Shown one piece after another: positions 1 to 64,000 of a stretch of DNA of 64,000 nt (positions are counted from its first letter, which is position 1; each line of letters starts with the position of its first letter). The DNA is from Candidatus Poribacteria bacterium. Its GTDB lineage: Bacteria > Poribacteria > WGA-4E > UBA9662. The stretch covers positions 32,001 through 96,000 of the forward strand of contig JAYZAL010000038.1 of assembly GCA_036339735.1 (NCBI GenBank), written 5' to 3'. Under the pieces are notes generated by a model that saw only the letters and a program-made list of their open reading frames with translations, ran no database searches and was not told where the DNA came from. The translations under genes and the position numbers were made by a program.

Positions 1-668
1 TCCAAACGAGTAAGGTTACCAGCCTGAAATAGACCAGTGGCAAAATCTGTGGCAGCTTCGTTGGCGAGCACAATTTGGCGATGGACTTCCATACGATACC
101 AATCAGTTACCAATTGGTGGTATGCTTGCTCAGTTTGACTAATCAAGTCGATTACTTCAGCTCTAATTTGATGAGCTGTCATTTTTACGTAGTACTTTTG
201 TATTGCCTGTTGTTTAGGGTTAAATAACAGATCAGCTATATCCATACTGATAACCATCTCTGACTCTGCTGAATGTGCATGTTCATTTGGCCAATCTGTA
301 TGCAGAGAAAAGTGAAGCGACGGGTTTGACCAAATCCCTGAAGCAACCCACTCTGCCTGATCGATGCCTAGCCGTTGGAAACTAGCCTGAAGGGATCTAT
401 TATTAAGCAAAGCCATTTGGACTGTCCGTTGCAGATCAAGTGGCTGAGACAACATTTCTTCCCGTTTAGCTGAAGATAACGCACCCATTTTAAGCTGATG
501 ACTAGTCTGTTGTTTAGTAACGGTGCTAATTTCCGAAAAAGTTTGTTGTACAGAGAAATTAGCACAGCCAGTTGCTATAAGCCCAATTACCCACGAGACG
601 AGCAATATTAGAAACAATGTCTTGAGTCTCCACCAATTTTCAATGATTACTTTCTTTCTATTGGTCAT
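1..668 (-). CDS. TolC-family outer-membrane lipoprotein of the copper/metal-resistance type (partial, runs off the window start)
   Basis: Not in the ORF track. Manual translation from ATG 668 gives MTNRKKVIIENWWRLKTLFLILLVSWVIGLIATGCANF...PLDLQRTVQMALLNNRSLQASFQRLGIDQAEWVASGIWSNPSL...FQAGNLTRL, open to base 1. It has a lipobox (ATGC) and an OEP-like 'VQMALLNN.SLQA' segment. Confidence 0.8.
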   Translation of the reverse strand, partial: MTNRKKVIIENWWRLKTLFLILLVSWVIGLIATGCANFSVQQTFSEISTVTKQQTSHQLKMGALSSAKREEMLSQPLDLQRTVQMALLNNRSLQASFQRLGIDQAEWVASGIWSNPSLHFSLHTDWPNEHAHSAESEMVISMDIADLLFNPKQQAIQKYYVKMTAHQIRAEVIDLISQTEQAYHQLVTDWYRMEVHRQIVLANEAATDFATGLFQAGNLTRL

Positions 669-1368
669 TACTTTCTCCCTGAGTCATTAGTGAACTAGTT
701 TCTAGCTTAAATGCCTGACTATAGCACTTTAGCATCGTTGCACCAAAATAAGGGTTTCTCACCTCGGCCACCGATTGTAACCAGACTCCTTTTTGTGGTA
801 CGTGTGGGGCCATACCACACACAAATCCGTAAACTTTCACAGGAAGAGCTAATTTATGTAGCCAATCCAATAAGCTATGGCTTAAAAAACCGTAATGCTT
901 ACGAGCATCTTGTATGGAGCTAGAAGAGGATAATTGATGACCATACTGATGGATTTTTTCTAGAATCTGAATTATCTTAAGGTCTTCTTGGTTCGTTACA
1001 CTTTTTAGCTGATCTAAGGCAGATAAAAATGTGTGGGATTGAGAGGGAATCGTATCGTATTTGTCCTTAGCTAGCCGATTACCAACGGCAAAGTAAGCTT
1101 CTAACATATTTTGTAAGTATTTAATTGCTTCGTTGGATAAGGCTAAGGTTGAACCTTTCGGCATTTTAGCCCTTTCGCTTTGCCGAATTAGCAGAGTATT
1201 TTTTGATTGATCTAGATTAGTTGAATCTATTTTTGCCGATGTGGGTTGAGCAGGATGGATATTCGAACTATTGGGTGCAGAGTGATGACTACAACCAAAG
1301 ATGAACGCAAATACAAGGGCCGTAATGATCGAAATTAACATATGAATTAGTCGAATGAGGTTTCTCAT
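658..1368 (-). CDS. DUF3347-like lipoprotein (heavy-metal efflux associated)
   Basis: Lipobox IFGC. C-terminal CGMA...GVWLQ...VRNPYFGATMLKC matches the DUF3347/CusB-associated motif. Overlaps the TolC start by 11 nt. Confidence 0.75.
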   Translation of the reverse strand: MRNLIRLIHMLISIITALVFAFIFGCSHHSAPNSSNIHPAQPTSAKIDSTNLDQSKNTLLIRQSERAKMPKGSTLALSNEAIKYLQNMLEAYFAVGNRLAKDKYDTIPSQSHTFLSALDQLKSVTNQEDLKIIQILEKIHQYGHQLSSSSSIQDARKHYGFLSHSLLDWLHKLALPVKVYGFVCGMAPHVPQKGVWLQSVAEVRNPYFGATMLKCYSQAFKLETSSLMTQGESNDQ

Positions 1369-1447
1369 AACAATCTCCTATCTTAACCATAAATTATCCA
1401 AGTCTTAGATGGTTCAATTGATGATTTGGTGACTAAAAAGCACTGGG

Positions 1448-1470
1448 ACTGGGGTCAGGTCCTCCCCAGT
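1448..1470 (-). promoter_or_regulatory. GC-rich hairpin between the leader ORF and the DUF3347 gene
   Basis: ACTGGGG (1448-1454) and CCCCAGT (1464-1470) form a perfect inverted repeat in otherwise AT-rich intergenic DNA. Confidence 0.45.
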
Positions 1471-1519
1471 AAATGGGGGCCTCAGACCAAGTAATAAAAA
1501 ATAAACCGGATTCTAATTT

Positions 1520-1942
1520 CTAAGACAGATACGAAAATGGCGGAGAGCGAGGCGAACAAAAATTTAGGAAAGAATCTAAAATGCTTAGTGTGGAATGATG
1601 TCCGAACCATAAGTAAGAAACTGGCTCTACCGAAACCGGATAGGTGAGACTAGCTAGATCTATTACATGGTAGTAGGTATGTGAGTGTGGCGTTTTATTT
1701 TTACTTTGGTTAATTACTGATTTAATAGAACAACAATTGGTTTTGGTGTTCTTCGGTTCTGAATCAGGTCGATCTGTTTGATAGCAACAAAAAGAAATTT
1801 GATGAAATTTGGCAGTTTTGGAGAGATGGTCTTCGATTTGGTTGCAACTATCTAGACCACCCCAAGCACACACCACCCAGCAGGAAAAGTATACTGGCAA
1901 GGCAATAAGCGCCAGAATTGTTTTTCTTCTACGCTCTGTCAT
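1520..1942 (-). CDS. Cys/His-rich leader protein with C-terminal RSPP (DUF2946/CruR/CutF-like putative arrest peptide)
   Basis: N-terminal hydrophobic segment, two CC pairs, His clusters and the C-terminus ...FCSPRSPPFSYLS. Directly upstream of metal-resistance genes. Confidence 0.6.
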   Translation of the reverse strand: MTERRRKTILALIALPVYFSCWVVCAWGGLDSCNQIEDHLSKTAKFHQISFCCYQTDRPDSEPKNTKTNCCSIKSVINQSKNKTPHSHTYYHVIDLASLTYPVSVEPVSYLWFGHHSTLSILDSFLNFCSPRSPPFSYLS

Positions 1943-2048
1943 ATTTTCTATACTAACCTAATCCCAATATAAAAAACAAATATACTCAAAATAGTCATGG
2001 CCAGCCTTTAGTTGAAAAAACAAACTTTACTCCACATCTTTTCATTGA

Positions 2049-3992
2049 TCACCAATTTTTGAATGCATACATAGGTTGTCCAGTGATTAAGCTCAGTATG
2101 CTCCAGAAACTACCCAAAACAAACTCACCCAAAATCAGTCCAATGAAAAATGGTAATGCCGTTCGATAAACACGTATCCCTCCTAATTTCAGCATTAATA
2201 GTTTTAGAGCCCAACCACATAAAACTGAAGACCAGATCCAGTTCATAGCATAATCATCGGCTAAGGTGTAACCAAGCGGGTGGATCTGCCACCATATCAA
2301 TCTCGATCGAACTATTAGCATTATTAAAGTTAAGCAGAAACCGAGAGCAACTGCAATCAATGCCGGAATATCTGGCGGGTCAGGATAGGTCAACCAACCT
2401 TCTAACAGTGTATAAGGTTCTCTACCAAAGGCAGAAACCGCGTAGCTGGCAATTCCTCGGGATCCACCTTCCAAGTAAAAAGCATCTAATAATTTCCACC
2501 AGACAGTGATAGCACCAATGGCTGAGCCAACAATTAGAGCGAAAAATATGCGACGACTCGAAAATTTCTGGACTTGTGCTAATTTTAAACTTTCTAGCTG
2601 TACTGGCATCGGATGGCATCGATAAGCTCGATTAAACCAAGAGAAGATCGACAAAAGTGTCAGATTTTGATTACCAACTAACTGAGTACCTGTAGCAAAA
2701 ACGACCAATCTCTGTGGCCCCATGAAATGTAGGTCATGAACTGGAGCACCTAGTTCCGCACGAATCCGAGATAATCCAATTGACAAGGTGAAATAAAGCG
2801 AAAAGAAAGCCAAGGCAATCCATACTGACATACCAGCATAAATAGAAAATCCGATGAGAAAAAGGCTACCTACAGACACGTAGATAAAAGCATAACGCAT
2901 CGAAATAGGTCCCTCACTATCCGTATTAGTAGACCGATAAGCTTCAAGTAAGGCATTAATAAAATGGTGTCGACCTGCAAATAGGACAAAAGCAAAAATA
3001 CCCATATAGGCACCAAATGACTGGTGACGAGAATAGGGAAATTGAGGTAATGTACGCCAGCCGAAAGCAGATCCCATCACTTTCAGCCCCTTCATCAACC
3101 AATAGAAAAACCAGCAGGAAAAAGAGAGTTCATGAGGTATTAAAAAAGCCATTGAAACAACAAAAGGAAAAATTCTAACTGGAGTAGGGCCAATCGATTT
3201 CCAAGGCGAATCAGTGACAACAGACCTTAGGTCCAAGCTCCAGATTAGTATCGGTAGATGGGGGAACAGATAGGCTAGTCCATTGTATAGCGTAATGATC
3301 GCTGTTACAATAAAACCAACCCAGAACGGGTATAAGCGTAGGATTTGGTTTTTTGAATCCAATAAGGAAAGTGGTAACTGAGTAATGGGATAAGTTAATC
3401 GTTCATGCTCTACCCATTGGCGACGCAAAATGGCAGATAAACCTGCTGTTACAAAGATAATAGCCATCAAAAAACTTGTCCAAGCACCAATAACAGGTAG
3501 CCAATGTATCAAGTACGCTCCAAATCGATCCTCTCCTTTATAAAAACCATTTAGAATACTACGATCATGAATGACCCACCAATCAGGCAAATAGCTCAGA
3601 AACAATTTATCCCATTCATTTTCTGGTGTAGCAAACCAAGTTGGGTAAGCTGTAATAGGAACGAGTACCTGTAGCATGTCTACACCTGCTACAGCAGTTC
3701 CAATCGTCATAATTGCGTAAATAATAGATAATTCGGTGGTACTTAGGAAGTAGGGTTTCCAAGATTGAGGTAATGATTTCTGCAGAACAACCAAAACAAA
3801 TAGCAATGCTACGACGTGGAAGAATATGGACATGGCCGTCGGGTACGATGCTCCACCAACAGCTGTTCCACCTCCCTGCGTAGAACCACCGCTCAGCATT
3901 TCCATCTTTAACATCCAAATAACGGAAATAGGAACTAGTACATACCCAATTAGCTGTGCACGTATCCTTGTGTCTTGGTTTTTCAATAACAT
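2049..3992 (-). CDS. Polytopic membrane protein, DUF6785/DUF6784-like (OPT-like putative transporter)
   Basis: 647 aa with many transmembrane segments. Motifs ATPENEW, LRRQWVEHERLTYP, RIRAELG, HPLGY and PFFIGLILGE. Confidence 0.7.
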   Translation of the reverse strand: MLLKNQDTRIRAQLIGYVLVPISVIWMLKMEMLSGGSTQGGGTAVGGASYPTAMSIFFHVVALLFVLVVLQKSLPQSWKPYFLSTTELSIIYAIMTIGTAVAGVDMLQVLVPITAYPTWFATPENEWDKLFLSYLPDWWVIHDRSILNGFYKGEDRFGAYLIHWLPVIGAWTSFLMAIIFVTAGLSAILRRQWVEHERLTYPITQLPLSLLDSKNQILRLYPFWVGFIVTAIITLYNGLAYLFPHLPILIWSLDLRSVVTDSPWKSIGPTPVRIFPFVVSMAFLIPHELSFSCWFFYWLMKGLKVMGSAFGWRTLPQFPYSRHQSFGAYMGIFAFVLFAGRHHFINALLEAYRSTNTDSEGPISMRYAFIYVSVGSLFLIGFSIYAGMSVWIALAFFSLYFTLSIGLSRIRAELGAPVHDLHFMGPQRLVVFATGTQLVGNQNLTLLSIFSWFNRAYRCHPMPVQLESLKLAQVQKFSSRRIFFALIVGSAIGAITVWWKLLDAFYLEGGSRGIASYAVSAFGREPYTLLEGWLTYPDPPDIPALIAVALGFCLTLIMLIVRSRLIWWQIHPLGYTLADDYAMNWIWSSVLCGWALKLLMLKLGGIRVYRTALPFFIGLILGEFVLGSFWSILSLITGQPMYAFKNW

Positions 3993-4301
3993 TTGATTTT
4001 GAATATAAGGCTCCCTTGGTCTGGTGTCTCAAATGATATGAAATCGGAGGGACTTAGTAGTTTACCCAAATTGGAATCCCTATTTATCAACATTTTTCTT
4101 GAAAATTGTTATTATGGTCTCAGCCCAAAAGTCTTACGTTATTCCGAATTGACTTAGTGGTATTGACTAAGCTCTGAGAGCAAATTAGAATAGAACCAGA
4201 TCTAACAGGTTTTGAGAATTTATCGATGATATTGGCAGTAAATTCTAATTTATTATGCTAGACTTTTCTTTCAGACATGCATTTTAATATTAGTCTTTAT
4301 C

Positions 4302-5738
4302 TTATTTAGTTTGGTAACGAATAAAATGTTTTCCAGCATCAACAATTGTTTCAAAATATCCAGTAGCAACAGATGCAGATAGAGCTGCACCCACAGCAGC
4401 TTCCTCTGTGTGTATTGGTATCGACATAGAAGTCGAAAACTTACTTTCAATCGATTTTTGTAAGACTCTATTACGCCGAATACCATTACCTGCCCCTACG
4501 AGCTTGGTTCGTTCAGACAAACCGGACCTCTTCATTTGTTGATGGAAAACGTCAAATTCATTGGCTATGCCTTCTAGAAGGGAACGTGCAAAATGACCGA
4601 TTGTGAAGTTAGTTTCACTGATGCCTGACCAAATACCTCTTCGATCCGGTTGCTTCCGAGAACCACCGAATATAGGCTCACACCTTAACCCTTCTGATTC
4701 GCCAGGGATACAGTCAGCCAGTTGGTTCAAAATCAAGTAAAGATCACTTGTATTCTGATTTGGTTCTATACCGAAGACCGATTGGCCAATTTGTTGAACG
4801 AAATGCTTGAGCGAACGATAAGACCTGCCACCACATAAGCCGGCGCCAACTAATAGATAACCATCTGACAGAAAGGGTCGAATGTCTAAAGATTCATTTT
4901 GATGCAGATTCGGTACAAAAGCAGAAATTTGGCCACCAGTTCCAACGTTGACCAGAATACTATTTTTAGGATCATCCACACTTCCGGCAAAACTGGCTTG
5001 ATTGTCCCCACAAGCCACTGAAACTGGAACTCCATCTAACGAGTCTAGTTTTTTGACCATACCAGCCACACTACAATTTTCTGAAACAAAAGGGAAATGG
5101 GTTGTGGGTAAATTCAACGACTTGAGAAAGTCTGTGTTCCAGGAGTTATTCGTGATATTGAAACAGCCAGAACTAGCAGCATTGGTTCGATCAGTCGTAG
5201 GTGTACTTTGGCACAATTGACTAACAAGATAATCTGGAGCGAAACAGGCTTGCGTGTTAGCTGGCAGACGACCATTTTCTGAAAGCCAAAATAAAGTCGT
5301 TCCCATATATCCAGTTGAAGGTAAAGAATTAGACTGAGTCGAATTAGCTACTGATCGCATTCGCTGAACATATGTTAAATTGCCAGAATGAATCTGACTC
5401 CCACGTTTATCTTGCCAACCGATAAAGTTTGAGCATGGTTGGTAGTTTTTGTCCAGTAAAGCCATGCCGTGCATCTGTCCAGTCACACCAATTCCTCTAA
5501 TCTCTCGATTTGGTATTCCAGTTGTTATGTTGACCAGTAGATTTAAAGCTAAACTAATCATTCGGTCCAAATCCCATTCTGAATAATTCGGTTGGCCTGA
5601 TATATCTATCTGACTGTCATTATCTATGCTCAATTGCCGAAGAACAGGACTACGGTTAGGAAAGTTCACCACATTCAGATCAATTAGGACAGTACTGATA
5701 GAAGTCGTCCCAAGATCAATTCCAACAAATTTAGACAT
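4302..5738 (-). CDS. FGGY-family carbohydrate kinase (sedoheptulokinase-like)
   Basis: GIDLGTTS, GVTGQMHG, WQDKR, GDNQAS, NVGTGGQIS and GAGNG motifs. ATG 5738 is preferred over TTG 5765. Confidence 0.85.
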   Translation of the reverse strand: MSKFVGIDLGTTSISTVLIDLNVVNFPNRSPVLRQLSIDNDSQIDISGQPNYSEWDLDRMISLALNLLVNITTGIPNREIRGIGVTGQMHGMALLDKNYQPCSNFIGWQDKRGSQIHSGNLTYVQRMRSVANSTQSNSLPSTGYMGTTLFWLSENGRLPANTQACFAPDYLVSQLCQSTPTTDRTNAASSGCFNITNNSWNTDFLKSLNLPTTHFPFVSENCSVAGMVKKLDSLDGVPVSVACGDNQASFAGSVDDPKNSILVNVGTGGQISAFVPNLHQNESLDIRPFLSDGYLLVGAGLCGGRSYRSLKHFVQQIGQSVFGIEPNQNTSDLYLILNQLADCIPGESEGLRCEPIFGGSRKQPDRRGIWSGISETNFTIGHFARSLLEGIANEFDVFHQQMKRSGLSERTKLVGAGNGIRRNRVLQKSIESKFSTSMSIPIHTEEAAVGAALSASVATGYFETIVDAGKHFIRYQTK

Positions 5739-5930
5739 ATCACCGCTCAAATAGTTGATTAACAATTCGATCCATAAGATTGCAAAGAGAGCCGCTCATT
5801 ATAGGTCAGTCGAGTTTATTGGTCAAACCACAGGTAATTTATTATAGATAACACGTACCAGAAATTAGGTCGACTGATAATCACCCTGACCATTATGGTA
5901 ATCTTTTAAGAATACTTGAAAGGATCAATT

Positions 5931-6716
5931 ATGAGTTCGATCATCCAAACAAATAAGAACATTACGACTAAACTCAACCTCTTTCTCTTATCCTTTTATT
6001 TTATCTTCTTTTTAGCGACGATCAATCTTGAAGCTGGAGATCTGGTTCTACATCTAACTTTCGATAAGTTCTCCGGGCCTGTTGTGAAAGACCAATCAGG
6101 TTTTGGTCATAACGCAACTTTTAATGTTCAGCCTAGAGAAACTAAAGGCCCATTGGGTAATCAGGCCGCAAAACTGGATGGTGTCAGTTGGGCAGAAATT
6201 GAAGATAGCGACGATCTTGATTTGATGACAGCTTTGACCATCGAGGCTTGGGTGTTTATTAGTTCTGATGAGAAACAAATCGTGGTGGAGAAAGGTGCTA
6301 CTTGGAAAAGAGATGGCGAATACAGTCTATTATTTTACGAAAAGCGAAGACCCGTAATTCAGGCACAAGACCTTGCTGATAATTGTGATGATGAAGCGGT
6401 AGGCGATGAAATACCACGTGATACTTGGACACATATAGCCGGTACCTGGGATAGTAAAGCCTTCAAATTATATATCAATGGTGAATTGAATCTAGAACTT
6501 GAGTGTGCCGGAAAACTATTAAAAAGCCAGGAATCTTTGTATATTGGTAGTCGAGGAGGAGGCCTCCGTTTTCTCAAAGGATCTATTGACGATTTACGGA
6601 TTTATAACTATGCATTAGAAAATAAGCAAATTCGAATGGACATGGAAAATAAGCTATTGATCTCGAAAAAAGAGAAGATCGCAACCACTTGGGGAAGAGT
6701 CAAGGCAGTCAGGTAG
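5931..6716 (+). CDS. Secreted LamG/concanavalin-A-like domain protein with C-terminal KIATTWGRVK motif
   Basis: Signal-like N-terminus. LamG motifs DQSGFGHNA, LTIEAWV, WTHIAGTWD..KLYING and GSIDDLRIYNYAL. Confidence 0.85.
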   Translation: MSSIIQTNKNITTKLNLFLLSFYFIFFLATINLEAGDLVLHLTFDKFSGPVVKDQSGFGHNATFNVQPRETKGPLGNQAAKLDGVSWAEIEDSDDLDLMTALTIEAWVFISSDEKQIVVEKGATWKRDGEYSLLFYEKRRPVIQAQDLADNCDDEAVGDEIPRDTWTHIAGTWDSKAFKLYINGELNLELECAGKLLKSQESLYIGSRGGGLRFLKGSIDDLRIYNYALENKQIRMDMENKLLISKKEKIATTWGRVKAVR

Positions 6717-6803
6717 ATAACCACGTCTATCACTTATTCCGTAATTATTTGAACTTAACTAACCCGTGACGGCCTACGCTTTTATGATAGGAGATAATGT
6801 TCG

Positions 6804-7790
6804 ATGAATTCTGTTCCAACCAAATTTACTCGTTTAGATATGAATCGATTAATCACCTTTACACAACAAGCATTCCAAAAGGTCGGTACGAACGAAAAGG
6901 ATGCGTCTCTTATGGCCAAACTATTGGTCGAAACTGATCTTCGTGGTGTCTTTAGCCATGGTACCCGTCAGCTTGATGGTTATATTCAAATGATGATAGA
7001 CCAAAAGGTTAATCCTAGACCAAATATTCAAAATGAAGTGAGTAGTCAGACTACTGCTATCTTTGATGGTGATGGTGGGATGGGCCATTTACCATCCTAC
7101 CAAGCTGCACAATTCGTCGTAGAGGCGGCTAAATCGTTTGGTATCGCTGGCGCGGTAACTCGAAACCATTTCCACTTTGGAGCAGCTGGAACATACTCAC
7201 GTCTAGCTTTAGAACAAGACTGCATTGGGTTCTCGACTTCAGCTCACCGATTTAGGCCTAGCAAGGATCATTCGATCCTCTCCGCATCTGGCGCATCCCC
7301 CATTAGTTTTGCTATTCCTGCAGGTAAACAGCCTCCAATAGTCATTGATATGGGTGCCTACCTTGGTGGTTCGGGCGAGTTGTCCCAAGATCAGCTATTC
7401 AAATATATTCCAGCCACGTTTTTTAAATTTATTGGTCTAGGAGCAGCTGCACATATGATGGGTGGGTTTATGGCTGGCATTTGGATGTCTGACCCAGAAA
7501 TCGATCAGAATGCATGGGAGGGGGCCAACCAAGGAGCCTTTATTTGTGCCATTGACATTTCACGGTTTCGCGATTTGGAACATTTCAAACAAGAAGTTGA
7601 TCGACATCAAAAAGATATTCAACAAATGATACCTGCACCTGGATACGACCACGCTAATCTCCCTGGCACTTTAGAATACCAAAGAGAAAAAGAATGGGCA
7701 CAAATAGGAATTCCGATTGGTATCGATCACCAATCAATACTCAATGTAGTTGCCAACAAAATAGGCTTGGAACCACTGTTTAGTAATTAA
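6804..7790 (+). CDS. Ldh_2-family (malate/L-lactate/ureidoglycolate-type) oxidoreductase
   Basis: DLRGVFSHG, DGDGGMGH, RNHFHFGAAG and PISFAIP motifs. Confidence 0.85.
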   Translation: MNSVPTKFTRLDMNRLITFTQQAFQKVGTNEKDASLMAKLLVETDLRGVFSHGTRQLDGYIQMMIDQKVNPRPNIQNEVSSQTTAIFDGDGGMGHLPSYQAAQFVVEAAKSFGIAGAVTRNHFHFGAAGTYSRLALEQDCIGFSTSAHRFRPSKDHSILSASGASPISFAIPAGKQPPIVIDMGAYLGGSGELSQDQLFKYIPATFFKFIGLGAAAHMMGGFMAGIWMSDPEIDQNAWEGANQGAFICAIDISRFRDLEHFKQEVDRHQKDIQQMIPAPGYDHANLPGTLEYQREKEWAQIGIPIGIDHQSILNVVANKIGLEPLFSN

Positions 7791-8058
7791 TTGATTTCAT
7801 AGTGATGGATTAAGCGAATTGAAATTTTCTTGGTTGAAAAGGAATAATCAAGGAAAAACTGAATTCTATTCTTTGGAATAACCCAAACCATGTCTGTTAT
7901 TTCTGTTCTGTTATACAAATTCGATTGAGAATTGCCATATTAAAACCAAATTTTAACGAGATTTTTTATTGTGGTTTGTTTATTTTCGGCATCAGAAATA
8001 ATTGAGAAATTCTTAGAAGGATTCGAGCGTTGTAGGAAGATTTAGTTAATTGGCATAA

Positions 8059-8433
8059 ACACATCTTTCTACCTTTGAATCCAATAAAAATGGATATGAT
8101 ATTGAGAACTCGACCCGAAGCAGATTAACACACTTTGGTTCTGGTGCAATCACGGTTTCGGAACTCATAGAAAAATATCCTGAATTGGTACATCCAAATC
8201 TTGAGCTGACTAAAGGAGAAGTAGTTTAGTTTTGTCAATATGAGATAGCTAGAACGGTTGATGACGTGCTTGCAAGACGGTCTCGATCTCTGATAACCAA
8301 TGCGAAGGCTGCTTCAGAAGCCGCAGAGGCTGTCGAAAAAACAATGTCCAAAATACTGAAAAATGATGCCTCTTGGGTGGAGCAGCAAATCCTTATCTTC
8401 CAGAGTTTAGCCAGAAAATATATTAGCACCTAG
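8059..8433 (+). pseudogene. glpD: Remnant of the C-terminal domain of FAD-dependent glycerol-3-phosphate dehydrogenase (GlpD)
   Basis: Frame 1 reads ...HFGSGA...KYPELVHPNLELTKGEVV*FCQYEIARTVDDVLARRSRSL..NAKAASEAA...W.EQQ...F..LARKY*. There is an in-frame TAG at 8227-8229 and the FAD domain is absent. Confidence 0.75.
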
Positions 8434-8528
8434 TCTAAGTTCTTAGGTAGGAAAAATTGAAAAATTAAAGATCAAGCTGGACTAGATAATTTTCTTTAAA
8501 ATTCGTTTTCTATCTAAAGTCTTTGGTT

Positions 8529-9257
8529 CTAAATGCTTCTTTTTTGGTTGACATATGTCCCAATGTTTTCTACCGTATCAACCCATATATCTCCCTTCTT
8601 CAGAAATTGGCACAACTTTTCTAAAACAGAAATATTGACGGTTTGTTTACCTTGATGGCTAATCTCGTGCCCAAGAAATATTAGCCAAGAATTATTCTTT
8701 CGTGCGTAATCTAAATATAGCTGCACCGTTTCAAAAGTCACATCATCCATATCAAGTGCGGTTACCTGTGCTAGATCCGTGAAGGTTGGATCGTTGGGTA
8801 CTTCATTGAAGGCATCACGACCAACAAGGAAATATTCTGCTACCAATGGCACGTAACTCTTGACATCTTTGGATCTTCCAACGAACTTTTGTCCACAAGG
8901 GTAGGCAAATGTCTTCGGCTGTATGCCTAGTTCTTGTTCGATGCAGGAGTTTGCTTTTAAGATCTCATCTCTCATTTGTTCTAGGTTGTATTCTTCTAGG
9001 GGCTTGTGTCTGGCAAAAGAAAAATTGCCACTACATGGGTGATTGAATGTATGATTACCAACCTCATGCCCATTTTTGATCGCCTGTTCCCACTCAGTTT
9101 TTCTACTTCGCATCGGCTGAATTGAAACATAAAATGTTGCGTGAATATCATAGCTATCAAGTAATGGAAGACCATAATCAACTTGACTGGGTCTAGCGTC
9201 ATCAAACGTTAGGCTAAGTGCAGCCACTTTACCTTCTGGCCAAAATCCAATTGACAT
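8529..9257 (-). CDS. Polysaccharide deacetylase (NodB/CE4-like)
   Basis: SLTFDD, GHEVGNHTFNHP and FAYPCG motifs. Confidence 0.85.
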   Translation of the reverse strand: MSIGFWPEGKVAALSLTFDDARPSQVDYGLPLLDSYDIHATFYVSIQPMRSRKTEWEQAIKNGHEVGNHTFNHPCSGNFSFARHKPLEEYNLEQMRDEILKANSCIEQELGIQPKTFAYPCGQKFVGRSKDVKSYVPLVAEYFLVGRDAFNEVPNDPTFTDLAQVTALDMDDVTFETVQLYLDYARKNNSWLIFLGHEISHQGKQTVNISVLEKLCQFLKKGDIWVDTVENIGTYVNQKRSI

Positions 9258-9260
9258 AAT

Positions 9261-10385
9261 TCAGTTTCCTAGTTTTGAATAAATCCAATCTTTATCTATA
9301 ATGGCTACATGTAAATCGAAGACATCAGGATTTTCCCATCCACTCCGACCGTTGTCACATGTACGATTTGGTCCATAAACACAGTAGCTTATTATTGCCT
9401 TCTCATCGTTTAGCCAGTCGCATCCAATATTAGTAAAGTTATACTCTTGATGACTAGCTAGATCGCCAACTTTATGCCAAGTACTACCCTGATCCTTTGA
9501 AAGAGCAATACTCAACGGTGAGCGCAATCCATAATGATGATGGACGGGGTCGTACCAGCTGTCATTCCAAAGCAAAATTAGATCTTCAGTGTTAGGAATC
9601 GTCCTCAAACAAGTAGATGATTCTGGAGCCTTCAATCCTGTTGTCTGGGCGAGTTGCCAATTTTCTCCTTCATCATTAGACCTAGACAAAAATACTGATC
9701 CTAGCTGAGTTCTCAGCGACATCACTAATTCGCCATTTGGCAACTCCGCCACGGAAGATTCCATTGCACCTCGCATGGGAAGATCAAGGGGCTGAGCGTT
9801 TCGATTCCAAGTTTGTCCATCGTCATCACTGTAATAGCAGTGAACAACATTATGTTGCGAAGCTTGGTGGCCTTCCCCACCATGGAATGGTAGCAGAATT
9901 CGTCCTGATTGAAGTTGCAACAAACTGGTAGAACCACCTTGTAGCCACTGACCAGGACTTTTTTGCCAAATTGGGTTTTGCTGATGAAAGGAATATCCAC
10001 CATCAACTGATCTCAGCACATCCATGGTACTACTTTCACCACCTGTGTGCCCACGCAAACAAACCAGCAAAATATCACCATTCCTAAGTTTGCGTAGGGC
10101 AGGTGCCTGCACATTATTATCAGACGGGTTACAAGCGACTATTCTTTCCTCGTCTTGCCAAGTCAATCCTCCATCATGAGACCATTTTGCTGCTATATCG
10201 CATTTGCCAAAATCACTACTCCCTCTACTACTGTTACGGTACTTGTGCCATACAGCCAATAGTGAATCATCATCTAGCTGAGCGATAGAGGCGGTATCAT
10301 TGCGCGGAGTCATTTCACCCGACACACCCACAACACTGTATGCGACTTCTGATTGTCTAGTATACAGGCTTAATCTTTTGTCCAT
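9261..10385 (-). CDS. BNR-repeat sialidase-like protein
   Basis: Several Asp-boxes: SHDGGLTW, SVDGGYSF, SDDDGQTW, SNDEGENW and SKDQGSTW. Confidence 0.85.
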   Translation of the reverse strand: MDKRLSLYTRQSEVAYSVVGVSGEMTPRNDTASIAQLDDDSLLAVWHKYRNSSRGSSDFGKCDIAAKWSHDGGLTWQDEERIVACNPSDNNVQAPALRKLRNGDILLVCLRGHTGGESSTMDVLRSVDGGYSFHQQNPIWQKSPGQWLQGGSTSLLQLQSGRILLPFHGGEGHQASQHNVVHCYYSDDDGQTWNRNAQPLDLPMRGAMESSVAELPNGELVMSLRTQLGSVFLSRSNDEGENWQLAQTTGLKAPESSTCLRTIPNTEDLILLWNDSWYDPVHHHYGLRSPLSIALSKDQGSTWHKVGDLASHQEYNFTNIGCDWLNDEKAIISYCVYGPNRTCDNGRSGWENPDVFDLHVAIIDKDWIYSKLGN

Positions 10386-10388
10386 TAA

Positions 10389-11210
10389 TTAACTCCTACT
10401 CATCGTTTGTTCATATCTTTTGGCCATTTCAGTCCTCTGTTGTTGAAGATAAATTTGTTCCAACTCTCGAGCATTATCTTCACATGGGACTCTGGGTACT
10501 TCAATTATTGCCGTAGTAATCTGATCGTTTCCCCATTTGTAGGCGACAATTTCTCCATGGCTAATAATCAAGTTCATACCTACGTTGGCTTCAACTATTG
10601 GCACTCCATTTTCTCTGGCTCGAGCCAAGACCGTTTGGTTTTGTGCTTTACTCTTAGAACCATATGATGGAATCAAAATCAAGTTAGCGCCATCTAACAC
10701 TAATGTTCGGATGATAAGTGGATTCCACCGGTCATTGCAAATAGCAATCCCAACTCGCCCTAGAGGAGTGTCAAAAGCACGTAACACCTGTCCAACTCGA
10801 TTGAAGTTCCAGGATGGATGAGTACCTTCCGCTAATTGTGTTTTATGATATTTGCCAGAAATTTGCCCGTCATAATCGATAAAAATAGCTGCATTGAAAA
10901 TCTCGTTTCCAATCCGCTCTGCAAAGCCGAAACTGATACAAGTATTCAGGCTGTTTGCCAAGCGTTGAAACCGCCGGATATAAGATCCATTGATCGGTTC
11001 TGCTAAATCAAGCATTTCCTCTGGAGTTCGAATTTGGTTGATCACATCCATTATGACGTAACCTTCTAGGACGCCTTCAGTAGTGACAATGAGATCTGGT
11101 TTATCTTTGGCTGCTTCAACAAAGAAAGACTCCATTTTATCAGCGTTAGTATCTTTATCCCATTTAACAGGTCGAAGCGAAATCGCAGAAACTTTGAATG
11201 CGTCAAACAT
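10389..11210 (-). CDS. Carbon-nitrogen hydrolase (nitrilase superfamily)
   Basis: Glu-Lys-Cys triad contexts TTEG, KYHKTQL and IAICND. Confidence 0.85.
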   Translation of the reverse strand: MFDAFKVSAISLRPVKWDKDTNADKMESFFVEAAKDKPDLIVTTEGVLEGYVIMDVINQIRTPEEMLDLAEPINGSYIRRFQRLANSLNTCISFGFAERIGNEIFNAAIFIDYDGQISGKYHKTQLAEGTHPSWNFNRVGQVLRAFDTPLGRVGIAICNDRWNPLIIRTLVLDGANLILIPSYGSKSKAQNQTVLARARENGVPIVEANVGMNLIISHGEIVAYKWGNDQITTAIIEVPRVPCEDNARELEQIYLQQQRTEMAKRYEQTMSRS

Positions 11211-11598
11211 ATGGCTTGTACTACCAAATCGGGGTAATTTAGTGTTAGTTTCTTATTCTAGACAAAAAAAACATTATTAGCAAGAAACCGGGCCAAAAAT
11301 GGACATTTTCCCGTATAGAGGAATAAAATCAAGTCCCGCCCCAAATTACAAAATAGCTGTTGTTTCTCTAAAAAAATTATCGCTCAATTTAAATACTTAA
11401 ATATTTAAATACAGAAAGCGGAAAATAACGAGAAATAAAAATCTAGCTAGCCCATACATAGTTCTTAAGATACATCAACCGATTGACAGTCTTCATTTTA
11501 GCTATTTTTATATTTCTATTGGAGGTAATCCCCAATCAATAATAGAAATATAATTTTGGGTGTTGTACAATAGCTCCCTACTTGCGTAGGAATTTACC

Positions 11599-12420
11599 AT
11601 GACACCTGAATAACGTTTCCTACTTGATGTCTCAGGATATCTGCATTTGAAAAGCGTATTAATCGGTAAAGAACTTGAGCAATGCCAAAAGAGTGTAGAA
11701 CAGTGTATTCGTACACCTGTTGATCAACTTCCATCAGGAATGAGTAGTTCTTACCCTGGTACAGATACGAGTATCGGTGGAATTGGTAGTGGGTTTTCAT
11801 ACAATAAATCATTGGAGCAGTTGCTTTTCCATCCGGACACTTGGCCTATTGTCAAAGAACTAACCGATAACAAACCTCGGTTCGATAGAGGTACCTTAGC
11901 GGTTAATACACATCTTACTACTCAAATGACCCCACTTTACTGCGCTAGAGAGGACTTTGGCTGGCAAAGTACTCGATATGGGTATAGGAACGGACGCATA
12001 TTCTGTGATACTTTTGTCATCTTCTTTTACTTCACTGATGTTTATCCAGGCGATGGTGGATTAATTGTTGTGCCGGGTTCACATAGGGTTGAGGTTCAAC
12101 GCCCTGCAAATTACTTTTTTCCTGATCTCAAGAACCCGAAAATTGATAATTTACCACAGATTACAAACATAACTCCTAAGGCTGGAGACGTCATTGTGAT
12201 CTCAGAACTTCTAACCCACGGAGCATTGATATGGAAACCGACAGACCGAGAAAGAAGATTTCTAATCCTTTGCTACAACCCACAATATTTTTATTATCAG
12301 AATGGTATTCGTGATGAAGTGATACCTAGACTTTCACCAGAAACAAAAGAATTGATCGCTTTTGCCTCTTTTACAGAAACCAAGGATATTTGCAACCGAG
12401 AAGTAATTGAGTTATCGTAA
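11599..12420 (+). pseudogene. PhyH-like Fe(II)/2OG oxygenase with a premature stop at codon 5
   Basis: ATG 11599 gives MTPE*RFLLDVSGYLHLK, with TAA at 11611-11613, in frame with the 11647 ORF and matching paralog starts (MTEEQKYLFDLQGY). The first iron-ligand His position reads Tyr (LYCARED). Confidence 0.75.
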
Positions 12421-12677
12421 TTCCACACTAGCTCAAATAGCATTTAGGTTGCGTATTACAACTCAGCTTCCAACTCTTTATCCTAAGATCCAGATAGCAA
12501 TATCCGACTTCATTTGTATTGAATCAAAAAATCACCTACATTTACCTGAGATGCGTACTGAATAACTGTACTAATCTACGGCCCCCAACTTCGCTCCGGA
12601 AATTTTACGATATCGTTTGCAATTACTTAATCACAGCCGAGCTATCAAGAGGGAAGAACTAAAATTTTTCGTAGGGC

Positions 12678-13133
12678 ATGAATGGAAATAAACGCTTCAA
12701 AACTAAAATTGATTGGTGGTTGGCTGCCTTATTGTGCGTATCGCCCCTCATTTCTCTTCTTACGCTGTTAGGTTTCTACTTACTTGGTATTTCCTATGCA
12801 TGGCTAAGCTGGCTTGGGGTTCTAATTGTTGGTTTAATCTACGCTGGGCTGATTTTCCCGTTGTATTATGAACTCGAAGAAAAAACTTTGTTGATACGAT
12901 TCGGGTGTATTCGTTCCAGAATACCTTACCAACGTATCAACAAAGTTATTCCGACTCGCAGTACAAGTTCCAGCCCAGCCTTATCCTTAGATAGACTCTA
13001 CATAGATACAGGGGATAATTTAGCCGTTAATATATCCCCAGCCAATAAAATTCGTTTCTTACAAGCTCTGGAAGAAAAAGCCAATCATCTTGTATTGATC
13101 GACAATCAGTTAGTAATAAAAAATGAGTTATAA
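12678..13133 (+). CDS. Membrane protein with a bacterial PH domain (bPH_5-like)
   Basis: F..KIDWW, two transmembrane segments, and the SSPALSLDRL.I...ISP motif. Confidence 0.75.
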   Translation: MNGNKRFKTKIDWWLAALLCVSPLISLLTLLGFYLLGISYAWLSWLGVLIVGLIYAGLIFPLYYELEEKTLLIRFGCIRSRIPYQRINKVIPTRSTSSSPALSLDRLYIDTGDNLAVNISPANKIRFLQALEEKANHLVLIDNQLVIKNEL

Positions 13134-13494
13134 GAAGTTGGGTTTTTGTACAAATTTTTTATCCGACATCAATACAAACTATAAAATTGGTGGTCTCTGT
13201 TTACCTGACAAGATAAGAGGAGACTATAAACAATGTCATGCTGCAGATTTGAGTAACGATTATTCTAATCTAAATAATGTGTTAGCATATACACGGTAAG
13301 TCGATAGAAAAGATAGATTTGACTCTTGTTAAAAAGTAGGGGGTATAATTTTAGCTGTCGATACAAACTAGGAAAACAGAACTTGGATATATTGTCAAAG
13401 TTTTTAGACTTGAACTTACAAACAAATCATATAAAGAGATTGACATTCTCTAAGTGCAAAAGCAAGTATAATACCTATTTGAGGGAACAAAATA

Positions 13495-14109
13495 ATGTTG
13501 CAGGTTAATAAATGGTACTACCGGTTTCTAATAACGTTGTCTATTATTTTTCTGGTTAGCTGTCAGAGTAAGGAAACACCCAAAGAATTAACAAATACAT
13601 CCATCCAGAGTCAACCCTCCAGTAATACTTCTCAGGTCCAAAAAGATACTAATTTGAATTACACCGCGGCCAGTGGTTGGATACGACAACAACCATCTTC
13701 ATCAATGAGACACGATCAATATGAATTACCTGGTCCTAAAGGTGTTGAAGCTGCAACCTTAGCAATCTTTAAGGGGATTGGTGGATCAATCAGTAGCAAT
13801 ATCGACCGATGGAAAAAGCAATTCGTACTGCCTCCAAATGGTTCAGATCCTGACTCGGTTAGGAAAGAATCCAAGGTTATCAATCAAATACCAGTACATA
13901 TTGTTGCTGTACAAGGGACTTACCTTAAGCCTAGAATGCCGATGATGATGGATGGTCCCAAAGTGGAACTCAAAAATTATGCTCTACTGGCAGCAATAGC
14001 TGAAACTAAGGATGGATTATGGTTTTTCAAAATAACTGGACCTGAAAAAACTGTTATGATGTGGCAAAACGATTTTGACAATTTCATCGGTACATTTAGA
14101 TTAAATTGA
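13495..14109 (+). CDS. Hypothetical lipoprotein
   Basis: Lipobox LVSC. Conserved-looking SSMR, GGSISSNIDRWKKQF and WFFKITGP segments. Confidence 0.7.
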   Translation: MLQVNKWYYRFLITLSIIFLVSCQSKETPKELTNTSIQSQPSSNTSQVQKDTNLNYTAASGWIRQQPSSSMRHDQYELPGPKGVEAATLAIFKGIGGSISSNIDRWKKQFVLPPNGSDPDSVRKESKVINQIPVHIVAVQGTYLKPRMPMMMDGPKVELKNYALLAAIAETKDGLWFFKITGPEKTVMMWQNDFDNFIGTFRLN

Positions 14110-14226
14110 TTAATTCTATGTTTTTCGCACTGCATCTAAATCAATTCTTGTTTAAGATAAGGTCTAATAATTTTTGTGTTTTAGCTAGCTCAAATCATAC
14201 ACTAAATCAACTGAGTAAGTAACCCT

Positions 14227-15054
14227 ATGGTCGAGTTGACAAATAAACAAAGAGATAGTTTCTTTCGGACTGGTTTTTTCATCGTGCCAGGTGTCTTTGA
14301 TTCAGATGAAATTAAGGAGATGAAGAATAGCTTTCAAGCACTGCAAAAGACGGCTTTTTCCCTTGCTAATCTGCACCTGGAACAATTAAAACAAGAGAAA
14401 GAGACCTATATAATGCATCGGGGAGCACAATTTGTCTTAGGTCAAGTACAGAGAGGTACTCACTCAGGGCAACCTGCTATTCGCCGGATTTCATGGTGTG
14501 GTGCAGCAGAACCAACGTTGTCAAGATATGGAAAAGATCCTCGACTATTGTCTGTGGCCAGCCAATTACTGGGGGCTAAAAAGATGAATCAGCTAATCAA
14601 TCAGGCTCATTTTAAATTGCCCGGGGACGAAGTATTTTTTGAATGGCATCAAGATAGTACCCATCGCGGTTATGGTGGGAAATATTGGCAAGATATCAAC
14701 GGGCAAGGAAGTTATGTGCAAACCCTGATAGCACTGGATGAGATTACTAGTACTAATGGCCCCGTTTGCTTCATTCCTAATTCTGTTAAATTGGGGCATC
14801 TGGATCTACCCCAAAATCTGAATAACTGTTTAGCAACAGGAAAAATCAGATTAGAAGATGCCATTCCTATTGAAATGCAGGAGGGAAGTTTAGCAGTTTT
14901 TCACCCTTATGTTATTCATGGTAGCGAGCCTAACCGCTCAAAAGAAACACGCCGAGCATTCATCAATGGATATGCTTACCCGGGGGCTAACGCTAGAAAA
15001 TATCCTGGAGAAGGCGCTGGCCGAATTGTTGTCAGCAAACCGTCGCTAAACTAA
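14227..15054 (+). CDS. PhyH-family Fe(II)/2OG dioxygenase (canonical HxD)
   Basis: WHQD...HGS.PN...RR motifs. Confidence 0.85.
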   Translation: MVELTNKQRDSFFRTGFFIVPGVFDSDEIKEMKNSFQALQKTAFSLANLHLEQLKQEKETYIMHRGAQFVLGQVQRGTHSGQPAIRRISWCGAAEPTLSRYGKDPRLLSVASQLLGAKKMNQLINQAHFKLPGDEVFFEWHQDSTHRGYGGKYWQDINGQGSYVQTLIALDEITSTNGPVCFIPNSVKLGHLDLPQNLNNCLATGKIRLEDAIPIEMQEGSLAVFHPYVIHGSEPNRSKETRRAFINGYAYPGANARKYPGEGAGRIVVSKPSLN

Positions 15055-15066
15055 CCATTAGTTGAG

Positions 15067-15618
15067 ATGGAGATTAATAAAGCAGCTTTGCAGCTTACTT
15101 TTTTCATCTCCATCTCAACTAATCTGCTAGCACTAGAGCATATAGACAAAAAGCGAGTACTCGCAGTAGAAATATTGTCTTTTAGCTTTGGAGGTTTCTT
15201 GGGATATTACGGAACCCAAGTAGGTAATGGTAAATATGAAATTGGATTAGGTTTGGGTTATTTTGAGCCTAATGGTGAAAATGTAAATGCAATTGGTTTT
15301 TATCCATCCATACGGGCTTTTCACTTTGGTCGCCCGAAAGGTGTGTTTTATGAAGCTGGATTTGGTCTGGGAAGATTCAACTGGGATTACAAAGAATCAT
15401 CTCAACCAATAAAAAAAATATTGTTGTTTCCTTCACTCTACCTTGGATACAGAGTAGTATCATCAAAATTAGGGTTAACTTTTACATCCTACCTTGGAAC
15501 AAATTATATTTCTAGTTCATTGCAAGCACCAGATGGAAAGGTTGCAAAATTTGGAGACATTAGGCTAAATCGTGGCTTATCACCAGCGTTAGGTATGGAG
15601 ATAGGGTATTTATTTTGA
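15067..15618 (+). CDS. Small putative outer-membrane beta-barrel protein
   Basis: Signal peptide, alternating Gly/aromatic strands and C-terminal IGYLF beta-signal. Confidence 0.55.
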   Translation: MEINKAALQLTFFISISTNLLALEHIDKKRVLAVEILSFSFGGFLGYYGTQVGNGKYEIGLGLGYFEPNGENVNAIGFYPSIRAFHFGRPKGVFYEAGFGLGRFNWDYKESSQPIKKILLFPSLYLGYRVVSSKLGLTFTSYLGTNYISSSLQAPDGKVAKFGDIRLNRGLSPALGMEIGYLF

Positions 15619-15687
15619 TATCAATCTTTTTTAAGGAAGATTAATAATCAACTTTCAGAACCTGAATTAAAAAAGTGAGGGAATAAC

Positions 15688-16431
15688 ATGACCGAAGAGC
15701 AGAAATATCTATTTGATCTTCAAGGGTATATTGTACTGAAGGATGTTGTACCATCATCTGTTATAGCGAGATGTAATCAATCACTAGATCGACTTGAGGA
15801 TATGCGTCCCCAAGATTTCCCTCCACCTCTTTGCTTAGGCACACAAAAAACAGAAAAAGAACTCTATATTTCTAATATTCTGGAATCTGATACTGCTTTC
15901 AATTTTTTGATTGATATTCCTGAAGTTTTATCAATAATTGATGGTGTGACCTATGGTTCATATCGACTTAATCACACCTATACTATCTATCGGTGGGCAG
16001 ACGGTTATTCAGGCTTACATGGGCACAATACCCCAATCAGTTATAAATGCCAGTATCATTTCCGCGATGGTGAAATGATTTCAACCTTAACCAAGGCCGT
16101 CTTTCCATTAATTGATTGTAGGGTTGAGGATGGTTGTTTTGCTGCTATTCCAGGGTCACATAAAAGTAATTTTAATCGGCCTTGGGGTAACCATCCTGAT
16201 GAAAACCCAGTTTTGATGCCAATCCTAGCGGATGTTGGAGACGCTATCATTTTCACTGAAGCGTTAACACATGGTTCTGTGGTCAATACTTCAGGTCGCC
16301 CACGACGAACTCTTTATTACTGTTACAGCGTTGGCTACATGCCAGACTGGGGCGGACAAGGATTAACCTTTAGTGATCACGTTATGGAAGGTTTGACAGA
16401 AGCTCAAAAAGAAATCATCCGCCTAAAATAA
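15688..16431 (+). CDS. PhyH-like Fe(II)/2OG enzyme, FDLQGY subfamily (HGH in place of HxD)
   Basis: FDLQGY, GLHGH, IPGSHKSNF, EALTHG and RR motifs. Confidence 0.8.
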   Translation: MTEEQKYLFDLQGYIVLKDVVPSSVIARCNQSLDRLEDMRPQDFPPPLCLGTQKTEKELYISNILESDTAFNFLIDIPEVLSIIDGVTYGSYRLNHTYTIYRWADGYSGLHGHNTPISYKCQYHFRDGEMISTLTKAVFPLIDCRVEDGCFAAIPGSHKSNFNRPWGNHPDENPVLMPILADVGDAIIFTEALTHGSVVNTSGRPRRTLYYCYSVGYMPDWGGQGLTFSDHVMEGLTEAQKEIIRLK

Positions 16432-16491
16432 GTATTTTGCCTTGAACAAGTAGTATCTGTAATAAGCATTCAAGTAATTGTAAATCTCGTT

Positions 16492-17934
16492 TTGAGGAAT
16501 ATATTAAAATTAAGAAAAAATTCGGTATTTCTAATCATTCTGGCTTATCTAACGAGCATCGTTAATGCCGAAGAGTCAGTAAATGATGTTTTAACAAGGG
16601 ATACTATATTTCCATCTGATCGAGTTTTAGACGTTAAAATTACCATCGACCCCGAAGATTGGAATACTATTTGCCATCAAAGTCGAGACTTTCGGACTGC
16701 ATTAGCCGATAGGCGACAATACCATCCCATTGCCCATCCTTATACATACGTCGAAGCCATGGTTTCCATTGATGGAATTGGATTTGATCGTGTAGGCATT
16801 CGCAAAAAAGGATTTATTGGTTCTCAAAATCTAACCCGACCATCACTCAAAATAAAGCTAAATCACCTAGATAAACAGGGCCAGATTGATGGGGTAACGA
16901 ATTTGACTTTTAACAATAATCAACAAGATACTAGTCTGATTAGTCAATTTATGGGCTATGGATTGTTTAATGCGGCTGGTTTGCCTGCCCCACGTTGTGC
17001 TTATGCACACTTGAGTGTCAATGGTCAGAGTTTAGGTATTTATTCACATGTAGAAAGAATACATCGATCTTTTCTGAAGCGAAATTTTGGTGCTGATGAC
17101 GGAGTCTTATATGAGGGAACCGTAGTAGATTTTTTTGAAGATTGGTCAGGAAGTTTTGAAAAAAAACTAGGCAAAGACAAAATAGGTCGTCCGAGAATTA
17201 AACAGCTAATTCGTGCGCTACAGCTCGATAATCATGAAATTGAAAGTGCGATGAACGATTTGATTGATCTAAACTCTTTTTATCTGTTTTGGGCAATGGA
17301 AGGATTACTAGGTGCTTGGGATGGTTACTCAGGAAATAGTAATAATTTTTTTGTTTATTTAAATTCAGACACAAATAAATTTCACTTTATTCCTTGGGGA
17401 GCAGACAGTTTATTTGAGCGATTCAGTCACATCAAGGACGATAGGAAAGATCCTATTTCTGTCAAGACCAAAGGGTTGGTAGCACACAGGCTATACCAAT
17501 TAACATCAGGTCGCCGGCGCTATGAACATGCATTAAGAGAAATTTTAGAAAAGCATTGGAGCGAAAAAGATCTTATATCAGAAACAGAAAGATTAGAGGA
17601 GTTACTCAAACCCCATCTGTTAATTTATCAAAAATCCAGAATCAGCTTTCAAACTCAGAATAAAGCCAAAAGTAAACGGAACGAGAGAGATTTCGATCAA
17701 TCGTTAGAACAATTTATCGAATCGATAAAAAAGAAAAAGAAATTTATTCGTAAACGACGAACTGAAATTATGAGGGAAATTTCCGGAGGAATGCCAGAGT
17801 GGGATACTGATCCGGAATTACCATTTCTCATTAGTGGTATGGAGAAAGCTATGTCATTTTTCGCTGGTTGTATAGGTGGAGGGTGTATTGGGTTTTCTGC
17901 AGCAATACTGGTTGGTTGGCTGATCGATCTTTAG
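16492..17934 (+). CDS. CotH-family kinase-like protein
   Basis: VGIRKKG, RPSLKIK, NNNQQD, GIYSHVE, WDGY.GNSNNFF and FIPWGAD motifs, plus a C-terminal hydrophobic tail. Confidence 0.85.
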   Translation: MRNILKLRKNSVFLIILAYLTSIVNAEESVNDVLTRDTIFPSDRVLDVKITIDPEDWNTICHQSRDFRTALADRRQYHPIAHPYTYVEAMVSIDGIGFDRVGIRKKGFIGSQNLTRPSLKIKLNHLDKQGQIDGVTNLTFNNNQQDTSLISQFMGYGLFNAAGLPAPRCAYAHLSVNGQSLGIYSHVERIHRSFLKRNFGADDGVLYEGTVVDFFEDWSGSFEKKLGKDKIGRPRIKQLIRALQLDNHEIESAMNDLIDLNSFYLFWAMEGLLGAWDGYSGNSNNFFVYLNSDTNKFHFIPWGADSLFERFSHIKDDRKDPISVKTKGLVAHRLYQLTSGRRRYEHALREILEKHWSEKDLISETERLEELLKPHLLIYQKSRISFQTQNKAKSKRNERDFDQSLEQFIESIKKKKKFIRKRRTEIMREISGGMPEWDTDPELPFLISGMEKAMSFFAGCIGGGCIGFSAAILVGWLIDL

Positions 17935-18095
17935 TCTCAGGATAAGATTTATCTCTATCTGAGTAATTAACATGTCAAATCATAGATTGACTACAAGACA
18001 ATAATTAATTATCCTAGAAATAGCTCGAACTAATTTGTTTCTTCACTATTACTTTTAGTTTCACCATCTTTTATAAACTGTGATTACGTGATTTT

Positions 18096-19934
18096 ATGCT
18101 CAACTTGCGACAGCTCCTTTTTCAATTAATTCGATTTCCGGTTGTTTTAGTAATTCTTGGCATCTTTGTGTTAATCATAGGTCACGGTTGTGTGAAAGAA
18201 GACCCAGCTGAAAAATTACCCACTTCCGATAGAGGTTCAACTCTTATTTCAAAAGTTGATAGAAAAGACACTGTAATTTTTGATCTTGGTGGTAATGTTA
18301 TTCCTGATCCACATAATCTCAATCCATTGGTCCCCTCACCAACAGGACCTGGTATGCATCAGTGTGTGTGGGAACCTTTGTTTATTTTGAATTATGAGAC
18401 AGCAGAAATTGAGTCCTGGATTGGAGAATCCTTTATATCTAATCAAGAACTTGATGTTTGGACGCTAACGATTCGACCTGATGTTAAGTGGTCGGACGGT
18501 GAAGCCTTTACGGCAGACGATATTATTTTCACCATTAATACCCTACTTGCTGATGACACTCAATCTCTTGGAGATTCCGCTAGTATGCAACAGTGGGTCG
18601 AACGAGTTGAAAAGGTTGGACTTCTGAAGATCATATTTTATCTGAAGAGCCCCAACCCTCGTTTCAAATTAGATTATTTTTCGGTGCGAGTTGGTGGTAG
18701 CATGGTCATCTTACCAGAACACATATGGAGTGATAAAGATCCTTCTACTTTCAAGTTTTACGATCCCAAAAAAGGGTGGCCAATTGGTACAGGCGCCTAC
18801 CGCTTGGTCAGTACTAGTATGAACGAGGTTGTTTTTGATCGTCGAGACGACTGGTGGGGAGCCAAGTCAGGCTTCCAACCCTTGCCCGAGCCTAAACGTT
18901 TGATTTGGTTAATTACGGGCGTAGAAGAGAATCGGGCTTTACTGGCGGCGAATAGCGAACTCGATAGTCTTACTGATATAACATTGGGTGCGTTCGAGAG
19001 TATTCGTGCCCAAAATTCTAATATAGTAGCCTGGAAAGATGAGATGCCTTATGCATGGCTGGACCCTTGCCCAAGGCAGCTATCGGTCAATCATACAATT
19101 CCTCCTTGGGATAACCCAAAAATGAGGAAGGCTATTAGCTTGATTATTGATCGACAGCAGATTGTTAAAATCGCTTATGAGGATACCTCATTTCCTTCCA
19201 AAACAATTTTCGTTGAGTATCCAGCAATGAAGCCATATATAGATGCTATTCAGGACCTTTGGATCGACCCAAAAAGTAACGTTTCAGCCGGGCGGCAACT
19301 AATTGAAGCTGAAGGTTGGCAACTCGGAAGCAACGGATATTACCAAAAGTCAGGTGAAGAACTTTCTCTGAACATACAAACACATGCAGCGGCAATTGAG
19401 CTACGACGAGTAGGAGATGTGATTGTCGAACAACTAAGATCGGCAGGGATTTTGGCTACTAATCGTGCTATTACTGGAGCAACTTGGCAGGAGAATAAAG
19501 CTTTTGGTAAATTTGAGGCCGTGGTAGATTGGGATGCTTGTGGATCGGTTAATGAACCTTGGTTGTCGATGAATCGGTACACTAACCGATTTCTACGTCC
19601 CGTTAACCAAAGGTCTCCTAGTGGTAATAACCATGTACGCTGGAGTGGTAGCCGAGCAGATAAATACAGTGAAATTGTGGCAAAAATCGGGGTTATGCCA
19701 CTTGGGGATCCGAAAATTGAGGCTATGGTAATCGAGGCCATGAAACTCTTTATGGATGATCAAGTAGTAATTCCAATAACTCAGGCCCGGAAACTAGTCC
19801 CGTTTATTACCACTTATTGGGAAGGTTGGCCAACAGCTAAAAACAATTATTTTCATCCACCAACTTGGTGGATGAGTACACATCGGATCATTCAGGGCCT
19901 AAGAAGGACTGGAAACAACCCTAATAGAAAATAA
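18096..19934 (+). CDS. Family-5 ABC transporter substrate-binding lipoprotein (oligosaccharide/peptide type)
   Basis: Lipobox HGC. WSDGEAFTADDIIFT, GTGAY and YWEGWPT motifs. Confidence 0.9.
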   Translation: MLNLRQLLFQLIRFPVVLVILGIFVLIIGHGCVKEDPAEKLPTSDRGSTLISKVDRKDTVIFDLGGNVIPDPHNLNPLVPSPTGPGMHQCVWEPLFILNYETAEIESWIGESFISNQELDVWTLTIRPDVKWSDGEAFTADDIIFTINTLLADDTQSLGDSASMQQWVERVEKVGLLKIIFYLKSPNPRFKLDYFSVRVGGSMVILPEHIWSDKDPSTFKFYDPKKGWPIGTGAYRLVSTSMNEVVFDRRDDWWGAKSGFQPLPEPKRLIWLITGVEENRALLAANSELDSLTDITLGAFESIRAQNSNIVAWKDEMPYAWLDPCPRQLSVNHTIPPWDNPKMRKAISLIIDRQQIVKIAYEDTSFPSKTIFVEYPAMKPYIDAIQDLWIDPKSNVSAGRQLIEAEGWQLGSNGYYQKSGEELSLNIQTHAAAIELRRVGDVIVEQLRSAGILATNRAITGATWQENKAFGKFEAVVDWDACGSVNEPWLSMNRYTNRFLRPVNQRSPSGNNHVRWSGSRADKYSEIVAKIGVMPLGDPKIEAMVIEAMKLFMDDQVVIPITQARKLVPFITTYWEGWPTAKNNYFHPPTWWMSTHRIIQGLRRTGNNPNRK

Positions 19935-20384
19935 ATGCTGTCTGACCTTATATCCTACTTGTACTAACAACAACTATTTGCTAGACACCCTTGGCGCTTA
20001 ACCGACCAAAATTTCCTTTTTCACGGGCTTTCTATCTTAAAATTGAGATTCTCTAACATTTTGCCAGGCTTTTAACTTTCCATACTAATTGTGTAAGATT
20101 AATCTATGATATGAAATCCATTTCTCACTGATCCTCTAGAGACTTTGATGAGGTTTTTATAATTTTATTATCTTCCCTGATTCTTACTGACCTATCTATA
20201 TAGAACAGATTCTCTTATTTCGCTCTTCAATTAGTGTTTCTCAAGAGCAGAAAGGCTAAACTCGTACGTAGCCGAAGACTCAGCTATTTAGCGACCCAAA
20301 AATCAAGATCAATAGACTCCTTTGTCTTATCAGTAGTCATTTTTTAAACTTGGTAACCTTGAACTCTTGTTGGTAGGATTATTT

Positions 20385-20576
20385 CTACATCGTATTTTCC
20401 CGAGCTAATTCTATTTTATTACGATAACTCCGTATGAGTCTTTGATAAAATCCGTCTATTTTTGACCATTCTGTCGCATTCATACTTTGATATTGATGTT
20501 TTTTCTTTTCTGCAACTACGTTTCTGATGAGTTCTTTATAGTGTGTGACATCATGCTGCTTGCTAGTATTTATCAT
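20385..20576 (-). CDS. Small basic hypothetical protein (63 aa)
   Basis: Strong RBS (TAAGGAG) just upstream of the ATG and a helical composition. No family recognised. Confidence 0.5.
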   Translation of the reverse strand: MINTSKQHDVTHYKELIRNVVAEKKKHQYQSMNATEWSKIDGFYQRLIRSYRNKIELARENTM

Positions 20577-20679
20577 AGTAAATCTCCTTAAATTTCTAGT
20601 TTTGTTTTCTTGAGTCTGTAGACAATTTGAGTCAGGTTATAAAACTTTTAGCCCATAAGCTTGTTACCGCTTGATTTTT

Positions 20680-20840
20680 CAAAAAACACCACTCCCGAGG
20701 ATTAATGTTAGGAATACTATTTGTGTTTTATACTGGTCGAGTGATTTGTTCGCTAGCCCGACGGTACGTAGCAAATAATTTCAAATTGCATAGTATTCAC
20801 CCCTTAGGTCCACTGGTCTCCTCTCATATAATTCAGTCAG
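20680..20840 (-). ncRNA. Candidate structured RNA / riboswitch-like leader
   Basis: Nested inverted repeats: GAATACTAT 20712-20720 / ATAGTATTC 20790-20798, ATTTG 20744-20748 / CAAAT 20772-20776, and outer CCTAAGG/CCTCGGG. Lies upstream of the 63-aa ORF. Confidence 0.35.
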
Positions 20841-21598
20841 CAAAGAAAATAATCTAATTATCTGAATCCTTCAATTTATTAATAGAAGAGACGAAGGTGA
20901 AAAAAGTGAAATAAAAACTGGTTTTATTATTTGCATTTTCACCAATGGAAAAAGGCATAGAAAATTCAAACTTATTCCACCACACCAATTTCATTTTTTG
21001 AAACCAATATATCTTCTAATTGATTTGTTTACAGTGTTTCATGCTCTGTCGTCTCTAAACGAGAACCGTAGAGATTTGGCCTTAGAACCTCTACATTACG
21101 TGTTCAGAGTAAAAATCCAATCGAAGAGAAAATGCATCACTGACCTATTATGAATCTAAACTTAGAGCTCAAACAGTGATAGTGGTAAGTAGGAAAATAG
21201 AAGCTGGTTATTTTTCTGTTTTTATTGTGATAGGCAAGACTCCTATAATTTACGATTATTTCCTTATCGGTGATTGTTGGTATAATGTTTAGTAATAAAC
21301 ACTGTCTTGAATGATGCCGAAGATTTTATCGAGAATTTCAACATACTCATTTCACTAGAGATCATAGAAGTTTAGTAAGAACAGATGAGATTAATAATAT
21401 TTTTACGTGCCTTGATATTTACAAACAGTTAAATTATTGACCTGACGGATATAAGAAATTTTTTCAATCCAACCTAGACATACTGTTTAGCTTTCTATTG
21501 AACAGAGGAGTAGCAACTACAGAATTAATTTTCAAAACATCTTTTGGTGATCATTACAGAAGTGGGACTAGAAATAGAAGAATAAAATTTGGAGAATT

Positions 21599-22093
21599 AT
21601 GAGAAAAATATTGCTAGTAATAGTTTTTTCCCTATCCTATTTGCCGGTACATATCGTTTCTGCTCAAAATAATGAAAAAACAAGTCAGAGACAAATCAAT
21701 ACGAAGCACTCAATAGTACGTCGTATTTTTACTAATGGTAGGGTTGGTATGGGAGTAGGGTTGCCATATGGGTCACCGTTTTTAGGTTTGGGGATGCAAT
21801 TTGATATTAGTAATCGTTTGGCTTTGCTTGTTGGCAGTACCAAGCTCGCAGGTTGGATGGGAGCGGTAGGAATTCGGTACTATCCAGGGACAACTAAACA
21901 ACGTCTACGGCCACACCTGTCGGCACATGCATGGCCGTATGGGGGGGCAGTCTATGTCGGTTCCGATTATGACGCTGGTCAGAAAGGGGGGGTTGTTGCT
22001 ACTTGTGGTTTAGGAGGATTCGGAAATATAAAAACAAGTGATGGATTGATAGACGGATTGAGCTTATTACTTGGCTTTGGTTATGGTTTTTAA
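21599..22093 (+). CDS. Small putative outer-membrane beta-barrel protein
   Basis: Signal peptide (VSA/Q), Gly-rich amphipathic strands, C-terminal GFGYGF and an RBS (GGAG). Confidence 0.6.
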   Translation: MRKILLVIVFSLSYLPVHIVSAQNNEKTSQRQINTKHSIVRRIFTNGRVGMGVGLPYGSPFLGLGMQFDISNRLALLVGSTKLAGWMGAVGIRYYPGTTKQRLRPHLSAHAWPYGGAVYVGSDYDAGQKGGVVATCGLGGFGNIKTSDGLIDGLSLLLGFGYGF

Positions 22094-22168
22094 AATCCTA
22101 TTTCTTTGTGGTAGCGGATAGAATTAACTGTCAAAGAGTTTTTCAGTTGATGTGTGAAGTTCAAAAAA

Positions 22169-22987
22169 TCATAAACAAAAAGGTAACAAGCTCTCGTACA
22201 TTTCCTTGGCGGCATCTTCAGTGGGGAGATTCCACAATCTTTGGCTAAACATTTCAATCGAGAAGTCCCCACAATAGCCATGTAATTCCAATCGATTTAA
22301 GATAGAGCTTAAGTCCAAGCATCCTTGGCCAGGAAGGACTCGATCTCGATTATGGTCACAAAATTCAGCGGGTATGTCTTTCATATCATTGATGTGTACA
22401 TGCTTAATCAGAGAAACATTTTCAATGCTAAGCTGATCAAACTTGGTGGGTGTACAGTAATAGTGTGCCGTATCAAACAATACGCCTACATTTAACATAC
22501 CGGATCCACGAGCAATTTCAGCTGCCGTACGTAATGACTTAACAAACGGTGACCAATTAAACTCTATACAGATGGTAACACCAGTATCTTCAATTTTATG
22601 CGCCACTTCAGCCACGATTTCTGACATTTGCTTTAGCGGGTCGCTTATTTTCTTACTCGGACCATCAGTCCCAACCACCAGAATAGAACCACCCAACTCG
22701 GCAACCATATTCGCATTTTGTATAATTTGTTGATTATGAAATATCCGTTGTCTGGATTCATCAAAACAAGAAATGGTACTTTCAAAACCGCCAATGCAGG
22801 TTAAGCCTGACTGACGTAGCATTTTTTTTATTTGTTCTAAGCTGAAGCCTAATGCCATTTTATTTTTTATTTGTGACAGAGAAAACTCCACCTTTTCAAA
22901 TCCCGCTCTTCGGTAATCGTGCAAACGTATTTCTAAATCAACATCTTGGGTCGAAATAGAGTTAATTGCCAACTGAGAACGCCTCAT
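22169..22987 (-). CDS. Sugar phosphate isomerase/epimerase (xylose-isomerase-like TIM barrel, IolI-like)
   Basis: CIEF, LFDTAH, HVHIND, RVLPGQG and SIEMF metal motifs. Confidence 0.85.
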   Translation of the reverse strand: MRRSQLAINSISTQDVDLEIRLHDYRRAGFEKVEFSLSQIKNKMALGFSLEQIKKMLRQSGLTCIGGFESTISCFDESRQRIFHNQQIIQNANMVAELGGSILVVGTDGPSKKISDPLKQMSEIVAEVAHKIEDTGVTICIEFNWSPFVKSLRTAAEIARGSGMLNVGVLFDTAHYYCTPTKFDQLSIENVSLIKHVHINDMKDIPAEFCDHNRDRVLPGQGCLDLSSILNRLELHGYCGDFSIEMFSQRLWNLPTEDAAKEMYESLLPFCL

Positions 22988-23266
22988 TGAACACCCCTTG
23001 AGTACCAGTCTTCTGTTTTCCGTACTTAAGACTGTAACTACTACACAATTGAATTTTATTATAATAAGTTTAGGCCTAATTCAACTCAGTATTGGATGGA
23101 ATTAGTCTTTAACAGGTGTGGATTAATTGGAAAAACTAACCTTGGTTGTTATGGTTTTCCGTGTTAGTCAATAAAAATAAACATAATTTTTACTATAATC
23201 CAAAACTAAACAAGGATTGATAATAGTTCATCCCACCAGAAACTGGAAATTCAACGACTAAAAATT

Positions 23267-24088
23267 TTATATTTGAGGAGTTCTCGGTATTGGCGTTTGT
23301 GGCGATACTATCCTTCGACGTTCAGGTGTTAACCTATCCAGCAACTCGGGTGAAGGATGATAACCATGTCGAAAATTACCCCAAGATGGGCCATATCGGT
23401 AAACAATAACGCGGCGTTGCCCTTCGTTAGTTCTATTGGCTGAACCATGAGTACAGCAATCAACAAAGAGTAATGCATCCCCGGCTTGCATGTGTATTTC
23501 AGTAGCAGCTCTCATCATAGACGGACACTCACCTTTTGCTCCCATGCTGAATTGACTAAAATCAGGATTGGCAAAATTACTTTTATGACTACCAGGTACA
23601 ATGACTGTTCCTCCATCGCCTGGGCCAATATCTGTTAAAGCGATCAAGATATTTATTTGATTGCAATGAAATTTACCATTGATATAACGAAATTGGCACC
23701 GACTGATTCCAAGTTGTCCTCCGTTATGTAACCCGATACCTTGTCCTGGTTGTCGAAAATTGAGTAAATTTTCATCAATAAACATTGGCCCATGCATTTC
23801 GTCGAACGAGCCTTCTCCTCCAATAAAAAACCTTGCTCGATCGAACCAAGATGGATGGTCGATCAATTTTTCGAATGGCTCCCCAGCTTCGTAAATCTGT
23901 TGATAGTTTAAACCGTCGTTGTCTCCATAGGTATGTCCATGGATATAACCATACCACTGGCCAGGATTCAATGACGGAATATTATCTGCACACGAATTGA
24001 GTTCATCTATTTCACTCTCAGTTAAAGCGCCTTCAATATGTATGTATCCTTGTAAGTCAAAGAGGTAAATATCCATATCAGTGATCAT
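23267..24088 (-). CDS. PhyH-like Fe(II)/2OG enzyme, FDLQGY subfamily (HNG in place of HxD)
   Basis: FDLQGY, GLHNGG, VPGSHKSNF, CCTHGS and RR motifs. Confidence 0.8.
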   Translation of the reverse strand: MITDMDIYLFDLQGYIHIEGALTESEIDELNSCADNIPSLNPGQWYGYIHGHTYGDNDGLNYQQIYEAGEPFEKLIDHPSWFDRARFFIGGEGSFDEMHGPMFIDENLLNFRQPGQGIGLHNGGQLGISRCQFRYINGKFHCNQINILIALTDIGPGDGGTVIVPGSHKSNFANPDFSQFSMGAKGECPSMMRAATEIHMQAGDALLFVDCCTHGSANRTNEGQRRVIVYRYGPSWGNFRHGYHPSPELLDRLTPERRRIVSPQTPIPRTPQI

Positions 24089-24160
24089 ATATTCTCCACC
24101 TTCCTGATGTGTCTAATAATTAAATAAATTAGAATAGTTGACAGAATTAAGCTAAATAAT

Positions 24161-24982
24161 TTAAGCGACTAAATTTAAATTAATCTGGTCCAATTTAATA
24201 TCTTTTCGCTGGCGATCAAGAAAAATGGATACCTGTTGGTAGCCGACCTGTGCCAGTATTTTCAGTCCTTTTTCAAACTGATCTCCGACTCTAGTCGGAT
24301 CATGAGCATCAGCCCCGATTACAACTGGGATCTGTCGCTTTTTCATCTCTTCGAGCATAAACAATCCAGGATTCATTTCCGGTATCGATTTATACAAGCC
24401 CGAGGTATTGAGTTCCATAGCAGTTTCAGTTTTAGCGATTCTGTCTAGGACGGAGAGAATATGATCTTTCAATGGTTCTAAATCCCAATCATTTGGCGCT
24501 ACATTTTTAACTAAGTCAGGGTGAGATAAGGTGTCAAACAAACCAGTTTCGGCAGCTAATGCCAGATGATGAAAATATGTCTTCTGGAAATCTCTTATGT
24601 TACCTGTAAAATAACGATCTTGATACTCCACTAGGTGAGGGTGGACCGAACCAAGCACATGATGTAACTCCGCTCGGTCGTGTAGATCTTCCAACCAAGA
24701 CTCCATACCCGGAGCATAATCGCTTTCCAATCCTAGACGGATGTCAATTCGACCTTCCCACTCTCTTCGAGCTAAGTCCACCATATCAATATAGTCTTCA
24801 AATTGTTGGATAGTCATACGGACATTTGGTCCCCAATTTTCAACAGGATTGTGACAAGTAACTATGATACCTTTCAATCCTCGTTTTTCTGCTACCGCTG
24901 CATATTCTTGTGGTAAACCACGTGCATGCTGACAGAGAGGTGTATGCATGTGAGATTCGTATAGAATGGGTTTTGTTTTCAA
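24161..24982 (-). CDS. hisJ: Histidinol-phosphatase, HisJ/PHP family
   Basis: HMHTPLCQHA, GSVH, HPDLVK, ELNTSG and GADAHDP motifs. Confidence 0.8.
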   Translation of the reverse strand: MKTKPILYESHMHTPLCQHARGLPQEYAAVAEKRGLKGIIVTCHNPVENWGPNVRMTIQQFEDYIDMVDLARREWEGRIDIRLGLESDYAPGMESWLEDLHDRAELHHVLGSVHPHLVEYQDRYFTGNIRDFQKTYFHHLALAAETGLFDTLSHPDLVKNVAPNDWDLEPLKDHILSVLDRIAKTETAMELNTSGLYKSIPEMNPGLFMLEEMKKRQIPVVIGADAHDPTRVGDQFEKGLKILAQVGYQQVSIFLDRQRKDIKLDQINLNLVA

Positions 24983-25153
24983 TATTTATTCTCTCTGATA
25001 CTTCTAAATTTTACGCTTAGCTCTGACTGCTTCTGATATCTTAGTCATTTCAACCTCAATAGTCTGGACCAATTTGTTCTAAGAGTCAATAGGAACAACT
25101 ACATAAATTGAATAATGTATACTGACCTATCTGGATCTGCAAGAAAAAGTAAA

Positions 25154-25217
25154 TTTCACCTCAAAACGAGTGAAAATCTAGTGAATAGGGTCAAATGCTG
25201 TAATTTTTGAGGTGAAA
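25154..25217. repeat. 13-bp perfect inverted repeat with a 38-nt spacer
   Basis: TTTCACCTCAAAA (25154-25166) and TTTTGAGGTGAAA (25205-25217). Confidence 0.7.
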
Positions 25218-25236
25218 AGGCTACGAACTATGCTAG

Positions 25237-25998
25237 TCATTGAAAAATTACTGGACTGTATTTCATATCTTCTAAATGTGAAATGTAATAATTATTAGTA
25301 CTCCGAATTGGATCGGCTCGTTCATCACGAAGGTGAACAGCAAAACTCCATCTTGATTTATCCGAAATATTTTCTTGACTGCCGTGGTATGTCAAACAAT
25401 TATGAAGACTGACACTACCCATCGGTAAAGGAACAGAAGTTTCTTCCCACTTTTCTTCTACTACTGTTTGTATACTTGTCCGAAGTGTGTCCTGGTCAGA
25501 ACTAAAAAAATCTCCCTCTCCTAAGAAACCCCATTTGTGAGAGCCAGGCACGAATTGAAGCGGTCCGGATTCTTCACTGACATCACTTAATGCAATCCAA
25601 GCAGTGAAGAGTCCTTCACTTTTCTGCCAAAATTGCCAGTATTGACGATCTTGATGCCAGCCAACACGACCTGAACTTCCTGATCTAGGTGGTTTAATGA
25701 GTAATTGGCTAGCCCACACTTGTACCATTTTAGATCCTGTTATATTGGCAATACTTTCGCCAAGTTTAGAATCAACGAGCATCGTATAAAGAGCGTGGTT
25801 GGCTAAGTGAGCATCGTTAATTTTGCACAACTTGGTATGATCGAAACCAGGGTGAGAGGAAGGTTGAGACCCAGTGTCGAAGATTCCATCTCTTACAGCC
25901 AACATACCTTTTCGTGCGTCCTCGATAAATTTCCGGCCGATGGCTGAACCCGGCAACACACAAAAACCCCGTTTAGCATATTGTTCAGTTAAAGTCAT
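25237..25998 (-). CDS. PhyH-family Fe(II)/2OG dioxygenase (canonical HxD)
   Basis: GWHQD, VPGSHKWG and TYHGS..N...R motifs. Confidence 0.85.
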   Translation of the reverse strand: MTLTEQYAKRGFCVLPGSAIGRKFIEDARKGMLAVRDGIFDTGSQPSSHPGFDHTKLCKINDAHLANHALYTMLVDSKLGESIANITGSKMVQVWASQLLIKPPRSGSSGRVGWHQDRQYWQFWQKSEGLFTAWIALSDVSEESGPLQFVPGSHKWGFLGEGDFFSSDQDTLRTSIQTVVEEKWEETSVPLPMGSVSLHNCLTYHGSQENISDKSRWSFAVHLRDERADPIRSTNNYYISHLEDMKYSPVIFQ

Positions 25999-26182
25999 AG
26001 TATCGAATTAGAAATCATGTACCTTTCTAACTTGTGGTATATCAGTCTAAGCAATTTACTCCATTTTTCTGACCCTATACTATATCAAATTGAATAATTT
26101 TGCTAATTAGCTTAGAATGCTAGATGATAGGTAGTACTATTCCATCTCTGTAAAAATACGTGTTAGTAATGGTGAGCAATTC

Positions 26183-26809
26183 ATGATTAAGCCTTTCTTC
26201 ATTGGTCTAGCTGGTGGGAGTGGGAGTGGTAAGAGTACATTAGCTAAGTCTTTGAATTCCCATTTGGGCACTAACCAAACCAGTATGTTTTGTCTAGACT
26301 GGTATTACCATGACATCTGTAAACAACCAAAATTGGATGATGGATCAATTAACTTTGATCATCCCTCTGCACTAGACCAATATTTATTGATTAATCATCT
26401 ACAGCAGTTGAAAAAAGGGCGAAATGTGAATGCACCTATCTACAATTTGGCAACTCATCGCCGGTCAAAATCAACCAGAAAAATCGTAAATAGGCCAACG
26501 ATTTTCATCGAGGGGTTACATACGCTCGTTTTGAGTGAAGTTCGCCAGATGCTCGACTTGAAGATTTTTATCGATTTATCAGATGATATTCGTTTTATAC
26601 GTCGTTTATTACGAGATAAATCTGAACGAAAACGGAGCCTACAAACCGTGATCAATCAGTACCTTGCTACAACGCGACCAATGTACATAGAATGGGTCTT
26701 ACCTAGTCGTCGATTCGCTGATGTGGTCCTTTCAGCAGAAAATTCGGTCTCAGAAATGAAGCAAACGGTGCTGAGCCAAATACAAGCCACAAGCAAGACT
26801 AGAAACTAA
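26183..26809 (+). CDS. udk: Uridine kinase
   Basis: GLAGGSGSGKST P-loop, D.YYHD, NFDHPSA and RFIRRLLRD..ER motifs. Confidence 0.9.
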   Translation: MIKPFFIGLAGGSGSGKSTLAKSLNSHLGTNQTSMFCLDWYYHDICKQPKLDDGSINFDHPSALDQYLLINHLQQLKKGRNVNAPIYNLATHRRSKSTRKIVNRPTIFIEGLHTLVLSEVRQMLDLKIFIDLSDDIRFIRRLLRDKSERKRSLQTVINQYLATTRPMYIEWVLPSRRFADVVLSAENSVSEMKQTVLSQIQATSKTRN

Positions 26810-27042
26810 AATAAGAGTAGTTCATTAAGGTATTTGAATATTTATAACAGTCATTTTTTGAGTCAATCTATTACTATTGACTCGGTATTCATTATTGAAG
26901 AGTTTACATTGGCTGTTGTGTTATGTGATGCAGCATTTCATTCAAATAATATCGATTCTCATTTCAACTTGTATCTGGCTAACTTACGATCTCTCTTTGG
27001 TATCTATAAGATACTGAAATTTAGCCCAATGGCCATATTGTT

Positions 27043-28068
27043 TTAGTTAATAACCTCAGTTATACCATTAACACGCACATCTGGTAGTAGGCATTTTACG
27101 TATCGACCATTGTCATTAAAATCTATTGGGATTTTTGTTCGACAAAGATCGGTTTCCCGACTACATCGACCGACATACTTACAACCTCCACTTTGTATGC
27201 TATCAGTATCAATAGATTCGAGACGGATCAGTTCATTCCACTTTTTATCAGGATCTGGAGTGGGAATAGATTGTTTCAGATTTTGTGTATATGGATGTTG
27301 GGGATCGCCTAATACTTGCTCAACAGAACCAGATTCTATAATCCATCCGGATAGCATAACGGCAATTCGGTCTGCGGCATAGTAAGCTGTCGCTAAATCG
27401 TGCGTGATATACAAAATGGTAACACCTTTTTTATCCCGAAGTTCTCTAAATAGATTAACAATCGACATTCGCAGTGAAGCGTCAACCATAGAAACAGGTT
27501 CATCGGCTACTAATAATGTAGGGTTAGTAATCAATGCTCTAGCAATCGATACCCGTTGAGCTTGGCCGCCTGATAACTCGTTTGGATATCTCCCGCTAAT
27601 TTCTGCTAAGGAGAGACCAACAGAATTGAGGACTTCACTAACGTAGGAATGTAGTCGAATCTTGTCAACTATATGATAGTTCAGAGCTGTTTCAAATAGA
27701 TAAGTTTCTATCTTTTTTAGGGGACTAAAAGTCGCGAAAGGGTTCTGAAAAATAGGCTGGACTTGCCTGAAATACCAAGACTTTTTCTCCCGTTGGCTTA
27801 ACTTAGTAATGTCTCGTCCTTGATAAAGAATTGTTCCGCTGGTAGGCTCTACTAATCCTAAAATCATACGAGCGATAGTAGTTTTCCCACTACCGCTCTC
27901 ACCAGCTAGAACAAAAATTTCTGGTTTGTCGGATCGAATTGAAAAATTAGCCCCATCAACGGCTGTTAATTCAACGCTAGAAAGCCCTTGCTGGATTTTG
28001 AAAATCTTAGTTAATTTGTCAACCGATAATAATATTGAAGACTTCGAGTGGCTATCGTTGAGAGTCAT
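27043..28068 (-). CDS. Oligopeptide/oligosaccharide ABC transporter ATP-binding subunit (OppF-like)
   Basis: GESGSGKT, LSGGQAQR, ADEP and HPYT motifs with a C-terminal Cys cluster. Confidence 0.92.
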   Translation of the reverse strand: MTLNDSHSKSSILLSVDKLTKIFKIQQGLSSVELTAVDGANFSIRSDKPEIFVLAGESGSGKTTIARMILGLVEPTSGTILYQGRDITKLSQREKKSWYFRQVQPIFQNPFATFSPLKKIETYLFETALNYHIVDKIRLHSYVSEVLNSVGLSLAEISGRYPNELSGGQAQRVSIARALITNPTLLVADEPVSMVDASLRMSIVNLFRELRDKKGVTILYITHDLATAYYAADRIAVMLSGWIIESGSVEQVLGDPQHPYTQNLKQSIPTPDPDKKWNELIRLESIDTDSIQSGGCKYVGRCSRETDLCRTKIPIDFNDNGRYVKCLLPDVRVNGITEVIN

Positions 28069-29056
28069 ATTGGATTTTGTCTTCCGCTAAGAAACAAGCT
28101 ACCTCTTGCCCATTTCCCATCGCAATTAAAGGTGGGACCTCTTCCTTACATTTATCCTGAACGTGGGGGCAACGGGGATGGAATCGACAACCAGTAGGAG
28201 GTTGGTCAAGTGCCGGTGGCCTGCCAGGAATACTGATCCTCTCCGACCTATCACCGAGCCGAGGTAAGGATTCGATCAAGTATTGGGTATAAGGATGTTT
28301 GGGTTTTTTGAAAACAGATTTGGCATCGCCAATTTCAACGAGCTTTCCAGCATACAAAATGGCAATTCGGTCTGCTAAATTAGCATGTACCCCCATGTCG
28401 TGAGAAACCAACACTAGCGTGTTCCCCTCACGTTGTTGTATTTCTTTTAATAATTGGACCACACCACGTTGGACCAGAACATCTAATGCGGTGGTTGGTT
28501 CGTCGGCGAATACCAGTTTGGGTGAAAGTACGGTGGCCAAAGCAATGGTTACTCTTTGCCTCATTCCTCCTGATAATTGATGCGGGTAAACGTTCATGAT
28601 GTCCGACGATAACCCCAACTGATTTAGATAATCTTGGGCGAGCCTCTTAGTGGCGTTCTTATTGATTTTTTTGTGGGTAGATATGAAATCGTGAAATGTA
28701 TCGACGATTTTTCGTACAGGGTTTAGAACTTGCATTGACCCTTGCGGGATATAAGATATTAGGGACCAGCGAATTTTTCTCAAATTGTCAGCAGACGTCG
28801 AAGACAGATCGAATTTTTGCTGTGAAAAATTGTATTGTATATTTCCTTCGATAATACGCAGTGGCGGCTCAACTGAACCCAGAAGGGTTTTTAGTAGAGT
28901 TGATTTTCCGCAGCCAGATTCGCCAGCAATGCTTAGAATTTCTCCCTCTTTTATCTGAAGACTAATACCATCAACAGCTTTAACTGTTCGTTGGACCCCG
29001 TATGATTGAGTAATATAGTGGGCCTGAAGATCCTTGGCTTCTATTAAAACTGACAT
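28052..29056 (-). CDS. Oligopeptide/oligosaccharide ABC transporter ATP-binding subunit (OppD-like)
   Basis: GESGCGKST, LSGGMRQR, ADEPTTALD and GCRFHPRC motifs. Confidence 0.92.
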   Translation of the reverse strand: MSVLIEAKDLQAHYITQSYGVQRTVKAVDGISLQIKEGEILSIAGESGCGKSTLLKTLLGSVEPPLRIIEGNIQYNFSQQKFDLSSTSADNLRKIRWSLISYIPQGSMQVLNPVRKIVDTFHDFISTHKKINKNATKRLAQDYLNQLGLSSDIMNVYPHQLSGGMRQRVTIALATVLSPKLVFADEPTTALDVLVQRGVVQLLKEIQQREGNTLVLVSHDMGVHANLADRIAILYAGKLVEIGDAKSVFKKPKHPYTQYLIESLPRLGDRSERISIPGRPPALDQPPTGCRFHPRCPHVQDKCKEEVPPLIAMGNGQEVACFLAEDKIQYDSQR

Positions 29057-29068
29057 TAATATCCCTTG

Positions 29069-29926
29069 TTAATTTACTCCTAGTCGCTTGAGTCGTGTCC
29101 GGGGATCTAGATATTCGCTTAGGCTCTCTGAAATTAAATAAAAGGCAACGACGATAAATATTGAACTGATGACTGGGGCCGCCAATACCCATAGTCTCTG
29201 AGATAATAGCGCTTGATAGTAGTTGCCCCAATAAATCATGGTTCCAATGGTAGGCCTAGTTAGGTCACACAAACCGAGGATCGCTAAGGTAATTTCCATT
29301 CCGATAGCCCACAGGAAACCACTAACGGCATCAGCCAACAGATAGGGAATGAAAAAAGGAAAGTGTTCTTTCAATATAACAGAAAAAGTGTTCATACCTG
29401 AAAAGACAGCTGTGTGAGTAAACTCCCGTTCACGCAAAGTCAATATTTGAGATCGATACCTCTTGGACGGCCAAAAAATATCCAGAAAGCCAAGAAGAAT
29501 AGCTAAACCCCACACCCCTAGTCCTCCCTTTATGATTACAGAGATTAAAATTAGTAGCGGCAAACGAGGAATCACAATAAAACTGTCAACGATAGACTGT
29601 AATACCCTATCGATAACACCACCCAAATAACCAGATAATGAGCCAATTAGAACCGCCATAGATCTGCCAATCAAGACGGCTAAGCCCGCAATAATAAGCG
29701 AATTGCGAATAGAAAAGGTTAGTAACCAGAAAACATCCTGACCCAAAGCAGTAGTTCCCAAGAGATGCTCGAGCGAAGGTGCAAGATTTTTTGGCGTCAC
29801 ACGACGCTCACTAGCTTCATAAGGTGAAACAAAAGACAGTAAAACTAGCAACAGGATGCCAATTAAAATTGTAATGCCAATACGGAATGCAAGATGAAAT
29901 TTAAAAAGCTCAGTGATTATTTTCAT
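29069..29926 (-). CDS. ABC transporter permease (OppC-like)
   Basis: HLLGT..GQDVF, EAA-like loop and C-terminal DPR. Confidence 0.9.
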   Translation of the reverse strand: MKIITELFKFHLAFRIGITILIGILLLVLLSFVSPYEASERRVTPKNLAPSLEHLLGTTALGQDVFWLLTFSIRNSLIIAGLAVLIGRSMAVLIGSLSGYLGGVIDRVLQSIVDSFIVIPRLPLLILISVIIKGGLGVWGLAILLGFLDIFWPSKRYRSQILTLREREFTHTAVFSGMNTFSVILKEHFPFFIPYLLADAVSGFLWAIGMEITLAILGLCDLTRPTIGTMIYWGNYYQALLSQRLWVLAAPVISSIFIVVAFYLISESLSEYLDPRTRLKRLGVN

Positions 29927-29947
29927 TTGGTATATGAGGTTGAGTAA

Positions 29948-30940
29948 CTATTTGTAACGAACCCTTGGATCTAAAAAAGGATAACTCAAGTCAACCAGTA
30001 GAGCTGCAGTAGCAATACCAACAATTGAAAAAATAGTTATACCTAGAATTAAATTAAAATCTGCCTGAAAGACTCCCATATACAGGGAATACCCAATCCC
30101 AGGGTAACTAAAAACAATCTCGATGATCAATGCACCACCAAAGACAGATCCCAGAGAAAGCCCTAAATCAGTTATCTGAGGTAGCATGGTATTCCTTGTG
30201 ATGTAAAAAAGGACGATTCTCCACTTTTCCAAACCTGCAGTTTCGGCGTATTTGACGTAATCGCTGCCAATAACGGTAGTGGTTAAGGCCTTAGCCATGA
30301 TAAATCGAAATGCAGTTGAGAGGAAAATCAATGAAGTAGCAGGTAATAGACTGTGCTCAAAAATACTGCTGATATATGCCCAACTTAATGCGGGTTTTCC
30401 TGAGGCTCCACCTACTAGTGGAAAAATAGGAAAATAGTAAGAAAAAATCATTACTAAAATCAGGGCTAGTATGTAATGCGGAATAGGATAAATTGAGATA
30501 AATACCTTGTCAATAATTTGCCACTTTACACTTGACGGAGAGTAACCAGCCAAAGTACCAAGAATTACACCAAGTAACCAAGAGATCAAAGTAGAAGTCG
30601 TCAGTAATCCCACTGTCCACGGTAATCCTTTAGCAATAATTTCAGTAACTGGTGTAGGAAAAGAACTTAGCGATGGGCCAAGGTCTCCTCTTACTAACCG
30701 TTTCCAAAAGTTGATATACTGGTCTAGTTGGGTTCCACCTAAACCGTATAGATCAGCTAAAACTTCCTTTAGATTTTCTACAGCTCTAGGATCTAGTGTC
30801 TGCAAACTACCCAAAGAACTAAGAGTCCTTTCAACTGGATCACCAGGAATCATTCTGGGAATAATGAAAGTAACAGTGATACCAATGAAGATTGTAATAC
30901 CCCATTGACTAATTCGAGGTATCAAATAACTCTTGAACAT
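29948..30940 (-). CDS. ABC transporter permease (OppB-like)
   Basis: PGDP, GDLGPS, E.VFSYPGIG and LDPRVR motifs. Confidence 0.9.
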   Translation of the reverse strand: MFKSYLIPRISQWGITIFIGITVTFIIPRMIPGDPVERTLSSLGSLQTLDPRAVENLKEVLADLYGLGGTQLDQYINFWKRLVRGDLGPSLSSFPTPVTEIIAKGLPWTVGLLTTSTLISWLLGVILGTLAGYSPSSVKWQIIDKVFISIYPIPHYILALILVMIFSYYFPIFPLVGGASGKPALSWAYISSIFEHSLLPATSLIFLSTAFRFIMAKALTTTVIGSDYVKYAETAGLEKWRIVLFYITRNTMLPQITDLGLSLGSVFGGALIIEIVFSYPGIGYSLYMGVFQADFNLILGITIFSIVGIATAALLVDLSYPFLDPRVRYK

Positions 30941-30949
30941 ATTTGCAGG

Positions 30950-32917
30950 CTATTCACTTGCCGTTTCAGGATCGATTGGTGTGAGGTGTTGTAAGGTAAA
31001 TCTCCCACCACCAAACCAATAAAGCGGTTGAGTAAACGGATTTTCACTAGTTGGAAAGCCAGTCCAGTAATGCTCGTCAATAGTTACGAATTTCTTAAAG
31101 CTTATGGTGACGATTGAGTACATATTCGCAAGCCACAATTTCATAAATGATTGACCCAGTTCTATCGAGCGAGGATCTTCAGGGTGGAGTTGATCTAATT
31201 CATCTATGATATGGTCCATTTGTTTTGATTTTATTCGTAAAATATTACTACTACCGTTACCGGCTGTGGATTTGCCGACCGGGGTATAAAAACGAGAGTG
31301 TAGGCCAAAAATCGCCTGCCATTTATCACCTGTTACATCTCCAGCACTGGCATTGCCCCAACTGGAAGTAGATTCGAATTCACCCATGTATTCGCGTGTG
31401 CTGTATGGATCGCGCTGTAACGTTTCTAACTCCAACTTGAGGCCAAATTCAGCCCATTGGTCTTGGGCACCAATAGCTAATCGATAAATGTCTACTTCAT
31501 CTGGAGCTACGATCATGCTGACCGTCCACAATTTACCGTCTGGTTTTAGCCATTGACCATCAGAGTTACGAGCAAAGCCATTTTTCAGTAATAACCTTTC
31601 CGCCACTTTTGGATCATGCTTCCACCAACCGGTACCAAACATTAATCTTAATTCTTTAGCGTCAGTAGGTACAGTATAGCCTTGTTTCCTAGCCCATTTA
31701 GCAATTTGTTCTGGGATGGTATCATCATATGGATGATATAACTCTCCGTCCTCAATCTCAATCTGGAATGATTTTAACCAACTTTCCATGGGATCATGAT
31801 ACAAATCCATCAGTTTGGGGGTAGCTGGCTGAGGAAGTGCTGTCACACGAGCAACACCACCGATATATTCCGTTTGTAGATCTACGATATCTAATGCTAA
31901 GGTCAAGGCCCATCGAACCTCCTTATTTTCTAGTATAGTCTCTTGACCTAAATTGAAACCAAAATACCTACAGGTCAATTCGTTTGGGTATGCCCAAGGA
32001 AAGGATTTGTACCAAGAACGAGCTTTAGGAGTCTTTCGAAGAACGGATTGAAAAGCCTCATAGTCAACATTCATAAAAAGATCTAGCTCGTGTCGGCCCA
32101 TCGCCATAGCCTTACGTTCACTACCACCGTAAAAAATACTCATAATGTAGGGAGGGCCGGATTTTCCTGTCAATATTCCCGCAGTAGTTCTTTTCCAGTC
32201 CTCGCGACGTTTAAATAACTCCCAGTATCCGGAGGGATCGGAATCAGCATATTCATAGGCTCCCAGAGAAACCAATGGATTATTAAACCTAAATGTCATT
32301 GGATCTTCAACGTTTTGCCAAATATGCTTGGGTTGCATCCATATTGCGTTATACCTAACTTCAAAATAGTAGTGAAAGCGGGGGTTGGGAATCTTTAATT
32401 CGAAGACAGCAGTATATTTATCTAATTTGTTAGCTTTCTCAACGAACAAATCTAGCTCTGTGGACCAATTCATACCCAAGTTCGATTTTAAATTGTTAAC
32501 GGTAAAAACTAAGTCTTCCGCACTAAACTCTACACCATCGCTCCAATATACACCGGGACGTAGCTTGACAGTCATTTTTCGAAAATCTTCACTGTAAATC
32601 GGAGGTTCGATTGCTAAAGCATTAATTTGTTCTCCTGTTTCTTGGTCAATATACCAGAGTGTGTCCATAATCAGACCTTGTCTGGTTGGGCTCGGTGGTC
32701 CTGGCATCCACAAATTAAAGTTCTCGACTACGCTGTAACGAAAAATTTGGTCTAGGACAAAAACTTCTTGACGTGGAATATCAATAGGAAGTTGTGATTT
32801 CGGGTTTGCTTTTGGCTTCTTGTTTTGATTGTCATTAGTGTTTCCACAGCCTAAATAAAATATGGTTGTAAAAATAAAAATTATTGTCCCGAATACAACA
32901 TTTAATCGATTATTCAC
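30950..32917 (-). CDS. Family-5 ABC transporter substrate-binding lipoprotein
   Basis: Lipobox YLGC, WSDGVEFSAEDLVFT and YWTGFPT. GTG 32917, preceded by GGAG, is preferred over the track start at 32992. Confidence 0.9.
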   Translation of the reverse strand: MNNRLNVVFGTIIFIFTTIFYLGCGNTNDNQNKKPKANPKSQLPIDIPRQEVFVLDQIFRYSVVENFNLWMPGPPSPTRQGLIMDTLWYIDQETGEQINALAIEPPIYSEDFRKMTVKLRPGVYWSDGVEFSAEDLVFTVNNLKSNLGMNWSTELDLFVEKANKLDKYTAVFELKIPNPRFHYYFEVRYNAIWMQPKHIWQNVEDPMTFRFNNPLVSLGAYEYADSDPSGYWELFKRREDWKRTTAGILTGKSGPPYIMSIFYGGSERKAMAMGRHELDLFMNVDYEAFQSVLRKTPKARSWYKSFPWAYPNELTCRYFGFNLGQETILENKEVRWALTLALDIVDLQTEYIGGVARVTALPQPATPKLMDLYHDPMESWLKSFQIEIEDGELYHPYDDTIPEQIAKWARKQGYTVPTDAKELRLMFGTGWWKHDPKVAERLLLKNGFARNSDGQWLKPDGKLWTVSMIVAPDEVDIYRLAIGAQDQWAEFGLKLELETLQRDPYSTREYMGEFESTSSWGNASAGDVTGDKWQAIFGLHSRFYTPVGKSTAGNGSSNILRIKSKQMDHIIDELDQLHPEDPRSIELGQSFMKLWLANMYSIVTISFKKFVTIDEHYWTGFPTSENPFTQPLYWFGGGRFTLQHLTPIDPETASE

Positions 32918-32982
32918 TTGGTACTCCAATCTCTCTATGATTTCATCGCTTAGTGTGAAATTACGTCTCTTCCTTATATTAA

Positions 32983-33008
32983 TATGACACAATCATAATT
33001 GTGTCATA
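32983..33008. promoter_or_regulatory. Perfect palindrome, putative operator for the ABC operon
   Basis: TATGACACAAT-cata-ATTGTGTCATA, about 65 nt upstream of the SBP start. Confidence 0.6.
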
Positions 33009-33405
33009 CCTAATCAAACTATCGGGACGGTATCAGGTTTGAACATCCCTACAGATTACTTACCTGTAATCTCTTTTAGGCAATTAGATATAAATCTTTT
33101 ATAATCAAACAACAACCGATTTCAGTATGATGTTTGTCACTGATAAAGCAAATCAAGTAACATACAATAGAGTAATCAGTTACTCTTGAATAAGGAATTC
33201 TCTTTCTGCAGATGAAATGTAATCTTTATTCAATTTAGCTCTGAGTACTTTGTTGGTAACAAACTGGCCTATGCAAGCTTAACCTCAGTATCCTATTACA
33301 ATAAAGCGAATTATACAAGGGAGCAAATATTAAAAAGCAGCGTTGACGCACTCAAAAAAACGGCGTACAATCACCGGAACCAATAGTTCAAGAATAGGTT
33401 TATTT

Positions 33406-34284
33406 GTGCAAAAAGAAAAAGTACTTAGCGAAGAGCAACTGTGTTTCTGGGAAGAAAATGGATATGTAGTGGTAAAGAATGCAGTTCCAGAAGAAAATTT
33501 AACTGCTGTAATTGAAGCCATCTGGTCTTTCTTGGAAATTGATCCCAGTGATCAAGAAAATTGGTACGCCAAAACGCCACGTAGTTCGCAATATCCGGAT
33601 TCTCCTATTTCTCAAGCTGGAATGGTCGAAATTTACCAGCACCAGTCGCTCTGGGACAATCGCCAATACCCACGTATTCATCAAGCTTTCGCTCAGATTT
33701 GGCAAACTGAAAAACTCTGGGTTTCACTAGATCGTGCTAACATGAAACCACCTACTCGTTCACAAAATCCAGAATGGAACAATTACGGTATGATACATTG
33801 GGATGTCGATACCTCTCAGAAACCAATTCCGTTTGGTGTGCAGGGCGTTCTTTACTTGACTGATACAGCCGAAAATCAAGGTGGATTTCAGTGCGTTCCC
33901 GGATTTCATCATACTTTCTATGATTGGGTCAAGAGTCAACCAGTTGACCGTAACCCAAGAGTTCCTGACCTGAATGGATTGGATGTCAAATCAATTGCAG
34001 GACAAGCTGGTGATTTGCTAATTTGGCATCGTTTACTAGCCCACGGTAACGGTCATAATACAGCGACGCAACCACGTTTAGCACAATACATTACTATGTC
34101 ACCGATTAATAAAAATACACCTTTGTTCCAACAAAGGTGTGTAGAGCGTATTGAAGCCTGGCGTCAGCGTCGACCGACCTCAGGTTGGCCAGGAGACCCT
34201 AGAGATTGGGAGCACCACAATTGTCAAACGGCTCAATTAACTTCCTTAGGACGAAAGTTGTTAGGGGTAGATATATGGGAATAA
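33406..34284 (+). CDS. PhyH-family Fe(II)/2OG dioxygenase (HWD)
   Basis: ENGYVVVK, IHWD, GGFQCVPGFH and LAHGNG..PR motifs. The start may be 33343 or 33406. Confidence 0.85.
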   Translation: MQKEKVLSEEQLCFWEENGYVVVKNAVPEENLTAVIEAIWSFLEIDPSDQENWYAKTPRSSQYPDSPISQAGMVEIYQHQSLWDNRQYPRIHQAFAQIWQTEKLWVSLDRANMKPPTRSQNPEWNNYGMIHWDVDTSQKPIPFGVQGVLYLTDTAENQGGFQCVPGFHHTFYDWVKSQPVDRNPRVPDLNGLDVKSIAGQAGDLLIWHRLLAHGNGHNTATQPRLAQYITMSPINKNTPLFQQRCVERIEAWRQRRPTSGWPGDPRDWEHHNCQTAQLTSLGRKLLGVDIWE

Positions 34285-34507
34285 ATAAGATAAATTTTCT
34301 AAATATTTCATCAGGTCTCCTAAGAAGTCGAAAGGTAATACCTGTTTATTCATTGAGTATTTTAAATATTTGTCTAGATTGAGCCCCAGAGACCTGCATC
34401 TAGCAAGTCAATTTTGCGAAGATCCTGATACTAGGAATAAATAAAATTGTACCAAATGTGTTTGCCTGCCTGACCGTGACAATGTTTATAAATTGAGAGT
34501 AAGAGAC

Positions 34508-35296
34508 ATGAAAAATCGAATTTGTCAGTTAGTGATCATTAATATTCTTTTGTTACCTTTCTGTTTGAGTTTCTCGGCGGTAATTGATTTGGGTACGGTA
34601 GAAGTATCATATCTTTTTGAAGAAGGAAGAGGTAAGTTAGCAAAGGATGCATCTCCTAACAAGAGAAATGGCTCCTTGGAAGGTGGTGTTAAGTACGGAC
34701 CTGGAAAGTTTGGACAAGGTTTGATTTACGATGGCAAGGACGATAACTTGATAGTCAGAAATTATCACGGTATTAGTGGGAAAAATCCGAGAACCATTTT
34801 GTATTGGTTCAAGAGTGCTAGTACACGAGAACATTCTTGGGTTAAGTGGGGAGTAGTCGAACCAACCAGAAAGTATTATGTGAGGGCCCATGTGGCTGGT
34901 GCAATATGCTGGCTTCGAGTAGAAAACGCCGGTGGCAATAATTGGGGGGGAGATGACGTTTGCGACGGCAACTGGCATCACCATGCTATTGTTTTTCCCA
35001 AAGGATCTAAAGACGTTCAAGACCACCAAATCTACGTTGATGGAAAATTAAATGGGAAGAACGGCGCAGCTAATCCTATGGATACCGATGGTGAAGGGCA
35101 GGAAGTTGTAATGGGCGATTTTTTGGCGCACCATGCTTTCATGCATGGCTCATTCGATGAAGTTGCCATCTTTAGCATTGCACTAACGAAAAAGCAGATT
35201 GAATTGGTTATGAACAACGGACTAGCATCGGTTTTAGCCATCGATCACAAGGATAAACTTTCCACTAACTGGGGCTTGATTAAGTCTACTTATTAA
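34508..35296 (+). CDS. Secreted LamG-like domain protein with C-terminal KLSTNWGLIK motif
   Basis: Signal peptide. YLFEEG.G, GKFGQGL.YDG, DGNWHH, IYVDG and FDEVAIFS.AL motifs. Confidence 0.85.
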   Translation: MKNRICQLVIINILLLPFCLSFSAVIDLGTVEVSYLFEEGRGKLAKDASPNKRNGSLEGGVKYGPGKFGQGLIYDGKDDNLIVRNYHGISGKNPRTILYWFKSASTREHSWVKWGVVEPTRKYYVRAHVAGAICWLRVENAGGNNWGGDDVCDGNWHHHAIVFPKGSKDVQDHQIYVDGKLNGKNGAANPMDTDGEGQEVVMGDFLAHHAFMHGSFDEVAIFSIALTKKQIELVMNNGLASVLAIDHKDKLSTNWGLIKSTY

Positions 35297-35407
35297 ATTT
35301 TTTGGATCGCAATACAGCGAAAAATGAATCGAGGCGCTAAAGCTTTCTCTTTATTTGTTAATACAAGAATAAAAACGTTCAATTGGAAATAAGTTAGATG
35401 GTTTAGC

Positions 35408-37015
35408 TTATTCTAGTTGTTGATCTAGTTTATTTAAATCCGTATTTCTTAAGCTAAGATTGGCTTTATATTGATAATAAGTGTTGAGTACTTTTCCAAC
35501 GTAACGCTCGGTCTCACGAATCAGAGGGATATCATGTTTGACCCGTCCAGGTCCAGCATTGTAGGCCGCTAACGCTAAGGCGTAATTACCATCATACCGA
35601 TTTAGCATTTGGCGTAAGTACTTCGCACTGGCCTCTAGATTTCTTCTAGCATCGAACCGTTGATCTACTTTAGGGTCAATGGTTGGGGATAAAGGATCGT
35701 TGTACTCAGGCACTATCAAACCAAGATCTCTTGCTGTGGGTGCCATTAGTTGTCCCAACCCGACCGCACCACTTTTGGAAATGGCACTTGGTTGAAAGCT
35801 CGATTCCATTTTAATTAGAGCCATCAGATATTCTACTGGGATTTGGAACTCCGTTGCTATCCGTTCTGTCCTAGATGAAGTTTGTGTGAGCATTACCTCA
35901 TTTTGGGTTAACTCATCGTTTTTTTTGTCATTTCGAGGTGCAAGCCGATCGGTGTTTGATATCCGAAACTCTCTCTTGTTTGTTGATTTTTCTGTTTTTG
36001 TGATTACATTCCGATGTATGAACTGGCCTATGGCGAAATTGAGCGACAGATAATGCCTAAAGTCTTGTTCGTCATACTGATAGGCATAATGTAAGGCTGT
36101 ATCGAATTGTTCGATTGAAGCACCAATTCTCCAACTTAAACGAGGTTGAGGTGTAATCGATGTTCCCAATAATTGTAGAGCAAATCCGCTTCTGATCCAT
36201 AAACCATACTGGCCAATCTCAGCACCTAAGCGGCATTGCCAATCGTTAGCGATATTGGTACGGATATCTAAACCACTCCTAATATTCACTTGCAATCCAT
36301 CTTTGGGTTGGCGCGTATACCAAAAGGTATCAATTTGGAGATTACTACTCCCATCAACGGACTGACCAACTCTTAGTGGTACCTGACTATCAATCAATAG
36401 TTCGTTCTTAACATTAGGATTATCGTATACTGAACTGAGGCCAAGATAATGATAAACCAACCCTACCGATACTTTAGGATTGGGTCGTAAAATCAATCCA
36501 ATATCGTAAGGATAGACAAAGGAACGTGCAATGGATCGGTCAGGTTTTAGATGAAGGTGTTGGCGAATGCCGAAATTAGCGCCGATTTGAACTTTGGCCC
36601 CTACAGATCGGGCTATTGTCAACATAAGTTGATTATCGCCCCACATCTGCATACCGATAGGATTCTTACGACTAGAAGAAAAAAAACGGTCATAAGCCAA
36701 TAAATCTGTTAGCCCAATACCCACTGTGGCAAGAGAAAATGGTCTCTGGCCTTCAATTTGTATAGGAGATGTAAAAGCAAGTGCAGTTTGAGAGAAATCA
36801 TAACTAAAATCGGACTGGCCCAGTAAAGCTACAGTAGCAGGATTGTTAAATAGGCCACTGGCTCCGTATGAGCTACTAGCTAATTGTCCACCTAAACCAA
36901 TTGAACGCGCATCTAACGAGACTTCAGCTGATACTTGACCGAATAGAAGTATACAACAGGCAGTAATGACAAGGAAAATGCTCGTCAAATAGTTTTCATT
37001 TTGGTTTGGTCTCAT
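35408..37015 (-). CDS. Outer-membrane beta-barrel (FadL/PorV-like N-terminus) fused to a lytic transglycosylase (SLT) domain
   Basis: N-terminal DARSIGLGG...GLFNNPA.VA followed by amphipathic strands ending HYLSLNF. C-terminal SLT motifs IKMESSF, SGAVGLGQLM, ALAAYNAGPG and ETERYV. Confidence 0.75.
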   Translation of the reverse strand: MRPNQNENYLTSIFLVITACCILLFGQVSAEVSLDARSIGLGGQLASSSYGASGLFNNPATVALLGQSDFSYDFSQTALAFTSPIQIEGQRPFSLATVGIGLTDLLAYDRFFSSSRKNPIGMQMWGDNQLMLTIARSVGAKVQIGANFGIRQHLHLKPDRSIARSFVYPYDIGLILRPNPKVSVGLVYHYLGLSSVYDNPNVKNELLIDSQVPLRVGQSVDGSSNLQIDTFWYTRQPKDGLQVNIRSGLDIRTNIANDWQCRLGAEIGQYGLWIRSGFALQLLGTSITPQPRLSWRIGASIEQFDTALHYAYQYDEQDFRHYLSLNFAIGQFIHRNVITKTEKSTNKREFRISNTDRLAPRNDKKNDELTQNEVMLTQTSSRTERIATEFQIPVEYLMALIKMESSFQPSAISKSGAVGLGQLMAPTARDLGLIVPEYNDPLSPTIDPKVDQRFDARRNLEASAKYLRQMLNRYDGNYALALAAYNAGPGRVKHDIPLIRETERYVGKVLNTYYQYKANLSLRNTDLNKLDQQLE

Positions 37016-37041
37016 CCTAATTCTCTGGTAGTCTAAATAAT

Positions 37042-37902
37042 TTAGGAACCCAGTTTTATATAACGACGTGGGTCGACGCTCTTATTGTAACGCCGAATTT
37101 CAAAATGCAAATGTGGACCTGTAGAATAACCACTATTACCCGTTAGTGCTAGAACATGTCCTTTTTTGACCTTTTGCCCAACTTTTACGTAGATAATTGA
37201 AAGATGTCCGTAGGCCGTTTTATAGCCACCTGAATGTTCAACAACCACAATGTTTCCATAACCCGGATCCCAACCAGCTCTTACTACTTTTCCATCTCTA
37301 CAAGCATAGGTACGGGTACCTTTTCTGGCTCGAAAGTCTATTCCATGGTGAAACTTACGCATTCGAGAAATAGGGTGCTTTCGGTAACCATACTTAGAAG
37401 TCACTACCAGAGGAATCTTCATCGGGTTACGAAAATGAATGTTAGATTGATCCGGAATCAGGATTTTTTGACCTGCTGGCAGATGGTCAGCAGATTGTAA
37501 ATTATTAGCCAAAACTAGTTTGCCTACCGTCGTTTTATGACTGACTGCGATCTCGGATACAGTATCACCTCGTCTAACTTGATACCAGAGACCGTCGGTT
37601 TTTAGAATAGGATTGGCATTAGGAATAAATATCTTTTTGTCGATATAGAGTCGTCGGTCATTACGAATCCGGTTGGCATTAATGATTGACTCTTGAGAAA
37701 CTCGATATTTTTGAGCAATATGACTAATAGTGTCACCACTACGTACTCGATACCAAGCGCCTCTACTATGAACTTGCCCTACGATTAAAAATAATATCGT
37801 AGCACACGCCAAATGCGGCCAATGTTTCGATAAGCGAAGGTTCAATATTCTAGAAAATAGATCAGGTCGGCACATATTCCACCTTATTGATACAAATAGC
37901 AA
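37042..37902 (-). CDS. LysM(x2)-M23 peptidoglycan endopeptidase
   Basis: Two LysM repeats (YRVRSGDT, YQVRRGDT), HHGIDF, YGHLS and GYSTGPHLHFE. Confidence 0.92.
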   Translation of the reverse strand: MLFVSIRWNMCRPDLFSRILNLRLSKHWPHLACATILFLIVGQVHSRGAWYRVRSGDTISHIAQKYRVSQESIINANRIRNDRRLYIDKKIFIPNANPILKTDGLWYQVRRGDTVSEIAVSHKTTVGKLVLANNLQSADHLPAGQKILIPDQSNIHFRNPMKIPLVVTSKYGYRKHPISRMRKFHHGIDFRARKGTRTYACRDGKVVRAGWDPGYGNIVVVEHSGGYKTAYGHLSIIYVKVGQKVKKGHVLALTGNSGYSTGPHLHFEIRRYNKSVDPRRYIKLGS

Positions 37903-37913
37903 CTAGCTATCAA

Positions 37914-38399
37914 TTAAACTCCAGTAACAGTCAACAAAACTGTCTTAGTTTCGGTTAAAATTTGTGTTCTAGCATCTAAACCATCATCAGAAACAGCACG
38001 CTTGATGCCAGTTACTACAACATGAATTACCTCTATGCTCTCTAGAGAATTGAGCCCTTTAGGGGCTGCCCACGAAACATTCGGAAGGTCGTTTTCTTCT
38101 CCTAGTTTCCCATATCCAGTAACATTGATCCAAGCAATTCGTACCTGTGTATTAGCCGGTGGATCAAATTTAACTGCTAGATCAATAGTCTCACCGGGTG
38201 AAATAGTAGTGTGATCGGTCTCAATTTTCACATTCAATCCACCACTAATTTCTTCTTCTTGACTGCCAACGGTATTACCTACACTACTACCACCACACCC
38301 AGACCACACTGACAACAAGAACAATAAGCACCAGATGGGTAATCTGTTCATTTCCCATTTTGTCACTTGATTACACAAAAACTGCAAATATGCGGTCAT
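37914..38399 (-). CDS. Hypothetical lipoprotein (beta-rich, Ig/PKD-like)
   Basis: Lipobox WSGC, beta-strand pattern and VSWAAP. Confidence 0.6.
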   Translation of the reverse strand: MTAYLQFLCNQVTKWEMNRLPIWCLLFLLSVWSGCGGSSVGNTVGSQEEEISGGLNVKIETDHTTISPGETIDLAVKFDPPANTQVRIAWINVTGYGKLGEENDLPNVSWAAPKGLNSLESIEVIHVVVTGIKRAVSDDGLDARTQILTETKTVLLTVTGV

Positions 38400-38428
38400 T
38401 TGCTTCCTCCAGAAGGATAAAAATTATT

Positions 38429-39127
38429 TCAAACATTGTATTGAGCTTCGTAGACCCAAATTTTTGTCGTTCGGCCTTCGAAGGTTATTGGGTATCTATA
38501 GCGAACAGTATGGAAGCCTGCATCGGCTAAGCAAGCAGGAAAGTTCTTCGCATTGGTACGACCAGGCTCGGAAAAAAATGCTCGACCACCATCTGCTAAA
38601 TGTAACTTGATAAAAGATATAATCGGTTGCCAACTGTCTGTCTCATACAGAATATCCGCCGCGAGAATAACCGAGAATTTCCTCGGCAAAAAGCAAGAAG
38701 ATGACCAGTCCATTTGAACGTAAGTCCCGTCGTAACCGTTTCTTAAAGTGTTGTATTGAGCAAACAATAAAGACTCTGATACCCAGTCAGCAAAAACGAG
38801 TCTAGCTCCCTGCTGACAGGCGATTATCCCAGCAAGACCCATGCCACATCCAAGATCCAACACTGACGCACCACTGATATTATCGTAAGTTGCCAAATGG
38901 TAAGCTAATCCTAAACTCGAGCTCCAAATTGTTGCCCAATAAGGGAATGTAGAAATCTGGTCTGTTTTGAAATTTTCCAACAGTTGAGCAGGTTCTTCGA
39001 CCACCATCATTTTAAGTCCACCTGCTGGGGTATTAATTTTTTGGTCTGCCACTTGATATTTCTGCAAAATTTTGCGTCTTAATTCACTTTTTAAATCGAT
39101 ATTGAGGTTCAAATGTTTAGCAGACAA
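38429..39127 (-). CDS. Class I SAM methyltransferase (family 16, protein-lysine type)
   Basis: FPYWATIW.SS..LA, VLDLGCGMGL and ADILYE motifs. Confidence 0.85.
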   Translation of the reverse strand: MSAKHLNLNIDLKSELRRKILQKYQVADQKINTPAGGLKMMVVEEPAQLLENFKTDQISTFPYWATIWSSSLGLAYHLATYDNISGASVLDLGCGMGLAGIIACQQGARLVFADWVSESLLFAQYNTLRNGYDGTYVQMDWSSSCFLPRKFSVILAADILYETDSWQPIISFIKLHLADGGRAFFSEPGRTNAKNFPACLADAGFHTVRYRYPITFEGRTTKIWVYEAQYNV

Positions 39128-39261
39128 CTATGGGCTCCTGAATTCTTCAGGTGAAAATATTTAGTTAATGCAATGATCCAAACGATCTGCTATAATATCA
39201 CGAACTCAAAGAGACGGGCAATAACAGGCAATACCGTCGCTGATCTTAATCAGAGGAAGGC

Positions 39262-40386
39262 ATGAACAATCAGGCTCACAATTATGTTAGTGGATTCAGT
39301 CGACCCACTATGAACCGCCAATATTGGACCCATAAAATCTGGCCTCATACAACTTGGTTAGTTTGCACTCTTTTTACATTTCTCCTAGTATCTTGTGGTG
39401 GTCAACAACAGAGTAATTCAGATGGAAATTCAAATGGAGGAGTACTGACGAAACTTCCTAAACTGATTCGAAAAGATGAAGTTTCTGGCCAGTGGGTAGT
39501 GGCAAGTAGAAAAAATGCCGAGATGGTACTAGTCCCAGCGGGTACGTTTTTAATGGGCACATCAAAGAGCATGTCTGATCGTATAGCCAGTGGGTATTCG
39601 ATGAATTTTTGGGATGAAATGCCTCAACACAAAGTTACTGTTCGGGATTTCTATATCGATCGCCACGAAGTGACTAATGAGGCCTATAATAAGTATCTGA
39701 AAGAGCAAGGTGGCACTAGCCCACGTTTTTGGAGGGACCCAAAGTTTAATCATCCTAGACAACCGATCGTTGGTGTTAGTTGGGATGATGCAACTGACTA
39801 TGCACGTTGGCTTGGCAAACGACTCCCGACCGAAGCTGAGTGGGAGAAAGCTGCTTGCTGGGATTGGGAACGGGCCGAAGAATTGAATATCCCTACGGAT
39901 GCCACGTTATGGGATGAGGCTATTTTGCGAGATGCTGTCAAGTGTGTGCAAATTTATCCTTGGGGTAATGCGGTGCTTGAAAACCGCCTTAATTTCAAGC
40001 GAACCAACGACCGACCTACTATTGTTGGTTTATATGGGCCAGGTCCAAATGATGGATCTAGTCCGTATGAAGCTTATGATATGGCTGGAAATGCCTCAGA
40101 ATGGGTAGCAGATCTCTATGATGTTGGTTACTACTCCAAAGCACCGGTCAATAACCCAACGAAAACTAGTGCTGGTAGCCGGTTTACACCTGACGGTCGA
40201 GTTACCTACACTGGTGGCATTGAACACCGAGTACATAGGGGGGGAATGTGGAATGAATGGCGGATGAAAGAGCTAGATGTCCGATCTGCTCGACGTTTGC
40301 ACGCTCCACCTGAAACTCGTTCGCCTGGAATTGGTTTTCGATGTGCAATTGACGTTGATCAAGTAAGAACAGATTTAGGATTGTAG
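39262..40386 (+). CDS. FGE-sulfatase (SUMF1)-fold lipoprotein, non-catalytic type
   Basis: Lipobox LVSC. F.MG, E.PQH, EVTN, RLPTEAEWEKA, DMAGNASEW, RGG.W and GFRC motifs. The FGE catalytic Cys pair is absent. Confidence 0.85.
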   Translation: MNNQAHNYVSGFSRPTMNRQYWTHKIWPHTTWLVCTLFTFLLVSCGGQQQSNSDGNSNGGVLTKLPKLIRKDEVSGQWVVASRKNAEMVLVPAGTFLMGTSKSMSDRIASGYSMNFWDEMPQHKVTVRDFYIDRHEVTNEAYNKYLKEQGGTSPRFWRDPKFNHPRQPIVGVSWDDATDYARWLGKRLPTEAEWEKAACWDWERAEELNIPTDATLWDEAILRDAVKCVQIYPWGNAVLENRLNFKRTNDRPTIVGLYGPGPNDGSSPYEAYDMAGNASEWVADLYDVGYYSKAPVNNPTKTSAGSRFTPDGRVTYTGGIEHRVHRGGMWNEWRMKELDVRSARRLHAPPETRSPGIGFRCAIDVDQVRTDLGL

Positions 40387-40406
40387 ATTACAAAAGACTC
40401 CGGCCC

Positions 40407-41846
40407 ATGGCTGTCAAAAAAAAATATTTTCGCTATCGGAATCTTGACGAACTTCGTCGAGAAATTGCAGATTTGGGGCTAGATATTCGCTTGGCTGATC
40501 AGGTAGATCAGTTACTTCAGCCGGTTCGAGTTGGTCATAAAACTGTTGGTAACGCTTTCGGTATTCATCCGATGGAAGGCTGCGACGCCACCTTAGATGG
40601 AAAACCTAGCGAATTAACCATTCGTCGCTGGTTGCGTTTCGGTTCTGGTGGTGCCAAGCTGATTTGGGGAGAGGCAACGTCAATCTTACCAGAAGCCAAA
40701 GCTAATAGTCGTCAATTAGAGATAAATACCCATACTGCTGATGCAATTGGGAAAATGCTGACAATGACCCGGGATAGTCACCGTGAAATTTTCGGAGCTA
40801 ACGAAGAAATCTTCGCTGGTTTGCAATTGACTCATTCTGGCCGGTACAGCTACAAACGGCCTTTGATCGCGTTTCGACATCCGGTAGTAGATAAAGTAAC
40901 CTTGATTGATAAAAAGAGAAAGGTTCCGATTCCTGAAGACTATCCAGTATTATCAGATGATGAATTAGAGAAACTTGAAGACTGTTACGTAGAAGCAGCT
41001 AAATTAGCTCATCAAATTGGTTTTGATTTTATTGATCTTAAGCAATGTCACACATACCTTCTGAATGAGCTTTTGGCGGCTAAGACTCGGACAGGTAGAT
41101 ATGGTGGTAGTTTTGAAAACCGAACTCGCTTCATCCGTAATATTATTGGCAAAATTCAGTCTGAGATTGGGCCAGAATTAATCTTGTCTAGTCGACTTAA
41201 CGTCTATGATGGTGTGGCGTACATGCCCAACCAAGATACCAATATTGGTATACCAAGAGAAGCTATGGCACCTTATCCTTACGGGTTTGGTGTAGACGAA
41301 GAAAATCCGCCATCCCCTGATCTTGAAGAACCAATCAAACTCATTAGCTTGATGAAAGAATGGGGGGTTAGCTTGGTCAATGTATCGATGGGTAGTCCTT
41401 ATTACAATCCACATATTGGTCGTCCTTTTGAACGACCTCCCGTAGACGGCTACGAGACGCCTGAGCATCCATTAGTTGGTGTTGATCGCCATTTCCAGTT
41501 GACTGCTCAAATACAGCAGTCCTGCCCGGATTTACCAATCGTTGGTACTGGATATAGTTGGTTACAAAACTACGTTGCCAATGCAGGTGAAGCGAATGCT
41601 CAAGATGGAAAAGTAACTTTCGTAGCGGTAGGTCGTGGTTCAATGGCCTATCCTGACTATGTAAAAGATCTAATGGAGTCAGGACAAATGGCCAAGAAAA
41701 AATCTTGCGTCGCCATTAGTTACTGTACAGCCTTAATGCGAGCTAAAGAGCATCCACTACACCAGTTCCCTTCCGGTTGTGTTCCTCGAGACCGATTCTA
41801 TACCCAAATCTACAAAGATGCTATGAAGACACTCACTAAATCTTAG
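40407..41846 (+). CDS. NADH:flavin oxidoreductase (old yellow enzyme family)
   Basis: PMEGCD, QLTHSGR, GFDFIDLKQCH.YLL and YGGSFENRTRF motifs. Confidence 0.88.
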   Translation: MAVKKKYFRYRNLDELRREIADLGLDIRLADQVDQLLQPVRVGHKTVGNAFGIHPMEGCDATLDGKPSELTIRRWLRFGSGGAKLIWGEATSILPEAKANSRQLEINTHTADAIGKMLTMTRDSHREIFGANEEIFAGLQLTHSGRYSYKRPLIAFRHPVVDKVTLIDKKRKVPIPEDYPVLSDDELEKLEDCYVEAAKLAHQIGFDFIDLKQCHTYLLNELLAAKTRTGRYGGSFENRTRFIRNIIGKIQSEIGPELILSSRLNVYDGVAYMPNQDTNIGIPREAMAPYPYGFGVDEENPPSPDLEEPIKLISLMKEWGVSLVNVSMGSPYYNPHIGRPFERPPVDGYETPEHPLVGVDRHFQLTAQIQQSCPDLPIVGTGYSWLQNYVANAGEANAQDGKVTFVAVGRGSMAYPDYVKDLMESGQMAKKKSCVAISYCTALMRAKEHPLHQFPSGCVPRDRFYTQIYKDAMKTLTKS

Positions 41847-42035
41847 TCTGGACAGATTTTTTCGAGTGTGCAAATTTAAATATTATATGCGCCCGTAGAT
41901 GTTACAACTAGTAGTGATTCAAGTTTTTGGGCTGACGTTGAGCCAGTTGCTGTATTTTGATCATTGTTGTGATCTGCTCGGATTCGAAACACTTGATTTT
42001 AAATTTTGACTAACTTGGATCGATTGGAGCCTTGC

Positions 42036-43727
42036 CTATCCTTCTAGTCTGTTTAACACAATTCTTCGCAGGTCCATTACCTGAGAACCGGTCACTTCGA
42101 GAGCTCGAAGCGTCAGCCTTCCGTGGCCAGCTGGGAGTTCAATTTTTCCCAAGCTTAATGGCTTAAAATCTTTGACGTAAGATTCACCACGACGTGGATA
42201 ACGATCGTTTTTTTCACCTATCAAAGGCGGATCATGAGCTATCATCACTTGGCCTTTTAGGCTTTGTTTTTCAAAAGTTATTTCTATAGTAGATCCAACA
42301 TCAACCTCTGAGCATGTGTAATATAGTATGGCTTCATAACTCCCACTGGTACCAACCTGAATATCCCAAGTCATTGCATCATCGATAGACACCCAATTAG
42401 AGAAATATGAGCAATTAGGAGCATTGGCACTTCGCTGAATATTTCCATGTGGTATACCATCTCGTGCAGGAAGCGATGTTGATTGCCAATAACCAACTGT
42501 AAACGGTCGACTATCTTTGATCGGTAAAAGTTCTGCTCGCCAGTCTGCCACCGCCTGATTCAATTCGGATTTAACTTCCGGAAATACATTTGAAACATCA
42601 TTGATTTGGCTAGGGTCATCGGTCATATCATATAATTGACCATTTTGTGCTAGACGAAATCGTTGATTTCGTACACTGATCTGTTCTCGATGGTGTGTGA
42701 AAATTAGCCGTTCTGGCCAATCTGTATCTTGGCCATAAAGCAGTGGTTTCAAACTTCGACCATCTAAGGGTTTATGACCAATCAGATTAATGCTAGTTAA
42801 ATCTGTGAGTGTCGGCAACAAATCAATTCCACTAGATATTTGTTGAATCTGCGTCCCTGCAGGAATTTCACTTGGCCAACGCATTAAACCTGGGACTCTT
42901 ACTCCCCCTTCATCAGTTGATCCTTTAACCCCTTTCATTTGTCCGTTCCATCTGGCACCATTGGGACCGTTATCCCCAAAGTAAAAAATGATAGTGTCAT
43001 CGGTAATACCAAGTCTATCGAGTTGTTCAAGTAATCGTCCTACGTTCCAATCAATATTTTCACAAAGTGCTAGTGCAGCCCTCGTTCTATCAACATTTTC
43101 TTGAGAGGGGTCAGTAGCCATCATACCAATCGTCCGATTTTTGAATTTTTCATAGAATTGATCAGGAACTTGAAACGGAGTATGAGGAATATTGAAGGCG
43201 AGATAACAAAAAAAAGGCTGCGTTGTTTGGCTATAGGTGTTAAAAAAATCGATTGCTCGATTGGTAATTTCGTCCGGTAGGTAGCCTTGCCCGGTAGTAA
43301 ATTGACCGTTGTGTTCAACTTCTGCATCAAAATATTCACCCCAGTGGCCAGAGCAAAACCCAAAGAATTCATCAAACCCACGAGCATTTGGGTGATAAGG
43401 GTGCTGTGTACCATTATGCCATTTACCAAAAGCAGCAGTTGCATAACCGGATGACTTGAAGGTATCAGCAATCGTAACTTCATCAAGGTTAAGCCTTTCT
43501 GCTCCCGTACTTACTCCGTGTACACCCGTCCTTAGATGATACCGACCTGTCAAAAATTCGGCTCTGGTAGGTGCACAAACTGGACAAACATAAAACCGAT
43601 CAAATATAGCCCCATCCCTAGCTAGCGAATCAACGTTTGGTGTTTTCAAATTGGTGTTACCATGAACACTTAAATCTCCCCATCCTTGATCGTCAGTTAG
43701 GATAACAAGTACGTTTGGTCGTTTCAT
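42036..43727 (-). CDS. Arylsulfatase with an extra C-terminal beta-sandwich domain
   Basis: PNVLVILTDDQGWGD, CAPTRAEFLTGR (CxPxR) and GKWH motifs. Confidence 0.92.
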   Translation of the reverse strand: MKRPNVLVILTDDQGWGDLSVHGNTNLKTPNVDSLARDGAIFDRFYVCPVCAPTRAEFLTGRYHLRTGVHGVSTGAERLNLDEVTIADTFKSSGYATAAFGKWHNGTQHPYHPNARGFDEFFGFCSGHWGEYFDAEVEHNGQFTTGQGYLPDEITNRAIDFFNTYSQTTQPFFCYLAFNIPHTPFQVPDQFYEKFKNRTIGMMATDPSQENVDRTRAALALCENIDWNVGRLLEQLDRLGITDDTIIFYFGDNGPNGARWNGQMKGVKGSTDEGGVRVPGLMRWPSEIPAGTQIQQISSGIDLLPTLTDLTSINLIGHKPLDGRSLKPLLYGQDTDWPERLIFTHHREQISVRNQRFRLAQNGQLYDMTDDPSQINDVSNVFPEVKSELNQAVADWRAELLPIKDSRPFTVGYWQSTSLPARDGIPHGNIQRSANAPNCSYFSNWVSIDDAMTWDIQVGTSGSYEAILYYTCSEVDVGSTIEITFEKQSLKGQVMIAHDPPLIGEKNDRYPRRGESYVKDFKPLSLGKIELPAGHGRLTLRALEVTGSQVMDLRRIVLNRLEG

Positions 43728-43888
43728 TTATTGTCTCCATGGAATATAACAGCAGCCGTAGGCTAACGGATCTTTGGTCTTGCAATCTACCGATAATACG
43801 GTATCATAGCTAACATTCTCCAGTATGCAATCAATCTATCCGACTCTATAAAAAAATGCAAGTTAATAAATAGTTGAGGGAAATAAAT

Positions 43889-44965
43889 ATGCGTATGTAT
43901 TCACCCATCAAAACACCGATCCGCATCGGCTTGATCGGTTGTGGTGGTATTGTACAGCAAGCTCATCTACCAGCGCTCAGAATACTTTCGGATATGGCAT
44001 TAGTTCACGTTACAGCACTGGCCGATCCTATGATTTCTAACTTGAATGCTATTGACAATCAGATTAGTGTCCCACAGAAACATCATTATACCGATTACCG
44101 ACAGATGCTAGATAGAAGCGATTTAGATTTGGTTATCATTGCTACACCCCACCATCTTCATGCCCAACAATCAATCGAGGCCTTATCAGCTCAAGTTTCA
44201 GTAATATGTGAAAAACCAATGGCAACCAATTTAGACGATGCTGATCAAATTTTGAGTATAGCAGACAAAAACGGACTTCCTTACACCGTCGTACACAATT
44301 TTCTATTTTCGTCCGTCTCTCGTCGGGCAATGCGATTACTGGAAGAAGATTTTGAAGACCGGGTATTTGGCCGATCTAAGTCTTTATTTGCTAAGCCAGC
44401 TAGTGCAACGGATACGGCCTTCTGGAGAAATCAATACTCAGCAGGTGGGGGGGCCCTTGCCGATACCTGTTACCACGAAATTTACTTGTTGGAAAATATG
44501 ATAGGTAGCCCCGTTCGCTACGTGGAAGGACGTGTTAAAACTGCTTTTTTCAATTTCGATGTTGATGATATTGCACTCCTACTGTTGGAACATGAAAATG
44601 GTGCCGTTTCTACGGTGATGACTTCTTGGGGGGCATCTAGCGGGCAAGGGGACGCAACCAATATGTGCGAGGTTCACACGCAAGGAGATGGATTAAGAAT
44701 CGTTTCTCGTGGCCAATCACTACACCGTTTTTGCCGTTCTGATCATCAATGGAAAGAAGTTCAAGTTCCTGACTTACCGTATCTGACCAAATCATCAAGA
44801 TCGTTTGAAGGGCATACTGGTTACTTTGTAGAGACCATTCAGGCACTGGTCAACGGGAACGGTTTGCCAATTACTGGACAAAAAGCCCGACAAAATCTGG
44901 CTATTATAGAAGGAGTTAGGAAAGCTAGTAGTGAGAGAAAATGTGTTGATCTCCAGAGAGTGTGA
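43889..44965 (+). CDS. Gfo/Idh/MocA-family oxidoreductase
   Basis: IGLIGCGGI, ATPHHLH, CEKPMA and GGGALAD..YH motifs. Confidence 0.9.
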   Translation: MRMYSPIKTPIRIGLIGCGGIVQQAHLPALRILSDMALVHVTALADPMISNLNAIDNQISVPQKHHYTDYRQMLDRSDLDLVIIATPHHLHAQQSIEALSAQVSVICEKPMATNLDDADQILSIADKNGLPYTVVHNFLFSSVSRRAMRLLEEDFEDRVFGRSKSLFAKPASATDTAFWRNQYSAGGGALADTCYHEIYLLENMIGSPVRYVEGRVKTAFFNFDVDDIALLLLEHENGAVSTVMTSWGASSGQGDATNMCEVHTQGDGLRIVSRGQSLHRFCRSDHQWKEVQVPDLPYLTKSSRSFEGHTGYFVETIQALVNGNGLPITGQKARQNLAIIEGVRKASSERKCVDLQRV

Positions 44966-45006
44966 TGTTATCGAAAGTCTAAAAAAATAATGAAGGAATA
45001 ATTATT

Positions 45007-45594
45007 GTGGTACGAACAGCGGACATCGAAAGAAATACTAACGAAACAAAGATAAGGCTCAACCTTAGCTTGGACGGAACTGGTCGTTCATCTATACAGA
45101 CTGGAGTCGGTTTCCTAGATCATATGCTAGAATCACTAGCGAAACACGGTTTTTTTGACTTGGATATTACTGCTGAGGGTGATCTACATATTGACGACCA
45201 CCATACGGTTGAGGATGTTGGAATCTGTTTGGGCTTGGCATTTCAGAAAGCTACTGGAGACAAGTCAGGTATACGAAGATTTGGTAGTTTCAATGTCCCG
45301 ATGTATGAATCTTTAGCTCAGGTTGATCTCGATCTGTGCGGCCGATCGTATCTACACTACCAAACTCCGTTACTAGGTGGTAAAGTGGGTACATTTGACG
45401 TGGAATTGGCAGAGGAATTTTTTCATGGCTTTGCTAACTCAAGTGGTACAACCTTACATATAAATGTGCCTTATGGGAAAAACCAGCATCATATTATCGA
45501 AGGTATATTTAAAGCTTTTGCTAAAAGTCTAGATCTTGCAACCTCGATTGATCAGCGGCTGAATGGTGTTCTTTCAACAAAGGGGAGTTTGTAA
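45007..45594 (+). CDS. hisB: Imidazoleglycerol-phosphate dehydratase
   Basis: R.TNET.I, GFLDHML, DDHHTVEDVGI, NQHHIIE..FKA and STKGSL motifs. Confidence 0.96.
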   Translation: MVRTADIERNTNETKIRLNLSLDGTGRSSIQTGVGFLDHMLESLAKHGFFDLDITAEGDLHIDDHHTVEDVGICLGLAFQKATGDKSGIRRFGSFNVPMYESLAQVDLDLCGRSYLHYQTPLLGGKVGTFDVELAEEFFHGFANSSGTTLHINVPYGKNQHHIIEGIFKAFAKSLDLATSIDQRLNGVLSTKGSL

Positions 45595-45611
45595 ATTTCA
45601 GGTCTAATTTT

Positions 45612-46361
45612 GTGTCCACAGAACAGAGAAAACAGGTAATAACAGTATCCGACCGATTAATTTCGATTGCTCACTTTTGTCCCAGAGGGTCTAAGGTCGT
45701 CGATGTTGGTTCTGGACATGGAAAGCTTGCCCTATACCTACGTCAAACTAAAATTGCCGATTATGTAATTGCAGTGGAACTTAACCAGGATCCACTCAAT
45801 CGTATTGAGCAACTAATTAATTCTAGAAATCCCCAACAAATTAATATAGATGTTCGTTCAGGAGATGGACTACAACCTGTTCAAGCTGATGAGATGGAAA
45901 TCGTTTGCTTGGCCGGCTTAAGTTCTTCTACTATTGTTAAAATTCTAGAAGCAGCTAAAAACAAGTTAAACCAAACTAAGCGACTCATATTACAACCAAT
46001 AGCAAAGCCTGAAGAATTACGATATTGGCTGATAACCAATGGATGGGAATTAATTGATGAGCAGATAGTTGCAGGCCAATCGCTTCGCTTGTCTAAAATT
46101 CATACCATTTTGGTTGCTGAGCCCGGAAAGTCTTTGTGTGTGTATAAGGAGGCCAACCTAGAACATGATGACCTAGTTTATGTCGGCCCAATTTTGTGGA
46201 AACGCCGCGAACCTCTTCTACATTACAAATTGCGACAAGAACAACAACACTGGAAAGAAGCCTTAGAGACCATTCTGAAAGCTGACCTGAATCATCCTAC
46301 AAGACGAGACCAAATCATTAGCCGAATCGAATGGCTGGAATTCCTAATTAACAAGTGGTAG
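45612..46361 (+). CDS. trmK: tRNA (adenine22-N1)-methyltransferase TrmK-like
   Basis: SDRL..IA, DVGSGHG.L, VRSGDGL, LAGL, LILQP and LR.WL..NGW...DE motifs. Confidence 0.8.
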   Translation: MSTEQRKQVITVSDRLISIAHFCPRGSKVVDVGSGHGKLALYLRQTKIADYVIAVELNQDPLNRIEQLINSRNPQQINIDVRSGDGLQPVQADEMEIVCLAGLSSSTIVKILEAAKNKLNQTKRLILQPIAKPEELRYWLITNGWELIDEQIVAGQSLRLSKIHTILVAEPGKSLCVYKEANLEHDDLVYVGPILWKRREPLLHYKLRQEQQHWKEALETILKADLNHPTRRDQIISRIEWLEFLINKW

Positions 46362-46708
46362 GTCATCAAATGAAACTAGTAGATTGTACAGAAAGAGAAA
46401 ATTGAAGATTCATATTGCTCTTGGCATCATGATACAAAATGCAGAAATTTATTAAAAATACATCGATTAAGTATCGACTGCCATCGCTAAATAATATAGT
46501 AGCCGGCAATTAATCGGAACTGGTAGTATTTTTTCAATGTGAGTGAGTGGTTAAACCCAAGACTAGTACTTTTTAAAATAGAGTTTCTTAAACAAGAAAG
46601 ATCAAAAAGATTGAAAGAATTGGAGGCATGTAAGGCCGTCAGAAAAATCAGTGTAGCGCTGGAGTCATATTTTTTCGGACGTTTTGGCCGACGACACATC
46701 GAATAACT

Positions 46709-47431
46709 ATGTTGAATATCGCAGAATTGAAATCATTCGAATTGAACGGATATCATGTTATTGATAATTTACTGAGTAGGAATCTTTTGGAGCAAACACG
46801 TGAAACTTTCGATCGGCTAGAAAGCTACCGTAACCTGCTCGATTTAGATGGTTTTTTTTTGCAGATAGCAAACCATCCAGACTTATATTCGGCCATTGCT
46901 TCTATTCTCAATTCTCCTCCCCAATTACTCCAATTTGATGGCATTAACCGACAACAGGGACAGGGAGATCAAACGTGGCATGCAGATTTCTTTTTTCATT
47001 GTGACCGCCCATTAATGCTCAACGTCGGGATTTATTTAGATGATTTAGAGCTAAATAACGGACCATTGTATGTAGTTCCTGAATCACACCATTTTGGCAA
47101 AACTCCTCCATCAAACAGCGATCACTTGCCTAACCAATTAAGCCTTACCGTTTCAGCTGGCAGTGCAGTAATTTTCGATTGTGCTTTATGGCATAGAGGT
47201 GGAGGTAATGTTTCTGATCAACCACGACGTGCTATTTTTCCCACTTACGGTCATTATTGGATGAAGCGATTTGAGTCTTGGATGCCAGAACCAACTTCTA
47301 TGCGTTTTCCTAATGCTGATACAGCAGAATTGAGAACCTTACTCGGCATCAGCTTGGAGGAACCAAGTGCTTACTCTGGTTATGACGAAAAATTAATGGT
47401 TAGAAAAGACTCAGACGGTAACTGGATTTAG
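46709..47431 (+). CDS. PhyH-family Fe(II)/2OG dioxygenase (HAD)
   Basis: WHAD, NGPLYVVPESH and LWHRGGGN...RR motifs. Confidence 0.85.
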   Translation: MLNIAELKSFELNGYHVIDNLLSRNLLEQTRETFDRLESYRNLLDLDGFFLQIANHPDLYSAIASILNSPPQLLQFDGINRQQGQGDQTWHADFFFHCDRPLMLNVGIYLDDLELNNGPLYVVPESHHFGKTPPSNSDHLPNQLSLTVSAGSAVIFDCALWHRGGGNVSDQPRRAIFPTYGHYWMKRFESWMPEPTSMRFPNADTAELRTLLGISLEEPSAYSGYDEKLMVRKDSDGNWI

Positions 47432-47502
47432 TAGATAAATAGTCAAATTCCATTTACATTTACTTACGATGGAGTGCGATATGTCTTCAGAAAGTATCTG
47501 TA

Positions 47503-48912
47503 CTATCTTAGGTGTGGTAAACAATTTGGTGTTGCTTGTCCCAAGACTCGTAATTTTTGGCCATTTGTAAACCCTTCAGGTCTATTGTGAAGTTGGTTGG
47601 CTAGAATGGTTCGCCAGCGCTTTATTTCATTTTGATGGCACGATTCAGTGGCTAAATTTATCGTTTCATTGGGATCATTAATTAGATCAAAATAATGTTC
47701 CTCACCGGTTCCAGGATACCAGATATATTTGGTTTGCCCATCGGTTAAATATTGTTGACCGCTGTTGAGTGTCGGTACTTGGGCGCATTCACCGTGTACA
47801 TATTCTCGCCAATTAGCGCTTTGGTTTTGAATGATTGTAAGAAGGCTTATACCATCCACACTTTGGGGTATTTTTACACCTGCTAAATCTAAACAAGTCG
47901 GCATAATATCCATTAGCTCTACTGGATGATTTAAGACTTGCTCCTGTGGGAATTTAAAACTCTGAGGGAACTGCATAAAAAACGGTACACGGGCAGAAGA
48001 CTCGAAGGCATTCCTTTTTCGAATCCACTGATGATCGCCCAACATTTCTCCGTGATCGGAAACAAAAATAATCACGGTTTCTTTGGGTAGAATCTCCAAA
48101 ATCCGTCCAACTTGGTCATCAATATGGTTAATACAACCGTAATATCCAGCTTGCATCTGCTTTTGGACTGTGTCATCTAGGCACACACGCCAAGAATTGA
48201 CAGGTAAACCCTTTTGTGGCTGGTCGAAAATTTTGGCCCAACTACCAACTACTGGTTTGGGTAAGTTCATTTGTATATATCGATTAAAATAGACAGATGG
48301 TGGAGTCAGTGGTTGATGTGGTTGATGGAAACTGACTTTCAGAAAGAACGGTACTGTCGGGTCCCGACGTTCTAGGAAATTAATAGCACGATCGGCACAC
48401 CAATTAGTGAAGTGAAACCTTTCTTCTAAGTGAAATGGTCGGGCCGTGTACCCATTCTGACTGGTTCCATGAGCAAGACCGGACCTTGGCTGATTGAGAC
48501 CGTTTTGGATTAGAAATCTTTCATAATCATCAAAGACTGGATGTGGTCTCGGGCTATCAGCCCAATCAGATGAGCAAAAACCGTACAATTTACGTGGTGG
48601 GCTGAGGTGTAATTTCCCTACTAAATGAGTTTGATAACCAACTTTAGATAGTTCGCCAGGAAGTGTCGGTCCGGAGAGTGGAGCGTGATGATTCATGAAG
48701 ACCCCGTGTGAGCTAGCCTTTTGACCGGTCATTAACGTACGTCGAGCCGCTACGCAGACGGGACAGGCACTATACCCTCTTCGAAATCGAATGCCACGAC
48801 TAGCAATTTGATCCAAGTAGGGCGTTTGTAAGACAGAGTGTCCATCGACCCCCAAACAATCTCCCCTTTGCTGATCAGTGACTAACAATAAGATATTAGG
48901 TTTTTTCGTCAT
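47503..48912 (-). CDS. Sulfatase (CxAxR variant)
   Basis: PNILLLVTDQQRGD, CVAARRTLMTG, GKLH and SDHGEMLGDH motifs. Confidence 0.9.
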   Translation of the reverse strand: MTKKPNILLLVTDQQRGDCLGVDGHSVLQTPYLDQIASRGIRFRRGYSACPVCVAARRTLMTGQKASSHGVFMNHHAPLSGPTLPGELSKVGYQTHLVGKLHLSPPRKLYGFCSSDWADSPRPHPVFDDYERFLIQNGLNQPRSGLAHGTSQNGYTARPFHLEERFHFTNWCADRAINFLERRDPTVPFFLKVSFHQPHQPLTPPSVYFNRYIQMNLPKPVVGSWAKIFDQPQKGLPVNSWRVCLDDTVQKQMQAGYYGCINHIDDQVGRILEILPKETVIIFVSDHGEMLGDHQWIRKRNAFESSARVPFFMQFPQSFKFPQEQVLNHPVELMDIMPTCLDLAGVKIPQSVDGISLLTIIQNQSANWREYVHGECAQVPTLNSGQQYLTDGQTKYIWYPGTGEEHYFDLINDPNETINLATESCHQNEIKRWRTILANQLHNRPEGFTNGQKLRVLGQATPNCLPHLR

Positions 48913-48929
48913 CTTTTTTTATTGGATAG

Positions 48930-50990
48930 TTAGTCAATCGGCTGGATACGACAGCCATACCAACTCCAAGTTCTTCCTTTTGAATATACAATTTGGGTTA
49001 GTTGTTTTTCCGTGATTGTTATATTGTAGTTCTGTTCAATAATATCATCACTGGTTCTTCTTTGATTTTTTTGGGAAATTCCGTTGGCGATTACACCAAT
49101 CGATCGTCTATCAGTCTGAAAAAAGTTAGTCACGTTATATCTCCCATTCGGCAACGCTACTCTAAATACGCCATCTGTCTTGGCGGTCCCAGAAATCGAG
49201 TCAGCCAACAAGGGTGTTACAAACTGCCTATTACTAACAGTTGCAGTCAATTTACCTTCCGTGATCCAGCCATAACAATGTTCGTAGTTTTCATAACGGC
49301 TGATAGGAGAAATTTCAACCGAACCGTCTAGCGAAACCGATTGGTCTGGTTGAAAATCAAAGATCAATGGTCTATTGTCTGATTGATTATGCCACCACCA
49401 GTGGATATTAGGGATAGGTTCTTTTAGCTGATATAACGTATAGCGTGGAGCAACATGAAGACAATTGTAAGAGTTCCTAAGTACTACCCGTTCTAAATTA
49501 TCAATACCCTCTTTAGTCATTCTCCAAGCCAACACATAATCGGCTGGACGAGGATACGAGGTTTTTGGTCCAGAGTATGGGCGACTACTCATCTGATAAC
49601 GATAGTTAACCGGAAAATAATCGAATGCAGCTTCGTAGTTTCTCAGTAAAGCTACTTGGTTATTTAAGCAATAGTAGCTACCGACATGAATAAAAGGCTT
49701 AACATATTCAATCACCCCAAGCGATTCTGAAAATTTCTGGCCTGGTTTATCTAAGTAAAGTACAACTGTCTTGTTTTCTTCAATTAATCCAACACTTTTG
49801 GTCATTTCGGCAATTTCTCGGTCTAGAGCCAAATTATCATGAATAGTATAAGATAAATGCCATAAGGAAAGGCCTAATAAAATAACCATTACGATATTTT
49901 TTAAATAACGATGAAGAGTAACAGTTAGAAATGGTAATAACAACAGAACAAGATAAATATGGACACGGTCGTTAATCCAGCCACCACCAGATTGAATATT
50001 ATTAGGTGAAATATAGTAGATAATGGTGAATAGAATAAATATGACAAAAAATGAGTCAGTTAATTGTAGGCTGAACCTTGATTGCTCTAAAAAATGTTTG
50101 GCAATACTTTTTACTCTTTGCCATAAAGTAAGAAAAAATAAGAAAAATAGCAGCCCGAAGAGTAGCCTACCGATCCAAATGTGGTCCTCCCGAAAATATA
50201 CCAATGATTTCAAGTTAAAAAAGTATTCGTTTAGCCAAGCTAATTTCCGGTAATTCTTACCATATCCACTCGTTTTTGTTAGGTAGTAGGTCAGGGAAAC
50301 TACATAAAACGGTAATATGTAGCCGACAAATCGCAATAAAGTTAATAGACGTTCAAAAATGAGTGCTGACCATCTTTCCGGCCAGAGTAGAGATCGTAGA
50401 CCAGCCAAAACTGAAATAGAAATTACGAGTAGTAAAAAGGACTGAAAATGGCTGAAATACGTCAGCATCAACAGTATGTAAAAGATCAATAATCGTTTGA
50501 AAGTCAATTTAGAAAAATGTTTCCACCAATATCCAAGTGTAGAAAAAAAAATAGGTATACTGAGCGAAAAATTATAAAAACCCATCATTAGTAGATAGTG
50601 GTAGGAGTAAACTAAACCGACAAGCGCAAAAAGTATTTTTCGTTTGTCAATTGAGTGTAGGAAATAGAGTAGAGATAGTGGCAGACCAAGTACACACAGA
50701 CTCAAAATAATTTTCTCACAAATTAGTGGTGGAAAAACGTACATTAGTAAAGCCATCAGGAGGTGTCCACTCCAGTTTGGGAAAGGGCTCCAATTTAACT
50801 GGTAAACATCTCGAATACGAAAATTATGGTGGTGGTGATATGTTTTGAATACTTGTGCATTATAAATGTGGCTAGGACCATCCTGACTTGGAAAATATGT
50901 AACCATCCAGACAGGTAACAAATGAACCGCTAGTAGACTCACAGCAAATAGATATTTGATCGACTGACTTGGCTGTTGGTTCACACGCAT
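48930..50990 (-). CDS. Polytopic membrane protein, GT-C-like, with a C-terminal carbohydrate-binding-like domain
   Basis: Loop motif PSQDGPSH after the first transmembrane segment and many further TMs. C-terminal FDFQP...YGW...FRVALPNGRYNVT. Start ATG 50990 is preferred. Confidence 0.6.
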   Translation of the reverse strand: MRVNQQPSQSIKYLFAVSLLAVHLLPVWMVTYFPSQDGPSHIYNAQVFKTYHHHHNFRIRDVYQLNWSPFPNWSGHLLMALLMYVFPPLICEKIILSLCVLGLPLSLLYFLHSIDKRKILFALVGLVYSYHYLLMMGFYNFSLSIPIFFSTLGYWWKHFSKLTFKRLLIFYILLMLTYFSHFQSFLLLVISISVLAGLRSLLWPERWSALIFERLLTLLRFVGYILPFYVVSLTYYLTKTSGYGKNYRKLAWLNEYFFNLKSLVYFREDHIWIGRLLFGLLFFLFFLTLWQRVKSIAKHFLEQSRFSLQLTDSFFVIFILFTIIYYISPNNIQSGGGWINDRVHIYLVLLLLPFLTVTLHRYLKNIVMVILLGLSLWHLSYTIHDNLALDREIAEMTKSVGLIEENKTVVLYLDKPGQKFSESLGVIEYVKPFIHVGSYYCLNNQVALLRNYEAAFDYFPVNYRYQMSSRPYSGPKTSYPRPADYVLAWRMTKEGIDNLERVVLRNSYNCLHVAPRYTLYQLKEPIPNIHWWWHNQSDNRPLIFDFQPDQSVSLDGSVEISPISRYENYEHCYGWITEGKLTATVSNRQFVTPLLADSISGTAKTDGVFRVALPNGRYNVTNFFQTDRRSIGVIANGISQKNQRRTSDDIIEQNYNITITEKQLTQIVYSKGRTWSWYGCRIQPID

Positions 50991-50994
50991 TATG

Positions 50995-51852
50995 TTAATC
51001 GATTTTTTTAAGAGCTTGGCGGTCTTCCTCGATCCACCTTTGCCATAATTCAGATTCGGGAATCGTAGCATCAACCTGACGAGAAAAGATCAGATCGTCA
51101 ATACCGAACATGCGCATTAATCGACGATCATTATTAACTTGAGCCATCCGGAGAATTTTTTTCGTATTGGGACCACTATGATGATCTCGATGGGGTAAGT
51201 AGCTTTTATTGTAGAATCGACTCAGAAAATAACGGGGATCTGTACTGAAATTTGGTGAAGCAGCATGAATCAAAGCGGAATGGATTATAACAACATCACC
51301 TATTTGAGGGTAAATTAGTTGTTCTTTTGTTTGAGCGTGAAACTGTTTTTGTACTAGGTCAAGATTTCGGTGTGAATTTGGTAAAACTCGAAGTGGTCCT
51401 ACATCCTGATCTACATTTTGAAAATAAGTTAGAACATTACAAGCATGAGGAGGTTGATATGATTTTGTTTGACCTACCGATAAAGCCCACATATCCCGAT
51501 GCCAATTTCGCGTTTCGACTTTCACTTGTTTTTTTTCAGCTGGTTCGGTTAGGTTAATTCGTAGGCTTTCCAATTGGATGAAGGGACCCATAAGAATTTC
51601 TAGAAGGCTTAAAATGGAAGCGTTTGTGACTGCCGGCAGCATGACTTCAGGTGCATGCTCCACTAAATTATCTAATACGATTTGTCTACCCAGCCCATAC
51701 TGGGCTGGTCGGTGAATTGGTTCAATTTTCTGAATTAACTGGTGAAAAGTATTCTTCCAAATCTCTACTTCATTCCGACCAATTAAGTCTTCAACTATTA
51801 CATATCCATCCTCACAGAACTGCTGGTAATATTCGTTATTGATTGTTGTCAT
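50995..51852 (-). CDS. PhyH-family Fe(II)/2OG dioxygenase (HRD)
   Basis: EDGYVIV, WHRD, GPLRVLPNSH and LIHAASPN...R motifs. The start is uncertain (51852 or 51978). Confidence 0.85.
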   Translation of the reverse strand: MTTINNEYYQQFCEDGYVIVEDLIGRNEVEIWKNTFHQLIQKIEPIHRPAQYGLGRQIVLDNLVEHAPEVMLPAVTNASILSLLEILMGPFIQLESLRINLTEPAEKKQVKVETRNWHRDMWALSVGQTKSYQPPHACNVLTYFQNVDQDVGPLRVLPNSHRNLDLVQKQFHAQTKEQLIYPQIGDVVIIHSALIHAASPNFSTDPRYFLSRFYNKSYLPHRDHHSGPNTKKILRMAQVNNDRRLMRMFGIDDLIFSRQVDATIPESELWQRWIEEDRQALKKID

Positions 51853-52243
51853 TTCCAGCATAATTGATCCAGTAATCTCTTGGTGTTGTCTTCTAACACT
51901 TTCTATCATAAGAGAGGCCTCATAACGAGTCAACACAAAATGGAAAGTGATAATAACCCAAGTACTCATAAAACTCATTTAACTAAGCATTATATTTGTA
52001 TTTCAAGGTAAGAAACTGGTTGTCAAGTTACCAGAAACAAATAATAGATTTATTACTGTTTATTATTTTTACTCCTAGCTAGCCGGTTGTAGTCATTTTT
52101 ATCAAAACCTAACTTGGACGAGATTCAGTTGCAACTCAAACTTGTCTAATATGCTTTGCTAGTTGTGTTTTTTTATTTACAATTATGACTCTTTTTTTTA
52201 TAATCTCCCATATATGGCTTGAAATCACAGGAGAATAATTCAA

Positions 52244-53059
52244 ATGTTTGAATCTAGGTCAATTGGTGCCTTTATTGGGTACCTATCTATTATTTTGATG
52301 GTTACTAGTACCTCTTTGGCATCTGTCCAAGGAACAGTACTTTTCCGAGCCGATTTTGAAAATGATAAGGGAGATAACACGCTGGCTAAGTGGAAACCAG
52401 ACAGCGATGGGCAAATTTGGGAAATTGCTGATTTTCCTGGTAGTGGTAAAGGATTACTTAATGCGAAAGAAGGTTGTGGTGTTTCAGGTAATACACCATT
52501 ACCCGGTACCGAAAATTTTAGCGACGGTATTATCCAGCTAGACATGTCTTGGCAAGATGATGATAGTTGGGGCATTATCTTCAGAAAGTCAGAAGAAAAA
52601 AAAGGTTATTTGGTTACCTTCGGTTACAATGAAACACCAGCGGTTATTGTTGCTCTTCTAGATGAAGGTTGTGGAGAGACTGGGAAGTGTAACGATCAGA
52701 CCCAATGTGAGAACAATCCCGATAAAACCTTGGGCCAGAAACCACATGGTTTGTTTGAAATCAAAGACGATGGAAAGGGTACTGGAACTCAAGACTTGAG
52801 TGTTGTTTACACTGGTGTTATAGAAGCCAAAGGGGATAGTATCAAGGTTTGGTATCATGAACGAGGTAAACCAAAGGGAGACCCAGTGATTGATATCAAG
52901 GATAACACCCACAAAAAGGGACAAGTTGGCGTCTGGCATGAAAGCCAAGGTAATTGTATGATTGATAATGTTGTAGTACGAACTTTCGATGCCGGGACAT
53001 CAGTCGACGCTGAAAGTAAGCTTGCGACTTCTTGGGCTAGGATCCGTTCGGCATACTAG
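52244..53059 (+). CDS. Secreted lectin-fold (DUF1080/TSP_C-like) protein with C-terminal KLATSWARIR motif
   Basis: Signal peptide, ADFE, DDDSWGIIFR..GYLV, a Cys-rich insert and GQVGVW..IDNVVV. Confidence 0.7.
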   Translation: MFESRSIGAFIGYLSIILMVTSTSLASVQGTVLFRADFENDKGDNTLAKWKPDSDGQIWEIADFPGSGKGLLNAKEGCGVSGNTPLPGTENFSDGIIQLDMSWQDDDSWGIIFRKSEEKKGYLVTFGYNETPAVIVALLDEGCGETGKCNDQTQCENNPDKTLGQKPHGLFEIKDDGKGTGTQDLSVVYTGVIEAKGDSIKVWYHERGKPKGDPVIDIKDNTHKKGQVGVWHESQGNCMIDNVVVRTFDAGTSVDAESKLATSWARIRSAY

Positions 53060-53095
53060 TTTACATACTTCTGTTGTTAATACCGGACTTAGGGA

Positions 53096-53134
53096 AAACA
53101 AAGGCCAGCAACTTAGAGTCGCTGGCCTTTGTTT
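53096..53134 (+). terminator. Stem-loop, probable intrinsic terminator or processing site between the paralogs
   Basis: Perfect 14-bp stem: AAACAAAGGCCAGC (53096-53109) / GCTGGCCTTTGTTT (53121-53134). Confidence 0.7.
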
Positions 53135-53212
53135 AATCCCATAAATTCTGACGGAATAATGGCTAGCCTATAATTTACGTTTAAATAAATTCAATCAGAC
53201 AGGAGATTAGTT

Positions 53213-54022
53213 TTGAAGAAGCAATTTTATATGCTGTTAGTTGCATTAACTTTAGGTTCAATTTTTTCTTCCTATGCTCAAGTAGTCTTTTTTGCTGATT
53301 TTGAGTCGCAAAACAAACCCATCAATAAGGCAGGAAACTACAAAGGACCCGCCGGAACTAAATGGGAAAATTCTGACTTTTTGGCTGCTGGTGGTGGGAA
53401 AAAGGGATTGAAGCAAGCTGCAGAAGGATGTGGTATTTCTGGTAATACCAAACTACCTGGAGTTACTAAATTTACTGATGGGGTCATCCAATGCATTTTC
53501 TCATTTGGAGATGATGATGGTTTTGGTGTCACTTTTCGTAAGAAGGGTGATGATAAAGGCTACTTGGTTGCTTTTGGTTATAACGAGACAACGCAGGTAA
53601 TTATTGGTGATTATGCTAACGGTTGTTGTCCTGACCTCCAGTGCTTGGATCAATGCGGGTGTGAAAATGGTGGTAAAGAGTTGCTCGGTGTAGATCACGG
53701 TCTTGGTGGAGGTCTTCCACAAGATAATAAAACTGCGATGCTTGGTCGAGTTGAAGTACAAGGTCAAAAAATCCGAGTATGGTATAAAAAACTTGCGGAT
53801 GTTAAAGGTTTTAAAGTAGATATGCCCTCTAATAAATTAGGTAAGCCTGTTGCAGAATACAACAAAGCTAACTACCAATCGGCAGGTTCAGTTGGTATTT
53901 GGCATGAAAGCTGGGGACAAGGAATTGTCGATAGCATCTTAGTCACAGGTCCAGGGTTCTTTTCCGTGGATCCCGAGGAAAAGCTAACTACTAGTTGGGG
54001 TTTTGTCAAAGCCGCATACTAA
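53213..54022 (+). CDS. Secreted lectin-fold protein, paralog of 52244-53059, with C-terminal KLTTSWGFVK motif
   Basis: Shares ADFE, EGCG.SGNT.LPG, DDD.G..FRK, KGYLV.FGYNET, DQ..CEN and VG.WHES with the upstream gene. Confidence 0.7.
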   Translation: MKKQFYMLLVALTLGSIFSSYAQVVFFADFESQNKPINKAGNYKGPAGTKWENSDFLAAGGGKKGLKQAAEGCGISGNTKLPGVTKFTDGVIQCIFSFGDDDGFGVTFRKKGDDKGYLVAFGYNETTQVIIGDYANGCCPDLQCLDQCGCENGGKELLGVDHGLGGGLPQDNKTAMLGRVEVQGQKIRVWYKKLADVKGFKVDMPSNKLGKPVAEYNKANYQSAGSVGIWHESWGQGIVDSILVTGPGFFSVDPEEKLTTSWGFVKAAY

Positions 54023-54047
54023 TCCAGATATTTTTCCAACAAAGGCT

Positions 54048-54086
54048 AAAGGGTTTAAGATTTTTTTATTCTTAAGCCCTTTTTTC
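54048..54086. terminator. Likely bidirectional intrinsic terminator
   Basis: AAAGGGTTTAAGA...TCTTAAGCCCTTTTTT between convergent genes. Confidence 0.7.
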
Positions 54087-54103
54087 AGTTTGGTGGTACA
54101 AAT

Positions 54104-54868
54104 TTATTTAATAGAAAAAAGCTTGCGGAAATTTTGGCTGCTAGTTTGTCCAACTGATTCGATAGTCACTTGCCGTAACTCGGCAATTTTTGTGGCGATT
54201 TCGGTAATATAAGCAGGTTCGTTTCTCTTGCCACGTCGAAGTTGAGGTGCAAGCCAAGGGCAGTCAGTTTCGATTAAAAATGAATCTGCTGGCATAACTT
54301 TCACGACTTGTTTGAGATCTTGCGATTTTTTGTAAGTAACGGGTCCACCGATTCCAATATGAAACCCAACATCAATGACTCTGTCCATCGACTTTGTGTT
54401 TTCCGAAAAACAGTGTAAAACACCACCAGTTAGCTGGGGGCGATTTTCTAAGATAGATAGGATATCATCAAAAGCATTTCGGTTGTGGACGACTATCGGT
54501 AAGTCTAATTGTGTTGCTAAATCTAATTGCTCTTCAAAAACTCTTTTCTGCACTGATTTTGGTGAAAGATTTCTATGATAGTCAAGACCCATTTCGCCTA
54601 AAGCTACAACTTTAGGATGTTCTGCCAATAGGGCAATTTCCCTTAAGGTCTGAGGGGTAAATCTTTTTGCATCATGTGGATGAAGACCAACGGTAGCATA
54701 AATGTGGTCGTATCTATCAGCTAATTCCACGGCTAAATGGCTGGTTGAGATATCAAAGCCGACAACTAAAATGATACTTACTTGTGAATTCTTAGCTCGT
54801 TCAATTACCACAGAACGATCGGAATCAAAACGATCAAGCTGTATATGTGCGTGCGAATCAATGAACAT
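54104..54868 (-). CDS. tatD: TatD-family nuclease
   Basis: DSHAH, GLHPH, GEMGLDY, VLHCF, ETDCPWLAP and RNEP motifs. Confidence 0.92.
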   Translation of the reverse strand: MFIDSHAHIQLDRFDSDRSVVIERAKNSQVSIILVVGFDISTSHLAVELADRYDHIYATVGLHPHDAKRFTPQTLREIALLAEHPKVVALGEMGLDYHRNLSPKSVQKRVFEEQLDLATQLDLPIVVHNRNAFDDILSILENRPQLTGGVLHCFSENTKSMDRVIDVGFHIGIGGPVTYKKSQDLKQVVKVMPADSFLIETDCPWLAPQLRRGKRNEPAYITEIATKIAELRQVTIESVGQTSSQNFRKLFSIK

Positions 54869-54873
54869 CCGGA

Positions 54874-55899
54874 TTAGGTACTGTTAGGACTACCCAGGAT
54901 GGCTGTTTTTATTCCTTGACTTTTCTTCACCTGTTCAATAGCCTCTAATCCTTCTGAAATAGGGAAACGATTTGATAGAATTGGTTCTAGTTTAATTTTC
55001 TGATCACTGATCATTTCATGTGCTTGATCTAAGCTCCAACGCGAAAATGCCCAAGAAGCCATGATTTTATGCCCCATGAAGTGAAGTTGCTCCAAATTGA
55101 GCTTGAGATACTGATCGTGTGCAGAAAGACCAAAAAAGTTTAGACATCCTCCTCGACGGACTATTTGAAATGATAGGCCGATAGCGGTTTGGTTGTTATT
55201 GGTCGCCGATATTACTGTATCTGCACCCCCATTTGTTTGTTCTAAGATTTCTTCAGTTTGTTTGGGGGTAAAGGTTGCGACCGCACCTAACCTCTCTGCC
55301 ATTTCCCTCCGTTCGGTAATCGGGTCTACGACTATTGCTTGCAGACCAAGTTGATCAACCAGTTGAGTAAAAATTAGACCAATCTGCCCGGCCCCCAAAA
55401 TAACTACGGATTGATTAAATATTGTTTCCCGCATGGCATTAATACAACAACCAAGTGGTTCCAGAAACATCAGATCAGTAGTTGATACGTTATCGGAAAC
55501 AGTAATTAGTTTACTTGTCTGAATTGCGTGCCGTGGGAATTTAAAATACTCAGCATAACCCCCATCAATATCATGTCCAATACCAACTATTTCTTGACAG
55601 TACTTATCTAAGTCTGCTCGACAATATTGGCAGTCGCCGCAGGTAATCATCGGATTCACAGAAACTTTTTGCCCGACCTTGACTGACGGATGCTTAGTTT
55701 CCACAACTCGACCCGCAACTTCATGGCCAAGAACTACTGGTGGAGAATAATCAGTCACTTCGCCTCGAATTGCGGCCAAGTCAGAAGCACAAACCCCACA
55801 CAAGTCTACCTGAATCAGAATATCGCCGTCCTCCAGTTTAGGGATCGGTTTTTCCTGAATCGAAACCCGATTAGGGCCTTCAAAAACGATTGCTTTCAT
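54874..55899 (-). CDS. Zinc-dependent alcohol/polyol dehydrogenase
   Basis: CASD, GHE, CGDCQYC...C and GAGQIG motifs. Confidence 0.9.
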   Translation of the reverse strand: MKAIVFEGPNRVSIQEKPIPKLEDGDILIQVDLCGVCASDLAAIRGEVTDYSPPVVLGHEVAGRVVETKHPSVKVGQKVSVNPMITCGDCQYCRADLDKYCQEIVGIGHDIDGGYAEYFKFPRHAIQTSKLITVSDNVSTTDLMFLEPLGCCINAMRETIFNQSVVILGAGQIGLIFTQLVDQLGLQAIVVDPITERREMAERLGAVATFTPKQTEEILEQTNGGADTVISATNNNQTAIGLSFQIVRRGGCLNFFGLSAHDQYLKLNLEQLHFMGHKIMASWAFSRWSLDQAHEMISDQKIKLEPILSNRFPISEGLEAIEQVKKSQGIKTAILGSPNST

Positions 55900-55908
55900 G
55901 AGCTATTA

Positions 55909-57195
55909 CTACCACCTAACTGACTGAAAAGTCCAATCAGGAACGATTTTTTGCATCTCAACTGCATCGTTACGCTCAGTTAATCCGCAATCCAGATATT
56001 GCTGATGCAATTGAGCTAAGGCCTTCCGATCCAGTTCTATCCCTAACCCTGGTGAATTAGGAATAGTCAAGGCGCCATCTTCAATAGGTAACCGACCACC
56101 AATAATAACCTCTTCCGATTGCCAAGGATAATGCGTATCGCATGCGTAGGTTAGGTTAGGTATTGCAGCAGCAAGATGACCCATGGCCATCAATGAAATA
56201 CCGACATGGCTGTTAGAATGCATGGAAAGCCCAAGACCGAAAGTTTGACAAATACGCCCTAGTTCAACTGAAGCACGTAATCCACCCCAGAAGTGATGGT
56301 CACTAAGTATAATATCTTCAGATCTCAGCTTAATACTACTCGGAATCGCCTCAAATGAGGTGGTACACATATTGGTTGCCAAAGGAATTTGGACAGCTTT
56401 TCTAACCATAGCCATGTTATCTTGGCCTCGTACAGGATCTTCGTAGTATTCCAGCAAACCTTCCATCTCTCGCCCCCACTTTATGGCTGTATCAACAGCC
56501 CAAATGGCGTTAGGATCCAACCGAAGAGGCATTGCATCTCCAAAAGCTTGTCGCAAAGCCTTAATCGACTCAACTTCTATTTCTGGCTCAAAAGCACCCC
56601 CCTTGAGCTTGATAGAATCAAACCCAAATTCCTGACACATGACTTCAGCTTGCTTGACGATTCCTTTTGGATCTACTGCCTCTGCTTGTCGAGCTTTGGC
56701 CCAACCAGTGGCATTGGGGTCAATATCGAAAGCTAAGTCCCCACCAGCACCTTCATATTTGTAAAATAAGTAAGCCGAAAATGGTACCTGGTCTCTGACT
56801 CGACCACCAAGCAAATCAACAACAGGTCGACCTGTAACTTTTCCCATAACATCGAAGCAAGCAACCTCAATTGCACTGAACACATGGACTAATCGTCTTT
56901 GATCCCAAGGAGTTTCACCACGATTTTCACTTCCTTCTGGTCCAAAATAATCGACCAGCGAAGATTGAATATCGTTAAGTTGAAATGGATCTTTACCAAT
57001 GACTACCTGCCGAGCTGACTCCAGTGCTTTCAAAGTTTTATTGTTTCCTGGAACCTCACCAAGCCCATAAATTTGATCTTCTGTAATTAATTCCAGAACG
57101 ATCCGTAACGCATAAGGAGCATGAAGACCTGCGGCGTTCAGCAGAGGGGGGTCAGCTACTGCAATTGGTGTGACTTTCATATCGGTGATCAACAC
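55909..57195 (-). CDS. Glucarate dehydratase-family enolase-superfamily protein
   Basis: D.PLLN..G.H.PY, KLKGG, LRLDPN, EDP, ATNM, DHHFWGG, MHSNSH and DTHYPW motifs. Confidence 0.88.
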   Translation of the reverse strand: MLITDMKVTPIAVADPPLLNAAGLHAPYALRIVLELITEDQIYGLGEVPGNNKTLKALESARQVVIGKDPFQLNDIQSSLVDYFGPEGSENRGETPWDQRRLVHVFSAIEVACFDVMGKVTGRPVVDLLGGRVRDQVPFSAYLFYKYEGAGGDLAFDIDPNATGWAKARQAEAVDPKGIVKQAEVMCQEFGFDSIKLKGGAFEPEIEVESIKALRQAFGDAMPLRLDPNAIWAVDTAIKWGREMEGLLEYYEDPVRGQDNMAMVRKAVQIPLATNMCTTSFEAIPSSIKLRSEDIILSDHHFWGGLRASVELGRICQTFGLGLSMHSNSHVGISLMAMGHLAAAIPNLTYACDTHYPWQSEEVIIGGRLPIEDGALTIPNSPGLGIELDRKALAQLHQQYLDCGLTERNDAVEMQKIVPDWTFQSVRW

Positions 57196-57226
57196 ATCTA
57201 AACTCCCTAGTATTTAAACTTCTTAA

Positions 57227-57958
57227 TTAAGTAGGCCTGAATGAATTTTTAAGATTGTGTCCCCGTACAATTTTAGCAGCCACTGCCCAACTGTAGTCGG
57301 GGTCTTCGGTTATTGCATCACGATAGGTGGGAATCCAAACCCAACGTTCTCTCTCACAAATGTGTGGATAGCTAGCATGAAGGGTTAAGTCGTGAAAAAA
57401 GACTGCATCGCCGCGAGAGAGTTCAGCTACTACCGCATCTGATTCATCAATAGCGGACGGTCGCACTCTGTGGCCAAAACCGTAATCATCGTCCACGACT
57501 CCGTCATGAACATTGACCTTTCGGTGCGATCCCGGAATTAACTTTAAGCAACCAGAATCGATATCTACATCGTCCAATGCTACCCATAGAGAAATTTTGT
57601 GTTGTCCTCCCCAGTAATGCCAATCTTGGTGCCAAGGGCTAGCAAAGTTGATCATTTCATCTTTGAACACTGCCTTGTCGCTTAAAAATTCAATGTTGGG
57701 TGCTAAAATGACTTCTAGTATGTCCAGAATACGAGCGTCTGTTATAACTTTTTGGAAGATCGAGCTGCCGACAGCTAATCCAACGTAAACTCCATGGTTA
57801 GCAACCTGTTTAGGTTGTTGACTATTAGATTTAGCTTTTTGAATAATAAACTTGCACTCGTCTTTTAATTTTTTCGCTTCATCTGGCTGGAATAGTGCTT
57901 GGACAATAACGAAACCATCCCGTTCAAAATTATGTTGAATTTGTTTAAGATTGGACAT
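57227..57958 (-). CDS. PhyH-family Fe(II)/2OG dioxygenase (canonical HxD)
   Basis: PWHQDW.YW, GCLKLIPGSH and TLHAS...R motifs. Confidence 0.88.
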   Translation of the reverse strand: MSNLKQIQHNFERDGFVIVQALFQPDEAKKLKDECKFIIQKAKSNSQQPKQVANHGVYVGLAVGSSIFQKVITDARILDILEVILAPNIEFLSDKAVFKDEMINFASPWHQDWHYWGGQHKISLWVALDDVDIDSGCLKLIPGSHRKVNVHDGVVDDDYGFGHRVRPSAIDESDAVVAELSRGDAVFFHDLTLHASYPHICERERWVWIPTYRDAITEDPDYSWAVAAKIVRGHNLKNSFRPT

Positions 57959-57980
57959 CTGAAACTAACTTCCTAGTATC

Positions 57981-59096
57981 CTAAGCCGTTTCACTTAGCA
58001 CTAACGTAGTCGATCGATCAAAGATATGAATCTTCTTTGGATCAATTTGTATCCATACTGTTTCACCTGATTTTGGTACAATCGATGGGTGAGTTCTGAC
58101 TCGAAGCAAGACAAATTTGTCAGCTGATACCTGACCCAGCACAATATCAACAATATTAGCAGATCCAAGCGGTTCTACCAAATGAACTTTAGCCTTCAAC
58201 CCGGAGGTTATTGAAGTTGTCGATAAAGAAATGTGCTCTGGTCGAATACCGAATACTAGATTTTCACTGATACTAGGTCGGATCAAGTCAAGATGGTTCC
58301 GTGTGAGTTTAATTGCGAAATTGGTGTGTTCAATTTTTAACTGCTGGCTAGCTGACTCAAAACTACAAGGAAGTAAATTCATAGCAGGATTACCCATGAA
58401 TCCAGCAACAAATAGGTTTTTCGGCCAATTATAAACATCGGTTGGCTTACCGATCTGTTGTAGTTGCCCTTTATCCATGATAGCAATTCGGTCTGCCATT
58501 GACATTGCTTCCACCTGATCATGCGTCACATAAACAGTAGTTGTTCCGAGCTGTTGCTGAAGGCTTTTGAGTTCAGATCTCATATCTACTCGTAATTTGG
58601 CATCCAGATTAGACATCGGTTCGTCCATTAAGAAGGCTTTAGGACGACGTACCATCGACCGGCCAATGGCTACCCGTTGCATTTCACCACCACTCAAAAC
58701 ACTCGGTTTTCGATCTAGAATATGTTCAATACGGAGCATCTGCGCGACATTGATTACTCTTTTCTTAATTTCAGTGGGGTCAACTTTAGCAGCTTTGAGT
58801 GGAAAAGCAATATTATTTTGTACACTCAGATGAGGATAAAGAGCGTAAAATTGAAAGACGAAGGCTATATCCCGATCCGCTGGAGCTAGTGTGTTAACAC
58901 ACCTTGATCCTATGAAGATATCACCTTCTTGCGGGTGTTCTAAGCCGGCAATTGAACGTAGAGTTGTTGTCTTCCCGCACCCCGAAGGCCCCAGCATAAC
59001 CAGAAATTCTTGATCTTCAATCTCAAAGCTAACATTGTTAATAGCAATGACGTTGCCAAATTTTTTAACTACGTTGTCGAGCCGAATTCCCGCCAT
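57981..59096 (-). CDS. Sugar ABC transporter ATP-binding protein (MalK/UgpC/MsiK-like)
   Basis: GPSGCGKTT, YALYPH, LSGGEMQR, YVTHDQVEAM and GIRPEH motifs. Confidence 0.93.
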   Translation of the reverse strand: MAGIRLDNVVKKFGNVIAINNVSFEIEDQEFLVMLGPSGCGKTTTLRSIAGLEHPQEGDIFIGSRCVNTLAPADRDIAFVFQFYALYPHLSVQNNIAFPLKAAKVDPTEIKKRVINVAQMLRIEHILDRKPSVLSGGEMQRVAIGRSMVRRPKAFLMDEPMSNLDAKLRVDMRSELKSLQQQLGTTTVYVTHDQVEAMSMADRIAIMDKGQLQQIGKPTDVYNWPKNLFVAGFMGNPAMNLLPCSFESASQQLKIEHTNFAIKLTRNHLDLIRPSISENLVFGIRPEHISLSTTSITSGLKAKVHLVEPLGSANIVDIVLGQVSADKFVLLRVRTHPSIVPKSGETVWIQIDPKKIHIFDRSTTLVLSETA

Positions 59097-59102
59097 TTCG
59101 AT

Positions 59103-59645
59103 TTACCGTTTGGTATTTTTCCCTCGGCCAAGCAGCGTACTAATACCTCCGACTAGTTTTTCGCCTAAGGTCAAGTTCGGTGAAGTAATAATCGGTGAGT
59201 CTTTGTTGGATGAAGATAAGTTATTGTCTGGTATTTCATACTCAGGAATGTTCTCTGGATCATACCGGTTAGTATTGAACTGTTCTAAATTAGTGATAGC
59301 TTCCTGACAACTAGGATCAATCTGCAAAGCCCGATTCCAATACTCATTAGCAGTAGAGATATCCCCTTTTTGTTGATAAATATTACCAATTTTAGCGTAT
59401 GCCTCAACTAATTCTGGGTCATTCTCAGTCGCTTCCTGAAAACATCTCAAGGCATCTTCAATCCGATCTAAATAAAGGTAGGCACTACCCAAATTATGTA
59501 GAGTTTCAGACACTTTCGGTGCTTTCTCAACAGCCAACTCCCACAGCTCGATAGCCTCGTTTTTTTTTCCTTTCTGCCAAAGTTGAATGGCTTGATCATT
59601 AAAAACAGTCGCTTGCCGAACCTGAGCGTCAGATACTTTTTCCAT
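59103..59645 (-). CDS. Tetratricopeptide-repeat protein
   Basis: About three TPR units (HNLGSAY, AYAKIGNIY, ALQIDP). Confidence 0.8.
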   Translation of the reverse strand: MEKVSDAQVRQATVFNDQAIQLWQKGKKNEAIELWELAVEKAPKVSETLHNLGSAYLYLDRIEDALRCFQEATENDPELVEAYAKIGNIYQQKGDISTANEYWNRALQIDPSCQEAITNLEQFNTNRYDPENIPEYEIPDNNLSSSNKDSPIITSPNLTLGEKLVGGISTLLGRGKNTKR

Positions 59646-59746
59646 CTATGTTTTCTACTACTTTTTTTGTTCAGCCAATATGGTCTAGGCCGATGAAACA
59701 CGCCGAAGATTAACATATTTAGCTAAACGCGTCAATTCAGTGTCGA

Positions 59747-61072
59747 TTAAGGAAATTGAAAGGTTTTTTGATCCGATAGCACCATCAAATCGAAGAAAGT
59801 TTCAACATCATTTCGAGTCGGATCTAGTTGCCGGATTCTATCGTGAAGGAAAGACCAACTCCGTGCATTTTGTGGTCCCAAATCAACTAATTCTTGATTA
59901 TACTGTTCGATCTGGTTTTCATTTTTTGGTGTCCGTTTCATCAGCCATTCTACAATTTGATGGTCAGTGGGCAATTTTTGGAGTTGTTGAGTAAATTCAT
60001 CGATCGAAATTTCCAGAAAATCTAATATATAACGATCGATAGCAGAATCTTTTCCGTACCAATAACCGCCGAGTGTATTGCTGTTGAAAGCTCGGCCTTT
60101 ATCGATGAGACGAGCTAAATGAACTAAACCGCCAGCATCGCGATTGTATGGGCTACGGGGTGCTCGTCGAGCTAAATCAAGAATACCAAAACTATTTTGA
60201 TCATCGTAGTCCATAAGATCGAGCCAGTTCTGAACATATTGGTTGTCAGGTGCGACGATACTCCTACGAGAGTCAAAGTTCTCCCGATTAAAATAATCCA
60301 GATAAGATTTGTCTGGTGTCGACTCGATTGCTGGTTGTAAACCAAAATGGAGAGCTTGATGATTCCATGTGGAAATCCGATCAGAGTCAGCAGCCGTATT
60401 TAATAGTATCCATTCTCCAAGTTCTAGATCATTCGGATTATCAATTGCTGTTTGTTGAAATTTCTCGTCTTCTATATCTAATAACTCCAGTAAGTACACA
60501 TCAAAGGGGGAGTACTGGCCATATTTGTAGACTCCATTTTTTTCGCAGCTACTAGCACGTGCTTTGTCTGCCATTCTAGCTATACCAAACAGTCCAGCAA
60601 CATTTCGGTCATAAGGACTACGAGGCGGACCAACCTGTAAATCAACAGGCCAAAAAGTTCCCCAATCGTCCAATTCTATGGACCCAAAAACTGTTTTGAT
60701 ATCTGTTCGGTCTGGGGCATATTTTTTGACTCGATTCTTTAGCAATTCAATGTGCCAATCATCTTCCGGCATACGATTTGTTTCTAATCGATTGAAAGCC
60801 TCTATTTCTCCAAGTGTTTTTTTTGATTGATCGATTACCCAGTGGCCGATTTCACTATCATCTTTTTGATTTACTGCTCGAGTGAAGTCTTGAGCCGAAA
60901 CACCTAAGAAACGTAGGATTCGTCTATCCAAACCAGAATCTGAGCCGTATAAATATTGGCCGATCATTTCTTCATTATGAGCCCTAGCTTTGTCAATCAT
61001 ACGAGCTACACCGACAATTCCGGCAACGGAAGAATTCGTAGGGCGCCGAGGTGGTTGTTTGGTCAAATCCAT
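59747..61072 (-). CDS. Protein with three tandem DUF5069-like domains
   Basis: Three repeats of DL...PR.P....AG....AR..DK.RA......G.Y.YG..S..D...L..L. Confidence 0.75.
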   Translation of the reverse strand: MDLTKQPPRRPTNSSVAGIVGVARMIDKARAHNEEMIGQYLYGSDSGLDRRILRFLGVSAQDFTRAVNQKDDSEIGHWVIDQSKKTLGEIEAFNRLETNRMPEDDWHIELLKNRVKKYAPDRTDIKTVFGSIELDDWGTFWPVDLQVGPPRSPYDRNVAGLFGIARMADKARASSCEKNGVYKYGQYSPFDVYLLELLDIEDEKFQQTAIDNPNDLELGEWILLNTAADSDRISTWNHQALHFGLQPAIESTPDKSYLDYFNRENFDSRRSIVAPDNQYVQNWLDLMDYDDQNSFGILDLARRAPRSPYNRDAGGLVHLARLIDKGRAFNSNTLGGYWYGKDSAIDRYILDFLEISIDEFTQQLQKLPTDHQIVEWLMKRTPKNENQIEQYNQELVDLGPQNARSWSFLHDRIRQLDPTRNDVETFFDLMVLSDQKTFQFP

Positions 61073-61099
61073 ATCTATTTTCTTGCCCGGTTAATTATT

Positions 61100-61879
61100 T
61101 TACTTCTTTGATTCTAGGCTAGCTGGTCGCCCACCAGAAGATGGCGGTGACAAAATACGCTTCTGCTGCTCGGTTGGTTCAAAATAGTCATTAGGATCAT
61201 AGTAACTTTGAGAGTAAGAAATATGCCCTGGACTATACTTGTACAGGAAAGTACGCCTTTCATGGTCAGCGTTCCAAGGCAAAGTACCATGAACTAGGGC
61301 CTCAGTAAAAAAAAGAGCGTCTCCAGCTTTAACTACTGGCTGAACCACGTAAGGCTCAGACCTTTTAAAAGTACGAACATCATGCGGAAAATCCGATAAA
61401 AAGTTAGATTTATGACTGCCAGGAACACAAGCAAAGCCTCCATCACCCGGACCTGCATCCGCAAAAAAAAAGGTTAGTACTGACAACCCATTACGAATAG
61501 TACCATTGTGATGTTTGTAGAATTGACAACCGTTCGCAGTCTCAGGACCTCCATGCAATATACTTTTATCCTCACGACCTCGCTTCATAAAAATACAGTA
61601 GTCATGGTCTAAACGAAAAGTCGGTCCCAAAAATTCTCTCAGGTATGGTGTTACACCAGGATGATCTATCAATCTTTGGCAAACCGGATCCCATTTGGAA
61701 ACCCGACTCGTTCGACGTAAACTTCCCTCTTCTTTCAAGTTTTCCACTTCGTCGTAACTACGAGGAAAGATTCGGTCACACACTTCATTAATTTCAGCAA
61801 TTTCATCTTCAGTCAGAACATTCTTAATTATGATGTATCCCTGAAGGTCAAACACGAATTTATCTTCTAACGTTACCAT
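61100..61879 (-). CDS. PhyH-like Fe(II)/2OG enzyme, FDLQGY subfamily (HGG in place of HxD)
   Basis: FDLQGY, RLDHDY, ILHGG, VPGSHKSNF, EALVHG and RR motifs. ATG 61879 is preferred by comparison with paralogs. Confidence 0.8.
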   Translation of the reverse strand: MVTLEDKFVFDLQGYIIIKNVLTEDEIAEINEVCDRIFPRSYDEVENLKEEGSLRRTSRVSKWDPVCQRLIDHPGVTPYLREFLGPTFRLDHDYCIFMKRGREDKSILHGGPETANGCQFYKHHNGTIRNGLSVLTFFFADAGPGDGGFACVPGSHKSNFLSDFPHDVRTFKRSEPYVVQPVVKAGDALFFTEALVHGTLPWNADHERRTFLYKYSPGHISYSQSYYDPNDYFEPTEQQKRILSPPSSGGRPASLESKK

Positions 61880-61986
61880 TTTGGCCCATCTCACTAGACT
61901 TAGGTTTAATATTGACAACATGATAACATTTTGTCCCTTCAATTCAAGGTGCAAAATCAAGGATGACTGCCATATAATAGCCAAGC

Positions 61987-62011
61987 ACAAAAATCGATAA
62001 TCGATTTTTGT
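61987..62011. promoter_or_regulatory. 25-bp perfect palindrome, putative repressor operator
   Basis: ACAAAAATCGAT-A-ATCGATTTTTGT just downstream of TATAAT (61973-61978), in a divergent intergenic region. Confidence 0.65.
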
Positions 62012-62042
62012 TCTGGTAACAAATCAAAATAAGGAATTGATC

Positions 62043-62903
62043 ATGAAAATTGGACTACGAATCCCCGGTGCTGCTGGACAAATGCCATTCTCAGAATTTT
62101 GTGCTTGGTGCAAAAAAAATGGCTTTGAGGCCATCGATATTGGCCAAATTACCAACGAGGTAGTTGAGACGGCCACTGGTGCTGGGTTGACCATCGGTAC
62201 AGCTGATCTACCCGGTACACGTGACCTTATTAGTCTTAATTCAGCCAAGGTTAAGGCGGGAGCTGAGGCAGCGAAATCCGCGATTTCTGCCGCAGCCGAA
62301 AACGGCATCTCAATTATGTTTTGCGTATTCGTCCCAGATGATGCTTCACTAGGACGAGCGAAAAATTACGAAATTTGGAAAGAAAATTTTCCAGCAGTTG
62401 CTGAATTTGCTGCTGAAAAAGGCGTTTCAATTGCAGTCGAAGGGTGGCCGGGTGGTGGTCCCGAATATCCAGCGCTTGGTTGTACGCCCGAAATGTGGCG
62501 AGCTATGTTTGCCGACTGTCCAAATGGTTTCGGCCTTAATTATGATCCTTCTCACTTAGTACGAATCGGAATCGATCATGAACGAGCCTTGGACGAATTT
62601 GCCCATAAAGTCTTACATGTACATGCTAAAGATACAGTTTTCGATCAAGAAGCTCTCTACCTTCACGGCAATCTTGGTCCCGTTTTTCGCAATCCGCGTG
62701 GATTTGGCGAAGACTGGTGGCGATACACAATTCCAGGTGATGGTGTAGTAGATTGGCTGAAAGTAGTTCAGCGCCTAGAAGATGAGAGCTTTGATGGTAT
62801 CGTAAGCGTAGAGCTAGAAGACTATCGATATTGGAAGGACTGGCCGGCTCAGGCTGATGGACTTCGGCGCTCGCAGTCCTTTCTATCTAACATTGTACGC
62901 TAA
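62043..62903 (+). CDS. Sugar phosphate isomerase/epimerase (xylose-isomerase-like TIM barrel)
   Basis: IAVEGWP, NYDPSHL, HVHAKD, YTIPGDG.VDW and SVELED motifs. Confidence 0.88.
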   Translation: MKIGLRIPGAAGQMPFSEFCAWCKKNGFEAIDIGQITNEVVETATGAGLTIGTADLPGTRDLISLNSAKVKAGAEAAKSAISAAAENGISIMFCVFVPDDASLGRAKNYEIWKENFPAVAEFAAEKGVSIAVEGWPGGGPEYPALGCTPEMWRAMFADCPNGFGLNYDPSHLVRIGIDHERALDEFAHKVLHVHAKDTVFDQEALYLHGNLGPVFRNPRGFGEDWWRYTIPGDGVVDWLKVVQRLEDESFDGIVSVELEDYRYWKDWPAQADGLRRSQSFLSNIVR

Positions 62904-63124
62904 CTAAAACATAATAGATCATGCAGTAGGATTCTATCGTTTATTACGTTTTTGTTGGTAGTGGGTTTGAATTGCGTACTTGGTGAGGATTTCAGCTATC
63001 TAGACCAAAAAGTAACTGATCTATTTGTTGCCAGACGCGCTCTATTGCTATCCCGTCTGCGCTAAAAGCCAATAAAAGGCTAATGCGCCATGAATTAGTA
63101 TCAAGATTGGCTTGTGATGTTCAG

Positions 63125-64000
63125 CTAAGTTGACTTCACAAGCCGACTCTTGACACCTGCTGCCAATAGTGGGATCATAATTTCGTGATGTCCACAAAAA
63201 GTGAACCCTTGTCCTCCATCGCTAGTAGGACGACGGACAACATTTTCCTGTGGCCGGTAATGATTCACCATGTCGAAATTGGCCGTTGTGAATTGACGAA
63301 CCGTGTGACCAAGGTTACGAGCAACCGTCAAGGATTTCAAGAAAACTTCAGGCAAAATAACAGCTGACCCGAAATTCAATACCACCCCACCACTACCCAA
63401 GTCGGCGACTATCGATGTTAACAGTCGAAAATCGTCAAAGCTTGCTTTCCCAATTGCTGCTCCATCTGCAGTAGGGTGTTGATGGATAATATCGGTACCA
63501 ATCGCAACATGAACAGTAATAGGAATGTTGAGCTTTTGAGCTTGTACCATCAGACTAGCCTCGGCATAAGGTGGATTCAAATTCCACAAGGCTTGGGCAA
63601 ATCCCTTACCCAAACCAGTTCCGTCTCTCACGGCTTGGATACTTGCATGATTCATCAAACGACCTGTTTCTTCGGCCATCCCGAAGTAACCCGTTTGAAT
63701 ATTCAGTTCCACATCTTCAGAAGTTTCACCTATCATACCAATTTCAAAATCATGAATGGCTGTTGAACCGTTAAAAACCAGAGCTGAAATGACACCTATC
63801 TGCATCAAGTCTATCAGAATTGGGCTTAACCCGCATTTGACTACGTGTCCACCCAGCATGGCAATTACTGGTTTCTGTTGTCTGTAAGCAAGAATCATCG
63901 AATCTATTAAGTCAGTTAAATCTTGCCCCTTTAGGATTTTTGGTAAAGATTCTAGCAGATCGTCAATTAGTAGACTAGAACTAACAGGCGCAGCAAAATC
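63125..64000 (-). CDS. Deoxyhypusine-synthase-like (DHS-fold) conserved protein (partial, 5' end outside the window)
   Basis: Frame stays open from 63898 to 64000 (DFAAPV...LPKILKGQD). GGHVVKCG, IHDFE, ETSEDV, GSAVILPEVFLK and GHHE motifs. Confidence 0.65.
   Translation of the reverse strand, partial: DFAAPVSSSLLIDDLLESLPKILKGQDLTDLIDSMILAYRQQKPVIAMLGGHVVKCGLSPILIDLMQIGVISALVFNGSTAIHDFEIGMIGETSEDVELNIQTGYFGMAEETGRLMNHASIQAVRDGTGLGKGFAQALWNLNPPYAEASLMVQAQKLNIPITVHVAIGTDIIHQHPTADGAAIGKASFDDFRLLTSIVADLGSGGVVLNFGSAVILPEVFLKSLTVARNLGHTVRQFTTANFDMVNHYRPQENVVRRPTSDGGQGFTFCGHHEIMIPLLAAGVKSRLVKST

Follow-up and report, generated by a model that had tools for sequence, protein, structure and literature searches.

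What do the near-identical tails at the ends of four secreted proteins do, and what reads them? The question arises from a 64,000-nucleotide stretch of Candidatus Poribacteria DNA (here called the window, at its full length), for which a preliminary description had proposed an uncatalogued, lineage-specific sorting tag, an interpretation that holds in part. The four signal-peptide ORFs are all open on the forward strand and carry the tails as described (Table 1), and none of the 52 remaining ORFs listed for the window has the strict motif, which occurs four times in the six frames, each time three residues ahead of a stop. The two families that had been distinguished among the four proteins are LamG (PF13385) and a 3-keto-disaccharide-hydrolase-like family, but both are sandwiches of the concanavalin-A-like clan, so that the window alone is weak evidence that the tag is portable. 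For the protein at 52244, Atlas neighbours at 0.97-0.98 bear PF06439 and are Poribacteria; loci related to its tandem paralog were Poribacteria in 40 of 40 cases, and the single-sequence fold of that paralog reached a pLDDT of only 33. In both LamG proteins of the window the tag falls beyond the end of the Pfam domain.

Table 1. Tagged proteins of the window and their C-terminal tags (bit scores are against the genome profile).
Feature	Position	Strand	Support
Secreted single-domain LamG protein, 261 aa, tagged	5931..6716	+	Open ORF; PF13385 match, E 4e-24, spanning residues 86-234
Tag copy 1, 18 residues and stop; most diverged of the four	6660..6716	+	17.9 bits
Secreted single-domain LamG protein, 262 aa, tagged	34508..35296	+	Open ORF; PF13385 match, E 3e-12, spanning residues 75-231
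Tag copy 2, 19 residues and stop	35237..35296	+	24.1 bits
Secreted Cys-rich 3-keto-disaccharide-hydrolase-like (ConA-type) protein, 271 aa, tagged	52244..53059	+	Open ORF; PF06439 only at E 0.09
Tag copy 3, 19 residues and stop	53000..53059	+	25.5 bits
Tandem paralog of the 52244 protein, 269 aa, tagged	53213..54022	+	Open ORF; same BLAST cluster as the 52244 protein
Tag copy 4, 19 residues and stop	53963..54022	+	24.9 bits

A two-part tag on exported proteins

Approximately 100 proteins of this genome end in [ASP]V[DE]PxxKLxTxW[GAS]x[IL]K, a fixed-length tag of about 17 residues that lies outside the folded domain and has two parts, first [ASP]V[DE] and then KLxTxW[GAS]x[IL]K. The tail as first described is thus shared and real, but its motif needed revision: the residue after the tryptophan is G (37%), A (33%) or S (30%), and the tag begins further upstream, with an [ASP]-V-[DE]-P that precedes W by ten residues. 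The opening reads [LTF]-[ASP]-V-[DE], with V or I in 98%, and 4-10 residues follow the W in 90 of 91 tags. Spacing is fixed, without indels, and a hydrophobic face is flanked by Lys, with Lys and Thr interspersed.

Across the genome's 65,421 six-frame ORFs the strict motif was found 30 times, 29 times no more than five residues from the stop and once 13 residues from it, which is not chance. All 83 matches to an iterated profile at 16 bits or above lie within 15 residues of the stop, while the 18 matches at 8-16 bits comprise 13 terminal and five internal ones. A signal-peptide-like start, called by a hydropathy rule and not by SignalP, is present in 80 of 82 carriers versus 875 of 2740 background ORFs. 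The tail had been described as absent from lipoproteins, which is true of the ORFs of the window but not of the whole genome, where two of 91 carriers have a lipobox-like start. Tagged proteins have a median length of 261 aa, and the longest is 530 aa.

The evidence for portability is supplied by the passengers found genome-wide, as unrelated LamG, HmuY, cohesin, CBM9, F5/8 and DUF3108-like proteins all end in the tag. The largest cluster of carriers is a single LamG family (36 of 91) and many others are ConA-like; a Pfam match was obtained for 13 of the 37 non-LamG carriers, and 19 homologs were found for one CBM9 carrier. Every one of the 39 small LamG proteins is tagged, and the three large ones are untagged. 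Among HmuY proteins, a lipobox is present in none of 17 tagged members versus 19 of 30 untagged ones, a contrast that probably reflects one duplication event and not 17; judging from these sequences, the tag may take the place of the lipid anchor in HmuY.

The tag is uncatalogued insofar as sequence models can tell, being absent from those of Pfam and NCBIfam. The NCBIfam sorting-signal models (LPXTG, PEP-CTERM, MYXO-CTERM and GlyGly-CTERM) did not match it, and the models for the type IX secretion system's (T9SS) C-terminal domain (CTD), TIGR04183, PF18962 and PF13860, found no match in the four window proteins, 37 other carriers or 54 tails. Like these tripartite sorting signals, the tag is short, portable, C-terminal and basic at its end, its unrelated exported carriers number from dozens to hundreds in a genome, and in its shorter form (below) it follows choice-of-anchor domains. 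Tripartite signals have a transmembrane helix; the tag, in which V and W are only 10 residues apart, has none and therefore could not stay in the inner membrane to meet an exosortase, rhombosortase or myxosortase. The preliminary description was therefore right to set it apart from LPXTG, PEP-CTERM and the T9SS beta-sandwich. GenBank phages gave only a chance-level match (E 3-7), PDB sequences a single match at E 0.33, and an Atlas search with the tail alone two fragment clusters, both under 0.9. Full-text searches of openly available papers listed none on this tag.

Distribution and a shorter cousin

The tag is present in all 61 Poribacteria genomes. A profile search of 1.84 billion representatives returned 470 matches at E <=0.001, and among the best 150 of these the five matches with multiple stretches are unrelated repeats; ten representatives were looked up, of which two clusters are named Poribacteria and one belongs to a sponge assembly. 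The tag is not, as had been supposed, lineage-specific, because a shorter cousin, [PA]VEx[ST][TS]WGxIKxLYR-stop, is abundant outside Poribacteria. This cousin has 12-14 residues and ends at the stop in 132 of 132 cases. Its taxonomy is thin, with 20 proteins looked up and one cluster named Eisenbacteria. It follows choice-of-anchor domains, with choice-of-anchor J, V, W or X over the cut-off in five of 98 proteins. The small-V-acidic element upstream, which the search pattern did not require, is present in 45 of 129 short tails versus 4 and 2 in control windows. Comparison of the long and short profiles gave a probability of 91, a partly circular value because the short set was selected on W-G-x-I-K. 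Within the 28 long loci that carry a short tail, a T9SS-type domain is found in 11 and a C25 gene in one, which we count in favor of a link to T9SS, and the T9SS-domain proteins of those loci show, by eye, [GA]-[VI]-[EDG] in their linkers.

The peptide in front of T9SS domains, and the machinery

In other proteins the peptide stands directly before a T9SS-type domain: the W form does so at 42 places in 35 of 61 genomes, with none for a reversed-pattern control, and the xTG-codon form at 156 places in 22 of 61, again with a control of zero. Together, one or the other is found in 51 of 61 genomes, at near-fixed spacing and in a flexible linker, behind passengers that by eye are unrelated (WD40, FG-GAP/UnbV-like and a sugar-dehydrogenase-like propeller). 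In fused forms L or F takes the place of W, the 120 matches including 32 strict and about 29 relaxed ones, and G-x-[IV]-K is conserved, a core for which the searches select; its retention is not simple decay. Internal occurrence had been set beforehand as an observation that would speak against a sorting tag. The peptide does occur internally, but informatively, where a T9SS C-terminal domain follows, an arrangement that speaks more for type IX secretion than for an entirely separate translocon.

In this genome at least 82 proteins carry the tag only, versus one degenerate fusion of tag and T9SS domain, and 49 of the 50 proteins with a T9SS domain are at least 466 aa long. This split in size, tagged proteins being small and T9SS-domain proteins large, counts for the tag as a minimal T9SS signal. 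When tag and domain were modelled together, the domain folded with confidence (pLDDT over 90) into a sandwich that was matched best in the PDB by the domain of PorU, and the tag formed a low-confidence coil (pLDDT 57-59). PorU cuts in such flexible coils, with the consensus PT/GI, a small residue at +1 and Ile at +2, in the portion of PMC11969387 available to us. Most tags show [ASP]-V-[DE], which can be set beside this motif (small at +1, I or V at +2), but Pro occupies the presumed +1 site in 14% of the tags of this genome and in 53% of short tails, and Pro is not among the residues given as tolerated at +1 in that portion. Since only four of 35 ordinary T9SS-domain proteins of this genome have the small-V-acidic element 14-30 residues before the domain, it is not the general Poribacteria cut site.

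For Poribacteria, Kamke et al. 2014 (PMC3909097) report T9SS-type domains but no structural genes, and do not settle the pathway; to these domains genes of the SprA, PorU and PorV families can now be added. This genome has two PorU proteins, encoded by C25 genes in which the His and the Cys motif are both present, with PorU matched at the NCBIfam cut-off (420 bits); an SprA-like protein below its cut-off (133 bits against 200); and a PorV family, over its cut-off, of about 12 members. PorU-like proteins are present in 61 of 61 Poribacteria genomes, and the 13 genomes searched for the PorV family have 9-17 matches each, several of them single-copy and without adjacent cargo. For the PorL/M motor and PorK/N ring, GldL, GldM and GldN gave no match in this 92%-complete genome, and 14 control genomes were equally silent. 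The neighbours of the 91 carriers include no T9SS gene among recurrent ones and no candidate reader; the only enriched ones are members of large metabolic families and further carriers, 41 of the 91 being adjacent to one. One PorV group appeared to be linked to tag genes in genome G002, but this was so at one of 30 loci, and a second group at none of 30. Modelling the tag in one job together with three PorV-family orphan barrels, without folded controls, scored 0.00 against a mark of 0.32 and carries no weight for or against binding.

What may read the tag

We put at about even the chance that the tail is a minimal signal by which the divergent T9SS of Poribacteria and related uncultured phyla, with its PorU, sorts small surface proteins. 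A tagged protein would first be exported by Sec through its Sec-type signal peptide; the W-containing amphipathic part, replacing the beta-sandwich domain, would then be bound by a PorV-family shuttle, or by SprA or PorU directly, and the protein would cross the outer membrane. A PorU paralog would cut just before [AS]V[DE] and join the new C-terminus to a surface glycolipid, so that the cell would be covered with about 100 different small proteins of lectin-like and ligand-binding kinds. In large cargo the full beta-sandwich domain would be kept or added, leaving the W and L of the tag free to drift. The HmuY lipobox contrast and the choice-of-anchor domains fit a tag that fills an anchor slot. 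Against this reading we count Pro at the presumed +1, the mere four of 35 proteins sharing the element, the G-x-[IV]-K conserved in fused forms, the lack of linkage to either of two orphan PorV groups and of T9SS genes among recurrent neighbours, the failure to find GldL, GldM or GldN, and a tag with none of the T9SS motifs B, D and E.

Compared with the type A CTD, the tag likewise combines a Sec signal peptide with a C-terminal signal lacking a membrane span, opens with a small-V/I-acidic stretch in a flexible linker, occurs in genomes with SprA-, PorV- and PorU-family genes and is found fused before that very domain. It differs in having no beta-sheet, an invariant W and small single-domain cargo, and is known here from sequence. 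According to PMC11969387, known signals require three or more beta-strands bearing motifs B, D and E and are 43-55 aa at their shortest, and type A CTDs, including the short ones of Prevotella intermedia, have 43-82 residues, versus about 17 for the tag and 12-14 for its cousin. The type B CTD (TIGR04131) is a precedent for a second signal class with its own shuttle, PorP/SprF, but according to PMC12618676 it is a folded domain mostly encoded beside that shuttle, whereas tag genes are scattered and unlinked.

A bolder version, which we consider possible yet doubtful, is that Poribacteria, Eisenbacteria and other uncultured phyla use a third class of T9SS signal, a peptide of 12-17 residues in long and short forms that joins a PorU cut site to a W-G-x-I-K recognition element without a folded domain, is the most numerous T9SS signal there, and is read by a dedicated PorV shuttle and by one out of two or three PorU sortases, in a T9SS without a recognisable PorL/M motor.

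Poribacteria are major sponge symbionts and marine particle dwellers. If the T9SS reading is true, T9SS could be addressed by a peptide one third the length of the shortest known signal, the poribacterial surface would bear a coat of small binding proteins, from 20 to well over 100 of them, now annotated as hypothetical, and proteomics would find the last 17-20 residues lost and a glycan on the new end. The tag also offers an immediate means of annotating thousands of proteins across several uncultured phyla, and might be used in engineering as a very small display tag. Even without a T9SS link, an uncatalogued sorting signal with no membrane span implies a reader not yet described.

It is also conceivable, if unlikely, that the tag is not cut, and that its basic amphipathic L-xxx-W-xx-I helix docks to a surface or periplasmic receptor or to outer-membrane lipid, a fused T9SS domain being removed just after the tag to bare the same C-terminal peptide. 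The fixed spacing, the Lys-flanked hydrophobic face, the apparent replacement of a lipid anchor in HmuY, the G-x-[IV]-K retained in fusions and the Pro at the supposed cut site all suit such docking, as do the tagged cohesin-domain proteins, which may be compared to cellulosome anchoring proteins, these ending in anchoring modules. However, W and L, the obvious docking face, are what relaxes in fused forms, the small-V-acidic element is kept at two spacings in two lineages and would be needless for a pure helix, and the outer-membrane crossing of tag-only proteins such as HmuY is left unexplained.

We regard as improbable a reader unrelated to T9SS (a channel, transpeptidase or C-terminal protease common to these phyla), with the fusions arising as a result of both modules being added to the ends of proteins. 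Tag genes show no linkage to T9SS components, the tag does not resemble motifs B, D and E, tag-only proteins far outnumber the lone degenerate fusion in this genome, and choice-of-anchor domains also occur with non-T9SS anchors; but the fusions are in fixed register across 51 of 61 genomes, with several unrelated passengers and a context-specific shift in consensus, and short-tail loci are rich in T9SS cargo. Finally, that the tag has no sorting role, and is a structural terminus, governs stability or degradation or is an inherited remnant of one expanded lectin family, as the 36 LamG carriers and many ConA-like ones could suggest, is highly improbable and largely refuted by the tag's portability to HmuY, cohesin, CBM9, F5/8 and DUF3108-like proteins, its position beyond the Pfam domain end, its concentration on signal-peptide proteins and its conservation across the phylum.

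A C-terminal tag on small exported proteins

The preliminary description had proposed that four ORFs of the window share a tail, K[LI]xTxW[GA]x[IV][KR], as an uncharacterised sorting signal, and the ORFs and their C-terminal tails are present precisely as it stated. Among 65,421 six-frame ORFs of the source genome (4.3 Mb, 92% complete), this motif occurs 30 times, each at most 13 residues from the stop. A tail profile, the follow-up suggested there, was built, iterated and run on the genome with a threshold of 16 bits, and all 83 matches were C-terminal. A carrier set of 91 was retained for analysis, and a further 11 terminal matches were found where about 1.7 are expected; because 9 of these are plausible carriers, the genome should encode about 100 tagged proteins. 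The consensus (n = 91) is [LTF]-[ASP]-V-[DE]-P-x-x-K-L-[TAS]-T-x-W-[GAS]-x-[IL]-K without indels, the W position being fixed by the anchoring of the tags on W, and 1-7 residues separate the last K from the protein end in 90/91.

Under a hydropathy rule, 80/82 complete carriers have a hydrophobic, signal-like N-terminal stretch, compared to 875/2740 background ORFs, which bears out the association with signal peptides described earlier. The carriers form 28 BLAST clusters, the biggest of 36 LamG proteins; Pfam matches were retrieved for 13 of the 37 non-LamG carriers, with 3-keto-disaccharide hydrolase, other ConA-like, CBM9, F5/8, cohesin, HmuY and DUF3108-like domains. Carriers have a median of 261 aa and a maximum of 530 aa, and in this genome the tag is found on 39/39 small LamG proteins versus 0/3 LamG proteins above 1000 aa. 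All 61 Poribacteria genomes, which are kin and not independent, contain the tag, with copy numbers from 21 to at least 131 per genome, and all 40 loci related to the protein at 53213 belong to Ca. Poribacteria. Two carriers combine the tag with a lipobox-like N-terminus (contigs C32:110-1078 and C25:7737-8756).

The tag is real and undescribed. No entry of Pfam, NCBIfam or the PDB matched it, which also settles the check for an existing NCBIfam model, and searches of openly accessible full-text papers listed no report of it. Kamke et al. 2014 (PMC3909097) saw T9SS-type domains in Poribacteria but reported no genes for the structural components, and a term search of the accessible text of Jahn et al. 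2016 and the Aplysina metaproteome found no mention of tagged lectins. Very probably the tail has a function in sorting proteins in the envelope or anchoring them, by whatever route; that it is structural or vestigial is largely excluded and highly improbable.

Features located in the window and the source genome
Feature	Location	Strand	Remark
Tagged LamG protein	window 5931-6716	+
Tagged LamG protein	window 34508-35296	+
Tagged 3-keto-disaccharide-hydrolase-like paralog	window 52244-53059	+
Tagged 3-keto-disaccharide-hydrolase-like paralog	window 53213-54022	+
PorV/FadL-like barrel start with C-terminal lytic transglycosylase domain, 535 aa	window 35408-37015	-	Weak NF033709 match, residues 31-78
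441-aa ORF, internally repeated GMxHLPRxIDKARA-type motif	window 59747-61072	-	One motif copy seen at start
Very long PorU-like sortase genes	contigs C38:117621-123827 and C16:26838-32993
Heme-uptake operon, two HmuY paralogs (one lipoprotein, one tagged)	contig C80:12282-19910 (locus L261)

Relation to type IX secretion

The tag fails membership of both the T9SS type A domain and the tripartite CTERM signals, yet of the two it works most like the former. One protein of the source genome has a degenerate tag immediately before its T9SS domain. W-G-x-[ILV]-K lies five residues upstream of NYPNPF at 42 places in 35/61 genomes, 41 with identical spacing (control 0); the passengers are unrelated, and most of the 25 loci read retain the V[ED]P element upstream. 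A fused form with another residue replacing W occurs at 156 places in 22/61 genomes at the DNA level (untranslated), and in proteins the replacement is L or F. The predicted structure of the fused end is a confident sandwich, with a PorU domain as closest PDB entry, and the tag is a low-confidence coil. Prevotella intermedia PorU cleaves in the coil before the T9SS domain with consensus PT/GI (PMC11969387), a sequence to which the tag's first element is similar.

In the source genome, 36 proteins have NYPNPF, a motif of the T9SS-type domain in Poribacteria, and 50 have this domain by profile, 49 of them at least 466 aa long. An SprA-like gene scored 133 bits, below its cut-off; PorU reached its own, a second C25 gene is also present, both C25 genes have His and Cys motifs, and there are 12 PorV-family matches. 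PorU-like genes were found in 61/61 genomes, many of which have them at two or three distinct loci (matches, not copy numbers), and PorV-family genes number 9-17 in each of 13 genomes. GldL, GldM and GldN gave no match in this 92% complete genome or in the control genomes, and its T9SS, with SprA-, PorV- and PorU-family genes, is possibly motor-less or very divergent. Poribacteria genomes have two or three PorU-like sortases each (about 1700-2200 aa); Bacteroidota have one as a rule, and the multiple sortases possibly serve one signal class each. At least six PorV-family ortholog groups are conserved (loci L242-L301 and L322-L381), several directly behind specific large T9SS cargo or a PorU gene and three as single-copy orphans. 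Many T9SS cargo (e.g., proteins P0223 and P0270) show another, apparently also uncatalogued, junction: a helical segment ending LxxLLxxLxP, then the domain.

It is observed that the tag is portable and terminal, goes with signal peptides, keeps a fixed register where it is fused to the T9SS domain, occurs alongside SprA-, PorV- and PorU-family genes, follows a size split and takes an anchor slot. In the scheme we favor, a PorV-family shuttle would recognize the W element (dedicated shuttles exist for a second T9SS signal class, PMC12618676), the protein would transit SprA, a PorU paralog would cleave just before [AS]V[DE], and the new end would be joined to a glycolipid; as one joint scheme, we give this even chances. 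Against this scheme, Pro is frequent at the presumed +1 site, the tag's cut-site-like element occurs in only 4/35 ordinary T9SS cargo of the source genome, the tag is without beta-strand motifs, and no linkage of tag genes to T9SS genes was found in the loci examined. The tag could instead be a docking peptide that is not cut, for which we see perhaps one chance in a few; a reader independent of T9SS is improbable.

Tag and lipobox in HmuY

In the heme-uptake operon, two HmuY genes lie behind a TonB-dependent receptor gene; one HmuY is tagged and has no lipobox, the other has a lipobox and no tag. Across 30 loci, the lipobox rule was passed by 0/17 tagged versus 19/30 untagged HmuY, a contrast probably stemming from a single duplication. 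Because HmuY of Bacteroidota works at the cell surface, this analogy suggests that tagged proteins exit the periplasm.

A short tail outside Poribacteria and other window genes

A metagenome scan with [ST]-W-G-x-I-K-x-L-Y-R then TRR listed at least 132 distinct matches, all with a true stop and none with TGG. Their carriers are small, and among the matches listed 58 are complete, of which 44 show a signal-like start when the earliest possible start codon is used; G+C is 0.32-0.73. Pattern-free positions show [TV]-[PA]-[VTA]-E, five residues nearer W than in the Poribacteria tag; under a strict rule, 45/129 listed short tails have this element versus 4 and 2 in control windows. One source-genome protein ends in the bridging form PVQWGRIKSLY. 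The two forms are likely homologous, judging from a short motif, and their profiles match in a partly circular comparison. One short-tail cluster is named Ca. Eisenbacteria, and most are without a name. Among the long loci listed, T9SS-type domains are encoded in 11/28 and a C25 gene in one. Of the short-tail proteins scanned (98 of 114 of at least 70 aa among the matches listed), 5/98 have a choice-of-anchor domain of type J, V, W or X above the cut-off, and therefore the tail occupies an anchor slot.

Of the untagged window genes, the 441-aa ORF presumably belongs to the DUF5069 family. The transglycosylase gene converges on the tagged gene at 34508 and has a paralog at contig C64:49348; its product may join an outer-membrane barrel and a murein transglycosylase in one chain, the barrel part being predicted from a weak match.
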